From Candidatus Micrarchaeota archaeon (lineage in GTDB: Archaea > Micrarchaeota > Micrarchaeia > Norongarragalinales > SBBD01): a DNA stretch of 23,715 nucleotides. The translations under genes were made by a program, and so were the position numbers. Numbering within the stretch: position 1 is the first letter of the stretch; each line of letters opens with the position of its first letter. Below the pieces are notes generated by a model. The model worked only from the letters and a program-made list of their open reading frames with translations. It had not been told where the DNA came from and did not search any database. Location: positions 1 through 23,715 of the forward strand of contig JBBSVW010000027.1 in assembly GCA_038046605.1 (NCBI GenBank), read 5' to 3'. Positions 1-23,715 of the stretch are shown piece after piece.

Positions 1-152
1 GGGCTGGGGGGCTGGGGGGATTGGCAATTTTTCGAATATGGGATTAAATATGCGAAATTTAGGGTTTTGGCATTGGGCACATCAAAACCGCTTAATGCCC
101 CAAATATCGCCTTTAATAAGGATATTACGCCCTAAAAGCTACTCCGATTTGA

Positions 153-1286
153 ATGAAATTCCCAAACCCTTACGAGAGCAGGCACTACAAGAAGATGATC
201 CTAGTGCCACTTGCCTTGATGCTTATTTCGCTATTTTTCATCCCAAGCATTCCTAGGGGCGTAGATCTTAAGGGCGGCTCACTGATTACCGTCCTAACCG
301 AAGAGCCGGCGGAAAATATGGCGGCAAGGAAATTGGAATTGGAATCTGCGCTTTCGAAAATTGCGCCGGATACCTCGGTTAGGCAATTCGAAAACCCATC
401 GGGAAGGGGCTTTGAAATTGAGGTAGGCGCAAGTGATGTCCTGGATAAGGCCGAGGGGCTACTAGCCTCCCTTAGGGCATCCGAATCGGCGCTTACAAAT
501 GAAATGCTGGTTCTTCAAAACCTCGAGGCAAACGAGGTAGATAAATCAAAGGTGGATATCCAACGGCAAAAGGTGGAATCACTAAAGACAGATTTCGTAG
601 CGCAGGGCAATTCACTTCTTGCGCAATTGAAATCGGATAAAACAATTATTGATTATTCCCAAGTGGTTTTGGTTGCGGAAGGGGAATATCAGGCTGCAAG
701 CGGAAAGGCGCGCGAGGACATACTAGGGGCGATACGGGGGGTGATTGCGGTTAAAACCTACAGCTCAAAGGAAGTTGGCGCGAGCCTTTCTAGGTTCTTC
801 CTTTCAAAGACAACCGAAATCCTGCTGGTTTCCCTAATTGCTGCGGGCCTTTTTGTCGTCTTGATTTTCAGGGGGGCGGTGGCTTCCATTGCCGTCCTTT
901 TTGGCGCATTTGCCGACCTGATAATTACGGCAGGGGTCATGGGCGCGCTTGGAATTCCTCTTAGCCTGGCAACAGTTGCCGCGCTTCTTATGCTAATTGG
1001 CTTTTCCATTGATACGGATATGCTCCTTACGATTAGGGCGCTTAAGCGAACAGAGGGGGAGGCAAAAGATAGGGTATACGATGCAATGCAAACCGCGTTC
1101 CTAATGAATAGCTGCGCAATTGCGGCATTTTCAGTCCTATTGATTGTTGCAATGTTCCTTCGCATTGAAACATATTATCAGATAGGGACAGTTGCCCTAA
1201 TCGGGGGGCTTGTTGATTTCATTGCAACTTGGCTTGGAAATGCGGTTCTTGTTTTATGGTATGCGGAAATCCGCAAAACTCGTTGA
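153..1286 (+). CDS. secF: Protein translocase subunit SecF (archaeal), with enlarged extramembrane loop
   Basis: N-terminal TM followed by GVDLKGG motif; C-terminal TM bundle with 'VAALLMLIGFSIDTDMLLT' (archaeal SecF IGYSVD-type motif); immediately upstream of secD. Confidence 0.93.
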   Translation: MKFPNPYESRHYKKMILVPLALMLISLFFIPSIPRGVDLKGGSLITVLTEEPAENMAARKLELESALSKIAPDTSVRQFENPSGRGFEIEVGASDVLDKAEGLLASLRASESALTNEMLVLQNLEANEVDKSKVDIQRQKVESLKTDFVAQGNSLLAQLKSDKTIIDYSQVVLVAEGEYQAASGKAREDILGAIRGVIAVKTYSSKEVGASLSRFFLSKTTEILLVSLIAAGLFVVLIFRGAVASIAVLFGAFADLIITAGVMGALGIPLSLATVAALLMLIGFSIDTDMLLTIRALKRTEGEAKDRVYDAMQTAFLMNSCAIAAFSVLLIVAMFLRIETYYQIGTVALIGGLVDFIATWLGNAVLVLWYAEIRKTR

Positions 1287-1295
1287 TCAAAATCT

Positions 1296-2894
1296 ATGGG
1301 CAACATCATTTCAATTTTCAAAAAACGGCGCGTGCAGCTGCTTTTGGCAGCAGTAGCACTGGCGCTTTTGCTTATTGCATTCCGCGGGATTAATTACGGC
1401 ATCGAATTCGAGGGCGGGGTTCGAATACCAATCACGCTTATTTCGGAGGGGCGAATCCCTGCGGAGGTGATGAGCCTCACGGCAGATACGCTAAAGCAGC
1501 GCATCAACAGCTACGGCCTTTCGCAGTCAATTGTGCGCCCGCTTGGTGAAAAGGAAATAATTGTTGAAATACCAAAAGCGGATGAAAGCGCAATAGCATC
1601 AATCCAAAAGATCCTGCGGGAGCAGGGAAGGTTTGAGGCCCTGATTGATGGCAGGCCCGCACTTGAGGGAAAATACGTCCTGCAAAATGCAATCGGGGGC
1701 GCAAATGGGGAGCGGGTGTATTCATCCGAAGGCGGCTACCGCTGGGAGCTTGACTTTGCCGTCACAAGGGAGGGCGGGGAGGCCTTTGCAAAAGTTGCGC
1801 TTGGAAAGGCGAATTTCCCGGTTTACATGATGCTCGATAGGCCGGAAAATGCCGCAATCATTTTGGATAAATCGCTCTTCAACCAATTCGGGGATTTTGG
1901 CAGCTTTGAAAAGGCCATGCAAGAATCGCTGCGCAAGGAAAATTCGAATATCGAGCTGATTTATGCGGATAACCTGAAGGATGATTTGGGCAAGCTTTCT
2001 GGAAAGGCACGGGTTGTGATTTCGGAAAATACCTCGAAGGATGATGGATTGATGGCGCTATTGGTTGGGGAGGGCTTTACGAAGGATCCTGAAGGCAAAA
2101 AGGTAATTTCCATAAGGCCCGATGCGGATATGCTTCCCGTTACATATTCATCGCAGCTTGGCGTTACGACGGTTTCAAAATGGCGCGCAATTGGCCTTCT
2201 TTCCGCGCCCACGCTTTCGGAAGGGCTGGCTACTGGCGTTGCTTCCCAATCCTATTCAATAACGGGTTCGTCAAGCGGGGCTAATCCCGATGAACAGCGC
2301 AGGAATGCATTTTCAGAGCTAAAGGAGCTAAAAAGCGTCATCTCGGGAGGAAAACTTCCCGTCAGCACGGTAATTGGATCGGCCTATGTTGTTGCCCCCC
2401 AGCTGGGTGAAAAGTTCCTAACCTATAGCTACGCGGGAATGGCTCTTGCCATCCTTGCCGTCAGCATGATTATTTTCATCAAGTACCGCCGGGCTTCGCT
2501 TGTCATCCCGATCATCATAATAAGCACGATTGAAATTTTCCTGACAACAACAATCATCGGCGTATTTGGGACGCTTGATCTTGCAGCAGTTGCCGCGCTT
2601 ATCGCACTGATCGGAACTGGCGTCAACGACCAAATCATAATCACGGACGAAATCCTCAAGCGCGGAAAGGCCCAAACGGAGGAAAGCGCAAGGAATGTCA
2701 AGGAGCGCATCAAAAAGGCATTCTACATCATATTTGCGGTCGCAGGGGCGATCCTTGCGGCAATGCTTCCGCTTTTCCTAACCGGCATCGTGGAGGTTAG
2801 GGGCTTTGCACTGTCCACAATTGTTGGCGTGATCATTGGGATAAGCATAACAAGGCCGGCATTTGGGGACATTATTGAAGAGCTTGGCCCGTAA
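1296..2894 (+). CDS. secD: Protein translocase subunit SecD (archaeal)
   Basis: GIEFEGG motif, 'LKQRINSYGL', 'SGGKLPV...VAPQLG', 'LDLAAVAALIALIGTGVNDQIIITDE', 'VRGFALSTIVGVIIGISITRPAF'; 9 bp after secF. Confidence 0.95.
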   Translation: MGNIISIFKKRRVQLLLAAVALALLLIAFRGINYGIEFEGGVRIPITLISEGRIPAEVMSLTADTLKQRINSYGLSQSIVRPLGEKEIIVEIPKADESAIASIQKILREQGRFEALIDGRPALEGKYVLQNAIGGANGERVYSSEGGYRWELDFAVTREGGEAFAKVALGKANFPVYMMLDRPENAAIILDKSLFNQFGDFGSFEKAMQESLRKENSNIELIYADNLKDDLGKLSGKARVVISENTSKDDGLMALLVGEGFTKDPEGKKVISIRPDADMLPVTYSSQLGVTTVSKWRAIGLLSAPTLSEGLATGVASQSYSITGSSSGANPDEQRRNAFSELKELKSVISGGKLPVSTVIGSAYVVAPQLGEKFLTYSYAGMALAILAVSMIIFIKYRRASLVIPIIIISTIEIFLTTTIIGVFGTLDLAAVAALIALIGTGVNDQIIITDEILKRGKAQTEESARNVKERIKKAFYIIFAVAGAILAAMLPLFLTGIVEVRGFALSTIVGVIIGISITRPAFGDIIEELGP

Positions 2895-3015
2895 AAAACA
2901 TCCCCGTAATGAAATATGATCCGGTATTTGGCCCTTCTTAAAAAAATAATTTTACCAATAGATGTAAAAAAGCCCCGATCCCCCCCTATGCAATCCAAAA
3001 AAGGGAGTTAGCTGA

Positions 3016-3993
3016 ATGGAAAAAAACAAATCCCCAAAATACCTTGGCGCGATGCTTGCGGGCCCTATTTCAAGGTCCGACAAAACGGCCGCCTTGCACC
3101 GGGCGTTTCGCGACGGGATTGGGATGATGGAAAACTTCGAGGGGGGAATTGCCAGGGATAGGTCTGAACTTATTTCCGCCCAGGAAAACTTCGCATTCAT
3201 AAGCGGGGGCCAGGCGGATTGGCTTGACCTTCTTAGGCCCCTTGCAAAAGGACTTGGGGGCTTTGAGAGAAGGCAAAGCGCCGGGGAGGATGCAATTGGC
3301 CCCGTCACAAGATGGTTTAGGACCAATTCCTTTTACAGGAAGCCAACAATAATTGAAAAACTCCAAACCAATGGGAGGGAACTCGCAAATGCACTGCCGG
3401 ATGTGAAAAACGGCGTTGCGTTCCTATTGGGGCCGCATTCGTTTGGGAGCCTGGTTGAAAACAAGCACTATGGGGATAGGCATTCGCTAATGGACGCATA
3501 CATGGAGGTTGTTGCCGCAAATATGCCCGCTGTTATGGATAAGGGCTATAAGTGCATCCTGTTCCTGGAGCCAAGCGTGGGATACGGGATGTCAACTGGG
3601 GCTTTTACCAAAATCGAAGGGTATGAAAAACTCTACCCCGGGGTTTGCGGGAAGGGGATGAAAATAGGATCGCACTTTCCATTGGCGGACGGCGCAAAGG
3701 CGCTTCCTTTGGTCGAGGGAACCCCGCTTGATTTTGTCGGAATCGACGGGATACATTCGGATTTTGGCAAGATATCCACATCGAAGGATGTGCTGATCGG
3801 GCTTGTTGATGGCGCAAGGGCGGGGATTGAATCGGGCGCCCACATTGAAAAGGAGGCGGCGAGGTTCATTGCAAACGCAAAATTCTCCGGCGGATATTAC
3901 ATCGGGCCAAATGACCGGCTCTTTGATGTGCCTTTTGGCATCGCGATTGAAAAAATAAGGGCGCTTTCACAGTACGGTGAAAAAATAAAATGA
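3016..3993 (+). CDS. MetE N-terminal-half-like protein (non-catalytic partner of a split methionine synthase)
   Basis: 'ISGGQADWLDLLRPL' and 'TRWFRTNSFYRKPTI' resemble the MetE N-terminal barrel (DG..W.D / RWFDTN.Y..P); GLVDG motif; no obvious Zn-ligand set; ATGA overlap with the downstream catalytic half. Confidence 0.8.
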   Translation: MEKNKSPKYLGAMLAGPISRSDKTAALHRAFRDGIGMMENFEGGIARDRSELISAQENFAFISGGQADWLDLLRPLAKGLGGFERRQSAGEDAIGPVTRWFRTNSFYRKPTIIEKLQTNGRELANALPDVKNGVAFLLGPHSFGSLVENKHYGDRHSLMDAYMEVVAANMPAVMDKGYKCILFLEPSVGYGMSTGAFTKIEGYEKLYPGVCGKGMKIGSHFPLADGAKALPLVEGTPLDFVGIDGIHSDFGKISTSKDVLIGLVDGARAGIESGAHIEKEAARFIANAKFSGGYYIGPNDRLFDVPFGIAIEKIRALSQYGEKIK

Positions 3994-5177
3994 GGGAAAA
4001 AGCATTCATAACGCAGGAAATTGGAAGCATCCAGCGGCCCATTTGGAGGCAAAAACTTGATGCACAGCCCAATCCGGAATGGATTGCGCAGGCAATGGAT
4101 TGGGGAAAAAGGCTTGGCGTTGATGAGGCCTACGAACTTGCAAACGGCAACAAAACCGGCCTCTTGCAAAAAAGGGCAATTGAAAGGGGCGCGGAGGATA
4201 AGGAGCGGATAATCGAAATCGCATCCATTTACGTAATACGCATGCTTGAATCGGCTGGGCTCGACAGGGTTTTCAACGGCGAGCAGCCACGAACTGAAAT
4301 GTACGATTTCCTTGCGAAGAATACGTCGGGGATAGAAACGGCAGGAGTCCTTAATTCGTTTGATGCGAATTATTTCAGGAAGGGGATTGTGAACGGGAAG
4401 GTTATGGTAAAAGAAGATGGAATCGCATTCTTCGAGTCGGAATACAATTTCGTTTCTAAGCATACCAAAAAAATAGTAAAGCCCTGCCTCACCGGCCCAT
4501 ACACGATGGCGGATTGGTCGTATATCGAGCATTATAGGAAGGCAAGCGAACTAAGGGGCGCAGGCCCATCCCAGGCGCTAAAGGATGGAAGGCGGGATGC
4601 GATTATGGCATTTGCCAATGATGTGCTTAATCCAATTGTGAAAAGGCTATCTAGCGCCGGGGCAAAGGTAATCCAGATTGATGAGCCGGCAGCGGCAACC
4701 AAGGAAGCAGAAAGCGAAGTGTTCACGCAATCAATCAATGCTAGCTTTGAGGGGATACCCTCTGGTGTGGAAAAAGCGGTGCATTTATGCTATAGCAATT
4801 ATTCGTCCCTCTTCCCGGCGCTTGCGGATTGCAAGGCAAATAGCTACCTGGTGGAATTTACAAACCATGCCTCGCCCACCAATTTCAAGCCGGATCAGGT
4901 GAGCCCCGAAACCTTCAAAATCTTGGAATTATTCGGGGAATACTCGATGGATGTCGATATCGGCGTTGGGGTTATTGATATTCATTCAGACCTGATTGAA
5001 ACCCCGCAAGTGATATGCGACCGATTGCTTTATGCCGCAAAATTGGTTGGCGACCCGACGCGCGTGCAGGTAAATCCGGACTGCGGCCTTAGGACAAGGC
5101 GATGGGTTGTGGCATACGAAAAGCTCCGGAACATGGTTTTGGGATCGGAAATGGCAAGGAAGGAGGTTGGTGATTAA
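3990..5177 (+). CDS. metE: Cobalamin-independent methionine synthase, catalytic (C-terminal) half
   Basis: TQEIGS N-terminus, GEQPR.EM, LTGPYTM.DWS, IQIDEPA, Zn ligands H-x-C (HLCY), E (LVEF) and NPDCGLRTR. Confidence 0.9.
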   Translation: MREKAFITQEIGSIQRPIWRQKLDAQPNPEWIAQAMDWGKRLGVDEAYELANGNKTGLLQKRAIERGAEDKERIIEIASIYVIRMLESAGLDRVFNGEQPRTEMYDFLAKNTSGIETAGVLNSFDANYFRKGIVNGKVMVKEDGIAFFESEYNFVSKHTKKIVKPCLTGPYTMADWSYIEHYRKASELRGAGPSQALKDGRRDAIMAFANDVLNPIVKRLSSAGAKVIQIDEPAAATKEAESEVFTQSINASFEGIPSGVEKAVHLCYSNYSSLFPALADCKANSYLVEFTNHASPTNFKPDQVSPETFKILELFGEYSMDVDIGVGVIDIHSDLIETPQVICDRLLYAAKLVGDPTRVQVNPDCGLRTRRWVVAYEKLRNMVLGSEMARKEVGD

Positions 5178-5180
5178 AAA

Positions 5181-6071
5181 ATGAGGGGAGGGCAGGTAAT
5201 GCTTGAAGTTACGCCGCCGGGCAAGCGCGCAACCCAGGAAGTTGTGGATAGGGCGCTAGAGAGGATCTCTTCTACCGTGGCACGGATTGGCTGCATAGAT
5301 TTCATCAATATTCCGGAAATTCTTGAAGAGAACCGCGGGGGGATCCCGCTTTATAAAAATGCGAGCACGCGCGAGTTTGGCAGGCGGCTTTTTGAAATGT
5401 CCAAAAAGCGCATCATCGTAAACAAAGTGGTCGTTTTCCTCGGGAGCAGGGAAAAATTCGAGGCATGGCTTGACGAAACCACAAGGCATTATGGGATTTG
5501 GGATTTCGTGTTTGTGGGTGGGAGCGTAAGTGGCCGCAAGTATCCGGGCCCCACGGTTATCGAGGCGAATTCGATTGCATCAAAAATCCCACATGCGCAC
5601 ATTGGCAACATTTCCATTCCCCAAAGGGAGGGGGAAGTGGAACGGCTTGTTTCCAAGACAAAATCCGGATGCAACTTTTTCACTACGCAAATCATCCTCG
5701 ATCCTTCTCCTGTTGTATCGTTGCTTGAGAATTACGATAAGGAATGCAAACGGCAAGGCATGGGTCCCTCGCCATTTTTCCTAAGTTTTGCGCCCGCAAG
5801 CGATATCGATGATGTGGAATTCCTCGAATGGCTGGATGTTGATGTGCCACTGGCGGTGGAAAAAAGGCTCGTGGGAAGCGCAAGAATGGGCGAAGAATCA
5901 ATCAAAGTGGCGGGGGAGATCTTTTCCGATATCCTAAGCCATGTGAAAGCCAAAAATATTGGCGTTCCAATCTCACTGAACATCGAGCAGGTATCCCATC
6001 ACAACTTCGAGCTGGCTGAGGAGATGGCAATAGCCCTTAAAGGGAAGCTTGCAGCTAGCAGCCAAAAATAA
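5181..6071 (+). CDS. Methylenetetrahydrofolate reductase-like protein (atypical/mycobacterial-type MTHFR family)
   Basis: EVTPP start, INIPE, FVGG, 'IPQR...EVERLVSKTKSGCNFFTTQII', 'FLSFAP...EFLEWLDVDVP' follow the MTHFR barrel pattern; directly downstream of metE with a GGAGG/GGTGA RBS. Confidence 0.7.
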   Translation: MRGGQVMLEVTPPGKRATQEVVDRALERISSTVARIGCIDFINIPEILEENRGGIPLYKNASTREFGRRLFEMSKKRIIVNKVVVFLGSREKFEAWLDETTRHYGIWDFVFVGGSVSGRKYPGPTVIEANSIASKIPHAHIGNISIPQREGEVERLVSKTKSGCNFFTTQIILDPSPVVSLLENYDKECKRQGMGPSPFFLSFAPASDIDDVEFLEWLDVDVPLAVEKRLVGSARMGEESIKVAGEIFSDILSHVKAKNIGVPISLNIEQVSHHNFELAEEMAIALKGKLAASSQK

Positions 6072-6087
6072 AATGGGGTCACGGGGA

Positions 6088-6273
6088 TTTTCTGCCTTGC
6101 CCCTTTCTTTCAAAAAGAAAGGTGCGATGGCTCCGCGCCAAAGAAACAATTAGTTCGCGAATCAAAACCTTTTTCTTTTGCGGCGCCACCGCTTTTCTTT
6201 TTTGACCTAGCAGACAAAGTCTGCGAGGCCGCAAAGAGCCATATAAGCTCTTTTCGGAAAAGAAAAGCAAGGC
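6088..6273 (-). other. tRNA-Trp T-loop intron (position ~59/60, 186 nt)
   Basis: Removal restores the TTCGAAT loop. Relaxed BHB: TTCG-AA|G-CCTTGC pairs with GCAAGG-C(A)GAA-AA|T. The exact junction is ambiguous by 1-2 nt because of A runs. Confidence 0.85.
6094..6151. repeat. 58-bp dispersed repeat, copy 1 (in tRNA-Trp T-loop intron)
   Basis: 57/58 identical to 21011-21068 in the same orientation; the only difference is 6132 T vs 21049 A. Confidence 0.97.
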
Positions 6274-6294
6274 TTCGAACCCCGATCCACAGGT

Positions 6295-6423
6295 ATCTTC
6301 GAACCTTTCTTGGGAAGAAAGCTTCACCAAAGAAAAGTCATTTCTTGCTCGTCATTATATCCGAGCTCCAACATTGCCATCATCGTCCCCGTTTAGGGAC
6401 TCAAAATACCCGAAATTAAGAAT
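6295..6423 (-). other. tRNA-Trp anticodon-loop intron (canonical 37/38, 129 nt)
   Basis: CTCC-AG|A ... GAAG-AT|A BHB-like junction with one mismatch in the 4-bp helix; removal restores the 7-nt anticodon loop. Confidence 0.9.
6349..6412 (-). ncRNA. Intron-encoded box C/D guide RNA for 2'-O-methylation of tRNA-Trp C34 and C39
   Basis: Guide CGGGTATT plus D' TTGA (6404-6401) puts the fifth nucleotide upstream of the box opposite C39. Guide TTGGAGCT plus D CGGA (6363-6360) puts it opposite C34. C' ATGATGG (6383-6377), C ATGACGA (6355-6349). These are the same targets as the known euryarchaeal tRNA-Trp intron guide. Confidence 0.85.
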
Positions 6424-6660
6424 CTGGAGCCTATTGTTCTACCAGGTTATACTATGACCCCATAAAGCCCTTCGAACAATTCCACAAGAGTATGGCAAGA
6501 AGCATTAAAAAACAAAACGGCGATGAAAATAGCTAGGCAATTTCTCATGGTGCGCAAATAGGATTAGGCGCATTTGCAGATTTAGGCTTGGATTTTGGAA
6601 TATGCAATTGATAAAACCCGCCATCATGATTATTCGGATAACTTATTGAAGGTAAACCAT

Positions 6661-7368
6661 ATGTTCGTAATCGGCGTAGACGAGGCAGGCAGGGGGCCGG
6701 TGATTGGGCCTTTGATTATTTGCGCGTATGCAATCGAAGGGGAAAAGGAGCCGGAGCTGAAAAAGGAGGGGGTGAAGGACTCCAAACTGCTCTCTGGGAA
6801 GGAAAGGGAGCGGATTGCAAAAATATTGGCGCATCACCCCCACGAAATTTGCGAGGTGCCTGCGGAAGAGATAACCCATTACATGAAAAGGAATGTGAGC
6901 CTTAACGAGATGGAGGCGGAAAAGATTGCAGCTGCTGTTTTGACATTGTCGATTAGGCTTGCCAAGGGCGCAGGCGGCTTTGGGGGGCAGGCAGGAGAAG
7001 TGATCTCAAAGATCTTCGTGGATTCGCCCGATCCGATACCAAAGAAATTCGAGGTGAGAATCCGAAAATACTTAAGGGGAACGCCGCTTGAAAAAACCAA
7101 TATTGTGAGCGAGAACAAGGCGGATTTCAAGTATTTGTGCGTGGGCGCGGCGTCCATACTGGCAAAGAGCATGCGCGAAAGAAGGGTGGCAGATATTGCC
7201 GCGGAAGTAGGGGAGGATTTTGGCACCGGCTATCCTAGCGATGAAAAAACGGTCGAATTCCTGAAAAAGCATTACAAGGATGGGAATTTGCAAAAATACA
7301 TCCGGCACGGCTGGGCGACGATGAAAAACATAAGGACGACGGAACTCAAGCTGAAGGAATTTTTCTAA
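6661..7368 (+). CDS. rnhB: Ribonuclease HII
   Basis: GVDEAGRGPVIGP, VKDSKLL, ENKAD...VGAASILAK, FGTGYPSD; C-terminal PIP-box-like 'ELKLKEFF'. ATG 6661 preferred over TTG 6595. Confidence 0.96.
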   Translation: MFVIGVDEAGRGPVIGPLIICAYAIEGEKEPELKKEGVKDSKLLSGKERERIAKILAHHPHEICEVPAEEITHYMKRNVSLNEMEAEKIAAAVLTLSIRLAKGAGGFGGQAGEVISKIFVDSPDPIPKKFEVRIRKYLRGTPLEKTNIVSENKADFKYLCVGAASILAKSMRERRVADIAAEVGEDFGTGYPSDEKTVEFLKKHYKDGNLQKYIRHGWATMKNIRTTELKLKEFF

Positions 7369-7427
7369 ATAAAAAAATTTGGCGGAGTATAACTAATTAA
7401 ATATATTCGCAAATGCCGGCCTACCCT

Positions 7428-9527
7428 TCATTTCTCATCGTAGAATTCCAAATACGGCCAAACCCACTGGCTCCAGAACTGCGCAGGGTTCCTAACAGGC
7501 ACGGGAGAAAGCAGATCGGCATTGGGGGCATAATTTTCGCCTTCCGGCAGGGCAAAAAGCTCATGGGAATAAAACATCGCCCCCTCCTCCATTTGATGCT
7601 TGAGGTTGCTTTCAAGGATTTCTGGCGCCCTAGAATCCTTAATCCGGGTTAGGAGCCTAAATAGGGCGGGGCTTTCCCTTGGCCAAATCACCGCCTCATG
7701 GTACTGCTCATCCCCAAGGAAAATGCGGTTTTTTGAGTTGCGGACAAGAATGCCAAAGAGCAATCGTTTCCGGTACACCAGGGATGTTTCGAATTTGGAA
7801 ATCAACTTGGAAATTTCCCCATCTGAAAAAAGCTCGGGCACAAGCGCCGCGGAGTAAATTGAGGCGCTGCATTGGAGATCGCTTTTTTCAAAGCTCAAAT
7901 CAACCATGTCGCAGGCCTTATCCGAAAAGAAAAACGACTTGAAATTAAGCGACGCAGCGGCCTCCATCGCGGAAAATTCCTGCGAAGGGTAAAGCGAATT
8001 GAAATCCCTAAGGAACCGGATCCAGAGGGCATTGATTTCAACTAGGTAATAGTTGGGTCCAAGCGCCCAACCCTTGAATTCCTCAAAATTTTGGGATTCG
8101 CGCAAATGTTTTTCAATCCAGCGTTCAGGCAGCCTGCAGGGAAGCAAAATGCCCCTCCCGAAATGCTCAGCGTGCTTTCTCGAATCGATCCACGAATAAT
8201 TTGCAGGGCAGGCAAGAAGGTAGTTTTCAAGGCGCAAACTCCCTTTCGAGAGGGATTGCAAAAAGGAACGGGCAAATTCCCGAAATTTCCTCGAGAATAC
8301 CTTGTCATCGGAATGCCGCAGGTACGATACCCCGCAAAGAAGGCAAAGCAGGGTAGCATCGGCGGAGGAATAGTCCGTATTTTCGCCGCCTTTTTCCGCG
8401 AGCTTGTTTGGGATAATGCCCTCCCTTTGCATGGATATGGCTGCCAGCAGGAAATTCCTAACCTGCAGCCTTTTCATTTTGTGGAAGATATCGAAATTCT
8501 CATAAATCCCAAGCAGGGCGTCCCGGAACCATATGTTCCTAAACCAGAATGCACCGGCATCGGGAGCAACCACATCTCCATTTGCGAATTCGAATGCCTC
8601 AAGAAGGCCATAAAGGCGGCCCAGTATGTCGCGATGCGCGCTTTGGGAAAGGGCGCTTTTTTTCCTAAGAGGGCGGAGGAATGTTTTTTCCAGGCGAGAC
8701 ACCTTGGCAATGATTTTTTTTTCGTCGTGCGCCTTAAGCTCCTTGGACGGGGAATTTTTTTTATTGCTGGAGGGATAGAATGAAATTGCCGCGCAGCCTT
8801 TTGGCATCAAAAGTGAAATTGTCCCCGGAATGAACAGCGTTCGTTCCTCGCCTTGGAATTTCAATTGCCCTTGCGCGATATGGCGGCTTCCGGAGCCTAA
8901 TTTGTAGAACCAGTGCTGGTGATTGGGCGCCTGGGAAAAAGAAGTGAAATTTTTACTGTGCAAAACCATGCCTTTGCCCTTCCGCTCAACCGCAAGCCCT
9001 TGGTGGATTTCCGAAATTTTGTAGCCGGATGGATCGGAAGGGGCGTACATATGGCGGATATCGAATAGGGCAAGGAGGTCAATGGATAGGCCCTTGCCAT
9101 GAATGCCGGAAACCGAGTATGTGATTTCAAGCATTGGCAATTTCGAAGAACGGTAGAGGTAATACTCCACCTCGAGGAGGGCGCCGGATAGCTCTTCTTT
9201 AAATCCGCCGGTTAGGGAGTAAGTGTAAAGCGCCTTCCATGGGAAGATGCGCACATTTTTTGGGATGGCGAGCAATGTTACGCCCCCATTTTTTATGCGG
9301 AATGCAACGCCATCAAGCAATTTCCAGTTTTCTTTTCCAAGTATTGCGCAAAAGCCCTCGTAGGGATAGTCGCGGTTTGGGATGGTGTATTCACCAAGGG
9401 CCACTGACGCTGCGCTTTGGGAAAATTCGGAATGCGAATTGCGGAGGATGGAGCGCACGCTCCTTGCAAATCCGAAATCCGGATTTTCCTTTGGATCCAA
9501 GTCAATGAAGAGGTTTTTTGGGTTCAT
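7428..9527 (-). CDS. Glycogen debranching enzyme / amylo-alpha-1,6-glucosidase (archaeal GDE_N + GDE_C type)
   Basis: DAGAFWFRNIWFRD, GIIPN, YSSADATL, SWID, VEINALW, YHEAVIWP, ELF, QFWS match the GDE C-terminal motifs (AG..WF...W.RD, TWMD, YHNGTVWPW, QAWS). Confidence 0.85.
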   Translation of the reverse strand: MNPKNLFIDLDPKENPDFGFARSVRSILRNSHSEFSQSAASVALGEYTIPNRDYPYEGFCAILGKENWKLLDGVAFRIKNGGVTLLAIPKNVRIFPWKALYTYSLTGGFKEELSGALLEVEYYLYRSSKLPMLEITYSVSGIHGKGLSIDLLALFDIRHMYAPSDPSGYKISEIHQGLAVERKGKGMVLHSKNFTSFSQAPNHQHWFYKLGSGSRHIAQGQLKFQGEERTLFIPGTISLLMPKGCAAISFYPSSNKKNSPSKELKAHDEKKIIAKVSRLEKTFLRPLRKKSALSQSAHRDILGRLYGLLEAFEFANGDVVAPDAGAFWFRNIWFRDALLGIYENFDIFHKMKRLQVRNFLLAAISMQREGIIPNKLAEKGGENTDYSSADATLLCLLCGVSYLRHSDDKVFSRKFREFARSFLQSLSKGSLRLENYLLACPANYSWIDSRKHAEHFGRGILLPCRLPERWIEKHLRESQNFEEFKGWALGPNYYLVEINALWIRFLRDFNSLYPSQEFSAMEAAASLNFKSFFFSDKACDMVDLSFEKSDLQCSASIYSAALVPELFSDGEISKLISKFETSLVYRKRLLFGILVRNSKNRIFLGDEQYHEAVIWPRESPALFRLLTRIKDSRAPEILESNLKHQMEEGAMFYSHELFALPEGENYAPNADLLSPVPVRNPAQFWSQWVWPYLEFYDEK

Positions 9528-9643
9528 ATAAAATAATTCAACTTAATGCTGCACGAATGGGTAAAGATGGCGCTGCTTCCGATTCGGCTTAAGAATCCAC
9601 ATTTGCAACCCATTTACCCGGAACGCAATTGTTTCCTTTTTTT

Positions 9644-9856
9644 CTATTGCCTAAGCTTGTATTTGTATAGCAGCGGAACCTCGCCAACGATGTCCAGTTT
9701 GCCCTCCCTGCCAAGCCAGCCAAGCCCCGCATAAACCTCCGAATCCGTAAGCTTGGTTTTGCGCTTTAGCTGCGCAATTGTCAGGGGCCCAAATTCATTC
9801 AGGCAGCTCCACACTATGCCCGATTTTGCGCCAAAATACTCCTCAACACCCACCAT
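9644..9856 (-). CDS. Small winged helix-turn-helix protein (DUF2582-like)
   Basis: 'FGAKSGIVWSCL...LTIAQLKRKTKL...VYAGLGWLGREGKL' matches the IG..AG.VW..L / ALGWLAREGKI pattern; AGGTGA RBS upstream. Confidence 0.85.
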   Translation of the reverse strand: MVGVEEYFGAKSGIVWSCLNEFGPLTIAQLKRKTKLTDSEVYAGLGWLGREGKLDIVGEVPLLYKYKLRQ

Positions 9857-9913
9857 CTTGCATCACCTGCAATTTTTTTTCAGATTAATTTTTTTACTGC
9901 TAATTATCCCTTA

Positions 9914-11458
9914 TCACCCCATTTCAAACCGCTCATAATTTGCCTGCGCATGGCCGTAGATTTCAAATACTTTTTGCACTATGAAATTCCAATCGAAGTA
10001 GCGCTGCGAAACCCGCTGCGATGCGCCCTTCGAGATTTTTCTCCTTAGGCGATCGTCCTTTAGGCAAATGGCAATGATGCGCGCAAGGTAGCCCGGGTTC
10101 ATGTCAAACCTATCCTCCTCCATGGGGACCTTGAAGCCGGAAGCGCCATTTTTCACAACCTCCGCCATGCCGCCGGTATCGCCAACAATTGCAACGGGAC
10201 CGGAAAGGCCGTTTAGTTCGCTTGCCAAATCCGCGGCAAAAACCTCCAGGGTGACAAGGCCAAATGGCTCGTAGAGGGAGGGGAGGGCAATCACATCTGA
10301 TGCGCAAAACATCCCCTTCTTAAGATCCTCGCCAAGCCAGCCATTGTAAATTATGGCATCGCGCTCCAGTTGGAGCTTTGTGATCATCCCAAAATAATTT
10401 GCATACTCATCATTGGATAGGTTTGAGGAAATCACAAGGCCCGCATTTATTTTCGTTGCGGATTTAAGAAGCGCAAATGCCGATATCAGGGCGTCAATGC
10501 CCTTGCGGTATTCCGCCCTGCCTATGAAGAGCACGTACTTGTCCTTTCCCGGAAGCGCTTTTTGGAGCACTTTCCTTCCCGCATCGATGTTTTCCTTTGT
10601 AACAGAGCGCCAGCTGTCAAGGATTATTCCATTTGTCAGGCCGGCTGCCGCATCTGTAACAACCTCAAGATCGGATCCTGCCTCGAAGAGGAGCATATCC
10701 TCAAATCGCTCCTCTTTCCAGAGCTGGTAGTCGAGCCATTTCCTTGTCCTAAAGGGCGAAAGGGCGCTTCGAAGCCGCTGCTTTGCGGGGAGCAGGTTGT
10801 AAAGCTCGAATTTTGCCTCGTGGACTGAAACCCCCTGGAGATAATCCGCCTCCTGCAAAGCCGCGGTTTCTATCAGGACGGGGGGGGCATCGAAATCCGG
10901 ATGGCCAAGGCTCCTCCCAAATTCCCCCGAATGGAACCTGCAATTGAGCGGCCGCTTGATTTTTTCCCTCGTAAGGAAGCCCGCCGGGAATGCGAGCCAA
11001 TCCTGCGCATCAATAAGGGCTATATCCTCCTTCTTTTGCTTTATTAGGAAATCCGCAAATTCGGGCACGGCCTTCCAGTAGGCATTTAGCATGCGGTAAT
11101 ATTCCCAAAAGGCCGCCTTGTCGGATTTGATGCGGTATTTTACCCACAGTTCGCCATGGAAGCGGTTCTTTTCCTCATCGGTTAGGGAGCTTTCGAGGAA
11201 GAGGCACTTGATCCCTCCGCGCATCCCCTCGTAAACAAGGGTTTTGGGGTGCTTTTCCATGAAATCGGAATACTCGGAGGAAAATCTTAGGTCGGAGAGC
11301 GGAACGGATGGGTCCCTAATCGAAATTGGCATGGGCTCGAAGGGCGCAGTTTTCCCTTCAAGGGCATTTTTCCAGGCGGAGAAAAGCTCAATGGAGTAGC
11401 GGTGAAGGCCGCCAACTGGCCTATGCAGCTCGGTTACAAGGAAGAGCACTTTTTTCAT
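9914..11458 (-). CDS. GT4 (GT-B) glycosyltransferase, glycogen-synthase-like
   Basis: ELHRPVGGL, AQDWL, FHSGEFGR, NGI, LFIGRAEYRKGID, PSLYEPFGLVTLE, TGGMAEVV. Confidence 0.85.
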   Translation of the reverse strand: MKKVLFLVTELHRPVGGLHRYSIELFSAWKNALEGKTAPFEPMPISIRDPSVPLSDLRFSSEYSDFMEKHPKTLVYEGMRGGIKCLFLESSLTDEEKNRFHGELWVKYRIKSDKAAFWEYYRMLNAYWKAVPEFADFLIKQKKEDIALIDAQDWLAFPAGFLTREKIKRPLNCRFHSGEFGRSLGHPDFDAPPVLIETAALQEADYLQGVSVHEAKFELYNLLPAKQRLRSALSPFRTRKWLDYQLWKEERFEDMLLFEAGSDLEVVTDAAAGLTNGIILDSWRSVTKENIDAGRKVLQKALPGKDKYVLFIGRAEYRKGIDALISAFALLKSATKINAGLVISSNLSNDEYANYFGMITKLQLERDAIIYNGWLGEDLKKGMFCASDVIALPSLYEPFGLVTLEVFAADLASELNGLSGPVAIVGDTGGMAEVVKNGASGFKVPMEEDRFDMNPGYLARIIAICLKDDRLRRKISKGASQRVSQRYFDWNFIVQKVFEIYGHAQANYERFEMG

Positions 11459-11490
11459 GTCGCATCAACCTACTGTTTTTCATTTCCTAA

Positions 11491-12882
11491 TTATTGAATA
11501 ATATTTGCAGCGGCGTTGGAAGGGATAGGCACTTCGCCCCCAATAATTCCACTATTTTCACCGTTGAATGGGCGAGTGGGATTTTCATCTTCCGCCCTGA
11601 ATTCTTTTTCCTCGAATGCGGATTTGATTTCGGCCATCCTTTTCTTGCCAAAAATGTTTGCCCGCTCGTTTTCCTGCCGCGTAAGTTCGTAGCCAACCTG
11701 GCGCTTGAAGTGCTGTAAGATGTTCATGTAATTTATGAAATTGTCATAAGGCGTGTTTTCCTTGTAGGGGGAAAAGTGCTTATGCACATCCCCATCCTGC
11801 CAGCTTTTTGTGCAAAGGTAGTAGAGATGATCCGAGGTCTGGAGGAGGCGGTAGGTATGGAGCAATTCGGGATTGTTGGCTAGGCGAACTTTTTCCCCAA
11901 GGGATTCGAGCTGGTTGAAACACGCCCATTGAATCTTGTTGCCAAGCCAGGCGGAAACGTCGCGCTCCAAATCCGCCCATGAGAGGTTGCTTGGGACATC
12001 GATTTCACCAACCTTATCAAACGCGGATAGGGTTTGCGAGCAGGTTTTGAATGAGAGGTTTTGGTATTTCAAGACTTCAGATGGCAAGTGGCGAAGGAAC
12101 GAGAGGATTCCGGTATCGTGCCAGTGGTGCTCGCCAAATGTCTCATAGTCCATGAAGAGGTTGATCGTATCGCCCTGCGCTTTTGAGAGCCAGGAAGCGT
12201 ATTTGTCCGCCGTCAGGGGCCATTCACTCCACCACTTGGCGGAAAAGCGATAGCCAATATCGTCGCTTAATTTGTAATTGCGCAAAAGAACGCCCAGGTT
12301 GCCGCCCTGGTTCTTGTAAACATAATTTGGCGACCTCCAGCCAAGCACCCATTCGATGCCTTCCGTAAGCATTCCCGAGTAACCCATGCCCTCGACAATT
12401 TTGGCGATCCTATTGGAATAAATCACCTCGGTATTCCGAAAAACCTTGGGAGTTTGATGGAATTCATCACGCAAAAGGGCGCTATGCATCTTCACCTGCT
12501 CCTCGAATTCCTCCGGATCGGAAAATAGGCTTGCAAGCGAATGGTAATAGGTTTCATCCAGGAATTCCACATTTCCAGTTGAGGCAAGTTGGCGGAAGGA
12601 ATCCAATACGTCCCTTCCGGGGGCGGTTTTTTTCGCCTGCTCAATGAAGGTCCCGGTTATGCTGTAATTTACCTTGAATGCACCGTAGTTTTCCTCGATT
12701 AGGCGAAGGAGAAGCTTGTTTGTTGGCTCATAGCATTTCGTTTTTGCCTTGTTGAAATAGTGCTCGTTCATCGGGGCGTTGAAGTAGTGCTCCAAAAGCG
12801 GCTTTCCACCCTCATGGAATAGGGAGAACTTGCCAAACCGGATGGGCTGGTGGACATGGAAGTACAGGCAAATTGATGGCAT
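11491..12882 (-). CDS. Glycoside hydrolase family 57 (alpha-amylase-like)
   Basis: GH57 regions HVHQP, ETYYHSL, FRNTE (nucleophile), MDYETFGEH (acid/base), LQTSDHLYY. ATG 12882 (MPSICLYF) preferred over TTG 12906. Confidence 0.93.
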   Translation of the reverse strand: MPSICLYFHVHQPIRFGKFSLFHEGGKPLLEHYFNAPMNEHYFNKAKTKCYEPTNKLLLRLIEENYGAFKVNYSITGTFIEQAKKTAPGRDVLDSFRQLASTGNVEFLDETYYHSLASLFSDPEEFEEQVKMHSALLRDEFHQTPKVFRNTEVIYSNRIAKIVEGMGYSGMLTEGIEWVLGWRSPNYVYKNQGGNLGVLLRNYKLSDDIGYRFSAKWWSEWPLTADKYASWLSKAQGDTINLFMDYETFGEHHWHDTGILSFLRHLPSEVLKYQNLSFKTCSQTLSAFDKVGEIDVPSNLSWADLERDVSAWLGNKIQWACFNQLESLGEKVRLANNPELLHTYRLLQTSDHLYYLCTKSWQDGDVHKHFSPYKENTPYDNFINYMNILQHFKRQVGYELTRQENERANIFGKKRMAEIKSAFEEKEFRAEDENPTRPFNGENSGIIGGEVPIPSNAAANIIQ

Positions 12883-12884
12883 GG

Positions 12885-13295
12885 TTATTTTTCGACCTTT
12901 TTCCAATTAATTGCAAGTGTAAGCGAGCACGCGACAATGTAGAGCCAGATGAATTGCATCAAAATCGAAAAGATTGCGAAGGGGATGCCGGATTGCAAAA
13001 GGGGGGTAAGCCCGTAGCTTTGCCATAGCAGGAACGAGGGGAAGCTTAGGATTATCAATGCCCAATAAAATACCCAAAATAAGGTGTCGGGCTTTAGCTG
13101 TGGGCTAACGGATAGGAATGCGAATGATATTCCAAGGAATAGGGTTAGGAGCAATAGGTAAATGCGTTTTTGCCTTGTGGGGGATAGGAATTGCCTAAGC
13201 CGGGATTGCCTTACAACCCCCTCAAATTCGGATTCGCCAAAGGATGGATGTGGGATTTTTGGTTTTTCCAAATTGCGCTTTATTTTTTGTTCCAT
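12885..13295 (-). CDS. Hypothetical membrane protein (~3 TM)
   Basis: 136-aa ORF packed between GT4 and GH57 on the same strand; three hydrophobic segments. Confidence 0.7.
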   Translation of the reverse strand: MEQKIKRNLEKPKIPHPSFGESEFEGVVRQSRLRQFLSPTRQKRIYLLLLTLFLGISFAFLSVSPQLKPDTLFWVFYWALIILSFPSFLLWQSYGLTPLLQSGIPFAIFSILMQFIWLYIVACSLTLAINWKKVEK

Positions 13296-13327
13296 ATATT
13301 TGACACGCCAATAATTTTTTAACGGGT

Positions 13328-14605
13328 TCAGCCCGTCCTTTCATTCATGATTTTTTCATAAACCAATTTTGTTTCTGCCGCGCATTTTTGCCAGTTGAAA
13401 TGCCCGGCCTCCTCCCTTGCGCCAGAAGAGAGCATTTCCCGAAGCTCGGCGTACCTTAGCACTGCAAGCATCTTGTTTGCCATCTCATCCACGTCCCAAA
13501 AATCAACGCGCAGGCAATGGTTTATGATTTCGGATACCCCGCAGCTTTTGCTTACAATTGCAGGGACGCCATTTGCCATTGCCTCAAGGACGGTTAGGCC
13601 AAAGGGCTCGGAAATGGATGGGAGCACATACGCATCCGCAATCGCATAAAGGTAGGGCAGCTTGGATTCCTCGGCATAGCCCGTGAACATCACATTATCA
13701 ATGATGCCCATGGAAATTGCCTCATTCACAAGCTGGGGAAGCATATCGCCCTTCCCGGAAATTATGAAGCGCACATCCGGATCCAATTCGAGCACCTTTT
13801 TTGCGGCCTTGAGGAAAAAATCGGGCCCTTTTTGGATGGAGAGGCGACCGTGGAAAAGGACGACTTTTCCGGTAATCCCAAATTGCTCCTTTTTCACCTG
13901 CGATTTGTATTTGGATAGGTCGATCCCGTTGTAAATTACTGTGATTTTTTCGGGTTTTGCGCCAAATCTTGAAACGAGCTGGTTTTTGGTCATGTTGCTG
14001 ACAGTGATCACATGGCTGGATTGCGCCATTGCATTGCGCTCAATAGCTAATATCCACTCAAATGGCGAAATGTTGGCGGTTCTGTCGTATTCGGTGCTAT
14101 GCATTGTGCCAATTGCGGGCCTGCCTATCCGTTTTGCGGCATCAAGGCCCGCCTTTGCGGTTATCCAGTCATGAAAATGAACGAGGCCGTATTTTTCCCT
14201 GCGGTTCTTTTGGGCAACGAGCTTTGCGACAAGGAAATTGTACCTTCCAACGGCTTCGAAGAAATTTAGGCCATAGCTTTCATCGGTTTTTGGGTCGTCG
14301 GTAATTGAGGGATCGCCATTTTTCGCATCACCAACCTTATTCTTCCCGCCGCCCATTTTAAGGAACTTGAAATAGGGGCCAAACTCGGCGTCCGTTAAAT
14401 CGATTTCACCAACAAATGCGGAATAATCAACCGGGATGATGCGGACATTTGGATGGGGGGAAATAATTGTTGTGCCGGAACTAGGCATATAGAAATCGAT
14501 TTTGACCCCAAGGTTGGCAAGCGCTTTTGTAAGTTCAAAGCAATGGACGCCAAGGCCTCCGCTAACAAAGGGGGGGAATTCCCAACCCAGCATTGCAACT
14601 CGCAT
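13328..14605 (-). CDS. GT4 glycosyltransferase (glycogen synthase-like)
   Basis: MLGWEFPPFVSGGLG, HFHDW, HSTEYDR, VIYNGID, GRLSIQKGP, PSISEPFGLTVLEAM; this type is usually found next to GH57 and GDE genes. Confidence 0.92.
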   Translation of the reverse strand: MRVAMLGWEFPPFVSGGLGVHCFELTKALANLGVKIDFYMPSSGTTIISPHPNVRIIPVDYSAFVGEIDLTDAEFGPYFKFLKMGGGKNKVGDAKNGDPSITDDPKTDESYGLNFFEAVGRYNFLVAKLVAQKNRREKYGLVHFHDWITAKAGLDAAKRIGRPAIGTMHSTEYDRTANISPFEWILAIERNAMAQSSHVITVSNMTKNQLVSRFGAKPEKITVIYNGIDLSKYKSQVKKEQFGITGKVVLFHGRLSIQKGPDFFLKAAKKVLELDPDVRFIISGKGDMLPQLVNEAISMGIIDNVMFTGYAEESKLPYLYAIADAYVLPSISEPFGLTVLEAMANGVPAIVSKSCGVSEIINHCLRVDFWDVDEMANKMLAVLRYAELREMLSSGAREEAGHFNWQKCAAETKLVYEKIMNERTG

Positions 14606-14949
14606 TATTTATCTACCGTATTCATGTTAAATTCCCGTCCAATTGGAAAAAACAGCTTAATTTGAGCTTGAATTTGGAAAAAAAGTTAAAATCCAGCTGC
14701 GTTTAACCATCGGAATAATAATGCAAAGCGGATTGAATCCATTTTTGCACTGTTTACTATTGTTATTTGGGGTATAAAAGAGTAAGGTATGCAAGAAATA
14801 CCGCCCTAAATCAGCCCGTAATTTACTACCAGTTTGGAGGGAAAAAATACGGGCAATCAGAAAATGAAGCGCATGGCTGAACATACAAAAGCCAGTCAGA
14901 TCCAGCATGCCATTTTGAACCCCCACTATTTTCCGCCAATAGTTTGCGA

Positions 14950-17916
14950 TTAGGGGGATAGGAAGATGGCGGGCTTTAGGGGAAGGGAACGCTGCGCTTT
15001 TCCTTGCGGATCGGCATCAATTGGAAGGTTTCCGGCTAAGTACGCCTCAACTTTGCATCCAAATCGATTTTCAAATAGTGGAAGGCTTTGGGAGAGCAGG
15101 GAAAACTCGTCAAATTCCGGGATTGCAACTGTTTTGTAATAATTTACTGATTTGCTGATTTGAAGAAGGAACTGGGGCACGAGTTTTGCATGGGGCTTGA
15201 ATTTTCCATCGGCCATTGCAAGCTTGATTAGGGAGGGCACATCGAATTTTCCATCGGCCTGCGCTTTATTCAAGGCGAGCTTGAAAAGACCGGTTTTCCA
15301 GCCTTCGCAGGCATAGAGGCGGATAAGCTTGGGGGAGGAACTTGTAATCTGGATGATGCGCGCTACATCGGATGCCACATTCTCAAGGTATTTTTCCCCC
15401 TCTTCCAAAGAGGCGTTGATTTTCGAGGGATCGGGTATGGGATAGGCTGCATCTGAACAATAACCCGTTTTCCCCATGATTTTCCAGGCCTCTTCTGAAA
15501 AATGCGGCGTGAAGGGGCAAAGCATCGGGATGATTCTTTCAAGGCAGCCCCTTACTAGCAAAACATCCGCATCTTCGCCCTTTGAATTGGCATATTGCCT
15601 AAGTGCCTCCACTCCCTTGAAAACAATTGCCTGGATTGCCGTGCGGAATTCCATTTTTTCCATTGCGGCGCTGGCAGATAGGAGGCTTGATTCGATGCGG
15701 CTTTGGAGAAGTTTTTCCTCCCTTCCAAATGCGGGTTGATTTGTTGGCAGGGGATTGCCATTCGAAATGGAGTCCAAATGGGCATTGGGCTTTTTTCCCC
15801 CCAATCCTTCCATGTTTTTTATTTTTTCCACCTGGCCTAAAATGAATTCAAGGCTGCGGTTGTAGGTTTTGATGCCCTCTTCGCGCCAGTTGGCATCATC
15901 GAGTCCTTCGCCGGCGGCGGTTATGTTTATGCGCACAAGATCGGCGCCGTATTCTGTGAGCATCTTGAAAATGGGCAGGAAATTCCCCTTGCTCTTGCTC
16001 ATCTTTTCCCCTTCGACTGTGACATAGCCATTGACGGAAATGGCCCTTGGTGAAAGTTGGGGGCCAAAAATGGCAACGTGGTGGAAGAGGAGGAAGAGGA
16101 GATGGTTTTGCAACAGGTCCTTTCCGGAATTGCGCAAATCAACGGGGTAGAAATAGGCAAATTCGGCTTTCATTTCGGAAATAATGGATGCGGGCAAACC
16201 GGAGCGTTTTGATATCCCATCCAAATCGCCAATTCCCAGGAAAATATAATCGAAAACTTCATCCGTTAGCTTTTCTGCCAGTATTCCCCACTCATTGATT
16301 GCCCTTGCAATTGTGTAGTAGGCCATGTAAATGGTGCTATCCGAAAGCGTTTCCACTTTCCATTCCTTATCCCACGGAAGCCTTGTGCCAAGCCCGCCTT
16401 TCCTTGCGCATGCCTTGTTTTGGAGCCAATCAATTGTGTTTTCCATCTGGAGCCGCGCATCATTTGGGAAAATCGGCATGGTTTTGAGATGGGATTTGAC
16501 GGCTTCTTTCCATTTAGGGTCTGAAAATTTCAAGAACCACTGGTTTTCAAGAATCTTCACATGGCATTTGGCCATGCAACGGCAGACCACATCCCCGGTG
16601 GATTCCCACATGGAGGAGGCGATTTTGAGTGATTTGAATTTGGCAATTATAGGATCCTTGGATTCTGAAATGGATTTGCCGGCAAACTCGCCAAACATCC
16701 CCTTCAAGATTCCCTTGTGGAATTCAAGCTTGTAGATTTGCGAGGTTGCCTCTACTAATTTTACGGCGTCTTTTTGGGAAGTAATCCCTAATTTTTTGCA
16801 CTCCTCGATAGCCGGGTAATTGCCATGGCCCTCAATTGAAATCAGTGAAATGGGGGTTATAGACGCAAGGAGGCTTTTGGATATCCCAAGCGATGCCAAT
16901 TCTCCTTCATTTTTCTTTTTCAAATCTTCAAGGGCAATGTAATCGTATGGCGCATGGGCAGGAACGCCCATTACAACCCCGGTTCCGGTGTTTGGGGATA
17001 CAAAGGATGCGGGGAGTATGGGGATTGGCGAATTCAGGAGGGAAATTTTGCATTTTTTTCCTATGAGGGATCTTGGGCCGATGGGAATGGCGCCCTCCAG
17101 AATGTGCTGCTGGTCTGAGAGCTTTAGGGCCGCATACTCTGAAACAACCCACATTTGCCCATCCACTTTCACTTTCACATATTTTTCATCCGGGTTAAGC
17201 CAAATGTTGGTTGCGCCGTAAGTTGTTTCGGGGCGCAAAGTTGCGCAGGGGAGAATTATTTTTTCGCCGTTAATTTCCGCCTCGAATTTGATTATGGTGT
17301 ATTCGATTGGGGATTCGCCCTCGCCGGTGTACCTATCGTGGTCGCCCGTTGGGGATTTGTCATGCGGGCACCAGATCACCGGATGCGTGCCTTGCACAAC
17401 ATAGCCCTTCTTCCTTAATGTATTGTACTGCCATTCGATGAAGCGCGAATATTGGGGGGTGAGATCGGTTGTGATGAATTTCCTTCGCCAGTCAATTGAT
17501 GCGCCGGCGGATTTGAGATCGGAAATCCATTTTTGCATCCAGAATTTGGCAACGTGCTCGGGGCCTTTTTTGAATCCCTCGATTTCGGAATTAGTGGCAC
17601 CGGCCTTCTTGAAATTTTCCACCTGCGCCAAATCGCCTTTGCGCAATCGTTCAACTGTTCCCATGATGGGTTCTCCGGTTGCATGGAAGCCCTGTGGGAA
17701 GAGCGTATTATAGCCCTGCATGCGCTTGAACCGGGCGTAAACATCAGTTCGGAAAAAAGAATAACTGTGCCCGACATGCATGGCGCCGTTCAAATAAGGG
17801 TAGGGGAAAGTAATGAGGAACTTTTTGCGCTTGGGATCCGGGTTTGCCTCGAAAATTTTGGCATTTTCCCATTCTGCTTGCCATTTCTTTTCGTTTGCAA
17901 CAAAATCAAAGGGCAT
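14950..17916 (-). CDS. leuS: Leucine--tRNA ligase (archaeal type)
   Basis: FPYPYLNGAMHVGH (HIGH), ATLRPET and GTGVVMGVPAHAPYD (CP1 editing domain), SGKDLLQNHL, KMSKSKGN, C-terminal PLKPAI. Confidence 0.97.
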   Translation of the reverse strand: MPFDFVANEKKWQAEWENAKIFEANPDPKRKKFLITFPYPYLNGAMHVGHSYSFFRTDVYARFKRMQGYNTLFPQGFHATGEPIMGTVERLRKGDLAQVENFKKAGATNSEIEGFKKGPEHVAKFWMQKWISDLKSAGASIDWRRKFITTDLTPQYSRFIEWQYNTLRKKGYVVQGTHPVIWCPHDKSPTGDHDRYTGEGESPIEYTIIKFEAEINGEKIILPCATLRPETTYGATNIWLNPDEKYVKVKVDGQMWVVSEYAALKLSDQQHILEGAIPIGPRSLIGKKCKISLLNSPIPILPASFVSPNTGTGVVMGVPAHAPYDYIALEDLKKKNEGELASLGISKSLLASITPISLISIEGHGNYPAIEECKKLGITSQKDAVKLVEATSQIYKLEFHKGILKGMFGEFAGKSISESKDPIIAKFKSLKIASSMWESTGDVVCRCMAKCHVKILENQWFLKFSDPKWKEAVKSHLKTMPIFPNDARLQMENTIDWLQNKACARKGGLGTRLPWDKEWKVETLSDSTIYMAYYTIARAINEWGILAEKLTDEVFDYIFLGIGDLDGISKRSGLPASIISEMKAEFAYFYPVDLRNSGKDLLQNHLLFLLFHHVAIFGPQLSPRAISVNGYVTVEGEKMSKSKGNFLPIFKMLTEYGADLVRINITAAGEGLDDANWREEGIKTYNRSLEFILGQVEKIKNMEGLGGKKPNAHLDSISNGNPLPTNQPAFGREEKLLQSRIESSLLSASAAMEKMEFRTAIQAIVFKGVEALRQYANSKGEDADVLLVRGCLERIIPMLCPFTPHFSEEAWKIMGKTGYCSDAAYPIPDPSKINASLEEGEKYLENVASDVARIIQITSSSPKLIRLYACEGWKTGLFKLALNKAQADGKFDVPSLIKLAMADGKFKPHAKLVPQFLLQISKSVNYYKTVAIPEFDEFSLLSQSLPLFENRFGCKVEAYLAGNLPIDADPQGKAQRSLPLKPAIFLSP

Positions 17917-17986
17917 AAAATCAGCTCAGGGCAGATTTTACCCTCTCAAAGAATAAAAGCGTGTGTAAAACGGGGCCTGTTGGAAA

Positions 17987-18000
17987 GAAAAGTATAAATA
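17987..18000 (+). promoter_or_regulatory. Putative archaeal BRE/TATA promoter
   Basis: GAAAAG-TATAAATA in the intergenic region divergent from leuS, upstream of a small + strand ORF. Confidence 0.45.
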
Positions 18001-18064
18001 CTCAAAATACCATATCAATATAACGAAATAATTGGGGATGCGGAAATTTCAAGGGGATAAGGAT

Positions 18065-18193
18065 ATGGAAGCAGTTGCAATTTTGATGGGAATAGTCGTA
18101 GCATACCTCTTTGCGTTCACAACAATAAAACGCGATGGGCTAATTGAGATTCTGGTTCTTTTGGGAGCAGGGATTTGGCTGGTTGGGGCATAA
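18065..18193 (+). CDS. Small membrane protein (42 aa; 51 aa from in-frame ATG 18038), absent from the ORF track
   Basis: Manual translation MEAVAILMGIVVAYLFAFTTIKRDGLIEILVLLGAGIWLVGA*: two hydrophobic helices with a KRD turn; TATA box upstream; its stop abuts the stop of the convergent gene. Confidence 0.55.
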   Translation: MEAVAILMGIVVAYLFAFTTIKRDGLIEILVLLGAGIWLVGA

Positions 18194-18772
18194 TCACATC
18201 GGCTCAAAATTTTGCTTGTGCTCTTCCCATTTTAAGCCCAGTGGCTTGAATAATTTTTTTGCAACGGCAATTTCCTTTCCTAGTTGGCCTTTTAACCCGG
18301 GCTCTGAAAAAATATCCACCGTGCCGTCCTCATGTATTGCAAAACCGATTTTCGTTTCGGATTGGCCCACAAAAATCGACGTCCTGCCTTCTCCCCACAT
18401 CATCCTTACCGGCACTTGAATAGCTCCTCCGGAAAGTAAAACTCTTGGATGCCATTCATGGTACCAACTTAATGGCGAAATGCGCGATTCGATCCCGATC
18501 TGGCTTTTGTCGGGGCCCTTGTATTCGTTTGGAGAACCCCCCTTGGCAAAAAATTTCAGTACGTTTGAAAGCTTGAGAAGTGCATCGGGGGAATAGTGGG
18601 CAATGTGCTTTAGGGCCGCACGTTCCAAGGGCAATTCAAGATGAAAAGCGCGATGCGAGGTGAAAACATCCCGGCCATGCGCTTCGAGGATTTTTCCTAT
18701 TATGGATGGGTGCCCCGCTTTGCGCTTCATTGCCTCGATTGTCGCATCCCATCTTTTTCCGAATACGGTCAT
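18194..18772 (-). CDS. Hypothetical protein
   Basis: Long ORF with GGTGA RBS ahead of ATG 18772 (the track starts at GTG 18781); no family recognised. Confidence 0.65.
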   Translation of the reverse strand: MTVFGKRWDATIEAMKRKAGHPSIIGKILEAHGRDVFTSHRAFHLELPLERAALKHIAHYSPDALLKLSNVLKFFAKGGSPNEYKGPDKSQIGIESRISPLSWYHEWHPRVLLSGGAIQVPVRMMWGEGRTSIFVGQSETKIGFAIHEDGTVDIFSEPGLKGQLGKEIAVAKKLFKPLGLKWEEHKQNFEPM

Positions 18773-18837
18773 TTTAATCACCCATCAGAATTTCATTCAG
18801 GCCGGATTTTGACATATTATTCGCCTAATCATCGAAG

Positions 18838-19488
18838 TTATTTAGAGCTCAAATCGTTTATTGCCCTTCTTACAAGTTCCCTATAGTATTCAACTGGCCT
18901 TCGGACAAAATGATCATATTGCTCAATATCAACTATCCGGCTTTTCCGCCAAATCTCATTCAAGCTCTCCTCCAGAGTTTTCAAATGCCCAAGAAGCCTT
19001 ATCCGGTCTACCTTAGCCTTTGTCATTTCCGGCAGTACTCTTGAAGCATGAAATTTGACCTTATATTTCCCCAACTGTTTCACGTGGCCACTCCCTTCAA
19101 CGATGGAATCGTGGAACATGTGGTTTCCCGTCACAATCCGCTTAAGTATATCGATTTCTTCTGGAGTCGCCGATGGAGGCATGAGTTTTCCACGGATATG
19201 ATCGCGGATTGATGCATAAGCCGCAACATTGCCCTGTTGTTCGGGATATTTTTCGTGGGTTTTTCCCTTGTTTAGAATTTCTGTTGCGGAAGGGAGGGTT
19301 CCAAAAAACATTGATGAATATACGCCTGTTTTAGAACCAGATCTTCGGCCGCCTGCCTCATCTGCAGCCTCTTGGTAGGCTCCCATTGCGTTGCCCATCA
19401 ATTCGCGAAGTTCTCTTCTGGCGGCAATTTTTTCCCCTTCTTCATTCATAGCAATTACCTGCCTCACGTGTTGCATCCATTCAGGCAC
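18838..19488 (-). CDS. Hypothetical protein
   Basis: 216-aa ORF co-oriented with srp54; start uncertain; no family recognised. Confidence 0.65.
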   Translation of the reverse strand: MPEWMQHVRQVIAMNEEGEKIAARRELRELMGNAMGAYQEAADEAGGRRSGSKTGVYSSMFFGTLPSATEILNKGKTHEKYPEQQGNVAAYASIRDHIRGKLMPPSATPEEIDILKRIVTGNHMFHDSIVEGSGHVKQLGKYKVKFHASRVLPEMTKAKVDRIRLLGHLKTLEESLNEIWRKSRIVDIEQYDHFVRRPVEYYRELVRRAINDLSSK

Positions 19489-19537
19489 CCAGCCCTTCCG
19501 GATTTTTCGGGAAATATGGCCATTTATAATTACCCAA

Positions 19538-20845
19538 TTAAATTTTCATCCCCGGAGGCAGCATGTTCCCAAACCGCTTCATTAACCCCCGGTTTCCCTT
19601 CATTCCCTTCATCATCTTTGAAACGCGCTCGAAAGTTGTTACAAGCTCCCGGACATTATCGTGCTTAAGGCCAGCGCCCTTTGCAACGCGCTCTTGCCTT
19701 GCCCTATTTTTCATTAGCTCGGGGTTTTTGCGCTCCTTGACCGTCATGCTAAGCACTGCCGCCTCGTAGCGTTTCATATTTGCCTCGGATTGGCCAAGCA
19801 TTTCTTCAGGCACATCGTACATGCCAAGCATTTGCAGAATCTGCTTCATGGGCCCCATTTTCTTCATGGAGCGCATCTGCGCAAGGAACGTTTCGTAGTC
19901 GAGCTTTCCTTCCTTTAGCACTTTTTCCATGGCTTCCTCATCGGAGATTTCTTGGACCTTTGAGAGAAGCGAATCCAAATCCGCAAACCCCACAAGGCGC
20001 GCAACAAATTTCTTTGCATCAAAAACCTCGAGTGCATCCGGCTTTTCGCCAAGCGTAATGAAGGCGACTTTTGAATTGCTTGCCTTGACTGCTGAAAGCG
20101 CGCCACCCCCTTTTCCCGAGCCGTCCATTTTTGTGACGATGACGCCGGTTATTCCAACAGCCTCATTGAATTGGAAGGCTTGCTTGCCGGCAACCTGCCC
20201 CAAATCTGCGGAAACCACTAGGTACTTTTCATCAGGGGCAAAAATGGAATTGATCGCCTTGAGTTCTTGCGCCAATTCCGAATCAAAAGCGCTCCTTCCT
20301 GCGGTATCGAAAATGAGCACGTCATACTGCGTTTCCAGCTTGAGGGAATTGCGTGCAATGGTTTGCGCACTTGAGCCTTTTTCGGAGTAGAAGCCGCAAT
20401 GCACGGATTGGGATAATTGCTCTAGCTGCTCAATAGCTGCTGGCCGGTGGACATCGCCGGCAATTGCGCAAACCTTAAGGCCCTTGCTTTGGTAGAATTT
20501 GGCGAGTTTGGCAATGGAGGTCGACTTGCCGCTGCCGAAGAGCCCGAGCATCAATATTTTTTGCTTTTTGGTTTGGGGCTCGTATTTTTCGCCCAGAATC
20601 AAGACGAGCTCATCGTATACTATTTTCACGATGTGCTCGCGCAAATTGAGGTTTTGCGCCTTTTTTTCCTGCATCGCCTTTTCCTCGATGGATTTTGTAA
20701 GATCATAGACCAGCTTTACATTGACATCGTTGGAAATAAGCACGCGCTGCAGCTCCTTGACAAGCTCCTTGATTGCCTTTTCGTCGACTAACGCGGCTCC
20801 GGTGAAGCGGTTTAGGGCGTTCCGGATGCCGGCTCCCAGGTCCAT
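19538..20845 (-). CDS. srp54: Signal recognition particle 54 kDa protein
   Basis: ELQRVLISNDVNV, GLFGSGKSTS, DVHRPAA, DTAGR, TKMDGSGKGGGALS, Met-rich M domain with SMT..ER.NP. Confidence 0.97.
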   Translation of the reverse strand: MDLGAGIRNALNRFTGAALVDEKAIKELVKELQRVLISNDVNVKLVYDLTKSIEEKAMQEKKAQNLNLREHIVKIVYDELVLILGEKYEPQTKKQKILMLGLFGSGKSTSIAKLAKFYQSKGLKVCAIAGDVHRPAAIEQLEQLSQSVHCGFYSEKGSSAQTIARNSLKLETQYDVLIFDTAGRSAFDSELAQELKAINSIFAPDEKYLVVSADLGQVAGKQAFQFNEAVGITGVIVTKMDGSGKGGGALSAVKASNSKVAFITLGEKPDALEVFDAKKFVARLVGFADLDSLLSKVQEISDEEAMEKVLKEGKLDYETFLAQMRSMKKMGPMKQILQMLGMYDVPEEMLGQSEANMKRYEAAVLSMTVKERKNPELMKNRARQERVAKGAGLKHDNVRELVTTFERVSKMMKGMKGNRGLMKRFGNMLPPGMKI

Positions 20846-21003
20846 ATTGATCAGCTTTACTTATCTGAAAATAAGGGTTAATAAGCGTGGCGAAAAGGTG
20901 CAAAAAACAGGCAAATGGGGAGAGGGATTGAATGGATGAACGCGGCCAGTATCGCGCCTCTTTTCCACGCTCAAAGGAATAAGAATAAATGGGGGCGCTG
21001 AGA

Positions 21004-21113
21004 TTTGAACGCCTTGCCCCTTTCTTTCAAAAAGAAAGGTGCGATGGCACCGCGCCAAAGAAACAATTTGATTTGCGAATTAAATAGCTTCATTAGCGGC
21101 GCTTAAGGCAGGC
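21004..21113 (-). other. tRNA-Pro T-loop intron (position 58/59 or 59/60, 110 nt)
   Basis: Removal restores TTCAAAT; intron ends pair (GCCTGCC / GGCAAGGC); GTTCAAA occurs at both junctions, so the exact boundary is ambiguous. Confidence 0.85.
21011..21068. repeat. 58-bp dispersed repeat, copy 2 (in tRNA-Pro T-loop intron)
   Basis: 57/58 identical to 6094-6151. Confidence 0.97.
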
Positions 21114-21150
21114 TTTGAACTCAGATCAACAGCTCCCAAAGCTGTCAGCA

Positions 21151-21236
21151 TGCCGGATCCCCTTTCTGTTCTCCCAAGACAAAAGCCCTTTTCTTTGAAC
21201 CCAAGGGCCTTTCTTTTCCGGGAAAAGAAAGGGGCT
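21151..21236 (-). other. tRNA-Pro D-loop intron (position 21/22, 86 nt)
   Basis: BHB-type junction CTGG-TA|A ... CCGG-CA|T, with central helix CTGG/CCGG and intron stem CCCCTTTCT/AGAAAGGGG. Confidence 0.88.
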
Positions 21237-21440
21237 TACCAGGTTGGCCCACGCCCCCAAAACCTTATCATTTGGGGAATGGGATTTTTTAAGCGCTTTG
21301 AATGCTTAAAAAATGCATAAAATGGCGCGGATAGCTAAAATTGGCATTAGGGCGCAAGGTTACAATTAGGGGAATGAATGCATTATCGCCAAACGAAGAA
21401 AAAATATAAAAAAAGGGAAAGAAGAAAGAAAGGAAAAGGC

Positions 21441-21701
21441 TTACTTGCGCCTTCCCTTTGCTGCCGGAGAGGCTGCAACGGATACGCGGACATCCGGACC
21501 TAGCCGTTCTTCAATCAGGTGCATCTTATAGAACACATATATCGAAAGCGCCGAGAGGAATGCGCCGATTCCGGAGGTGTATTGGAGCTCAAAATCCTGA
21601 TTTATGAAATATTGCGCCGTAAGCACAAGGAAAATCAGCAAGGAAACGATGAATACTACCTCCTCATCAAGAGGAACGCCAACAACGTGAACCTTAACCA
21701 T
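21441..21701 (-). CDS. Small hypothetical membrane protein (2 TM)
   Basis: 86-aa ORF, AGGTGA RBS upstream, two hydrophobic segments, basic C-terminus. Confidence 0.75.
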   Translation of the reverse strand: MVKVHVVGVPLDEEVVFIVSLLIFLVLTAQYFINQDFELQYTSGIGAFLSALSIYVFYKMHLIEERLGPDVRVSVAASPAAKGRRK

Positions 21702-21810
21702 GCAATCACCTGAAAAGGATTAAGATTAAGCGGTATTTAAGCGTTACTCTGAAATTGTTTTTTTGAAAAAAGGCGCATCTTTGCAATTATTAATTCGCAA
21801 GCAAAATAAG

Positions 21811-21930
21811 GGGGGCGCACTTGAGGGGTGGACGATACGGTACGCCAGAACCCCAAGGTTCTTAACATGCCCAGAATCATTCTGGAGCATAGGGGGATTC
21901 TTCCCCCTTGGTGTCAATGGCTTGCCCCCA
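21811..21930. ncRNA. Candidate structured non-coding RNA, family unidentified
   Basis: GC-rich 120-nt intergenic segment closed by GGGGGCG/TGCCCCC, with internal stems GCCA/TGGC, CCAAGG/CCTTGG, ATGC-CCAGAAT/ATTCTGG-A-GCAT and AGGGGGA/TCCCCCT. Confidence 0.55.
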
Positions 21931-21937
21931 TTGGATG

Positions 21938-22762
21938 TCAAGCCTTCTTCATCCTTCCACGGGGCTTTGGGATCTTGAGCTCCGGATAAATCCTTTCAAG
22001 CATCTGGCCGGAAAGGATTGGCGAATAGCCAAGCTGGCAAAGGATTTTGTAGAGGGCATATTTGTTCAGGAACGGGTCGGATTGGGATAGCAGCCCTTCT
22101 AATTGGGCTTCCTGGAGTGCAAGCAGCATCTTTCCAAAGGATTTCCTTTGGGGGTATTTTGCAAGGAGCAAATCGACCCTTGTAAAGAATGCCGGATTTG
22201 GATGGAACTGCCTGAATTTGCGCTCGAAGCTCTCCAGGGTATGCACCAGGCAGGCGAGCACTTCCCGTTTTTCGGCAACCTCCAAATTTGCCTTGCGGAT
22301 TATTACCCAACCCTTGTAATTGGAAGCAAAGCGGAATTCCTTTTTTTTAGGGCTTCCCTGCGCCTTGAACTTAATTGGGAAAAGCTTGCCAAATAGCTGC
22401 GAGATGAAATAGCCAACGGCAATATCTGTAACGGGCGCGAGTTTCTTTTGTATTACCTTTTCGGGGTCGCGATCGTCCTTGCAGAAGGGGAGCAATTGGG
22501 ATTCGAGGGCGCCTGGCTTTAATGTGGAAAGTATTGAAATGAGTGAGGGGATGGAATTTACCTTTGATGCCACTGATGCCGCCTCCTTGGCAATTCCCGC
22601 CTTGTCAATTGGGGCAAAATCGTAGGCCTTTTTGCGTATTAGCTCGAATGAATTATCAAGGAAGGAGAGGATTTTGGGGTTTGTTAGGTCAAGGCCAATC
22701 AATTGCTCGGCATGCTTGAGGTCATCAAAGCCGCAGGCAAGCATTATGAATTCTTCAGGCAT
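21938..22762 (-). CDS. DUF2666-like archaeal conserved protein with N-terminal extension
   Basis: 'FASNYKGWVIIRK...EVLACL' and C-terminal 'IYPELKIPKPRGR' recall DUF2666; 4 bp downstream of rpl37ae. Confidence 0.7.
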   Translation of the reverse strand: MPEEFIMLACGFDDLKHAEQLIGLDLTNPKILSFLDNSFELIRKKAYDFAPIDKAGIAKEAASVASKVNSIPSLISILSTLKPGALESQLLPFCKDDRDPEKVIQKKLAPVTDIAVGYFISQLFGKLFPIKFKAQGSPKKKEFRFASNYKGWVIIRKANLEVAEKREVLACLVHTLESFERKFRQFHPNPAFFTRVDLLLAKYPQRKSFGKMLLALQEAQLEGLLSQSDPFLNKYALYKILCQLGYSPILSGQMLERIYPELKIPKPRGRMKKA

Positions 22763-22766
22763 GTAA

Positions 22767-22997
22767 TCACTTCTTTTTCAATGAGGATAAGGTCTTCCTG
22801 GCGGAAATGCCAATGGAGGTTTCAAGGGAATAAGCGCCGCCGGCAAATTCGGATTCGCATGAATTGCACCTCCAAAGGGCGTAGCCCTTGCGCCGCACAT
22901 TCTTCTTGCCGCATGTCGGGCAATCATAGAGCCTATGCTGCTGCACAAGGACCTCGTTTTCGCGCTTGCGGATTTTAACCCCGTATCTTGAACCCAT
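22767..22997 (-). CDS. rpl37ae: 50S ribosomal protein L37ae (eL43)
   Basis: GSRYG..IRK, CPTCG...VRRKGYALWRCNSC...FAGGAY zinc ribbon; GGTGA RBS favours ATG 22997 over GTG 23009. Confidence 0.95.
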   Translation of the reverse strand: MGSRYGVKIRKRENEVLVQQHRLYDCPTCGKKNVRRKGYALWRCNSCESEFAGGAYSLETSIGISARKTLSSLKKK

Positions 22998-23126
22998 AAA
23001 ATGCTTCACCCTATAAATAAAATTGATTGAAAAACAAGGGGATTGATATTGGAACTATGGAATATAATCTTCCCCTATGCCTCAAATCCCGCCTTAATCA
23101 TGCAAAAATAAAAAAATTAAAAAAAT

Positions 23127-23715
23127 TCAAAGAAGCTTCCTAAGTTCGCGCCCCTTCTCAAGCGCAGCGTCCATTAGCTGCGAAAATTCTTCATTGCTAA
23201 ATGCGGCTTTGCCCGATTTCTGGGCGGCGCATATGAAATCCCCATCGCAAGTTGCAAGCGAAAGCCGCCCATCGGAAGCGACCTCCTCCTCATCGCTGGC
23301 GTCAAGGATGAGTTTTCCTGAAATCTTTTCAAATGAGCAGATGCTAACGGACCGCGCAAGCGCAAGCTTGCCGACAAATTCCGTGCGGACCAATGCCTCA
23401 TTTTCATATTTGGGAACCTTGCAATCAAGAAGGGCGCCCATTGCAGCTAGCCCTGCCGTATCTATGAGGTTTCCGGAGTGGTCCATGATGTAAAGGTCTA
23501 TGAACAAGCCGTAGGCCTTCTTTTCCGCAATGAATAATTTCTTGGTATCCACGGCGTTCGCGGAGCGAATCCCGCGATCCACGACACGGGCAAGCTCAAT
23601 TGAGCGCTCATCCGGAGGGCCCGGGTTGAAATCGGGGTGGGCCGCCGTCAGGAACTCCGAATTCACCTGCAAAACGCCTTCAAGGGGCCTATCGCGGTAT
23701 GGCTCCATTATGTCG
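23127..23715 (-). CDS. rrp42: Exosome complex component Rrp42 (5'-partial, runs off the window)
   Basis: PYRDRPLEGVL, FNPGPPDERSIELARVVDRGIRS, IDLYIMDHSGNLID, AAQKSG; followed by rpl37ae as in the conserved archaeal exosome operon. Confidence 0.95.
   Translation of the reverse strand, partial: DIMEPYRDRPLEGVLQVNSEFLTAAHPDFNPGPPDERSIELARVVDRGIRSANAVDTKKLFIAEKKAYGLFIDLYIMDHSGNLIDTAGLAAMGALLDCKVPKYENEALVRTEFVGKLALARSVSICSFEKISGKLILDASDEEEVASDGRLSLATCDGDFICAAQKSGKAAFSNEEFSQLMDAALEKGRELRKLL

Follow-up and report, generated by a model that had tools for sequence, protein, structure and literature searches.

The four pyrimidine-purine hairpins that lie in the introns of two archaeal tRNA genes are, on balance, likely to be the Watson-Crick duplexes of a dispersed intrastrand-triplex repeat module, which occurs in tRNA introns and intergenic sites and may have spread among them. 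The window is the whole stretch of DNA that was analysed, 23,715 nucleotides from a Candidatus Micrarchaeota archaeon (GCA_038046605.1 JBBSVW010000027.1:1-23715); its source genome looks like that of a member of Micrarchaeia. The analysis establishes the sequence layout, the statistics, the family membership of the module, the positions of the introns, and the homology of the two T-loop introns. Judged from its sequence, the module is a dispersed repeat family and not a tRNA feature as such; it may help explain the origin and spread of such tRNA introns.

Two disrupted tRNA genes

Neither ARAGORN nor Rfam called a tRNA on the raw DNA of the window. Upon removal of two intervening sequences per locus, which restores the cloverleaf as expected for archaeal tRNA introns, ARAGORN recognised tRNA-Trp(CCA) and tRNA-Pro(TGG), each of 73 nt (Table 1). 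Both spliced tRNAs have complete acceptor (7/7) and T stems (5/5), with the T loops TTCGAAT in tRNA-Trp and TTCAAAT in tRNA-Pro. The expected junctions were missed by a strict bulge-helix-bulge scan (4-bp central helix, two 3-nt bulges); by eye, relaxed motifs with the 3′ bulge and both its helices can be traced at all four introns. In particular, the 3′ splice site of Trp intron 1 could form a relaxed helix-bulge-helix. Trp intron 2, read in the same way, could form a relaxed bulge-helix-bulge composed of the T stem, a 3-nt bulge (AAT), three pairs plus one G.A, and a 2-nt bulge, and would close with the 7-bp helix GCCTTGC/GCAAGGC. The minimum-energy fold of Pro intron 1 has CTGG/CCGG paired, CAT bulged, and GGC/GCT paired.

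Table 1. Positions of the tRNA genes, introns, modules and associated elements in the window
Feature	Position	Strand	Details
tRNA-Trp(CCA), two introns	6074..6461	-	exons 6461-6424, 6294-6274, 6087-6074; ARAGORN after insert removal
Trp intron 1, 129 nt	6295..6423	-	canonical 37/38 site, 1 nt ambiguity; ARAGORN i(40,129)
box C/D-like guide (putative), Trp intron 1	6349..6384	-	C-like 6383-6377, guide 6371-6365, D′-like 6364-6360, C′-like 6355-6349
module A1, short form	6296..6341	-	tail 6336-6327, flanking helix GAA/TTC, hairpin 6321-6305
Trp intron 2, 186 nt	6088..6273	-	T loop; 59/60, 58/59 or 57/58 cuts give an identical product
module A2, Micrarchaeia form	6094..6151	-	tail 6146-6138, GC-rich linker, hairpin 6122-6102, then GGCAAGGC closing strand
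extra 6-bp hairpin, Trp intron 2	6249-6263	-	not a module
tRNA-Pro(TGG), two introns	20990..21258	-	exons 21258-21237, 21150-21114, 21003-20990; ARAGORN after insert removal
Pro intron 1, 86 nt	21151..21236	-	between D loop and D stem, about 21/22; boundary inferred
module B1	21184..21240	+	tail 21187-21195, hairpin 21208-21232; exact mirror tail
Pro intron 2, 110 nt	21004..21113	-	T loop, site shared with Trp intron 2
module B2, copy of A2	21011..21068	-	tail 21063-21055, hairpin 21039-21019

Similar gene architecture is found in ARMAN-2 (Micrarchaeum), the same kind of genome, in which 56% of tRNA genes are disrupted, several introns can occur in one gene, and T-loop introns at 59/60 and 53/54 with relaxed motifs are cleaved by the epsilon2 endonuclease (PMC3239211). 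The tRNA-Pro of the window has a weak D stem, and that of ARMAN-2 is likewise nearly unpaired there (PMC3239211). However, the ARMAN-2 introns shown are only 13-25 nt long, with no repeat mentioned in the available text (PMC3239211), whereas those of the window measure 86-186 nt and carry the module. Introns of this kind would require a splicing endonuclease of broad specificity, of the alpha-beta or epsilon type. The epsilon2 enzyme is a feature of ARMAN-2; no splicing endonuclease (EndA) gene was found among the 19 ORFs of the window.

The T-loop introns of the two genes are related: their 3′ 58 nt are 98% identical, about 95 nt can be aligned, and across the whole alignment identity averages 74% per column. 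The 58-nt block thus falls within the usage of cross-isotype introns (at least 80% identity, at least two isotypes in one genome). Since near-identical T-loop introns occur in different isotypes, the element has been copied between sites. Related introns across isotypes are also known from Thermoproteales, where intron families ascribed to "intron transposition" (Sugahara 2008, Fujishima 2010) recur at sites that allow a bulge-helix-bulge (10.64898/2026.10.13.758758, PMC3239211). In contrast to these, the window is Micrarchaeia-like, and the shared part is a structural module that also occurs outside tRNAs and in both orientations; as far as the available parts of the Thermoproteales reports go, they contain no structural core of this kind.

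Trp intron 1 may additionally carry a box C/D-like guide RNA. The guide TTGGAGC (6371-6365) is complementary to the anticodon loop GCTCCA of tRNA-Trp, and its 7 nt fit position 34, which in our reading would pair with the fifth base upstream of the D′-like box. The C-, D′- and C′-like boxes are each one position off what we take to be the consensus, neither the D box nor the second guide can be made out clearly, and Rfam gives only a weak sR1 match to the region (10.8 bits, E=4.7). The arrangement resembles the box C/D guide that Haloferax and other archaea carry in their tRNA-Trp intron (Clouet-d'Orval 2001, via PMC12558985) in its C-, D′- and C′-like boxes and its anticodon-loop guide, which would place position 34 at the methylation site. 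It differs in its imperfect boxes and in that the module occupies the place of the 3′ part of the guide RNA.

Layout and statistics of the module

The original prediction placed a CTTTCTT-loop-AAGAAAG hairpin in all four tRNA introns and noted none in other intergenic regions of the window; both points were borne out, and the motif is far commoner than expected by chance. The pattern CTTTCTTN{3,9}AAGAAAG matches at 6103-6121, 6305-6321, 21020-21038 and 21209-21231, each within an intervening sequence, whereas 100 dinucleotide-preserving shuffles yielded none (mean 0.00, maximum 0). These four sites were also the only pyrimidine-arm/purine-arm hairpins with a stem of at least 7 bp in a scan of the whole window. 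A further hairpin that had been counted with them (6249-6263) is present with a 6-bp stem, but it lacks a mirror tail on either strand (4/6, 3/6), and the family model described below scores it at E=4.1. The CCAAAGAAA tails were found where predicted for three hairpins (6138-6146, 6327-6335 and 21055-21063), but the tail of the fourth, hairpin 21208-21232, had been overlooked: it is CTTTTCTTT at 21187-21195, on the opposite side and the opposite strand. Including an additional copy at 7039-7047 within an RNase HII reading frame, the window holds four occurrences of CCAAAGAAA, whereas shuffles average 0.87 and none of them (0/100) reaches four.

Read 5′ to 3′, the module opens with a pyrimidine tail whose last base or bases are G(G), followed by a strand that serves as linker or flanking helix, the pyrimidine arm, the loop, the purine arm, and a second flanking-helix strand. 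The tail upstream of the hairpin is the mirror of the pyrimidine arm; in parallel orientation to the purine arm, its T residues face A and its C residues face G. Such a strand can fold into an intrastrand triple helix of the pyrimidine motif, and its complement into one of the purine motif. In all four window hairpins of at least 7 bp, the Hoogsteen, pyrimidine and purine blocks follow one another on one strand, and the mirror tail is exact (7/7, 6/6, 7/7 and 9/9; the 6/6 belongs to A1 and the 9/9 to B1, and A2 is one of the 7/7 cases). The loops are 3 nt, and the tail-to-arm spacers are 7, 17, 17 and 11 nt. Three modules are sense and one antisense to their tRNA, and every module lies 4-7 nt from one end of its intron; A1 ends 6 nt short of the 3′ end, and B1 begins 4 nt within the 5′ end. 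The pyrimidine-tail strand of B1 is the + strand, antisense to tRNA-Pro. Its tail is asymmetric: on the + strand, where it precedes the hairpin by 11 nt, the mirror match is 9/9, versus 4/9 on the - strand.

The mirror rule was assessed on 92 asymmetric hairpins outside the pattern-selected matches. Of their upstream tails, 25 matched only as a mirror, 6 only as a direct repeat, 8 in both ways and 53 in neither, whereas downstream the counts were 0 mirror-only and 1 direct-only; many different tail and arm sequences obey the rule. Moreover, the flanking helix averages 4.77 consecutive pairs versus 2.21 +/- 0.13 upon permutation (500 permutations, largest 2.7), and two of its pairs covary, with 13 and 10 compensatory changes (0/500 shuffles reach the observed score). 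Against the triplex reading, lengthening of the tail with the stem was not reliable (18/45 against a background of 21/81). The family model R1, trained on 45 sequences from outside the window, matches A1 (6296-6341) over its full length, flanking helix included (49 bits, E=2.1e-9), and the other three hairpins at E=4e-4 to 5e-3; nothing else in the window scores below E=0.19. Because the core sequence was fixed in the scan pattern, its conservation across domains is in part an effect of ascertainment.

Copies elsewhere and related triplex elements

Further copies are present in other archaeal tRNA genes and in the intergenic DNA of relatives. Among the collection matches listed, DPANN and ANME archaea carry the module, often within tRNA genes, and in bacteria it forms the 3′ end of TwoAYGGAY RNAs. 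Its deletion restored an ARAGORN tRNA call in 14 of 35 archaeal loci among these matches, with the proviso that such deletion scans are noisy, as two bacterial loci gave two spurious calls each; at one locus (L023), an Rfam tRNA spans the module. Copies outside tRNAs include a Micrarchaeia copy (L097) that directly follows the SRP54 stop codon and is 93% identical to A2, and a tandem pair (L084). Across the window and the other loci, the modules occur in both orientations.

Potential intrastrand triplex (PIT) elements (BoxC, TM_ECO and the ITxF classes I-IV; Holder et al. 2015, PMC4666352) likewise consist of three consecutive blocks on one strand, and whichever triplex class one strand has, its complement has the partner class. 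In ITxF terms, the pyrimidine-tail strand of the module is class IV and its complement class II. PIT repeats are abundant and conserved, lie in either orientation, and are linked to genomic rearrangement in bacteria (PMC4666352). However, they are bacterial and the characterised one is G/C-rich (PMC4666352), whereas the module is A/T-rich with a TTTCTTT-type core and differs further in its covarying flanking helix, its pseudoknot in some lineages and its location in archaeal tRNA introns. In addition, the tail-to-pyrimidine-arm spacer of 7-17 nt exceeds the 1-6 nt that the ITxF rule allows for loops between blocks (PMC4666352). The words tRNA and intron and the sequences TTTCTTT and AAAGAAA do not occur in the main text of that paper. 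It counts against the triplex reading that most tRNA-embedded copies elsewhere are antisense to the pyrimidine-tail strand: the intron RNA of such copies would be the purine-tail form, which is stated not to form in RNA (PMC4666352).

In Pseudomonadota loci, the tail, hairpin and pseudoknot lie directly 3′ of a match to the extended TwoAYGGAY RNA (RF01731), on the same strand. TwoAYGGAY RNAs are multi-copy, occur as divergent doublets, and have been described as mobile-element-like (10.64898/2026.09.22.753630). The pseudoknot of the module is probably the 3′ pseudoknot of that preprint, whose available text does not call it a triple helix and mentions neither archaea nor tRNA introns. In the window, AYGGAY hairpins are absent, and RF01731 gives no match at the Rfam gathering score or, around the Trp locus, up to E=10. 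A U-rich strand in an A-U-rich major groove also characterises the triple helices of SAM-II and preQ1-II riboswitches, telomerase RNA and ENE/MALAT1 (PMC13541005). The single C+.G-C triple that sets the register in those H-type/ENE structures (PMC13541005) would work alike in the module. No sequence or Rfam relationship to them was found, and in contrast to them the module is a dispersed multi-copy element with no evident ligand or poly(A) partner.

Spread and competing explanations

For the spread and function of the module as a dispersed triplex repeat, we infer the following course. A single strand would fold back into a pyrimidine-motif triple helix, the helices of the module could serve as the intron-side helix in a relaxed bulge-helix-bulge, and a splicing endonuclease of broad specificity, comparable to the ARMAN-2 epsilon2 enzyme, would excise the inserts. 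Copies might then spread between splice-permissive tRNA sites and intergenic sites via copying or recombination, possibly aided by triplex-induced instability; tRNA introns would be sites where insertion in either orientation is harmless. The predicted role of introns as safe havens is a reasonable reading. A repeated structured element, above chance and copied between sites, stands, whereas the REP/MITE label and the HUH/IS200 mechanism attached to it are not supported.

A possible, if doubtful, alternative is that the module serves the introns as a functional RNA domain, in which case the similarity of the copies would result from selection on the fold. The pyrimidine tail of a sense copy would dock in the major groove of the hairpin as a U.A-U / C+.G-C triple helix, accompanied in some relatives by a pseudoknot, and the rigid, nuclease-resistant fold would stabilise excised intron RNA, such as the box C/D-like guide of the Trp intron; alternatively, it might hold the pre-tRNA so that the splice site forms. 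Consistent with such a role, three of the four window copies are sense, A1 lies immediately 3′ of the box C/D-like part of Trp intron 1, and the pre-tRNAs fold with greater stability than shuffled sequences do (z = -6.7 and -4.2). The position of the Pseudomonadota module beside TwoAYGGAY RNA points the same way, and its pseudoknot, of a kind reported at the 3′ end of extended TwoAYGGAY RNAs (10.64898/2026.09.22.753630), covaries, with compensatory changes at 4/4 pairs (0/500 shuffles reach the score). However, the pseudoknot is weak in the window copies (1-3 pairs), free-standing and tandem copies exist, and B1 is antisense. Elsewhere, among the matches listed, 13 credible tRNA-embedded copies are antisense and 2 sense, to which the two window T-loop copies are added; nor is there a preference for the sense 3′ position beside genes (20/79 sense versus 36/79 antisense among the matches listed).

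It is quite unlikely that there is no family at all, only convergence of T/C-rich low-complexity sequence in introns that need stable internal helices, the two T-loop introns alone being truly related, by gene conversion between the two tRNA genes. The motif is indeed of low complexity, polypurine/polypyrimidine tracts permit many alternative pairings, and the core was imposed by the scan. Nevertheless, not one shuffle in 100 gave even one match, the externally trained R1 recovered the Trp copy with its flanking helix, B1 follows the mirror rule with a different, asymmetric sequence, and neither the excess of mirror over direct tails nor covariation of the flanking helix is a property of low-complexity sequence.

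Insertion of a REP/MITE-like palindrome into tRNA genes, mobilised in trans by an HUH enzyme (IS200/IS605 TnpA or RAYT), is highly improbable, even though among the matches listed the module is multi-copy, in both orientations and in many genomes. REP elements are imperfect palindromes of 20-40 bp with a conserved 5′ tetranucleotide, their copies are clustered, and the RAYT gene has these repeats on either side; insertion of IS200/IS605 elements does not duplicate the target. The module is not a simple palindrome: it is defined by the mirror tail of its triplex layout, which has no counterpart in REPs or IS200 ends. The predicted TnpA or RAYT gene beside the same hairpin was not encountered: no transposase family, including OrfB/TnpA and RAYT/Y1, matched the 19 ORFs of the window, and no HUH, IS200/IS605, TnpB or RAYT protein was found among 23 ORFs flanking copies in 13 other loci, the only mobile-element-related match there being an IstB_IS21 plus Bac_DnaA hit, an AAA+ helper or DnaC-like ATPase. 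Across these loci, the module fits neither REP/RAYT nor IS200/IS605 ends, and Rfam gave no match to IS200/IS605 ends or omega-RNA in the window and the other loci searched. We know of no mobility enzyme for the module. Bacterial triplex repeats, too, have no mobility genes nearby (Holder et al., PMC4666352). MITEs have terminal inverted repeats, a target-site duplication and an autonomous relative. In the module, by comparison, the inverted repeats lie inside, none of the ORFs in the window or beside copies looks like an autonomous partner, and a 7-nt duplication (GTTCAAA) flanks one of the four window introns, Pro intron 2. Some archaeal copies lie between long direct repeats of the tRNA end (18 nt in L040, 25 nt in L059); overall, flanking direct repeats of at least 12 nt accompany 9/119 copies among the matches listed versus 11/600 controls.

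Module layout and the mirror rule

The hairpin motif singled out in the original prediction is real, with four pattern matches in the window against none in 100 shuffles, and these four sites hold the only pyrimidine-arm/purine-arm hairpins of at least 7 bp in its 23.7 kb. The copies lie in the first and second introns of a tRNA-Trp gene (A1 and A2) and of a tRNA-Pro gene (B1 and B2), the second intron being in the T loop in each case. A 6-bp hairpin that had been counted among them exists but is different, with no tail and a model E-value of 4.1. The sequence CCAAAGAAA is found four times in the window (0.87 expected), three times beside the hairpins and once within the RNase HII gene. On the minus strand, A1, A2, and B2 carry a pyrimidine tail of the TTTCTTTGG type upstream of the hairpin by 7 or 17 nt; the B1 tail, CTTTTCTTT, stands on the plus strand, 11 nt upstream of its hairpin. 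All four tails mirror the pyrimidine arm of the hairpin and are followed by G; read in the same direction as the purine arm, they set T against A and C against G. B1 is especially informative because its arms are asymmetric: its tail gives a mirror match of 9/9, against 4/9 for the minus strand. The arrangement of a mirror tail beside a hairpin is that of a pyrimidine-motif triple helix within one strand; a competing Watson-Crick partner would instead repeat the arm directly. As judged from sequence statistics, the identification of the motif as an intrastrand-triplex module is well supported, and the module would presumably form the triplex.

The family was sampled by scanning genome contigs for the tail-plus-hairpin pattern, for which approx. 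one match is expected if the four bases are equally frequent, and more if the DNA is A/T-rich and of low complexity. The scan yielded at least 124 loci; among the matches listed, 67 are archaeal and 57 bacterial by record title. The mirror rule was assessed on 92 asymmetric-arm pyrimidine/purine hairpins that lie outside the pattern matches, in the listed loci and the window. Upstream, 25 of these have an exact mirror tail, 6 an exact direct repeat, 8 both, and 53 neither; downstream, the corresponding numbers are 0 mirror, 1 direct, and 4 both. Exact, asymmetric-only counts were used in place of the one-mismatch counts (101 mirror vs. 104 direct), which are uninformative because the arms are nearly symmetric. 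The 25 mirror-only cases comprise many different sequences; approx. 17 of the 25 are independent by genome and family, and GG follows most of the tails. Lengthening of the tail with longer stems is not clear among the matches listed (18/45 vs. a background of 21/81).

Two further structural elements accompany the hairpin. The bases flanking it pair with each other over a mean of 4.77 consecutive pairs (2.21 ± 0.13 in 500 permutations), and when 46 short-form sequences are aligned, 13 and 10 compensatory changes appear in two pairs of this flanking helix, a covariation score reached in 0/500 shuffles. Pairing of the hairpin loop with the bases that precede the tail, as a pseudoknot, is supported overall (2.68 vs. 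2.24 ± 0.07); in Pseudomonadota, 4/4 pairs have compensatory changes, with a score again reached in 0/500 shuffles, and shifts of register between sequences leave 63% of cells paired. In the window copies, the pseudoknot is not supported, being weak with 1-3 pairs. A covariance model of the short form, built from 45 sequences of which none came from the window, matches A1 over its full length and the other three window hairpins partially (E = 4e-4 to 5e-3), with no other window site below E = 0.19. Rfam places no family over the module in the window at gathering scores, and at E up to 10 it gives nothing above chance level for 5900-6700. Elsewhere, no Rfam family covers the module in 16 loci, with only tRNA and TwoAYGGAY nearby, or in 18 archaeal loci, in which three tRNAs are called; for 20 short loci, a limit of E up to 1 gives scattered miRNA-type noise. 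A K-turn/L7Ae site at the tandem G.A beside the hairpin of some DPANN copies was set aside on reading by eye, because there is no 3-nt bulge.

The two disrupted tRNA genes of the window

The 19 ORFs scanned in the window are archaeal-looking and ordinary, and include SecD/SecF, an MTHFR-like gene, RNase HII, SRP54, an RNase PH-type exosome subunit, and a class I aminoacyl-tRNA synthetase with Pfam tRNA-synt_1 and a Leu-type editing domain; G+C content is 45-53%. A MetE-like gene pair and a glycogen-type cluster sit in what is apparently a small DPANN-type genome. Neither ARAGORN without its intron option nor Rfam finds a tRNA on the raw window DNA, and ARAGORN with the intron option finds none at either raw tRNA locus. 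On the minus strand, both regions in which tRNA introns had been proposed show tRNA-like starts and ends. Once the T-loop insert is excised, ARAGORN recognises tRNA-Trp(CCA) with a canonical intron of 129 nt, and excision of a D-arm insert together with a T-loop insert yields tRNA-Pro(TGG). Both products have 7/7 acceptor pairs and 5/5 T-stem pairs, with T loops TTCGAAT (Trp) and TTCAAAT (Pro). The introns measure 129 and 186 nt in tRNA-Trp and 86 and 110 nt in tRNA-Pro, with splice points uncertain by 1-2 nt at places where an identical base flanks both ends. In tRNA-Trp, the D stem is mismatched at 12:23. Genome annotation may miss such multi-intron tRNAs, just as ARAGORN without its intron option and Rfam missed both window genes.

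In ARMAN-2, as described in PMC3239211, 56% of the tRNA genes are disrupted, some introns lie at 59/60 and 53/54 and have relaxed motifs, the D stem of tRNA-Pro(UGG) is nearly without pairs, and relaxed motifs are cleaved by an epsilon2 endonuclease; the window fits this pattern. A strict bulge-helix-bulge scan of the window did not recover the junctions, low-complexity pairings being dominant. Relaxed bulge-helix-bulge motifs can plausibly be drawn at the junctions, and the introns are probably spliced. Every module lies 4-7 nt from an intron end, and in the T loop of tRNA-Trp, the 3' strand of the closing helix would be the GGCAAGGC of the module. The hairpin and the helix flanking it are palindromic, so that whichever way the module is oriented, they can provide the helix on the intron side.

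Intron 1 of tRNA-Trp also holds box C/D-like elements with a guide, TTGGAGC, that complements the anticodon loop and would target position 34 for 2'-O-methylation; the Rfam sR1 match to this part is weak. In this, the intron resembles the Haloferax tRNA-Trp intron, which is mentioned in PMC12558985.

Positions of features in the window and in loci of other genomes (L-numbers) found by the pattern scan
Feature	Sequence	Position	Strand	Description
tRNA-Trp(CCA) exons	window	6461-6424 / 6294-6274 / 6087-6074	-	73-nt product
tRNA-Pro(TGG) exons	window	21258-21237 / 21150-21114 / 21003-20990	-	73-nt product
tRNA-Pro(TGG) D stem	window	21237-21258 with 21146-21150	-	modelled: G-T, G-C, C-G pairs and one mismatch
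Trp T loop, relaxed motif as drawn	window			T stem, 3-nt bulge, three pairs + G.A, 2-nt bulge, 7-bp closing helix
Pro T loop, relaxed motif as drawn	window			3' bulge only, helices on both sides
Pro D loop, relaxed motif as drawn	window			CTGG/CCGG, bulge CAT, GGC/GCT
Trp 37/38, relaxed motif as drawn	window			anticodon stem, bulge, 3 of 4 central pairs
Covariance-model match to A1	window	6296-6341		49 bits, E = 2.1e-9
6-bp hairpin	window	6249-6263		
Box C/D-like elements, Trp intron 1	window	6349-6384	-	
Putative D box GTGA	window	6327-6324		overlaps end of A1 module tail
GTTCAAA copies, Pro T-loop intron	window	21114-21120 and 21004-21010	-	
MetE-like two-gene pair	window	3016-5177		weak Meth_synt_1 match, clear Meth_synt_2 match
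Glycogen-type cluster	window	9914-14605		GH57, two GT4/GT5-like glycosyltransferases, debranching-type GDE_C protein
Purine-rich tract GGGAAAGAAGAAAGAAAGGAAAAGG	window	21399-21440	+	just downstream of stop of minus-strand ORF 21441-21701
Counterpart of L097 SRP54 3' site	window	19489-19537		49-nt gap, no module
Module 3' of SRP54	L097	300-348	-	58 nt, 8 nt past stop codon
Module directly 3' of TwoAYGGAY (RF01731)	L011	365-475 and 296-332	-	same strand
Module directly 3' of TwoAYGGAY (RF01731)	L076, L070	downstream flanks		same strand
Variant modules	L003	2909-3145		after repeated near-identical gene ends
CRISPR-like array	L124	25-363		37-38-nt repeat, 75-80 nt spacing

Occurrence and orientation across genomes

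Among the matches listed, ANME-1/Methanophagales and other archaea carry numerous intergenic short-form copies per genome, the module is often within tRNA genes in DPANN (Micrarchaeota, Aenigmatarchaeota, Woesearchaeota, Altiarchaeota, and others) and Thermoplasmatales, and it is multi-copy in Clostridia, with a small hairpin in front. Deletion of the module with variable flanks produced an ARAGORN tRNA across the junction in 14/35 archaeal loci among these matches; independently, Rfam calls a tRNA that spans the module in one archaeal locus (L023) and a tRNA 4 nt from the module in another (L040). In the Micrarchaeota locus L050, the module lies in a T-loop insert of tRNA-Val, according to our own reading and three ARAGORN calls, and another Micrarchaeota locus, L084, has two tandem copies in intergenic DNA. 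The Micrarchaeia form, to which A2 and its copy B2 belong, shares a GC-rich linker and a terminal GGCAAGGC. In Pseudomonadota, the module follows a TwoAYGGAY RNA match directly on its 3' side, and some of these loci have a second, inverted copy approx. 200 nt away.

None of the loci listed is identical to the window. The best match among them, L097, belongs to isolate LFW-144_1, described as 'Ca. Norongarragalina meridionalis', of the class Micrarchaeia. Its SRP54 gene shares 74% nucleotide identity with that of the window, and its module shares 93% with the T-loop module. In L097 this module stands behind SRP54, outside any tRNA. The SRP54 3' module is a presence/absence difference between L097 and the window.

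The window modules are sense to the tRNA in three cases, including both T-loop copies, and antisense in one. The wider count was restricted to modules with at least 9 ARAGORN calls; the noise floor of the deletion procedure was 2 spurious calls each in two bacterial loci. Thirteen such modules among the matches listed and the window are antisense (including window B1) and two sense (including a window Trp copy). Beside protein genes, also among the matches listed, a same-strand stop codon lies up to 120 nt upstream of the module in 20/79 cases, and an opposite-strand stop lies up to 120 nt downstream in 36/79; a role of the sense orientation at mRNA 3' ends is unsupported by these numbers. From the orientation counts in tRNAs and beside protein genes, the module is therefore not tied to sense RNA, and most transcripts would carry the purine-tail form. 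According to Holder et al. (PMC4666352), RNA in this form makes no triplex. Mainly on these grounds, a dispersed DNA repeat that introns tolerate is ranked above a dedicated RNA domain of the intron.

Copying between sites and likeness to known repeats

The T-loop introns of tRNA-Trp and tRNA-Pro occupy the same tRNA position and both start with GCCT; although the host isotypes differ, approx. 95 nt can be aligned, and the last 58 nt are 98% identical. Likeness of introns across isotypes is reportedly termed intron transposition in Thermoproteales, and the window pair bears that signature, to the extent that the sources consulted describe it. GTTCAAA stands at both ends of the Pro T-loop intron, so that the entire T-loop sequence is duplicated and the splice point is therefore ambiguous; the pattern resembles target duplication or microhomology, and the homologous Trp intron is without it. 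Direct repeats of at least 12 nt flank 9/119 copies among the matches listed (11/600 random controls) and could reflect duplication by integration or triplex-induced slippage. Long repeats (12-30 nt) flank the module in L040, L059, L061, L072, and L087, those of L040, L061, and L087 being copies of the adjacent tRNA gene end and that of L059 copying the preceding ORF at its 3' end.

The 19 window ORFs include no transposase match. The ORFs flanking copies in 13 loci are unrelated housekeeping genes and give no match to HUH, IS200/IS605, TnpB, or RAYT; one ORF flanking a copy matched IstB_IS21/Bac_DnaA. The original interpretation is partly supported: a repeated element is copied between sites, with introns as tolerant places, but its assignment to REP or MITE elements or to mobilisation by an HUH enzyme finds no evidence. 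The route of its spread is inferred.

PMC4666352 describes bacterial intrastrand triplex repeats (PIT elements, BoxC, TM_ECO) as conserved and abundant, without mobility genes nearby, and linked to rearrangement; there are four classes, and the class of one strand is coupled to that of its partner. In the PIT/ITxF scheme, one strand of the module is class IV and its complement class II. The module differs from published PIT elements in four respects: the core is A/T-rich, the spacer exceeds what ITxF allowed, a flanking helix and a pseudoknot covary, and the module resides in tRNA introns of archaea; the main text of PMC4666352 contains no tRNA, intron, or core sequence of the module. TwoAYGGAY RNAs are multi-copy, look mobile, and have a 3' pseudoknot according to the accessible part of a September 2026 preprint (10.64898/2026.09.22.753630), which mentions no triple helix, archaea, or introns. 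A full-text search, with subscription journals outside its reach, found no paper placing a triplex motif in tRNA introns.

The module is a concrete candidate vehicle for the arrival of archaeal tRNA introns at new sites, with a checkable sequence signature: it is compact, carries its own helices, occurs in both orientations within the tRNA genes of several lineages of archaea, and is also seen next to genes, in tandem, and near-identical in two tRNAs of one genome. Moreover, it links three things described separately, namely bacterial intrastrand triplex repeats, the TwoAYGGAY 3' pseudoknot, and the disrupted tRNA genes of ultrasmall archaea. A joint reading, which we regard as rather improbable, is that triplex-hairpin modules form a cross-domain family of self-propagating structured repeats that is a main source of new tRNA introns in archaea with a broad-specificity splicing endonuclease (DPANN, some Thermoplasmatota) and has also been taken up into the TwoAYGGAY RNAs of bacteria as their 3' domain. 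Insertion in either orientation would bring along the helices of the module, which would create a cleavable relaxed bulge-helix-bulge and hence an intron.

Some related sequences stand apart. The purine-rich tract of the window is not a module, because it is without a hairpin or mirror partner. In L124, the CRISPR-like array ends in degenerate repeats, with the module between the last of them, and derivation from a CRISPR spacer was considered. The variant modules of L003 combine a TTCTTTTGG tail with a CTTTTCTT/AAGAAAAG hairpin, tail and hairpin having changed together.

Follow-up and report, generated by a model that had tools for sequence, protein, structure and literature searches.

Hairpin-rich repeats in the T-loops of tRNA genes of Norongarragalinales (Micrarchaeota): a probable non-autonomous mobile intron family

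Background

Families of transposed tRNA introns have been described in the Thermoproteales (Fujishima et al. 2010, as related in PMC4090602 and 10.64898/2026.10.13.758758), and the available text of these sources reports near-identical introns at differing positions of tRNA genes of differing identity within one genome, recent gain judged from close relatives, and BHB-type junctions accompanied by an encoded splicing endonuclease of broad specificity. In the Micrarchaeota, the EndA of ARMAN-2 (Ca. Micrarchaeum acidiphilum) cleaves an intron at position 59/60 in vitro, and introns at 53/54 plus 59/60 have been described in that organism (PMC3239211). It has also been proposed that tRNA genes become disrupted through the integration of mobile elements (PMC3293823; PMC3239211).

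We analysed a stretch of 23,715 nucleotides (the window) from a genome of the Norongarragalinales, here G000, together with its six congeners, G001 to G006. The host is a tiny groundwater archaeon. Its assembly spans 1.64 Mb and is 90.7% complete, and absences in G000 are therefore provisional. The introns of the family represented in the window share with those of the Thermoproteales all of the features listed above, but they belong to a DPANN lineage with an epsilon2 enzyme, whereas the thermoproteal enzyme is (alpha-beta)2. They are also long (63-248 nt in T-loops), with inverted terminal modules and conserved boxes, occur in both orientations and nested, and have non-tRNA copies with 15-37-nt duplications, none of which is reported in the available text on the Thermoproteales. 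With ARMAN-2 they share the phylum, the epsilon2 type of EndA (PDB 4fz2) and the intron positions, which in ARMAN-2 are 59/60 in one tRNA and 53/54 plus 59/60 in tRNA-Pro; in contrast, the ARMAN-2 introns are short (13-25 nt in the assayed substrates) and are not described as a repeated family in the available text of PMC3239211.

Interrupted tRNA-Trp and tRNA-Pro genes

No tRNA is detected in the window by ARAGORN or by Rfam at the gathering threshold. When the exons are joined, cloverleaf tRNAs are regained and ARAGORN reads a 73-nt tRNA-Trp(cca) and a 73-nt tRNA-Pro(tgg), which makes the intron limits given in a preliminary description of this DNA (6088-6273 and 21004-21113) exact if the junction is placed at 59/60. 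The 5' exon of tRNA-Trp was placed by means of the orthologs in G005 and G002. Both genes lie on the minus strand, with the following features:

6074..6461, minus strand: tRNA-Trp(CCA) gene with two introns; exons 6461-6424, 6294-6274 and 6087-6074
6295..6423, minus strand: canonical 37/38 intron of trnW, outside the repeat family and kept in 11/11 resolved orthologs
6088..6273, minus strand: T-loop (59/60) intron of trnW, 186 nt, a full element of L module, palindrome, R module and 6-nt tail
6167..6273, minus strand: L module, an inverted relative of the R module whose reverse complement matches the module HMM; terminus GCCTTGC (6273-6267), hairpin L and box GGTGGCGCCGC (6190-6180)
6203..6255, minus strand: insert with two hairpins, nested within the hairpin L loop; the G005 ortholog lacks it
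6151..6166, minus strand: central palindrome, TTGATTCGCGAAC-like; the motif TTGATTYGCRAATCAA is repeated in many copies
6094..6149, minus strand: R module, inside the 58-nt block common with trnP; it includes TTTCTTT and box A GGCGCGGAGCCATCGC (6139-6124)
6122-6114 and 6110-6102, minus strand: arms of hairpin R
6101-6094, minus strand: R-module terminus GGCAAGGC
6088..6093, minus strand: intron tail AGAAAA, supported by the RNA fold and an 18-gene comparison
20990..21258, minus strand: tRNA-Pro(UGG) gene with two introns; exons 21258-21237, 21150-21114 and 21003-20990
21151..21236, minus strand: D-arm (~21/22) intron of trnP, of a second module family: GCCCCTTTCTTTT hairpin, then CCCTTGGGTTCAAAGAAAAGGG
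21004..21113, minus strand: T-arm intron of trnP, 110 nt, with truncated L end, centre, complete R module and tail; the L end GCCTGCC is fused to GCGCCGC and the R module lies at ~21011-21066
21010-21004, minus strand: tail GTTCAAA of the T-arm intron, repeating the 7 nt that precede the insert

The near-identity that first drew attention to the two introns, a 58-nt block at 6094-6151 and 21011-21068, is confirmed with one mismatch (57/58 identity), and no other repeat in the window comes near the block in length, the next families reaching at most 30 nt and 83% identity. The termini (GCCTTGC...GCAAGGC in Trp, GCCTGCC...GCAAGGC in Pro) and the hairpin centres (TTGATTCGCGAA / AATTCGCAAATCAA) also proved to be as described. 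The statement that both introns occupy the same T-loop site stands for Trp at 59/60; since the 7-nt GTTCAAA is present on both sides of the Pro insert, that junction admits any register from 53/54 to 59/60, and sameness in the strict sense is not provable. The earlier inventory was right as to the two T-loop introns but omitted the 37/38 intron of trnW, in which we read motifs of the box C/D type together with guides that show complementarity to the anticodon region, and the D-arm intron of trnP. The latter is missing in the trnP orthologs of G001 and G004, which sets its boundaries; a contig of run X2 jumps the same 86 nt from 21150 to 21237, a weak observation (side 23), and a module of the D-arm type occupies 53/54 in the trnP orthologs of G003 and G005. 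In contigs of runs X3 and X4 the nested insert of trnW (6203-6255) is replaced by 'AG', and its module is found in other copies in either orientation.

Anatomy and distribution of the family

A whole-genome search, as suggested in the preliminary description, found modules on many contigs (blastn, nhmmer), establishing the proposed homologous family as a multi-copy one. The family of two copies envisaged at the outset is real, but it is far bigger than two and reaches beyond T-loops and beyond tRNA genes. The full element consists of two inverted modules of ~55 nt flanking a central palindrome, and solo modules occur as well; each module comprises a conserved box, a hairpin of 7-9 bp and a GGCAAGGC end. 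From G000 and the fetched loci we collected 63 distinct copies, and in an alignment of 61 of them the boxes GCGG-N-GCC..CGC and GCAAGGC are invariant, whereas seven pairs of the hairpin are held by Watson-Crick double changes (e.g. CG in 45 copies and UA in 15), with G-U almost absent. The module is 93-96% conserved across genera, while the flanking intron parts diverge.

Members of the family lie overwhelmingly within tRNA genes, mostly in the T-loop, of Norongarragalinales. In G000, 27 element ends could be read, and 24 of these lie inside or abut tRNA genes, these context counts, like those of orientation below, being our reading of the flanks and not validated tRNA annotation. T-loop introns were recognized in 18 tRNA genes, and the hosts differ in tRNA identity, as claimed earlier; 13 of the 18 carry an L and/or R terminus, and in thirteen T-loop introns the L terminus is 0-3 nt from position 59. 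By the same reading, ~19 T-loop cases have a GGAGCC-type module placed 3' and in sense orientation, and ~6 have it placed 5' and in antisense, the tRNA-Ala gene on contig C1 of G000 serving as the example for this orientation. Modules are nested within hairpin loops in either orientation, and further copies occupy anticodon loops, a D-loop and a few non-tRNA sites. About 10 of ~60 copies are bordered by 15-37-nt direct repeats of the target, and target duplications overall vary from 7 to 37 nt. Of 41 related genomes, 17 gave matches to the family, and these comprise every genome of the genus (6/6) and 9/10 from the taxonomic family; the exact composite pattern was recovered at 25 loci in 8 named Micrarchaeota/Norongarragalinales assemblies and on no viral contig.

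Predicted splicing of the T-loop introns

The element introns are apparently cut from RNA by the host splicing enzyme, and the suggestion to this effect in the preliminary description is made plausible by a predicted BHB-like junction, a covarying 4-bp helix and the enzymes encoded. A BHB-like 59/60 junction is predicted in 15 of 18 T-loop introns, including that of Trp but not that of Pro. The helix pairs the intron tail with T-loop nucleotides 54-57, with 4/4 pairs in ten genes, 3/4 in five and at most 2/4 in three, where by our binomial estimate (pair probability 0.375) at least 3/4 pairs would be expected by chance in ~15%. The tail follows the T-loop of its host across the 18 genes: UUCG is accompanied by CGAA, UUCA by UGAA and UCCG by YGGA. 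The Trp intron RNA is predicted to fold with -91.9 kcal/mol (z -5.3) into the T-stem, an AAU bulge, a 3-bp UUC:GAA helix, a GAA bulge and a terminal stem with three branches; in this fold AGAA of the tail makes 3/4 pairs with nucleotides 54-57 (UUCG), and AA with U60 forms the 3' bulge. The predicted fold of the Pro T-arm has a 6x8 internal loop and no canonical BHB (z -1.7), with 2/4 pairs in the central helix of the 59/60 register; hand pairing of the alternative 53/54 register gives h1 4/4 and h2 3/4. The genome encodes RtcB and an EndA of 388 aa that matches the ARMAN-2 epsilon2 EndA (PDB 4fz2) over its full length (E 3.5e-126).

Filled and empty sites among relatives

Comparison of orthologous tRNA genes among the congeneric genomes revealed the intron-less alleles that had been anticipated, in the form of presence/absence as well as replacement. 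The T-loop of trnW is filled in G000, G001, G002, G005 and G006 and empty in G003, which is of the same genus, and in 5/5 resolved genomes of other genera. At least three T-arm intron states are seen in trnP(UGG) among the 7 congeners. At the 3' end of trnI the site is empty in G003-G006 but occupied in G000 and G001, where a 21-23-nt duplicate spans G53 to the discriminator plus 2 nt. The 5' end of proS is filled in G000, G002, G004 and G005 and empty in G001, G003 and G006; the module end there abuts a T-loop-like GTTGAATTC. In G000 the 30-nt proS duplicate has synonymous differences only; in G005 it differs at 1/30 positions, and the resident copy of G000 is the one diverged from all relatives, so the duplicate need not be foreign.

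Genes that might mobilize the family were also sought. Searches of G000 yielded no tyrosine integrase, TnpB, reverse transcriptase or Cas1, and neither G000 nor 116 loci contain an element longer than 350 nt with matching ends; the non-autonomous character proposed earlier agrees with this, no autonomous version having been found. G000 has a single Y1 transposase, of which 5/6 congeners lack a close homolog. A LAGLIDADG_3 ORF of 277 aa has syntenic orthologs (58-63% identity) in 5/6 congeners; it sits beside trnI in every genome and inside no element.

Origin and spread of the elements

Taken together, these observations support the mobile-intron interpretation of the preliminary description. 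We consider it probable, at roughly 0.6, that both inserts are small, non-autonomous, hairpin-rich DNA repeats that copy among T-loops and persist as spliced introns. The inverted terminal modules, the two orientations and the target duplications argue for spread as DNA rather than RNA, and we infer the following course. An element would be copied as DNA from one T-loop into another, with the near-universal T-loop sequence GTTCRAATC as the landing or microhomology site, perhaps by template switching, ectopic repair or the action of some endonuclease, and this would now and then leave segments of the target duplicated. The insert would be tolerated in a tRNA gene because the transcript fold pairs both element ends; four nucleotides of the intron tail would pair with T-loop nucleotides 54-57 to create two bulges, the epsilon2-type endonuclease would cut the BHB-like 59/60 junction, and RtcB would rejoin the exons to restore a normal UUCRAAU T-loop.

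MITEs and REPINs (RAYT-mobilised REP doublets) are small, non-coding, multi-copy elements of bacteria and archaea. The present family resembles them in these respects, in its inverted terminal modules each with a hairpin, in the folding of the whole element as a long hairpin or cruciform, and in sequence-conserved boxes beside structure-conserved stems. It differs from them in lacking a fixed-length target duplication, in that no cognate transposase with matching ends was found, in that the sole Y1 (RAYT-like) gene does not co-occur with it, and in its extreme T-loop preference and predicted removal by RNA splicing. Like the att sites of archaeal viruses and plasmids, several loci have a tRNA segment from T-loop to 3' end duplicated around the insert. 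The family departs from att sites in the shortness of its inserts (~55-190 nt) and in that a search of G000 gave no integrase; most copies, moreover, are without a long duplicate and placed inside the T-loop as introns.

A nuclease or transposase that recognizes the boxes or cuts T-loop DNA could drive the spread instead, with the small copies as its non-autonomous passengers; candidates are the free-standing, genus-conserved LAGLIDADG protein or an enzyme of an unsampled virus or plasmid. The boxes, invariant in 61/61 copies next to a hairpin conserved in structure, suggest protein recognition, which the microhomology idea does not need, and the strong preference for T-loop DNA points the same way. 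The LAGLIDADG_3 orthologs occur in the genus with the heaviest element load, and archaeal BHB introns with LAGLIDADG enzymes, which home as DNA, offer a precedent. Yet the LAGLIDADG gene is fixed beside trnI like a resident, within no element, its co-occurrence with the family rests on one clade, the distribution of the Y1 transposase does not follow that of the family, and neither long elements with matching ends (in G000 and 116 loci) nor viral contigs with the pattern were recovered. Moreover, duplications varying from 7 to 37 nt fit no classical transposase, and we regard this explanation as possible but rather unlikely. Still less probable is that the modules are the attachment-site arm of a virus or plasmid targeting the tRNA segment from T-loop to 3' end, with T-loop introns as remnants after deletion of the element body. 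In its favor, a duplicate from T-loop to discriminator (+0-3 nt) directly follows the module end at six tRNA loci (C9, C57, C68 and C89 of G000, L009 and L004) in the classic attL/attR shape, the proS duplicate of G000 has only synonymous differences, and integration disrupting tRNA genes is a published proposal (PMC3293823; PMC3239211). Against this, many precise deletions would be required to place thirteen L termini within 0-3 nt of position 59, the failure to find a tyrosine integrase in G000, a long element in G000 and 116 loci, or a viral copy counts here as well, and the proS copies make a foreign origin unneeded.

The conservation of boxes and module across genera amid diverged flanking parts could alternatively reflect function: the pre-tRNA, or the intron after its excision (probably as a circle), would need the boxes and hairpins, for instance to bind a protein or to provide a checkpoint in maturation, and the likeness of copies would be due to selection and gene conversion, not mobility; the 37/38 intron with its box C/D-like guide is a precedent in trnW itself. 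We think this improbable, as copies run with or against the direction in which their host tRNA is transcribed, lie also in intergenic and 5'-leader sites and are patchy among orthologs. Furthermore, the stems are kept through Watson-Crick changes only, the box stem has by our reading C-A mismatches on the Trp/Pro sense strand and G-U on the opposite one, and there is no Rfam match above the gathering threshold. Excised introns could also reverse-splice into tRNAs and become fixed through reverse transcription and recombination, in keeping with introns at predicted spliceable junctions and tails that match the host T-loop. This is very unlikely in view of the two orientations, in nesting too, the non-tRNA copies with target duplications, the failure to find a reverse transcriptase in G000, and a mature T-loop that has no BHB for the endonuclease to open. 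That the two genes are dead pseudogenes, or the shared block a chimera of repeat assembly, is scarcely credible. Standard tRNA finders overlook both genes, in the likely source run the Logan contigs are interrupted within the repeats, and the Pro junction is poor. However, the exons show no damage and do not differ from those of the orthologs, and no second copy of the trnW or trnP(UGG) exons was found in the G000 assembly. The independent assemblies G001, G002 and G005 have the same arrangement, with the Trp intron at the identical site in G002 and G005, and a contig of run X4, which comes from a separate study, covers 20699-21122 with 0 differences; the repeat is thus no assembly artefact.

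If the inserts are indeed DNA repeats copying among T-loops, as we favor, the interrupted Trp and Pro genes would offer a rare view of how tRNA introns arrive.

Two tRNA genes interrupted by related introns

The preliminary description of this DNA held that a tRNA-Trp gene (trnW) and a tRNA-Pro gene (trnP) carry homologous T-loop introns sharing a block of 58 nt. The block stands as claimed: positions 6094-6151 and 21011-21068 match with a single mismatch (57/58), and no other repeat in the window comes close. Reading of the minus strand combined with alignment to orthologs placed the two genes as follows:

6461..6074, minus strand: tRNA-Trp(CCA), exons 6461-6424, 6294-6274 and 6087-6074
21258..20990, minus strand: tRNA-Pro(UGG), exons 21258-21237, 21150-21114 and 21003-20990

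When the exons were joined by script, ARAGORN recognized a 73-nt Trp(cca) and a 73-nt Pro(tgg) tRNA, with the cloverleaf and a normal T-loop restored. The tRNA genes of the window are missed by the default finders, ARAGORN and Rfam at its gathering threshold both returning none. The intron limits proposed earlier, 6088-6273 and 21004-21113, proved exact for a junction between positions 59 and 60 of the T-loop (59/60). The trnP junction is formally ambiguous, from 53/54 to 59/60, because the 7-nt sequence GTTCAAA flanks the insert on both sides. Each gene has a second intron, namely a canonical 37/38 intron of 129 nt in trnW and one D-arm intron of 86 nt in trnP, whose limits were set by the intron-less orthologs of the congeners G001 and G004.

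Two observations that could have undone this reading were sought. Intact intron-less copies of trnW or trnP were looked for by blastn-short in the assembly of the window's genome (G000; 90.7% complete), and neither these nor any further Trp or Pro(UGG) exons turned up. Furthermore, the exons of both genes are identical to those of their orthologs; as sole copies preserved in this form, trnW and trnP must therefore work. An assembly artefact is contradicted by a contig of a separate study, which runs through the trnP insert with 0 differences. Some DNA contigs join sequence across the introns, but the sides of these joints measure only 22-23 nt and a relative is their probable source, so that they support the boundaries weakly.

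The 37/38 intron of trnW (6295-6423, minus strand) has features of its own. It contains box C/D-like motifs (GATGATG; CGGA/CTGA; ATGACGA) and a guide, TGGAGCT, by which C34 comes to lie at a distance of five nucleotides from the D' box; a second guide, GGGTAT in the window and CAGGTAT in orthologs, is followed by TTGA and lies opposite position 39. These motifs are kept in 11 of 11 resolved orthologs across the order, and the arrangement agrees with the known tRNA-Trp intron guide of Euryarchaeota. The window also holds, at 7428-14605, a glycogen/starch-type cluster that stands out given the genome size, with a GDE_C amylo-1,6-glucosidase-like gene, a GH57 gene and two GT4 glycosyltransferases, of which one has a starch-synthase domain.

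Structure of the element

On the tRNA strand, the T-loop intron of trnW is built of the following parts:

Start: GCCTTGC
After the start: hairpin with U-rich and A-rich arms, its loop holding a 53-nt nested two-hairpin insert
Next: GC box GGTGGCGCCGC, then an A-rich run
Centre: palindrome, TTGATTCGCGAA-like
Past the centre: U-rich run, then box A GGCGCGGAGCCATCGC
Second hairpin: arms CCTTTCTTT and AAAGAAAGG
End: GGCAAGGC, then a 6-nt tail, AGAAAA

The left half (L module) is related, in inverted form, to the right half (R module), with reverse-strand HMM hits falling at the same loci, and the element therefore has terminal inverted modules of ~55 nt. In the Pro copy the right module and the centre are complete and the left end is truncated. 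An alignment of 61 distinct modules revealed GCGG-N-GCC..CGC and GCAAGGC to be invariant, and seven hairpin pairs to be retained in 58-61 of the 61 by Watson-Crick double changes with almost no G-U. Such a pattern is expected if the palindrome counts on both strands, as DNA, and not in one RNA alone. As RNA, the Trp T-arm with its intron folds at -91.9 kcal/mol (z -5.3) into the T-stem, the junction, a terminal stem and three branches; the Pro fold is less distinctive (z -1.7). The inserts matched no curated RNA family, e-value scans of Rfam giving sub-threshold chance hairpins (ctRNA_p42d, mir-515). A K-turn reading of GCGGAGCC, made by eye, was dropped when a partner strand of the GGC-NNN-GA type was not found.

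A repeat family concentrated in tRNA genes

The suggestion that the introns belong to a mobile family was followed with blastn-short and iterated nhmmer, and was borne out to the extent that the block and other parts of the Trp intron recur on many contigs of the 1.64-Mb genome. By reading the flanks of every end formed by a purine run and CAAGGC, together with the surrounding sequence, we counted 27 genuine element ends in G000, 24 of which lie within or directly against tRNA genes. The non-tRNA ends, given by contig of G000, are:

C79:7940: intergenic, 2 nt past a stop codon
C93:9431: leader of the prolyl-tRNA synthetase gene
C57:10432: 340 nt downstream of a tRNA

A purpose-written scan, based on complementarity of acceptor and T-stem, whose many false positives were filtered by eye, recovered T-loop inserts of 63-248 nt in 18 tRNA genes of G000 and 11 genes without one. 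A family L and/or R terminus is present in 13 of these 18 introns. The tRNA census and the counts of orientation and context are products of our own scan and flank reading; they apply to an assembly that is 90.7% complete, and the related genomes are non-independent samples. Copies are also found in the anticodon loop of five tRNA-Thr-like genes (C23:43164 in G000 and the fetched loci L007, L010, L027 and L030) and in one D-loop (C106:10788).

The exact composite pattern was encountered at 25 loci in 8 assemblies, all titled as Micrarchaeota or the order Norongarragalinales. Matches to the Trp intron were seen in 17 of 41 related genomes, comprising 6/6 of the genus and 9/10 of the family, with a patchy presence in other families. 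The Rfam tRNA model matched 16, 13 and 19 times in three genomes of the genus versus 25, 30 and 24 times in three other genera, and the lower counts are consistent with a heavier disruption of tRNA genes in the genus.

At least two more intron module families are discernible in G000 (window 21151-21236; C31, C26:14567, C55 and C9). The second family, built on GCCCCTTTCTTTT..AAAGAAAGGCCCTTGGGTTCAAAGAAAAGGG, makes up the trnP D-arm intron and is seen at 53/54 in G003 and G005. The third, with a TGACAC start and a GGGGGG..CCCCCC hairpin, occurs in T-loop introns and in the trailer of the tRNA-Ile gene trnI.

Predicted splicing

In the predicted fold of the Trp junction, the T-stem is followed by an AAU bulge on the 3' strand and then by a UUC:GAA helix closed by G.A, beyond which lie a 2-3-nt bulge on the 5' strand and the terminal stem. 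A cut after the second bulge nucleotide on either side would yield the T-loop UUCGAAU. Comparable pairing extends through the family: the 4 nt preceding the last two intron nucleotides form 4/4 pairs with T-loop nucleotides 54-57 in 10 of the 18 introns, 3/4 in 5 genes including Trp, and at most 2/4 in 3 (Pro, C62:3356 and C68). Hence at least 3/4 pairs form in 15/18, compared with ~15% expected by chance according to our binomial estimate. The tails track the T-loop of the host, UUCG occurring with CGAA, UUCA with UGAA and UCCG with YGGA. A textbook bulge-helix-bulge (BHB) motif was seen in one gene (C75:7425..7228, tRNA-Gln by ARAGORN).

The Pro intron is the weak point of the splicing case. 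In the 59/60 register it forms 2/4 pairs and a 6x8 loop, and in the 53/54 register it forms 4/4 and 3/4, a count from our hand pairing only; position 53/54 is used with perfect motifs by the trnP orthologs of G002, G005 and G006. As for the enzymes, G000 encodes, at 292-1458 of the fetched locus L051, one splicing endonuclease (EndA) of 388 aa with two tRNA_int_endo hits, which matches the ARMAN-2 epsilon2 EndA (PDB 4fz2) end to end (E 3.5e-126), and the RNA ligase RtcB (E 2.4e-171). Introns at 59/60, and at 53/54 in tRNA-Pro, have already been described in ARMAN-2, and its epsilon2 endonuclease cleaved a 59/60 intron in vitro (PMC3239211).

Filled and empty sites among close relatives

Comparison with intron-less alleles, which had been proposed as a check, was run for trnW, trnP and trnI and uncovered gain or loss among close relatives at these loci. 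The trnW T-loop element is present in G000, G001, G002, G005 and G006, and a contig end truncates the G004 locus; an uninterrupted T-arm is seen in the congener G003 and in 5/5 resolved genomes of other genera. The 37/38 intron is found in every resolved genome. The nested insert of the Trp intron is absent in G005, and contigs of another study have 'AG' instead.

The trnP(UGG) gene adjoins the SRP54 gene in every genome. Its T-arm contains an R-module element in G000 and G001, a 20-nt T-loop intron in G004, a composite in G003, and an unrelated intron at 53/54 in G002, G005 and G006. The module of the G000 D-arm intron occupies both the D-arm and 53/54 in G003 and G005. In G003-G006 the trnI(GAU) gene is closed by a T-run; its counterparts in G000 and G001 continue into ~190 nt of modules and then a 21-23-nt second copy of the segment from G53 to two nucleotides past the discriminator.

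Probable movement as DNA and duplicated targets

Several features, in addition to the copies outside T-loops and tRNA genes, suggest that the elements move at the DNA level. They take both orientations relative to their hosts. Flank reading placed the asymmetric GGAGCC-type module on the 3' side, in tRNA sense, in ~19 T-loop cases and on the 5' side, in antisense, in ~6, for instance in the tRNA-Ala(UGC) of contig C1 (ARAGORN Ala(tgc)); nested modules likewise occur in either orientation. About 10 of ~60 copies, mostly solo right modules, lie between direct target repeats of 15-37 nt, and some of these repeats are without mismatch (33/33 in the fetched locus L034). Most T-loop copies have no duplicate or a short one, and the lengths elsewhere are 7, 15, 18, 19, 23, 30, 32, 33 and 37 nt. 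Those in tRNA genes, present at 6 tRNA loci, always begin in the T-loop and stop shortly beyond the 3' end. At C9:22987, C57:10225, C68:6100, C89:36709 and C26:10843-11029 of G000, a complete tRNA 3' end is followed by modules and then by a 15-23-nt second T-loop-to-acceptor copy. In these genes the tRNA could in principle be completed by either of the two copies.

One site outside tRNA genes is the leader of the prolyl-tRNA synthetase gene, proS, which is split by a solo module (C93 about 9321-9470 in G000; 1508-1660 of the fetched locus L117). In G000 and G005 the module is bracketed by two copies of codons 1-10, and in G002 and G004 by two copies of 6-7 codons; the site is empty in G001, G003 and G006. 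One end of the module abuts GTTGAATTC, a T-loop look-alike on the opposite strand, and its inner end provides GGAGTGA, which is Shine-Dalgarno-like, ahead of the real start. The upstream decoy (codons 1-10) reads 47 codons into the module and stops 12 nt short of the true start. The true copy of G000 shows 8 synonymous differences from the decoy and from all relatives. In three duplicated non-tRNA copies, the nucleotides past the module end (ATGAAAA, GCGAAAT and GTTGAATTC) resemble T-loop intron tails, which suggests that these copies stem from T-loop introns.

Candidate drivers and a possible route of copying

Our searches recovered no enzyme that tracks the repeat family. Among domains of known mobile elements, tyrosine integrase (Phage_integrase), the TnpB zinc-ribbon domain, reverse transcriptase and Cas1/casposase were not found in G000 (90.7% complete), and the composite pattern was found in 0 viral contigs. 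An autonomous partner was sought as matching ends 350-6000 nt apart around an ORF, and none was detected save 2 pairs formed by separate small copies. Two DDE_Tnp_1 transposase genes are present in G000 (C4:761-1261 and C43:36151-36636).

These results bear on the known kinds of element that the family resembles. It shares terminal inverted repeats with classical MITEs, but lacks target duplications of fixed length and any autonomous partner that we could find. A REPIN/RAYT arrangement was also considered. G000 has a single IS200-like Y1 (HUH) transposase (148 aa; C9:24255-24698, minus strand; L052 1456-1902), whose gene adjoins a LAGLIDADG ORF and lies 1.3 kb from an element copy. However, no Y1_Tnp match was obtained in G001, G002, G003, G005 or G006, each with 13-28 element matches, and the one in G004 is only 26% identical; we rejected the idea for this failure of the transposase to co-occur with the repeats. 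Scars of an integrated element with att duplicates fit in part only: direct repeats of the tRNA 3' segment are present at 6 tRNA loci, and neither Phage_integrase in G000 (90.7% complete) nor the pattern in any viral contig was found.

The adjoining ORF is a further candidate. It encodes a free-standing LAGLIDADG_3 protein of 277 aa (C9:23271-24101, minus strand; L052, L087-L092) directly upstream of trnI(GAU), and its last codons overlap the first 6 nt of trnI and a 47-nt acceptor-stem intron at position 6/7. Orthologs 58-63% identical in sequence are syntenic in 5/6 congeners. The protein is a candidate T-loop DNA endonuclease, by an association drawn from one clade.

The second copy of a duplicated target always starts at a T-loop-like motif, and both the length of the duplication and the copied extent of the element vary. 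These observations lead to a working model, held tentatively, in which microhomology would guide copying from T-loop to T-loop, either in template switching or in ectopic repair. In a broader form of this proposal, the universal T-loop sequence would be the landing site of self-propagating DNA; template switching at microhomologies would copy the element, or the genus-conserved LAGLIDADG protein would make breaks whose ectopic repair does so. The element would be pre-adapted to harmlessness, its inverted ends and short tail forming a splice junction, and copies may at times escape tRNA genes to sites resembling a T-loop, of which the proS leader would be an example. By this account, non-canonical BHB introns would be domesticated mobile DNA. 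We assign a probability of roughly 0.3 to the overall proposal that these repeats are the first concrete example of a carrier by which archaeal tRNA genes gain introns, in the form of self-propagating DNA with T-loop landing, splice-ready ends and escape to look-alike sites.

Relation to earlier work and significance

The nearest precedent comes from Thermoproteales, in which similar introns have transposed among tRNA genes by a mechanism that was called unknown and presumed to act at the DNA level (PMC4090602). Both cases share near-identical introns in tRNAs of different identity, several insertion positions, and gain and loss. The present family differs in lineage and enzyme type, in its long modular inverted-repeat build, in its two orientations and nesting, and in spilling to non-tRNA sites with target duplications. 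Literature searches that included Micrarchaeota genome papers found no description of it; supplementary tRNA tables (PMC3239211 and an Asgard preprint) might hold related observations.

The arrival of archaeal tRNA introns at new sites is acknowledged to lack an explanation; for Asgard archaea, a tRNA-intron census of 2026 identified no route and states that 'how they arrive remains open' (10.64898/2026.10.13.758758). The repeats supply what earlier studies lacked, in the form of young, near-identical copies with recognizable ends, both orientations and nesting, along with filled and empty orthologous sites within a genus, target duplications, and an off-target, T-loop-like insertion in a protein-gene leader. 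With this combination, the route by which introns arrive can be put to a direct test. The family further accounts for the low yield of standard tools in these genomes, where they detect only ~1/3 of the tRNA genes, with an effect on the quality scores of DPANN bins.

Follow-up and report, generated by a model that had tools for sequence, protein, structure and literature searches.

A predicted box C/D methylation guide with a displaced box C in a tRNA-Trp intron of DPANN archaea

Introduction

Can a box C/D RNA guide methylation when its box C stands on the far side of box D? The question is raised by a tRNA-Trp gene in a 23,715-nt stretch of Micrarchaeota DNA, the whole of which is referred to here as the window. 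In the published accounts, to the extent they were available, the tRNA-Trp intron in Haloferax volcanii, as well as in other Euryarchaeota, is a box C/D RNA that guides modification of C34 and U39. The H. volcanii intron is described there as trans-acting, as a stable circle and as dispensable under standard conditions. The intron in the window carries guides for the same two positions, but it differs from the standard linear order C-guide-D'-C'-guide-D with a terminal stem joining boxes C and D. Judged from its sequence, this DPANN tRNA-Trp intron holds a real, conserved box C/D guide of non-canonical layout, which probably directs methylation of C34 and C39.

Results

The tRNA-Trp gene is interrupted by two introns

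The window is archaeal, as it encodes SecF, SecD, two MetE-like proteins, RNase HII, an archaeal LeuRS, SRP54 and Rrp42. The RNase HII gene adjoins the tRNA-Trp gene. The latter, with anticodon CCA, occupies 6461-6074 on the minus strand and, as read from the sequence, is interrupted by two introns (Table 1). The 5' exon terminates in CTCCAG, and the 3' strand of the anticodon stem is found 129 nt downstream. The T-arm is broken after TTCGAA, and its remaining half is located together with the acceptor 3' strand and A73 at 6087-6074. Both introns (6423-6295 and 6273-6088) were cut from the window sequence in silico, and the spliced product folds in ARAGORN into a regular 73-nt tRNA-Trp(CCA) cloverleaf. 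With intron 2 alone removed, ARAGORN reports a 129-nt intron at the canonical site. In addition, the 396-nt precursor folds much better than its own shuffles (z = -6.6).

The unspliced gene is called neither by ARAGORN, run by default or with introns allowed, nor by Rfam at the gathering threshold. Such guides are probably under-annotated in uncultivated archaea, since tRNA and sRNA finders miss the gene entirely. Some overlapping calls were rejected. At a relaxed threshold, ARAGORN places a "tRNA-Arg" at 6261-6473 whose acceptor pairing takes bases of intron 2, whereas the true 3' end is the 6087-6074 segment. An 83-codon open reading frame (6079-6330, minus strand), contained wholly in the interrupted tRNA-Trp gene, matches no family and is almost certainly an artefact. 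Opposite intron 2, a match to Rfam ctRNA_p42d (6116-6181, plus strand) is composed of A/G-rich and U/C-rich runs and scores 24.3 bits where the gathering threshold is 50 (E = 0.005 in a search of 461 nt). It was also taken as spurious.

Table 1. Elements of the interrupted tRNA-Trp gene in the window
Feature	Positions	Strand	Basis or remark
Exon 1 (tRNA positions 1-37; C34 = 6427)	6424-6461	-	ARAGORN cloverleaf after in-silico splicing; identical to L007, L014, L110
Intron 1, canonical 37/38 position, 129 nt, guide-bearing	6295-6423	-	ARAGORN with intron 2 removed
Leader, 10 nt	6414-6423	-	Sequence reading
Closing helix, 5' strand TTCTT	6418-6422	-	Pairs with 6346-6342
C39 guide, paired part	6405-6412	-	8 bp: last 3 intron nt and tRNA positions 38-42
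Box D', TTGA	6401-6404	-	Invariant, 4/4
Hairpin closing the D'/C' K-turn (C-stem)	6385-6400	-	6 bp, loop of 4
Box C', GATGATGG	6377-6384	-	GATGAT invariant, 4/4
C34 guide spacer, 13 nt	6364-6376	-	8 bp with tRNA positions 30-37
Box D, CGGA	6360-6363	-	CGGA in 3/4; CTGA in L007 with matching box C change
K-loop, 4-nt loop TATA	6356-6359	-	Gap from box D to ATGA always 4 nt
Relocated box C, ATGACGA, 3' of box D	6349-6355	-	Sole D-loop-C motif of the window
GC lengthening the non-canonical stem, then AAGAA (3' strand of closing helix)	6342-6348	-	Pairing
Lineage-specific insertion with hairpins, about 40 nt	6301-6341	-	Missing from the short L014 and L110 introns
GAAG facing C32-C35, then 2 nt (AT) before the 3' splice site	6295-6300	-	3/4 pairs; standard bulge-helix-bulge layout
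Exon 2 (tRNA positions 38-59; C39 = 6293)	6274-6294	-	ARAGORN cloverleaf after in-silico splicing
Intron 2, T-loop (59/60), 186 nt	6088-6273	-	Ends pair GCCTTGC/GCAAGGC
Exon 3 (tRNA positions 60-73)	6074-6087	-	ARAGORN cloverleaf after in-silico splicing

Intron 1 contains two guides and a relocated box C

Intron 1 is sequentially composed of a leader, the C39 guide, box D', a hairpin, box C', the C34 guide, box D, a loop and box C, read 5' to 3' on the minus strand. The box pairs were judged by the rules for K-turns. Both TTGA/GATGATGG and CGGA/ATGACGA fit a K-turn or K-loop with tandem G.A pairs. The stem flanking the D/C pair (GCTCG/CGAGC) is completely complementary in the window.

Both guides lie in the expected register. 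The fifth nucleotide upstream of TTGA pairs with C39, and the fifth upstream of CGGA pairs with C34. Each duplex includes two G.U pairs. The C39 duplex uses the last three bases of the intron, so the substrate should be the unspliced pre-tRNA. The leader cannot form a box C, because it contains no GA dinucleotide. A degenerate box C in this position is excluded for the related introns as well, all four leaders being free of GA.

The guide and box architecture is not a product of chance. A pattern describing it matches the window once and none of 100 shuffles. When the intron was dinucleotide-shuffled 20000 times, N+5 duplexes of 8 bp or more arose in 405 shuffles for C34 and in 205 for C39, and both guides attained this length together in 5. 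A scan of the window for further C/D-like genes found none.

Three relatives share the layout

The 5' exon is identical over 38 of 38 positions in three Candidatus Micrarchaeota metagenome-assembled genomes (L007, L014, and L110). Their first introns, of 163, 88, and 86 nt, respectively, display the same box order as the window intron, among at least 119 loci. Pairs were listed for each sequence by script; MAFFT alignments misregistered the window hairpin and box C'. Across the four introns the boxes are kept, and divergence is seen in the leaders, hairpins and spacers. Between D' and C', the hairpin is built from different letters but is always paired: GTCCC/GGGAC in the window and GCTTT/AAAGC, GCCGC/GCGGC, and GCC/GGC in the relatives, where the stems measure 5, 5, and 3 bp. 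In each of the four introns, all 5 positions of the stem beneath the D/C pair are paired. L007 has CTGA/ATGAAGA in place of the CGGA/ATGACGA found elsewhere, a swap from G-C to U-A at the position usually occupied by U.U. Part of this conservation may stem from recent common descent, as the comparison comprises only four sequences with identical exons.

The guides differ in length. The C39 guide forms 10 bp in the three relatives versus 8 bp in the window. The C34 guide forms 7 bp in L014 and L110 and 9 bp in L007. The spacer between C' and D is 13 nt in the window, 14, 14, and 16 nt in the relatives, and 12 nt in the canonical loci inspected. A spacer of 13-16 nt rather than 12 argues against a strictly canonical, symmetric RNP and hints at a looser particle.

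The missing 5' box of the C39 guide and the drift of that guide in the window raise the idea that only the C34 unit (C'-guide-D-C) is active, the C39 guide and D' being left over, in decay, from a guide that was canonical before the loss of its box C. Decay of this kind is very improbable, as neither D' nor C' varies, their intervening hairpin shows covariation, and the register of the C39 guide is exact in 4/4 introns, with 10 bp in 3/4.

The boxes may also be labelled in canonical fashion, with GATGATGG as C, CGGA as D', and ATGACGA as C'. This labelling requires an additional guide, a D box and a terminal stem downstream, and was rejected because the short L014 and L110 introns contain only the strand of the closing helix and 6 nt in that region. 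Rfam sR1, the sole C/D family matching the intron, aligns with it in the canonical labelling, but the match is not significant (E = 2.7). The physical pairings are identical under both labellings. The intron can also be described as an ordinary sRNA, with a loop closing its terminal stem and an opening between the C-type box and the C39 guide.

The anatomy set out in the original prediction is borne out. The spliced cloverleaf and the guide registers agree with the gene identity, the box order and the targets C34 and C39 it proposed. Its view that no C box precedes the first guide holds for the GA-free leader, and the D'/C' K-turn it called well formed has a covarying hairpin. It had also described a K-loop in which the usual U.U is replaced by a Watson-Crick pair; the flanking stem is complete, and L007 provides the U-A counterpart. 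The downstream box C on which the proposal depends is conserved as ATGACGA in three of the four introns and as ATGAAGA in L007. The span then proposed (6349-6412) does hold these elements but covers only the core of the 129-nt intron, and the second intron was not mentioned.

tRNA-Trp introns across archaea

One scan of genome contigs with a degenerate 5'-exon pattern returned at least 119 loci. Together with the window, 120 tRNA-Trp genes were classified, partly by eye: 4 are cut off by the end of the locus, 28 have no intron at 37/38, 14 contain an intron without a complement to the anticodon loop (including 6 other Micrarchaeota loci), and 74 possess a guide-bearing intron.

Among the loci listed, 56 of the 74 guide introns share the order C, C39 guide, D', C', C34 guide, D. 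They comprise every guide intron listed from euryarchaeal-type lineages and belong to Poseidoniales-type (26), Methanomicrobiales (12), Methanosarcinales (12), Halobacteria (2), and Thermoplasmatota/Thermoplasmata (4) archaea. Box C lies directly 5' of the C39 guide in 56/56 of these canonical introns, as assigned partly by eye, but not in the window. The other guide introns listed are of Bathyarchaeia type (11/74), consist of a single unit of C34 guide, box D, loop and box C (3/74), or place box C after box D (4/74: the window, L007, L014, and L110). On this classification of sequences, the displaced box C is restricted to one Micrarchaeota clade among the loci listed. The original prediction had presented the order as unusual, and among these loci C after D is indeed confined to the window and its three relatives and is not the norm elsewhere.

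Since the same two guides occur in canonical order in 56 of the 74 guide introns, all from other lineages, the system is homologous to that of the window. The box labels used here agree with this homology, as the C39 guide uses D' and the C34 guide uses D. Within the phylum Micrarchaeota the guide appears clade-specific, because the six other loci of this phylum (L031, L044, L058, L090, L106, and L118) have neither boxes nor an anticodon complement in their introns of 34-109 nt.

The canonical group includes two Thermoplasmata introns (L010 and L033) because a degenerate box, GTGAAGT or GCGAAGT, precedes their C39 guide. In both, CGGA is located two bases further from the C34 complement, such that the N+5 base, placed by hand, would face C32 rather than C34.

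The Bathyarchaeia-type introns (L032, L038, L049, L062, L077, L081, L089, L093, L099, L104, and L111) are 57-67 nt long. They comprise a leader, the C39 guide, CTGA, a covarying hairpin, ATGACGA, and an exact 12-nt spacer with a C34 complement. They have no box C 5' of the C39 guide and, except for GAGA in L032, no xxGA at N+5 after the spacer. In three of them, ATGAAGA directly precedes the 3' splice site. These introns may be guides with one K-turn, and they recall the box-less intron of Sulfolobus solfataricus described below.

The three single-unit introns, two from Aenigmatarchaeota (L018 and L020) and a third (L068), are 37-48 nt long and composed of a C34 complement, TTGA or CGGA, a loop or hairpin, and a C-type box. 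Box D precedes box C as in the second unit of the window intron, and the guides form 5-6 contiguous pairs.

Intron-exon complementarity by itself invites a reading that involves no methylation. The box hairpins could bind L7Ae or act as folding elements that aid relaxed bulge-helix-bulge splicing, and the complements could be ordinary intron-exon pairing. An intron has to pair with the anticodon loop regardless, and the Bathyarchaeia-type C34 complement is not followed by a D box in register. Deletion of the H. volcanii intron was also without effect on growth under standard conditions, as stated in the available part of that report. Such a role alone is nevertheless very improbable: both complements in the window lie exactly 5 nt from an xxGA box, with the low joint frequency in shuffles given above, and the same two targets recur across the 56 canonical introns among the loci listed.

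A closing helix may restore the usual box order

In L110 and L014, box C is followed by GC, a purine run (GAAAAA and GAGAA, respectively), and then the last 6-7 nt before the splice site. Intron nucleotides 2 to 6 or 7 (TTTTTC and TTCTT) form the partner strand of the purine run, and the window contains TTCTT/AAGAA at the equivalent places. The resulting closing helix spans 5-6 bp in these three introns. In minimum free energy folds, it closes a three-way junction with both box hairpins, for L110 as a linear and a circular molecule and for L014 as a circular one. The helix is short and A/U-rich, is missing from the minimum free energy fold of the window intron, and is ambiguous in L007.

By its position, the closing helix is presumably the outer helix of the bulge-helix-bulge splice motif. 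The standard motif contains two 3-nt bulges separated by 4 bp and flanked by helices. These lengths fit in L110 and L014; of the central 4 bp, assigned by hand, 3 are formed in the window, 2 in L110, and 4 in L007. A relaxed motif is expected for an endonuclease of the ARMAN-2 type. The account available for this member of the Micrarchaeota describes a splicing endonuclease of broad specificity, together with numerous interrupted tRNA genes, T-loop introns among them.

Joining the intron ends places box C, through the closing hairpin, 5' of the C39 guide. Because the leader pairs with the bases immediately after box C, the usual box order would be reached only via the closing helix or in a circularized intron. 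We infer this dependence, as the original prediction did, from an anatomy that fits it.

A model can be built on the observed gene, boxes and guide registers and on their conservation and covariation. L7Ae would bind the D'/C' K-turn and the D/C K-loop (CGGA-TATA-ATGACGA), and Nop5 and fibrillarin would assemble on both. The particle would 2'-O-methylate C34 and C39 of unspliced pre-tRNA-Trp. Box C would have shifted from the 5' side of the C39 guide to a site just 3' of box D. In the precursor, the closing helix would hold box C and the C39 guide together. Excision and ligation by the tRNA splicing enzymes would then link them covalently through a hairpin, and the circular intron would read C-(hairpin)-C39 guide-D'-(hairpin)-C'-C34 guide-D-(loop) and back to C. 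Most likely, the RNP works in trans, in view of the three intron bases that the C39 guide pairs with, and has the excised intron circle as its RNA, by analogy with H. volcanii.

Protein binding, methylation, circularization and the need for the closing helix are predicted features of this model. Genes for L7Ae, Nop5, and fibrillarin are absent from the 23,715 nt of the window, and a literature search found no paper pairing Micrarchae* with fibrillarin. The guides are short, at 8 bp each in the window, and the 7-bp C34 guides of L014 and L110 likewise count against the model. Taken as a whole, methylation of C34 and C39 together with topological completion by the closing helix or the circle has about an even chance of being correct.

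The main competing explanation is that the intron consists of two autonomous modules in tandem, each with the guide 5' of its own K-turn (guide, D, loop or hairpin, C), so that the closing helix and the circle are irrelevant. One module duplicated in tandem may have given rise to this layout. Two such units in tandem do make up the intron, and single units with the C34 guide form the entire intron in L018, L020, and L068. The spacer is not fixed at 12 nt, and the closing helix is weak, being unclear in L007 and in the window fold. However, guides with no more than 5-6 contiguous pairs make the activity of the single-module introns doubtful. The short introns leave no nucleotide to spare between box C and the closing helix, an arrangement that looks constrained. 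Moreover, archaeal C/D RNPs need both box sites for efficient and specific methylation. Autonomous modules thus seem a distinctly less probable arrangement than guides completed by the closing helix or the circle, though a tenable one.

A stricter form of the circular model, in which the guide functions solely as the spliced-out circle, is rather unlikely. If it were true, the endonuclease and ligase that mature one tRNA would also complete the guide topology for the next pre-tRNA-Trp. Methylation would be obligatorily trans-acting and coupled to earlier splicing. The intron would then be the first C/D guide in nature to have its permutation resolved through tRNA splicing.

Comparison with known guide RNAs

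The window intron resembles the H. volcanii pre-tRNA-Trp intron and Pyrococcus sR50 in its location at 37/38 and in carrying two guides, to positions 34 and 39, that both lie 5 nt from a D-type box. Methanosarcinales and Halobacteria loci likewise have a hairpin separating D' from C', and circularization, expected by analogy, would be common to both kinds of intron. Unlike the euryarchaeal guide, the window intron has its box C 3' of box D in a K-loop and lacks a C/D terminal stem. The spacers of this layout are 13-16 nt instead of 12, the target at position 39 is C and not U, and the host belongs to DPANN.

Permuted C/D RNAs are in print for another DPANN archaeon. As described in the available portion of Randau 2012, the permuted sRNA24 of Nanoarchaeum equitans was detected as a circle, and its boxes follow the correct order in the circular arrangement alone; in sRNA26, box D is located upstream of box C. 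The window intron shares with sRNA24 a non-canonical linear order and a usual order found only in the circle. The N. equitans sRNAs have free-standing genes, with a circularization route given as unknown in that portion of the report, whereas the window guide resides in a tRNA intron, for which the endonuclease and ligase would supply the circle. In addition, compared with the N. equitans RNAs as described there, box C alone is displaced in the window, where the interruption lies between this box and a guide. The published N. equitans case, as far as the available text goes, lowers the novelty of the window intron and does not contradict its reading.

Two other permuted or circular RNAs are comparable. 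The SRP RNA of Thermoproteus is encoded in permuted form and restored by bulge-helix-bulge cleavage and ligation or circularization (Plagens 2015, from the part available). It belongs to another RNA class, and its circularization was demonstrated experimentally, in contrast to the predicted circle of the window intron. The accessible text of Danan 2012 describes the tRNA-Trp intron from S. solfataricus as a stable 65-nt circle with complementarity to positions 34 and 39 and without consensus C/D boxes. Compared with that description, the window intron has four recognizable boxes and a C34 guide with a D box in register.

No description of this layout in DPANN or Micrarchaeota was found in a literature search limited to text outside supplements and to terms other than "C/D". 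New in the window are the location in an intron, whose splicing pathway would provide the circle, and the joining of boxes D and C in a K-loop. The tRNA-Trp intron guide, in print for Euryarchaeota, is thereby extended to DPANN archaea, and the box layout of this old guide system appears not to be fixed. If both sites are methylated, the archaeal C/D enzyme would tolerate a guide bounded by a box on one side only, or exploit it through circularization. Such a one-sided guide bears on how the Nop5 dimer measures its guides.

Intron 2 is related to an intron in a second tRNA gene

Intron 2 of the tRNA-Trp gene has a 130-nt counterpart with similar blocks in L014 (149-278) and L007 (2223-2352), and none was found in L110. 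A second interrupted tRNA gene is located at 20990-21258 on the minus strand of the window. Its anticodon loop, identified by eye as TTGGGAG, looks like that of tRNA-Pro(GGG). It contains introns in the D/anticodon region and in the T-loop, and ARAGORN detects it only at a relaxed threshold and miscalls it. The segment 21011-21102 is of particular note. The T-loop intron of this gene shares 87% identity over 95 nt with the 3' half of intron 2 of the tRNA-Trp gene, suggesting a spreading or duplicated intron family.

Follow-up and report, generated by a model that had tools for sequence, protein, structure and literature searches.

A duplicated T-loop sequence around an intron of an archaeal tRNA-Pro(UGG) gene and the palindromic element family that shares the intron's right arm

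How introns arrive in archaeal tRNA genes is unsettled, and a lineage of Micrarchaeota with heavily interrupted tRNA genes offers a testable system. The question is raised in concrete form by its tRNA-Pro(UGG) gene, where an intron in the T loop lies between two copies of the 7-nt sequence GTTCAAA. An earlier note on this DNA, made from the letters alone, read the repeat as a target-site duplication that doubles as the splice motif, and the locus as a possible snapshot of intron birth. The stretch analyzed (the window) is 23,715 nt long and spans positions 1 to 23,715 of contig JBBSVW010000027.1 in a Candidatus Micrarchaeota genome (GCA_038046605.1, named G000 herein). This genome has 1.64 Mb in 106 contigs, a G+C content of 46.8%, and a completeness of 90.7%. 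Contigs from groundwater metagenome runs contain the stretch; neither spliced nor circular forms appeared among them. The one contig that came from an RNA library is from a relative whose T-loop letters differ.

The tRNA-Pro(UGG) gene (20990..21258, 269 nt) and all of its parts lie on the minus strand, with three exons and two introns. Exon 1 (21237..21258) holds the 5′ strands of the acceptor and D stems and the D loop; in the relatives G001 and G004 the gene continues past this site with the same letters and no D-arm intron. The D-arm intron that follows in G000 (86 nt, 21151..21236) belongs to a repeat family named B. In its central helix, CUGG pairs with CCGG beside the bulges UA|A and CA|U, and its hairpin loop contains a third GTTCAAA (21194..21200), a loop motif conserved in family B. 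Exon 2 (21114..21150 in register 59/60) carries the 3′ strand of the D stem, the anticodon arm with UGG, the variable loop, the 5′ strand of the T stem, and the T loop to A59. Its last seven letters are the 5′ copy of GTTCAAA (21114..21120), read as G53 to A59. The T-loop intron has 110 nt, at 21004..21113 in register 59/60 or, equivalently, 21011–21120 in register 52/53. It opens with the left inverted-repeat end of the element, GCCTGCC (21107..21113), which forms the intron-side helix beside the 5′ cut and resembles the ends of other family copies. A conserved right arm of two hairpins (21011..21069) ends in GGCAAGGC at 21018-21011, and the intronic tail is the 3′ copy of GTTCAAA (21004..21010), in the place where other family members have a tail complementary to the T loop. 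Exon 3 (20990..21003) consists of U60, the 3′ strands of the T and acceptor stems, and the discriminator A.

The exact duplication described in the earlier note was thus confirmed at 21120-21114 and 21010-21004. Read on the minus strand, the insert between the copies is 103 nt long, and its inverted ends GCCTGCC and GGCAAGGC pair over 7 bp with one A bulged, also as described. Neither ARAGORN nor Rfam recognized the unspliced gene in the raw window; the one Rfam match at E ≤ 1, to a ctRNA, was meaningless and was discarded. When the 86-nt intron (21236-21151) and the 110-nt intron were removed, ARAGORN identified a 73-nt tRNA-Pro(tgg) with a normal cloverleaf, which is the behavior of a BHB tRNA intron inside a tRNA gene. 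The MFE fold of the full 269-nt precursor (-112.3 kcal/mol) combines the cloverleaf with two long intron hairpins. Because GTTCAAA is repeated, eight cut registers (52/53 to 59/60) give an identical product. As had been proposed, a geometry of four helix and three bulge positions puts both cuts at an equal offset in each repeat, so that excision restores the T loop.

For a random junction, a model of two geometric runs (p = 1/4) gives a probability of about 4e-4 for a summed identical run of at least 7; this is our own calculation and not a tool result. Junctions in G000 were surveyed by spliced alignment, with long gaps allowed, using 25 reference tRNAs from a less interrupted relative (G016). 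Of the 27 intron calls obtained, about 24 are distinct, and some have noisy placements. Several rows were mis-assigned, such as those of the Pro_tgg and Ser_tga references, and the survey was used only for the distribution of junction repeats. A repeat of 7 occurred solely at the Pro(UGG) T-loop junction, followed by values of 4, 3, 3, and 3 among the surveyed introns. At the 11 other T-loop copies in G000, taken from the survey and by eye, the junction repeats were 2–4 nt and mostly AA(A)T shared by bulge and loop. Duplications of 6–7 bp, whose lack in other family members the earlier note had set as grounds for refutation, were absent from the other introns checked, where no repeat exceeded 4 nt.

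Some of the likeness between the two copies comes free, since the T-loop tails of the family must carry two A's before U60, and UUCA and UGAA agree by rule at their first and last bases. This could favor chance, or convergence from splicing selection alone. However, the middle two bases of the direct copy are those that break pairing, and the identity reaches seven of seven with a further match at the preceding G position, in the only such junction of about 24 and at the chance level estimated above. The GTTCAAA repeat is real, and chance, like splicing-driven convergence, is an extremely improbable source of it.

In a BHB motif, the last 6 nt of the 5′ exon and of the intron each comprise a 4-nt helix strand and two bulged bases, and the two 4-nt strands are reverse complements. 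A direct repeat generally makes no BHB, because the central helix needs the reverse complement. At the Pro(UGG) T-loop junction, two of four central pairs form in either register (G-C, U.U, U.U, C-G; or U-A, U.C, C.U, A-U). A strict BHB with two 3-nt bulges and a 4-bp helix is therefore absent, the spacing fits, and the junction is at best a relaxed motif. Its MFE fold contains an open 6 × 8 internal loop (-42.1 kcal/mol), and forcing the central pairs gives -36.2 and -33.1 kcal/mol, a cost of 6–9 kcal/mol. The idea that the repeat doubles as the splice motif thus holds for the spacing but not for the pairing, and the fold lacks the helix. Three of 11 other family junctions are likewise not predicted to form the central helix, one of which is fully complementary. 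Nearest-neighbor energies miss even a fully complementary AU-rich helix, so folding cannot decide whether a junction is cleavable.

A genome-wide scan for the split-T-arm pattern produced 196 rows, mostly chance matches in coding DNA, from which 15 rows in tRNA loci were picked by hand and scored for Watson-Crick plus G.U pairs. Seven junctions have four of four pairs (Gly GCC, C70, Leu CAG, Gln, and the relatives' loci L030, L039, and L047), and six have three (Ala, Trp, Val CAC, Asn, L031, and the second copy at C89). Pro UGG of G001 has two, equal to that of G000. The C62 junction has one pair in the tested 59/60 register and four in 58/59 by eye. Also by eye, Pro GGG and C90 pair at four of four positions and the CAU tRNA and Tyr at three. 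A tail complementary to the T loop at three or four of the four positions is present in at least 15 other T-loop introns, and tails covary with T loops (UUCA-UGAA, UUCG-CGAA, and UCCG-UGGA). Complementary tails occur in either orientation of the element, which indicates that the tail is a property of the locus, not of the element. Pro(UGG) is the outlier, with a tail that copies the T loop instead of complementing it. Judged from these junctions, the GTTCAAA repeat is evidently no requirement for splicing.

The D-arm intron tells a similar story of complementarity. Its junction sequences CTGGTA and CCGGCA had been taken for a degenerate echo of the duplication; this interpretation was not upheld, as they correspond to the central helix CUGG/CCGG and the orthologues have CCAG or CUAG, a near-palindrome complementarity.

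The enzyme encoded by this genome bears on whether a relaxed junction would be cut. The sole splicing-endonuclease gene in G000 has 388 aa with two catalytic-domain matches. This open reading frame aligns over its full length to PDB 4FZ2 (E = 3.5e-126), an entry cited in a paper on the three-unit epsilon2 enzyme of ARMAN-2 (PMC3488258). Its homologs are labelled Candidatus Micrarchaeota, Micrarchaeia, or Norongarragalinales. By its sequence, the G000 endonuclease is of the three-unit epsilon2 type. The genome therefore encodes an endonuclease of the type that cuts relaxed motifs, an activity predicted for this protein. The epsilon2 enzyme of ARMAN-2 is reported to have cut a relaxed T-loop intron at 59/60 in vitro (PMC3239211; PMC3488258). 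In the same organism, 56% of tRNA genes are described as disrupted, and tRNA-Pro has introns at 53/54 and 59/60 (PMC3239211). Standard tools called just 16–24 tRNAs in G000, a low count in keeping with the interruption of most tRNA genes at unusual places.

The Pro(UGG) gene looks to be in use. Its exons are identical throughout the genus, and its synteny with the SRP54 gene is kept. Across the seven genomes, the neighboring SRP54 gene has a DNA identity of only about 72–80%, in contrast to the invariant exons. A second Pro(UGG) gene was not recognized in the 90.7%-complete G000 assembly, and tRNA-Pro(UGG) reads CCA codons. Because no second CCA-reading gene was recognized and the junction state is kept in two species, we infer that the Pro(UGG) T-loop junction is cut, including the position of the cut. 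Pro(UGG) would then be an essential tRNA whose splice junction remains a raw duplicate and not an adapted complement, and it provides a concrete test of how far the motif of epsilon2 endonucleases can be relaxed.

The same gene was compared among relatives. The T loops of G000 and G001 carry the hairpin element, and G001 repeats GTTCAA with the same tail. Four genomes (G002, G003, G005, and G006) have a family B intron at 53/54; G003 has a further intron at 59/60, which is 22 nt long and has a perfect motif. In G004, the intron lies at 58/59, is 20 nt long, and uses G53-C56 in its central helix. The D-arm intron occurs at the same site in five of the seven genus genomes (G005, 92% identical; G003, 83% identical) and is absent from G001 and G004. 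Among four genomes from other families of the order, the Pro gene is uninterrupted in three, and G017 has a 53/54 intron. An empty Pro(UGG) T loop was not found in the seven genus genomes. Two DNA runs contain joints between 21009 and 21120; these have unknown letters between them and short sides (22 nt), and they were not counted as an empty site. The T-loop introns of G000 and G001 agree in 104 of 119 alignment columns and differ in 15; the left part accounts for 39 matches in 49 columns, and the right arm plus tail for 60 of 64. Judged by eye, the intergenic flanks of the two genomes seem too divergent for alignment. A shared intron between diverged flanks indicates that the insertion was not recent. 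The T-loop intron has been either constrained or exchanged between lineages.

The T-loop intron is one copy of a larger family. The basic element is about 85–105 nt long and consists of a short left end, a small central hairpin, and the conserved two-hairpin right arm. Its inverted ends are 7–8 bp, and longer copies have extra modules. Over 58 nt, the right arm is 98% identical to positions 6094–6151 in a tRNA-Trp gene of the window; the nhmmer match of the Pro(UGG) right arm has E = 7.5e-19. This tRNA-Trp(CCA) gene (6074..6461, minus strand) has a long intron in the anticodon region and, in the T loop, an intron of the same family whose right arm lies at 6094–6152. As the earlier note had cautioned, the Trp copy lacks a clean duplication: its tail instead pairs with the T loop at three of four positions. 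A profile built from 11 right arms gave 24 matches in G000 at E < 1e-3, at about 22 loci. The element is present in at least 15 tRNA genes of G000 and in both orientations. The right arm lies on the tRNA strand in eight intron copies (Pro UGG, Trp, Gln, the CAU tRNA, Pro GGG, C62, C90, and the D loop of Gly UCC) and on the opposite strand in seven (Ala, Thr GGU at 37/38, Asn, Leu CAG, Val CAC, Tyr, and C70), with tRNA assignments made partly by eye. Strong matches span the whole model, and the palindromic echo on the other strand is short and much weaker (E about 1e-3), which makes the orientation assignments reliable.

As in transposing introns of the Thermoproteales type, insertion positions vary: copies interrupt at least 12 tRNAs in the T loop, Thr(GGU) at 37/38, and Gly(UCC) in the D loop. 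As in a MITE, the element is short, noncoding, multi-copy, and bounded by terminal inverted repeats, ends that may be kept by selection on the RNA helix. A 271-nt query that includes exons had matches in 33 of 41 genomes (G000 and 40 relatives), with 10–22 matches in each of the six other genus genomes. The 68-nt right arm was identified in 10 of 301 genomes sampled across the phylum, all from one order, and was not found in the remaining 291. Reverse splicing at the RNA level was considered as a source of the copies and rejected. Insertion of this kind would fix a single orientation; antisense copies are present, and no reverse transcriptase was found in the 90.7%-complete assembly.

A local direct-repeat scan of G000 identified five loci where exact 18–20-nt repeats of tRNA 3′ parts flank small inserts. 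At four of them (C9, 22964/23161; C57, 10077/10230; C68, 6014/6105; and C89, 36687/36888), a complete tRNA is followed by an insert that ends in the element right arm and then by a second copy from about G53 to the discriminator. The fifth (C26, 10931/11012) contains a different small hairpin element. Six further cases behind tRNAs were found in relatives, with exact repeats of 12 to at least 18 nt, and G007, from another genus, has one such duplication around a 47-nt insert. The target-duplication idea, which the other intron junctions did not bear out, is rescued by these long duplications behind intact tRNAs.

One of these loci could be compared in its filled and empty states. Among the seven genus genomes, the 3′ end of tRNA-Pro(CGG) is doubled in G000 alone. 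The DNA found after the second copy in G000 lies directly behind tRNA-Pro(CGG) in G004 and G002, so that this element copy has an intact empty site and the presence/absence pattern of a MITE. Filled and empty sites differ by an insert of about 131 nt and a duplication of about 21 nt. The composite insert of about 130 nt that follows Pro(CGG) in G000 recurs almost unchanged in G002, where it lies behind a Lys(CUU)-like tRNA; in both places, it is flanked by the 3′ end of the local tRNA. The duplicated stretch was therefore copied from the target and not borne by the element. The element right end abuts the second copy in every case behind a tRNA, and the copies differ little, within the first 3–6 nt beside the element end. 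Differences clustered at this end could reflect imprecise joining rather than a clean target-site duplication. Selection towards pairing was considered as their cause; several (an extra C, CT, and replaced bases) do not improve pairing.

From these comparisons, DNA-level insertion with target duplication is supported by the multi-copy family, its two orientations, the duplications elsewhere, and one locus seen both empty and filled. The part of the earlier note that proposed an intron gained by DNA-level insertion stands with them, but the locus is not a snapshot of birth, as G001 shares the intron and GTTCAA.

The layout behind intact tRNAs also suggests another origin of the 7-nt repeat, as the remnant of a longer G53-A73 duplication behind an intact tRNA. 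Later deletion of the T-stem 3′ strand and acceptor strand of the first copy would have made the intron obligatory. The right arm in Pro(UGG) is indeed followed by a complete G53-A73 copy, exactly as at C57, C9, C68, and C89, and long duplications are frequent (five loci in G000, six in relatives, and one in another genus). The tail of the second copy at C89 is able to pair with the first T loop at three of four positions, and this route has no lethal intermediate. However, such an intermediate for Pro(UGG) was not seen in the seven genus genomes, and the left inverted end meets A59 cleanly, as in ordinary intron copies, whereas inserts behind tRNAs are without that end. We regard a remnant origin as unlikely.

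The repeat could also be secondary: an uninterrupted T-arm copy, such as the one behind Pro(CGG), or a diverged allele would have replaced an older complementary tail through gene conversion or recombination. Right arms are more alike within a genome (98% over 58 nt for Pro and Trp in G000) than between orthologues (60 of 64 for Pro in G000 and G001), which suggests exchange among copies. At C93, an element copy stands before a minus-strand gene whose first ten codons are doubled, one set beginning at 9461 and the other at 9306. Each set encodes MVEMKQREFN, and the two differ only at synonymous sites. This suggests that the C93 duplication arose by recombination with a diverged allele and not by a staggered cut. 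The identical exons across species would also permit allelic recombination at Pro(UGG). A conversion tract would nonetheless need to stop exactly at the tail, replacement of a good helix by a poorer one would be selected against, and G001 shows the same repeat state. An overwritten tail is accordingly given a low probability.

The 90.7%-complete assembly was searched for enzymes that could move the element. It gave zero matches to tyrosine integrase, reverse transcriptase, Cas1, or TnpB. Three DDE-type genes were identified (two DDE_Tnp_1 and one rve); none has element-matching ends nearby, and an autonomous MITE partner was not found in this assembly. Classical transposases make duplications of fixed length. 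The duplications here are 7 nt at Pro(UGG), 2–4 nt at other T-loop copies, and 12 to about 21 nt behind tRNAs, unlike the fixed length at every copy expected of a MITE. Among the T-loop copies checked, the junction duplication is carried solely by Pro(UGG) of G000 and its G001 orthologue. Possible mechanisms are staggered breaks in which one site is fixed near 52/53, repair with template switching, and recombination involving foreign alleles.

Site-specific integration is another candidate, in which a 7-bp overlap matching the T loop exactly would have been the crossover site of the element or of a larger integrase-bearing parent. Inverted repeats surround 7 bp both in T-arm DNA and in the joined ends of the element, and joined ends would place 8-bp inverted repeats around GTTCAAA as a mimic of the T arm. 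The copies behind tRNAs have direct repeats of the tRNA 3′ part at both borders, and such repeats are described as a hallmark of integrated archaeal elements (PMC3293823). Against this, no integrase gene was found in the element or the assembly (zero Phage_integrase matches at 90.7% completeness), and the duplicated segments are exact copies from five or more different local tRNAs, which would require a separate attachment site in each element copy. Site-specific integration is highly unlikely on this evidence.

The leading explanation, which we hold to be slightly more probable than not, is that GTTCAAA is a true duplication of G53-A59 and that it derives from a small, non-autonomous palindromic DNA element inserting into the T-loop part of Pro(UGG). 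Under this reading, the gene would be transcribed into the 269-nt precursor. The inverted ends of the element would form the intron-side helix and the T stem the exon-side helix, with the two GTTCAAA copies facing each other between them. The epsilon2-type endonuclease would cut both strands in the same register (58/59 or 59/60), and a ligase would join the exons and restore the T loop.

A wider reading, which we offer tentatively and consider doubtful, is that the family represents an archaeal counterpart of eukaryotic introners. A palindromic element would break tRNA genes beside G53 and copy 7 to about 21 nt of the target, and the product would be spliceable at once: one helix would come from the inverted ends and the other from the T stem, and the duplicated T loop would provide a spacing suited to a tolerant epsilon2 endonuclease. 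Subsequent point changes would convert UUCA to UGAA, and the copies behind intact tRNAs would be harmless first stages. Both end states (UUCA and UGAA) and the one-step forms UGCA and UUAA are present in the genus. If true, this would be a concrete arrival route for archaeal tRNA introns.

Literature on Micrarchaeota tRNA introns and on MITEs in archaeal tRNA introns was searched, and no description of such an element family was found. A recent census of Asgard archaea (2026 preprint) is described as having found no general arrival route for tRNA introns. Work on direct repeats near intron borders (PMC11782384) is described as covering only four archaeal introns and one fungal intron. Already known are the T-loop intron sites and the tolerant epsilon2 enzyme, from ARMAN-2, and the presence of similar introns in different tRNAs, from Thermoproteales. 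The wider pattern (a family restricted to one order, both orientations, target duplications, and an empty site) is a more valuable result than the Pro(UGG) junction itself.

The T-loop introns of ARMAN-2 (Candidatus Micrarchaeum) come from the same phylum and are processed by the same type of endonuclease as in G000 (Fujishima 2011, PMC3239211; Hirata 2012, PMC3488258). The pair of introns reported for ARMAN-2 tRNA-Pro, at 53/54 and 59/60, is exactly the pair found in Pro(UGG) of G003 (PMC3239211). The ARMAN-2 introns are short (13 and 25 nt), however, and in the portions of these papers available to us they are not described as a repeated family, nor are inverted ends, two orientations, or a flanking duplication mentioned (PMC3239211; PMC3488258). 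Intron transposition in Thermoproteales is similar in that highly similar introns occur in unrelated tRNA genes at differing positions, with insertion described as tolerated solely where a splicing motif can form. Those introns are short, and the mechanism is left open in the account cited (PMC4033280). The family in G000 combines its varied insertion positions with antisense copies and duplicated targets. We know of no report of inverted ends, antisense copies, target duplications, or empty sites for the Thermoproteales introns.

The model proposed for Caldiarchaeum (Sugahara 2012, PMC3293823) also has a direct repeat of a tRNA fragment flanking an insert and ties intron gain to mobile DNA and recombination. 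The insert in that case is described as 1.8 kb long and recombinase-encoding, with a repeated 5′ fragment and the intron inside the attachment site (PMC3293823). The inserts here are instead 47–200 nt long and gene-free, the 3′ part is repeated, and no recombinase was found. Eukaryotic introners are described as non-autonomous elements with terminal inverted repeats whose insertion makes an intron and whose target-site duplication supplies part of the splice signal (Gozashti 2022, PMC9860276). They form spliceosomal introns in protein genes, with duplications of 3–9 bp (PMC9860276), whereas the intron at Pro(UGG) would be read by a protein endonuclease that recognizes RNA shape, and its direct repeat half fits the signal. 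As an analogy, the eukaryotic introner is the nearest of the known systems.

Non-canonical introns of 30–230 nt hide most tRNA genes in the source genome (G000). When the whole genome was scanned, ARAGORN reported 16 tRNAs without introns, or 21 tRNAs with its intron option, and Infernal returned 24 tRNA matches, many of them partial.

One gene in the window, tRNA-Trp(CCA), spans positions 6074–6461 on the minus strand (388 nt) and contains two introns. The first is a long insert 3' of the anticodon; words resembling C and D boxes occur within it, and a search against Rfam produced no match for this insert. The second is a copy of the main palindromic element family, located in the T loop, that is ~225 nt long and carries extra nested modules. 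T-loop-like sequence also occurs within introns of the second family (family B). A conserved hairpin loop in these introns, found at 21194–21200 in the window and at loci L004, L005, and L023, holds a word resembling a T loop, namely GGTTCAAAG or a sequence close to it. The tRNA-Pro(UGG) gene has three occurrences of GTTCAAA because the loop of its family-B intron carries this word. T loops in several tRNAs of the order read UCCGAAU or UCCGAUU, with a C at position 55 in place of the nearly universal U; these include tRNAs on contigs C61, C70, and C90 of the source genome and tRNAs of a less interrupted relative, G016.

In a third small repeat family of the source genome, a C-rich end follows a long G/C-capped hairpin, and members are positioned immediately downstream of tRNA 3' ends. 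Copies were identified at C26:10931–11031, downstream of C9:23161, at C61:9230–9330, and at C106:10850–10900. On C26, the hairpin element lies between two identical 20-nt copies of the tRNA-Leu(UAG) 3' end.

Copies of the main element and repeats of gene fragments were also identified elsewhere in the source genome. On C93 (9300–9470), a main-element copy lies upstream of a protein gene whose start region is doubled, with the two versions 155 nt apart. Both encode MVEMKQREFN and differ only at synonymous sites; the doubling may mean that a diverged allele recombined here, or that the protein gene has an intron. A tandem arrangement on C68 (6040–6200) contains two successive units, each with a right-arm-like module and a tRNA 3' fragment, and the second fragment is similar to a different tRNA. 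There were no matches to the tyrosine recombinase family, including a Xer-type gene, in the whole assembly, which is 90.7% complete. On C9 (50879–51065), 24 nt of the tRNA-Thr(UGU) 5' end are duplicated exactly, 163 nt upstream of the gene. This arrangement resembles the 5'-fragment repeat described for Caldiarchaeum, a known case in which a tRNA-fragment repeat flanks inserted DNA.
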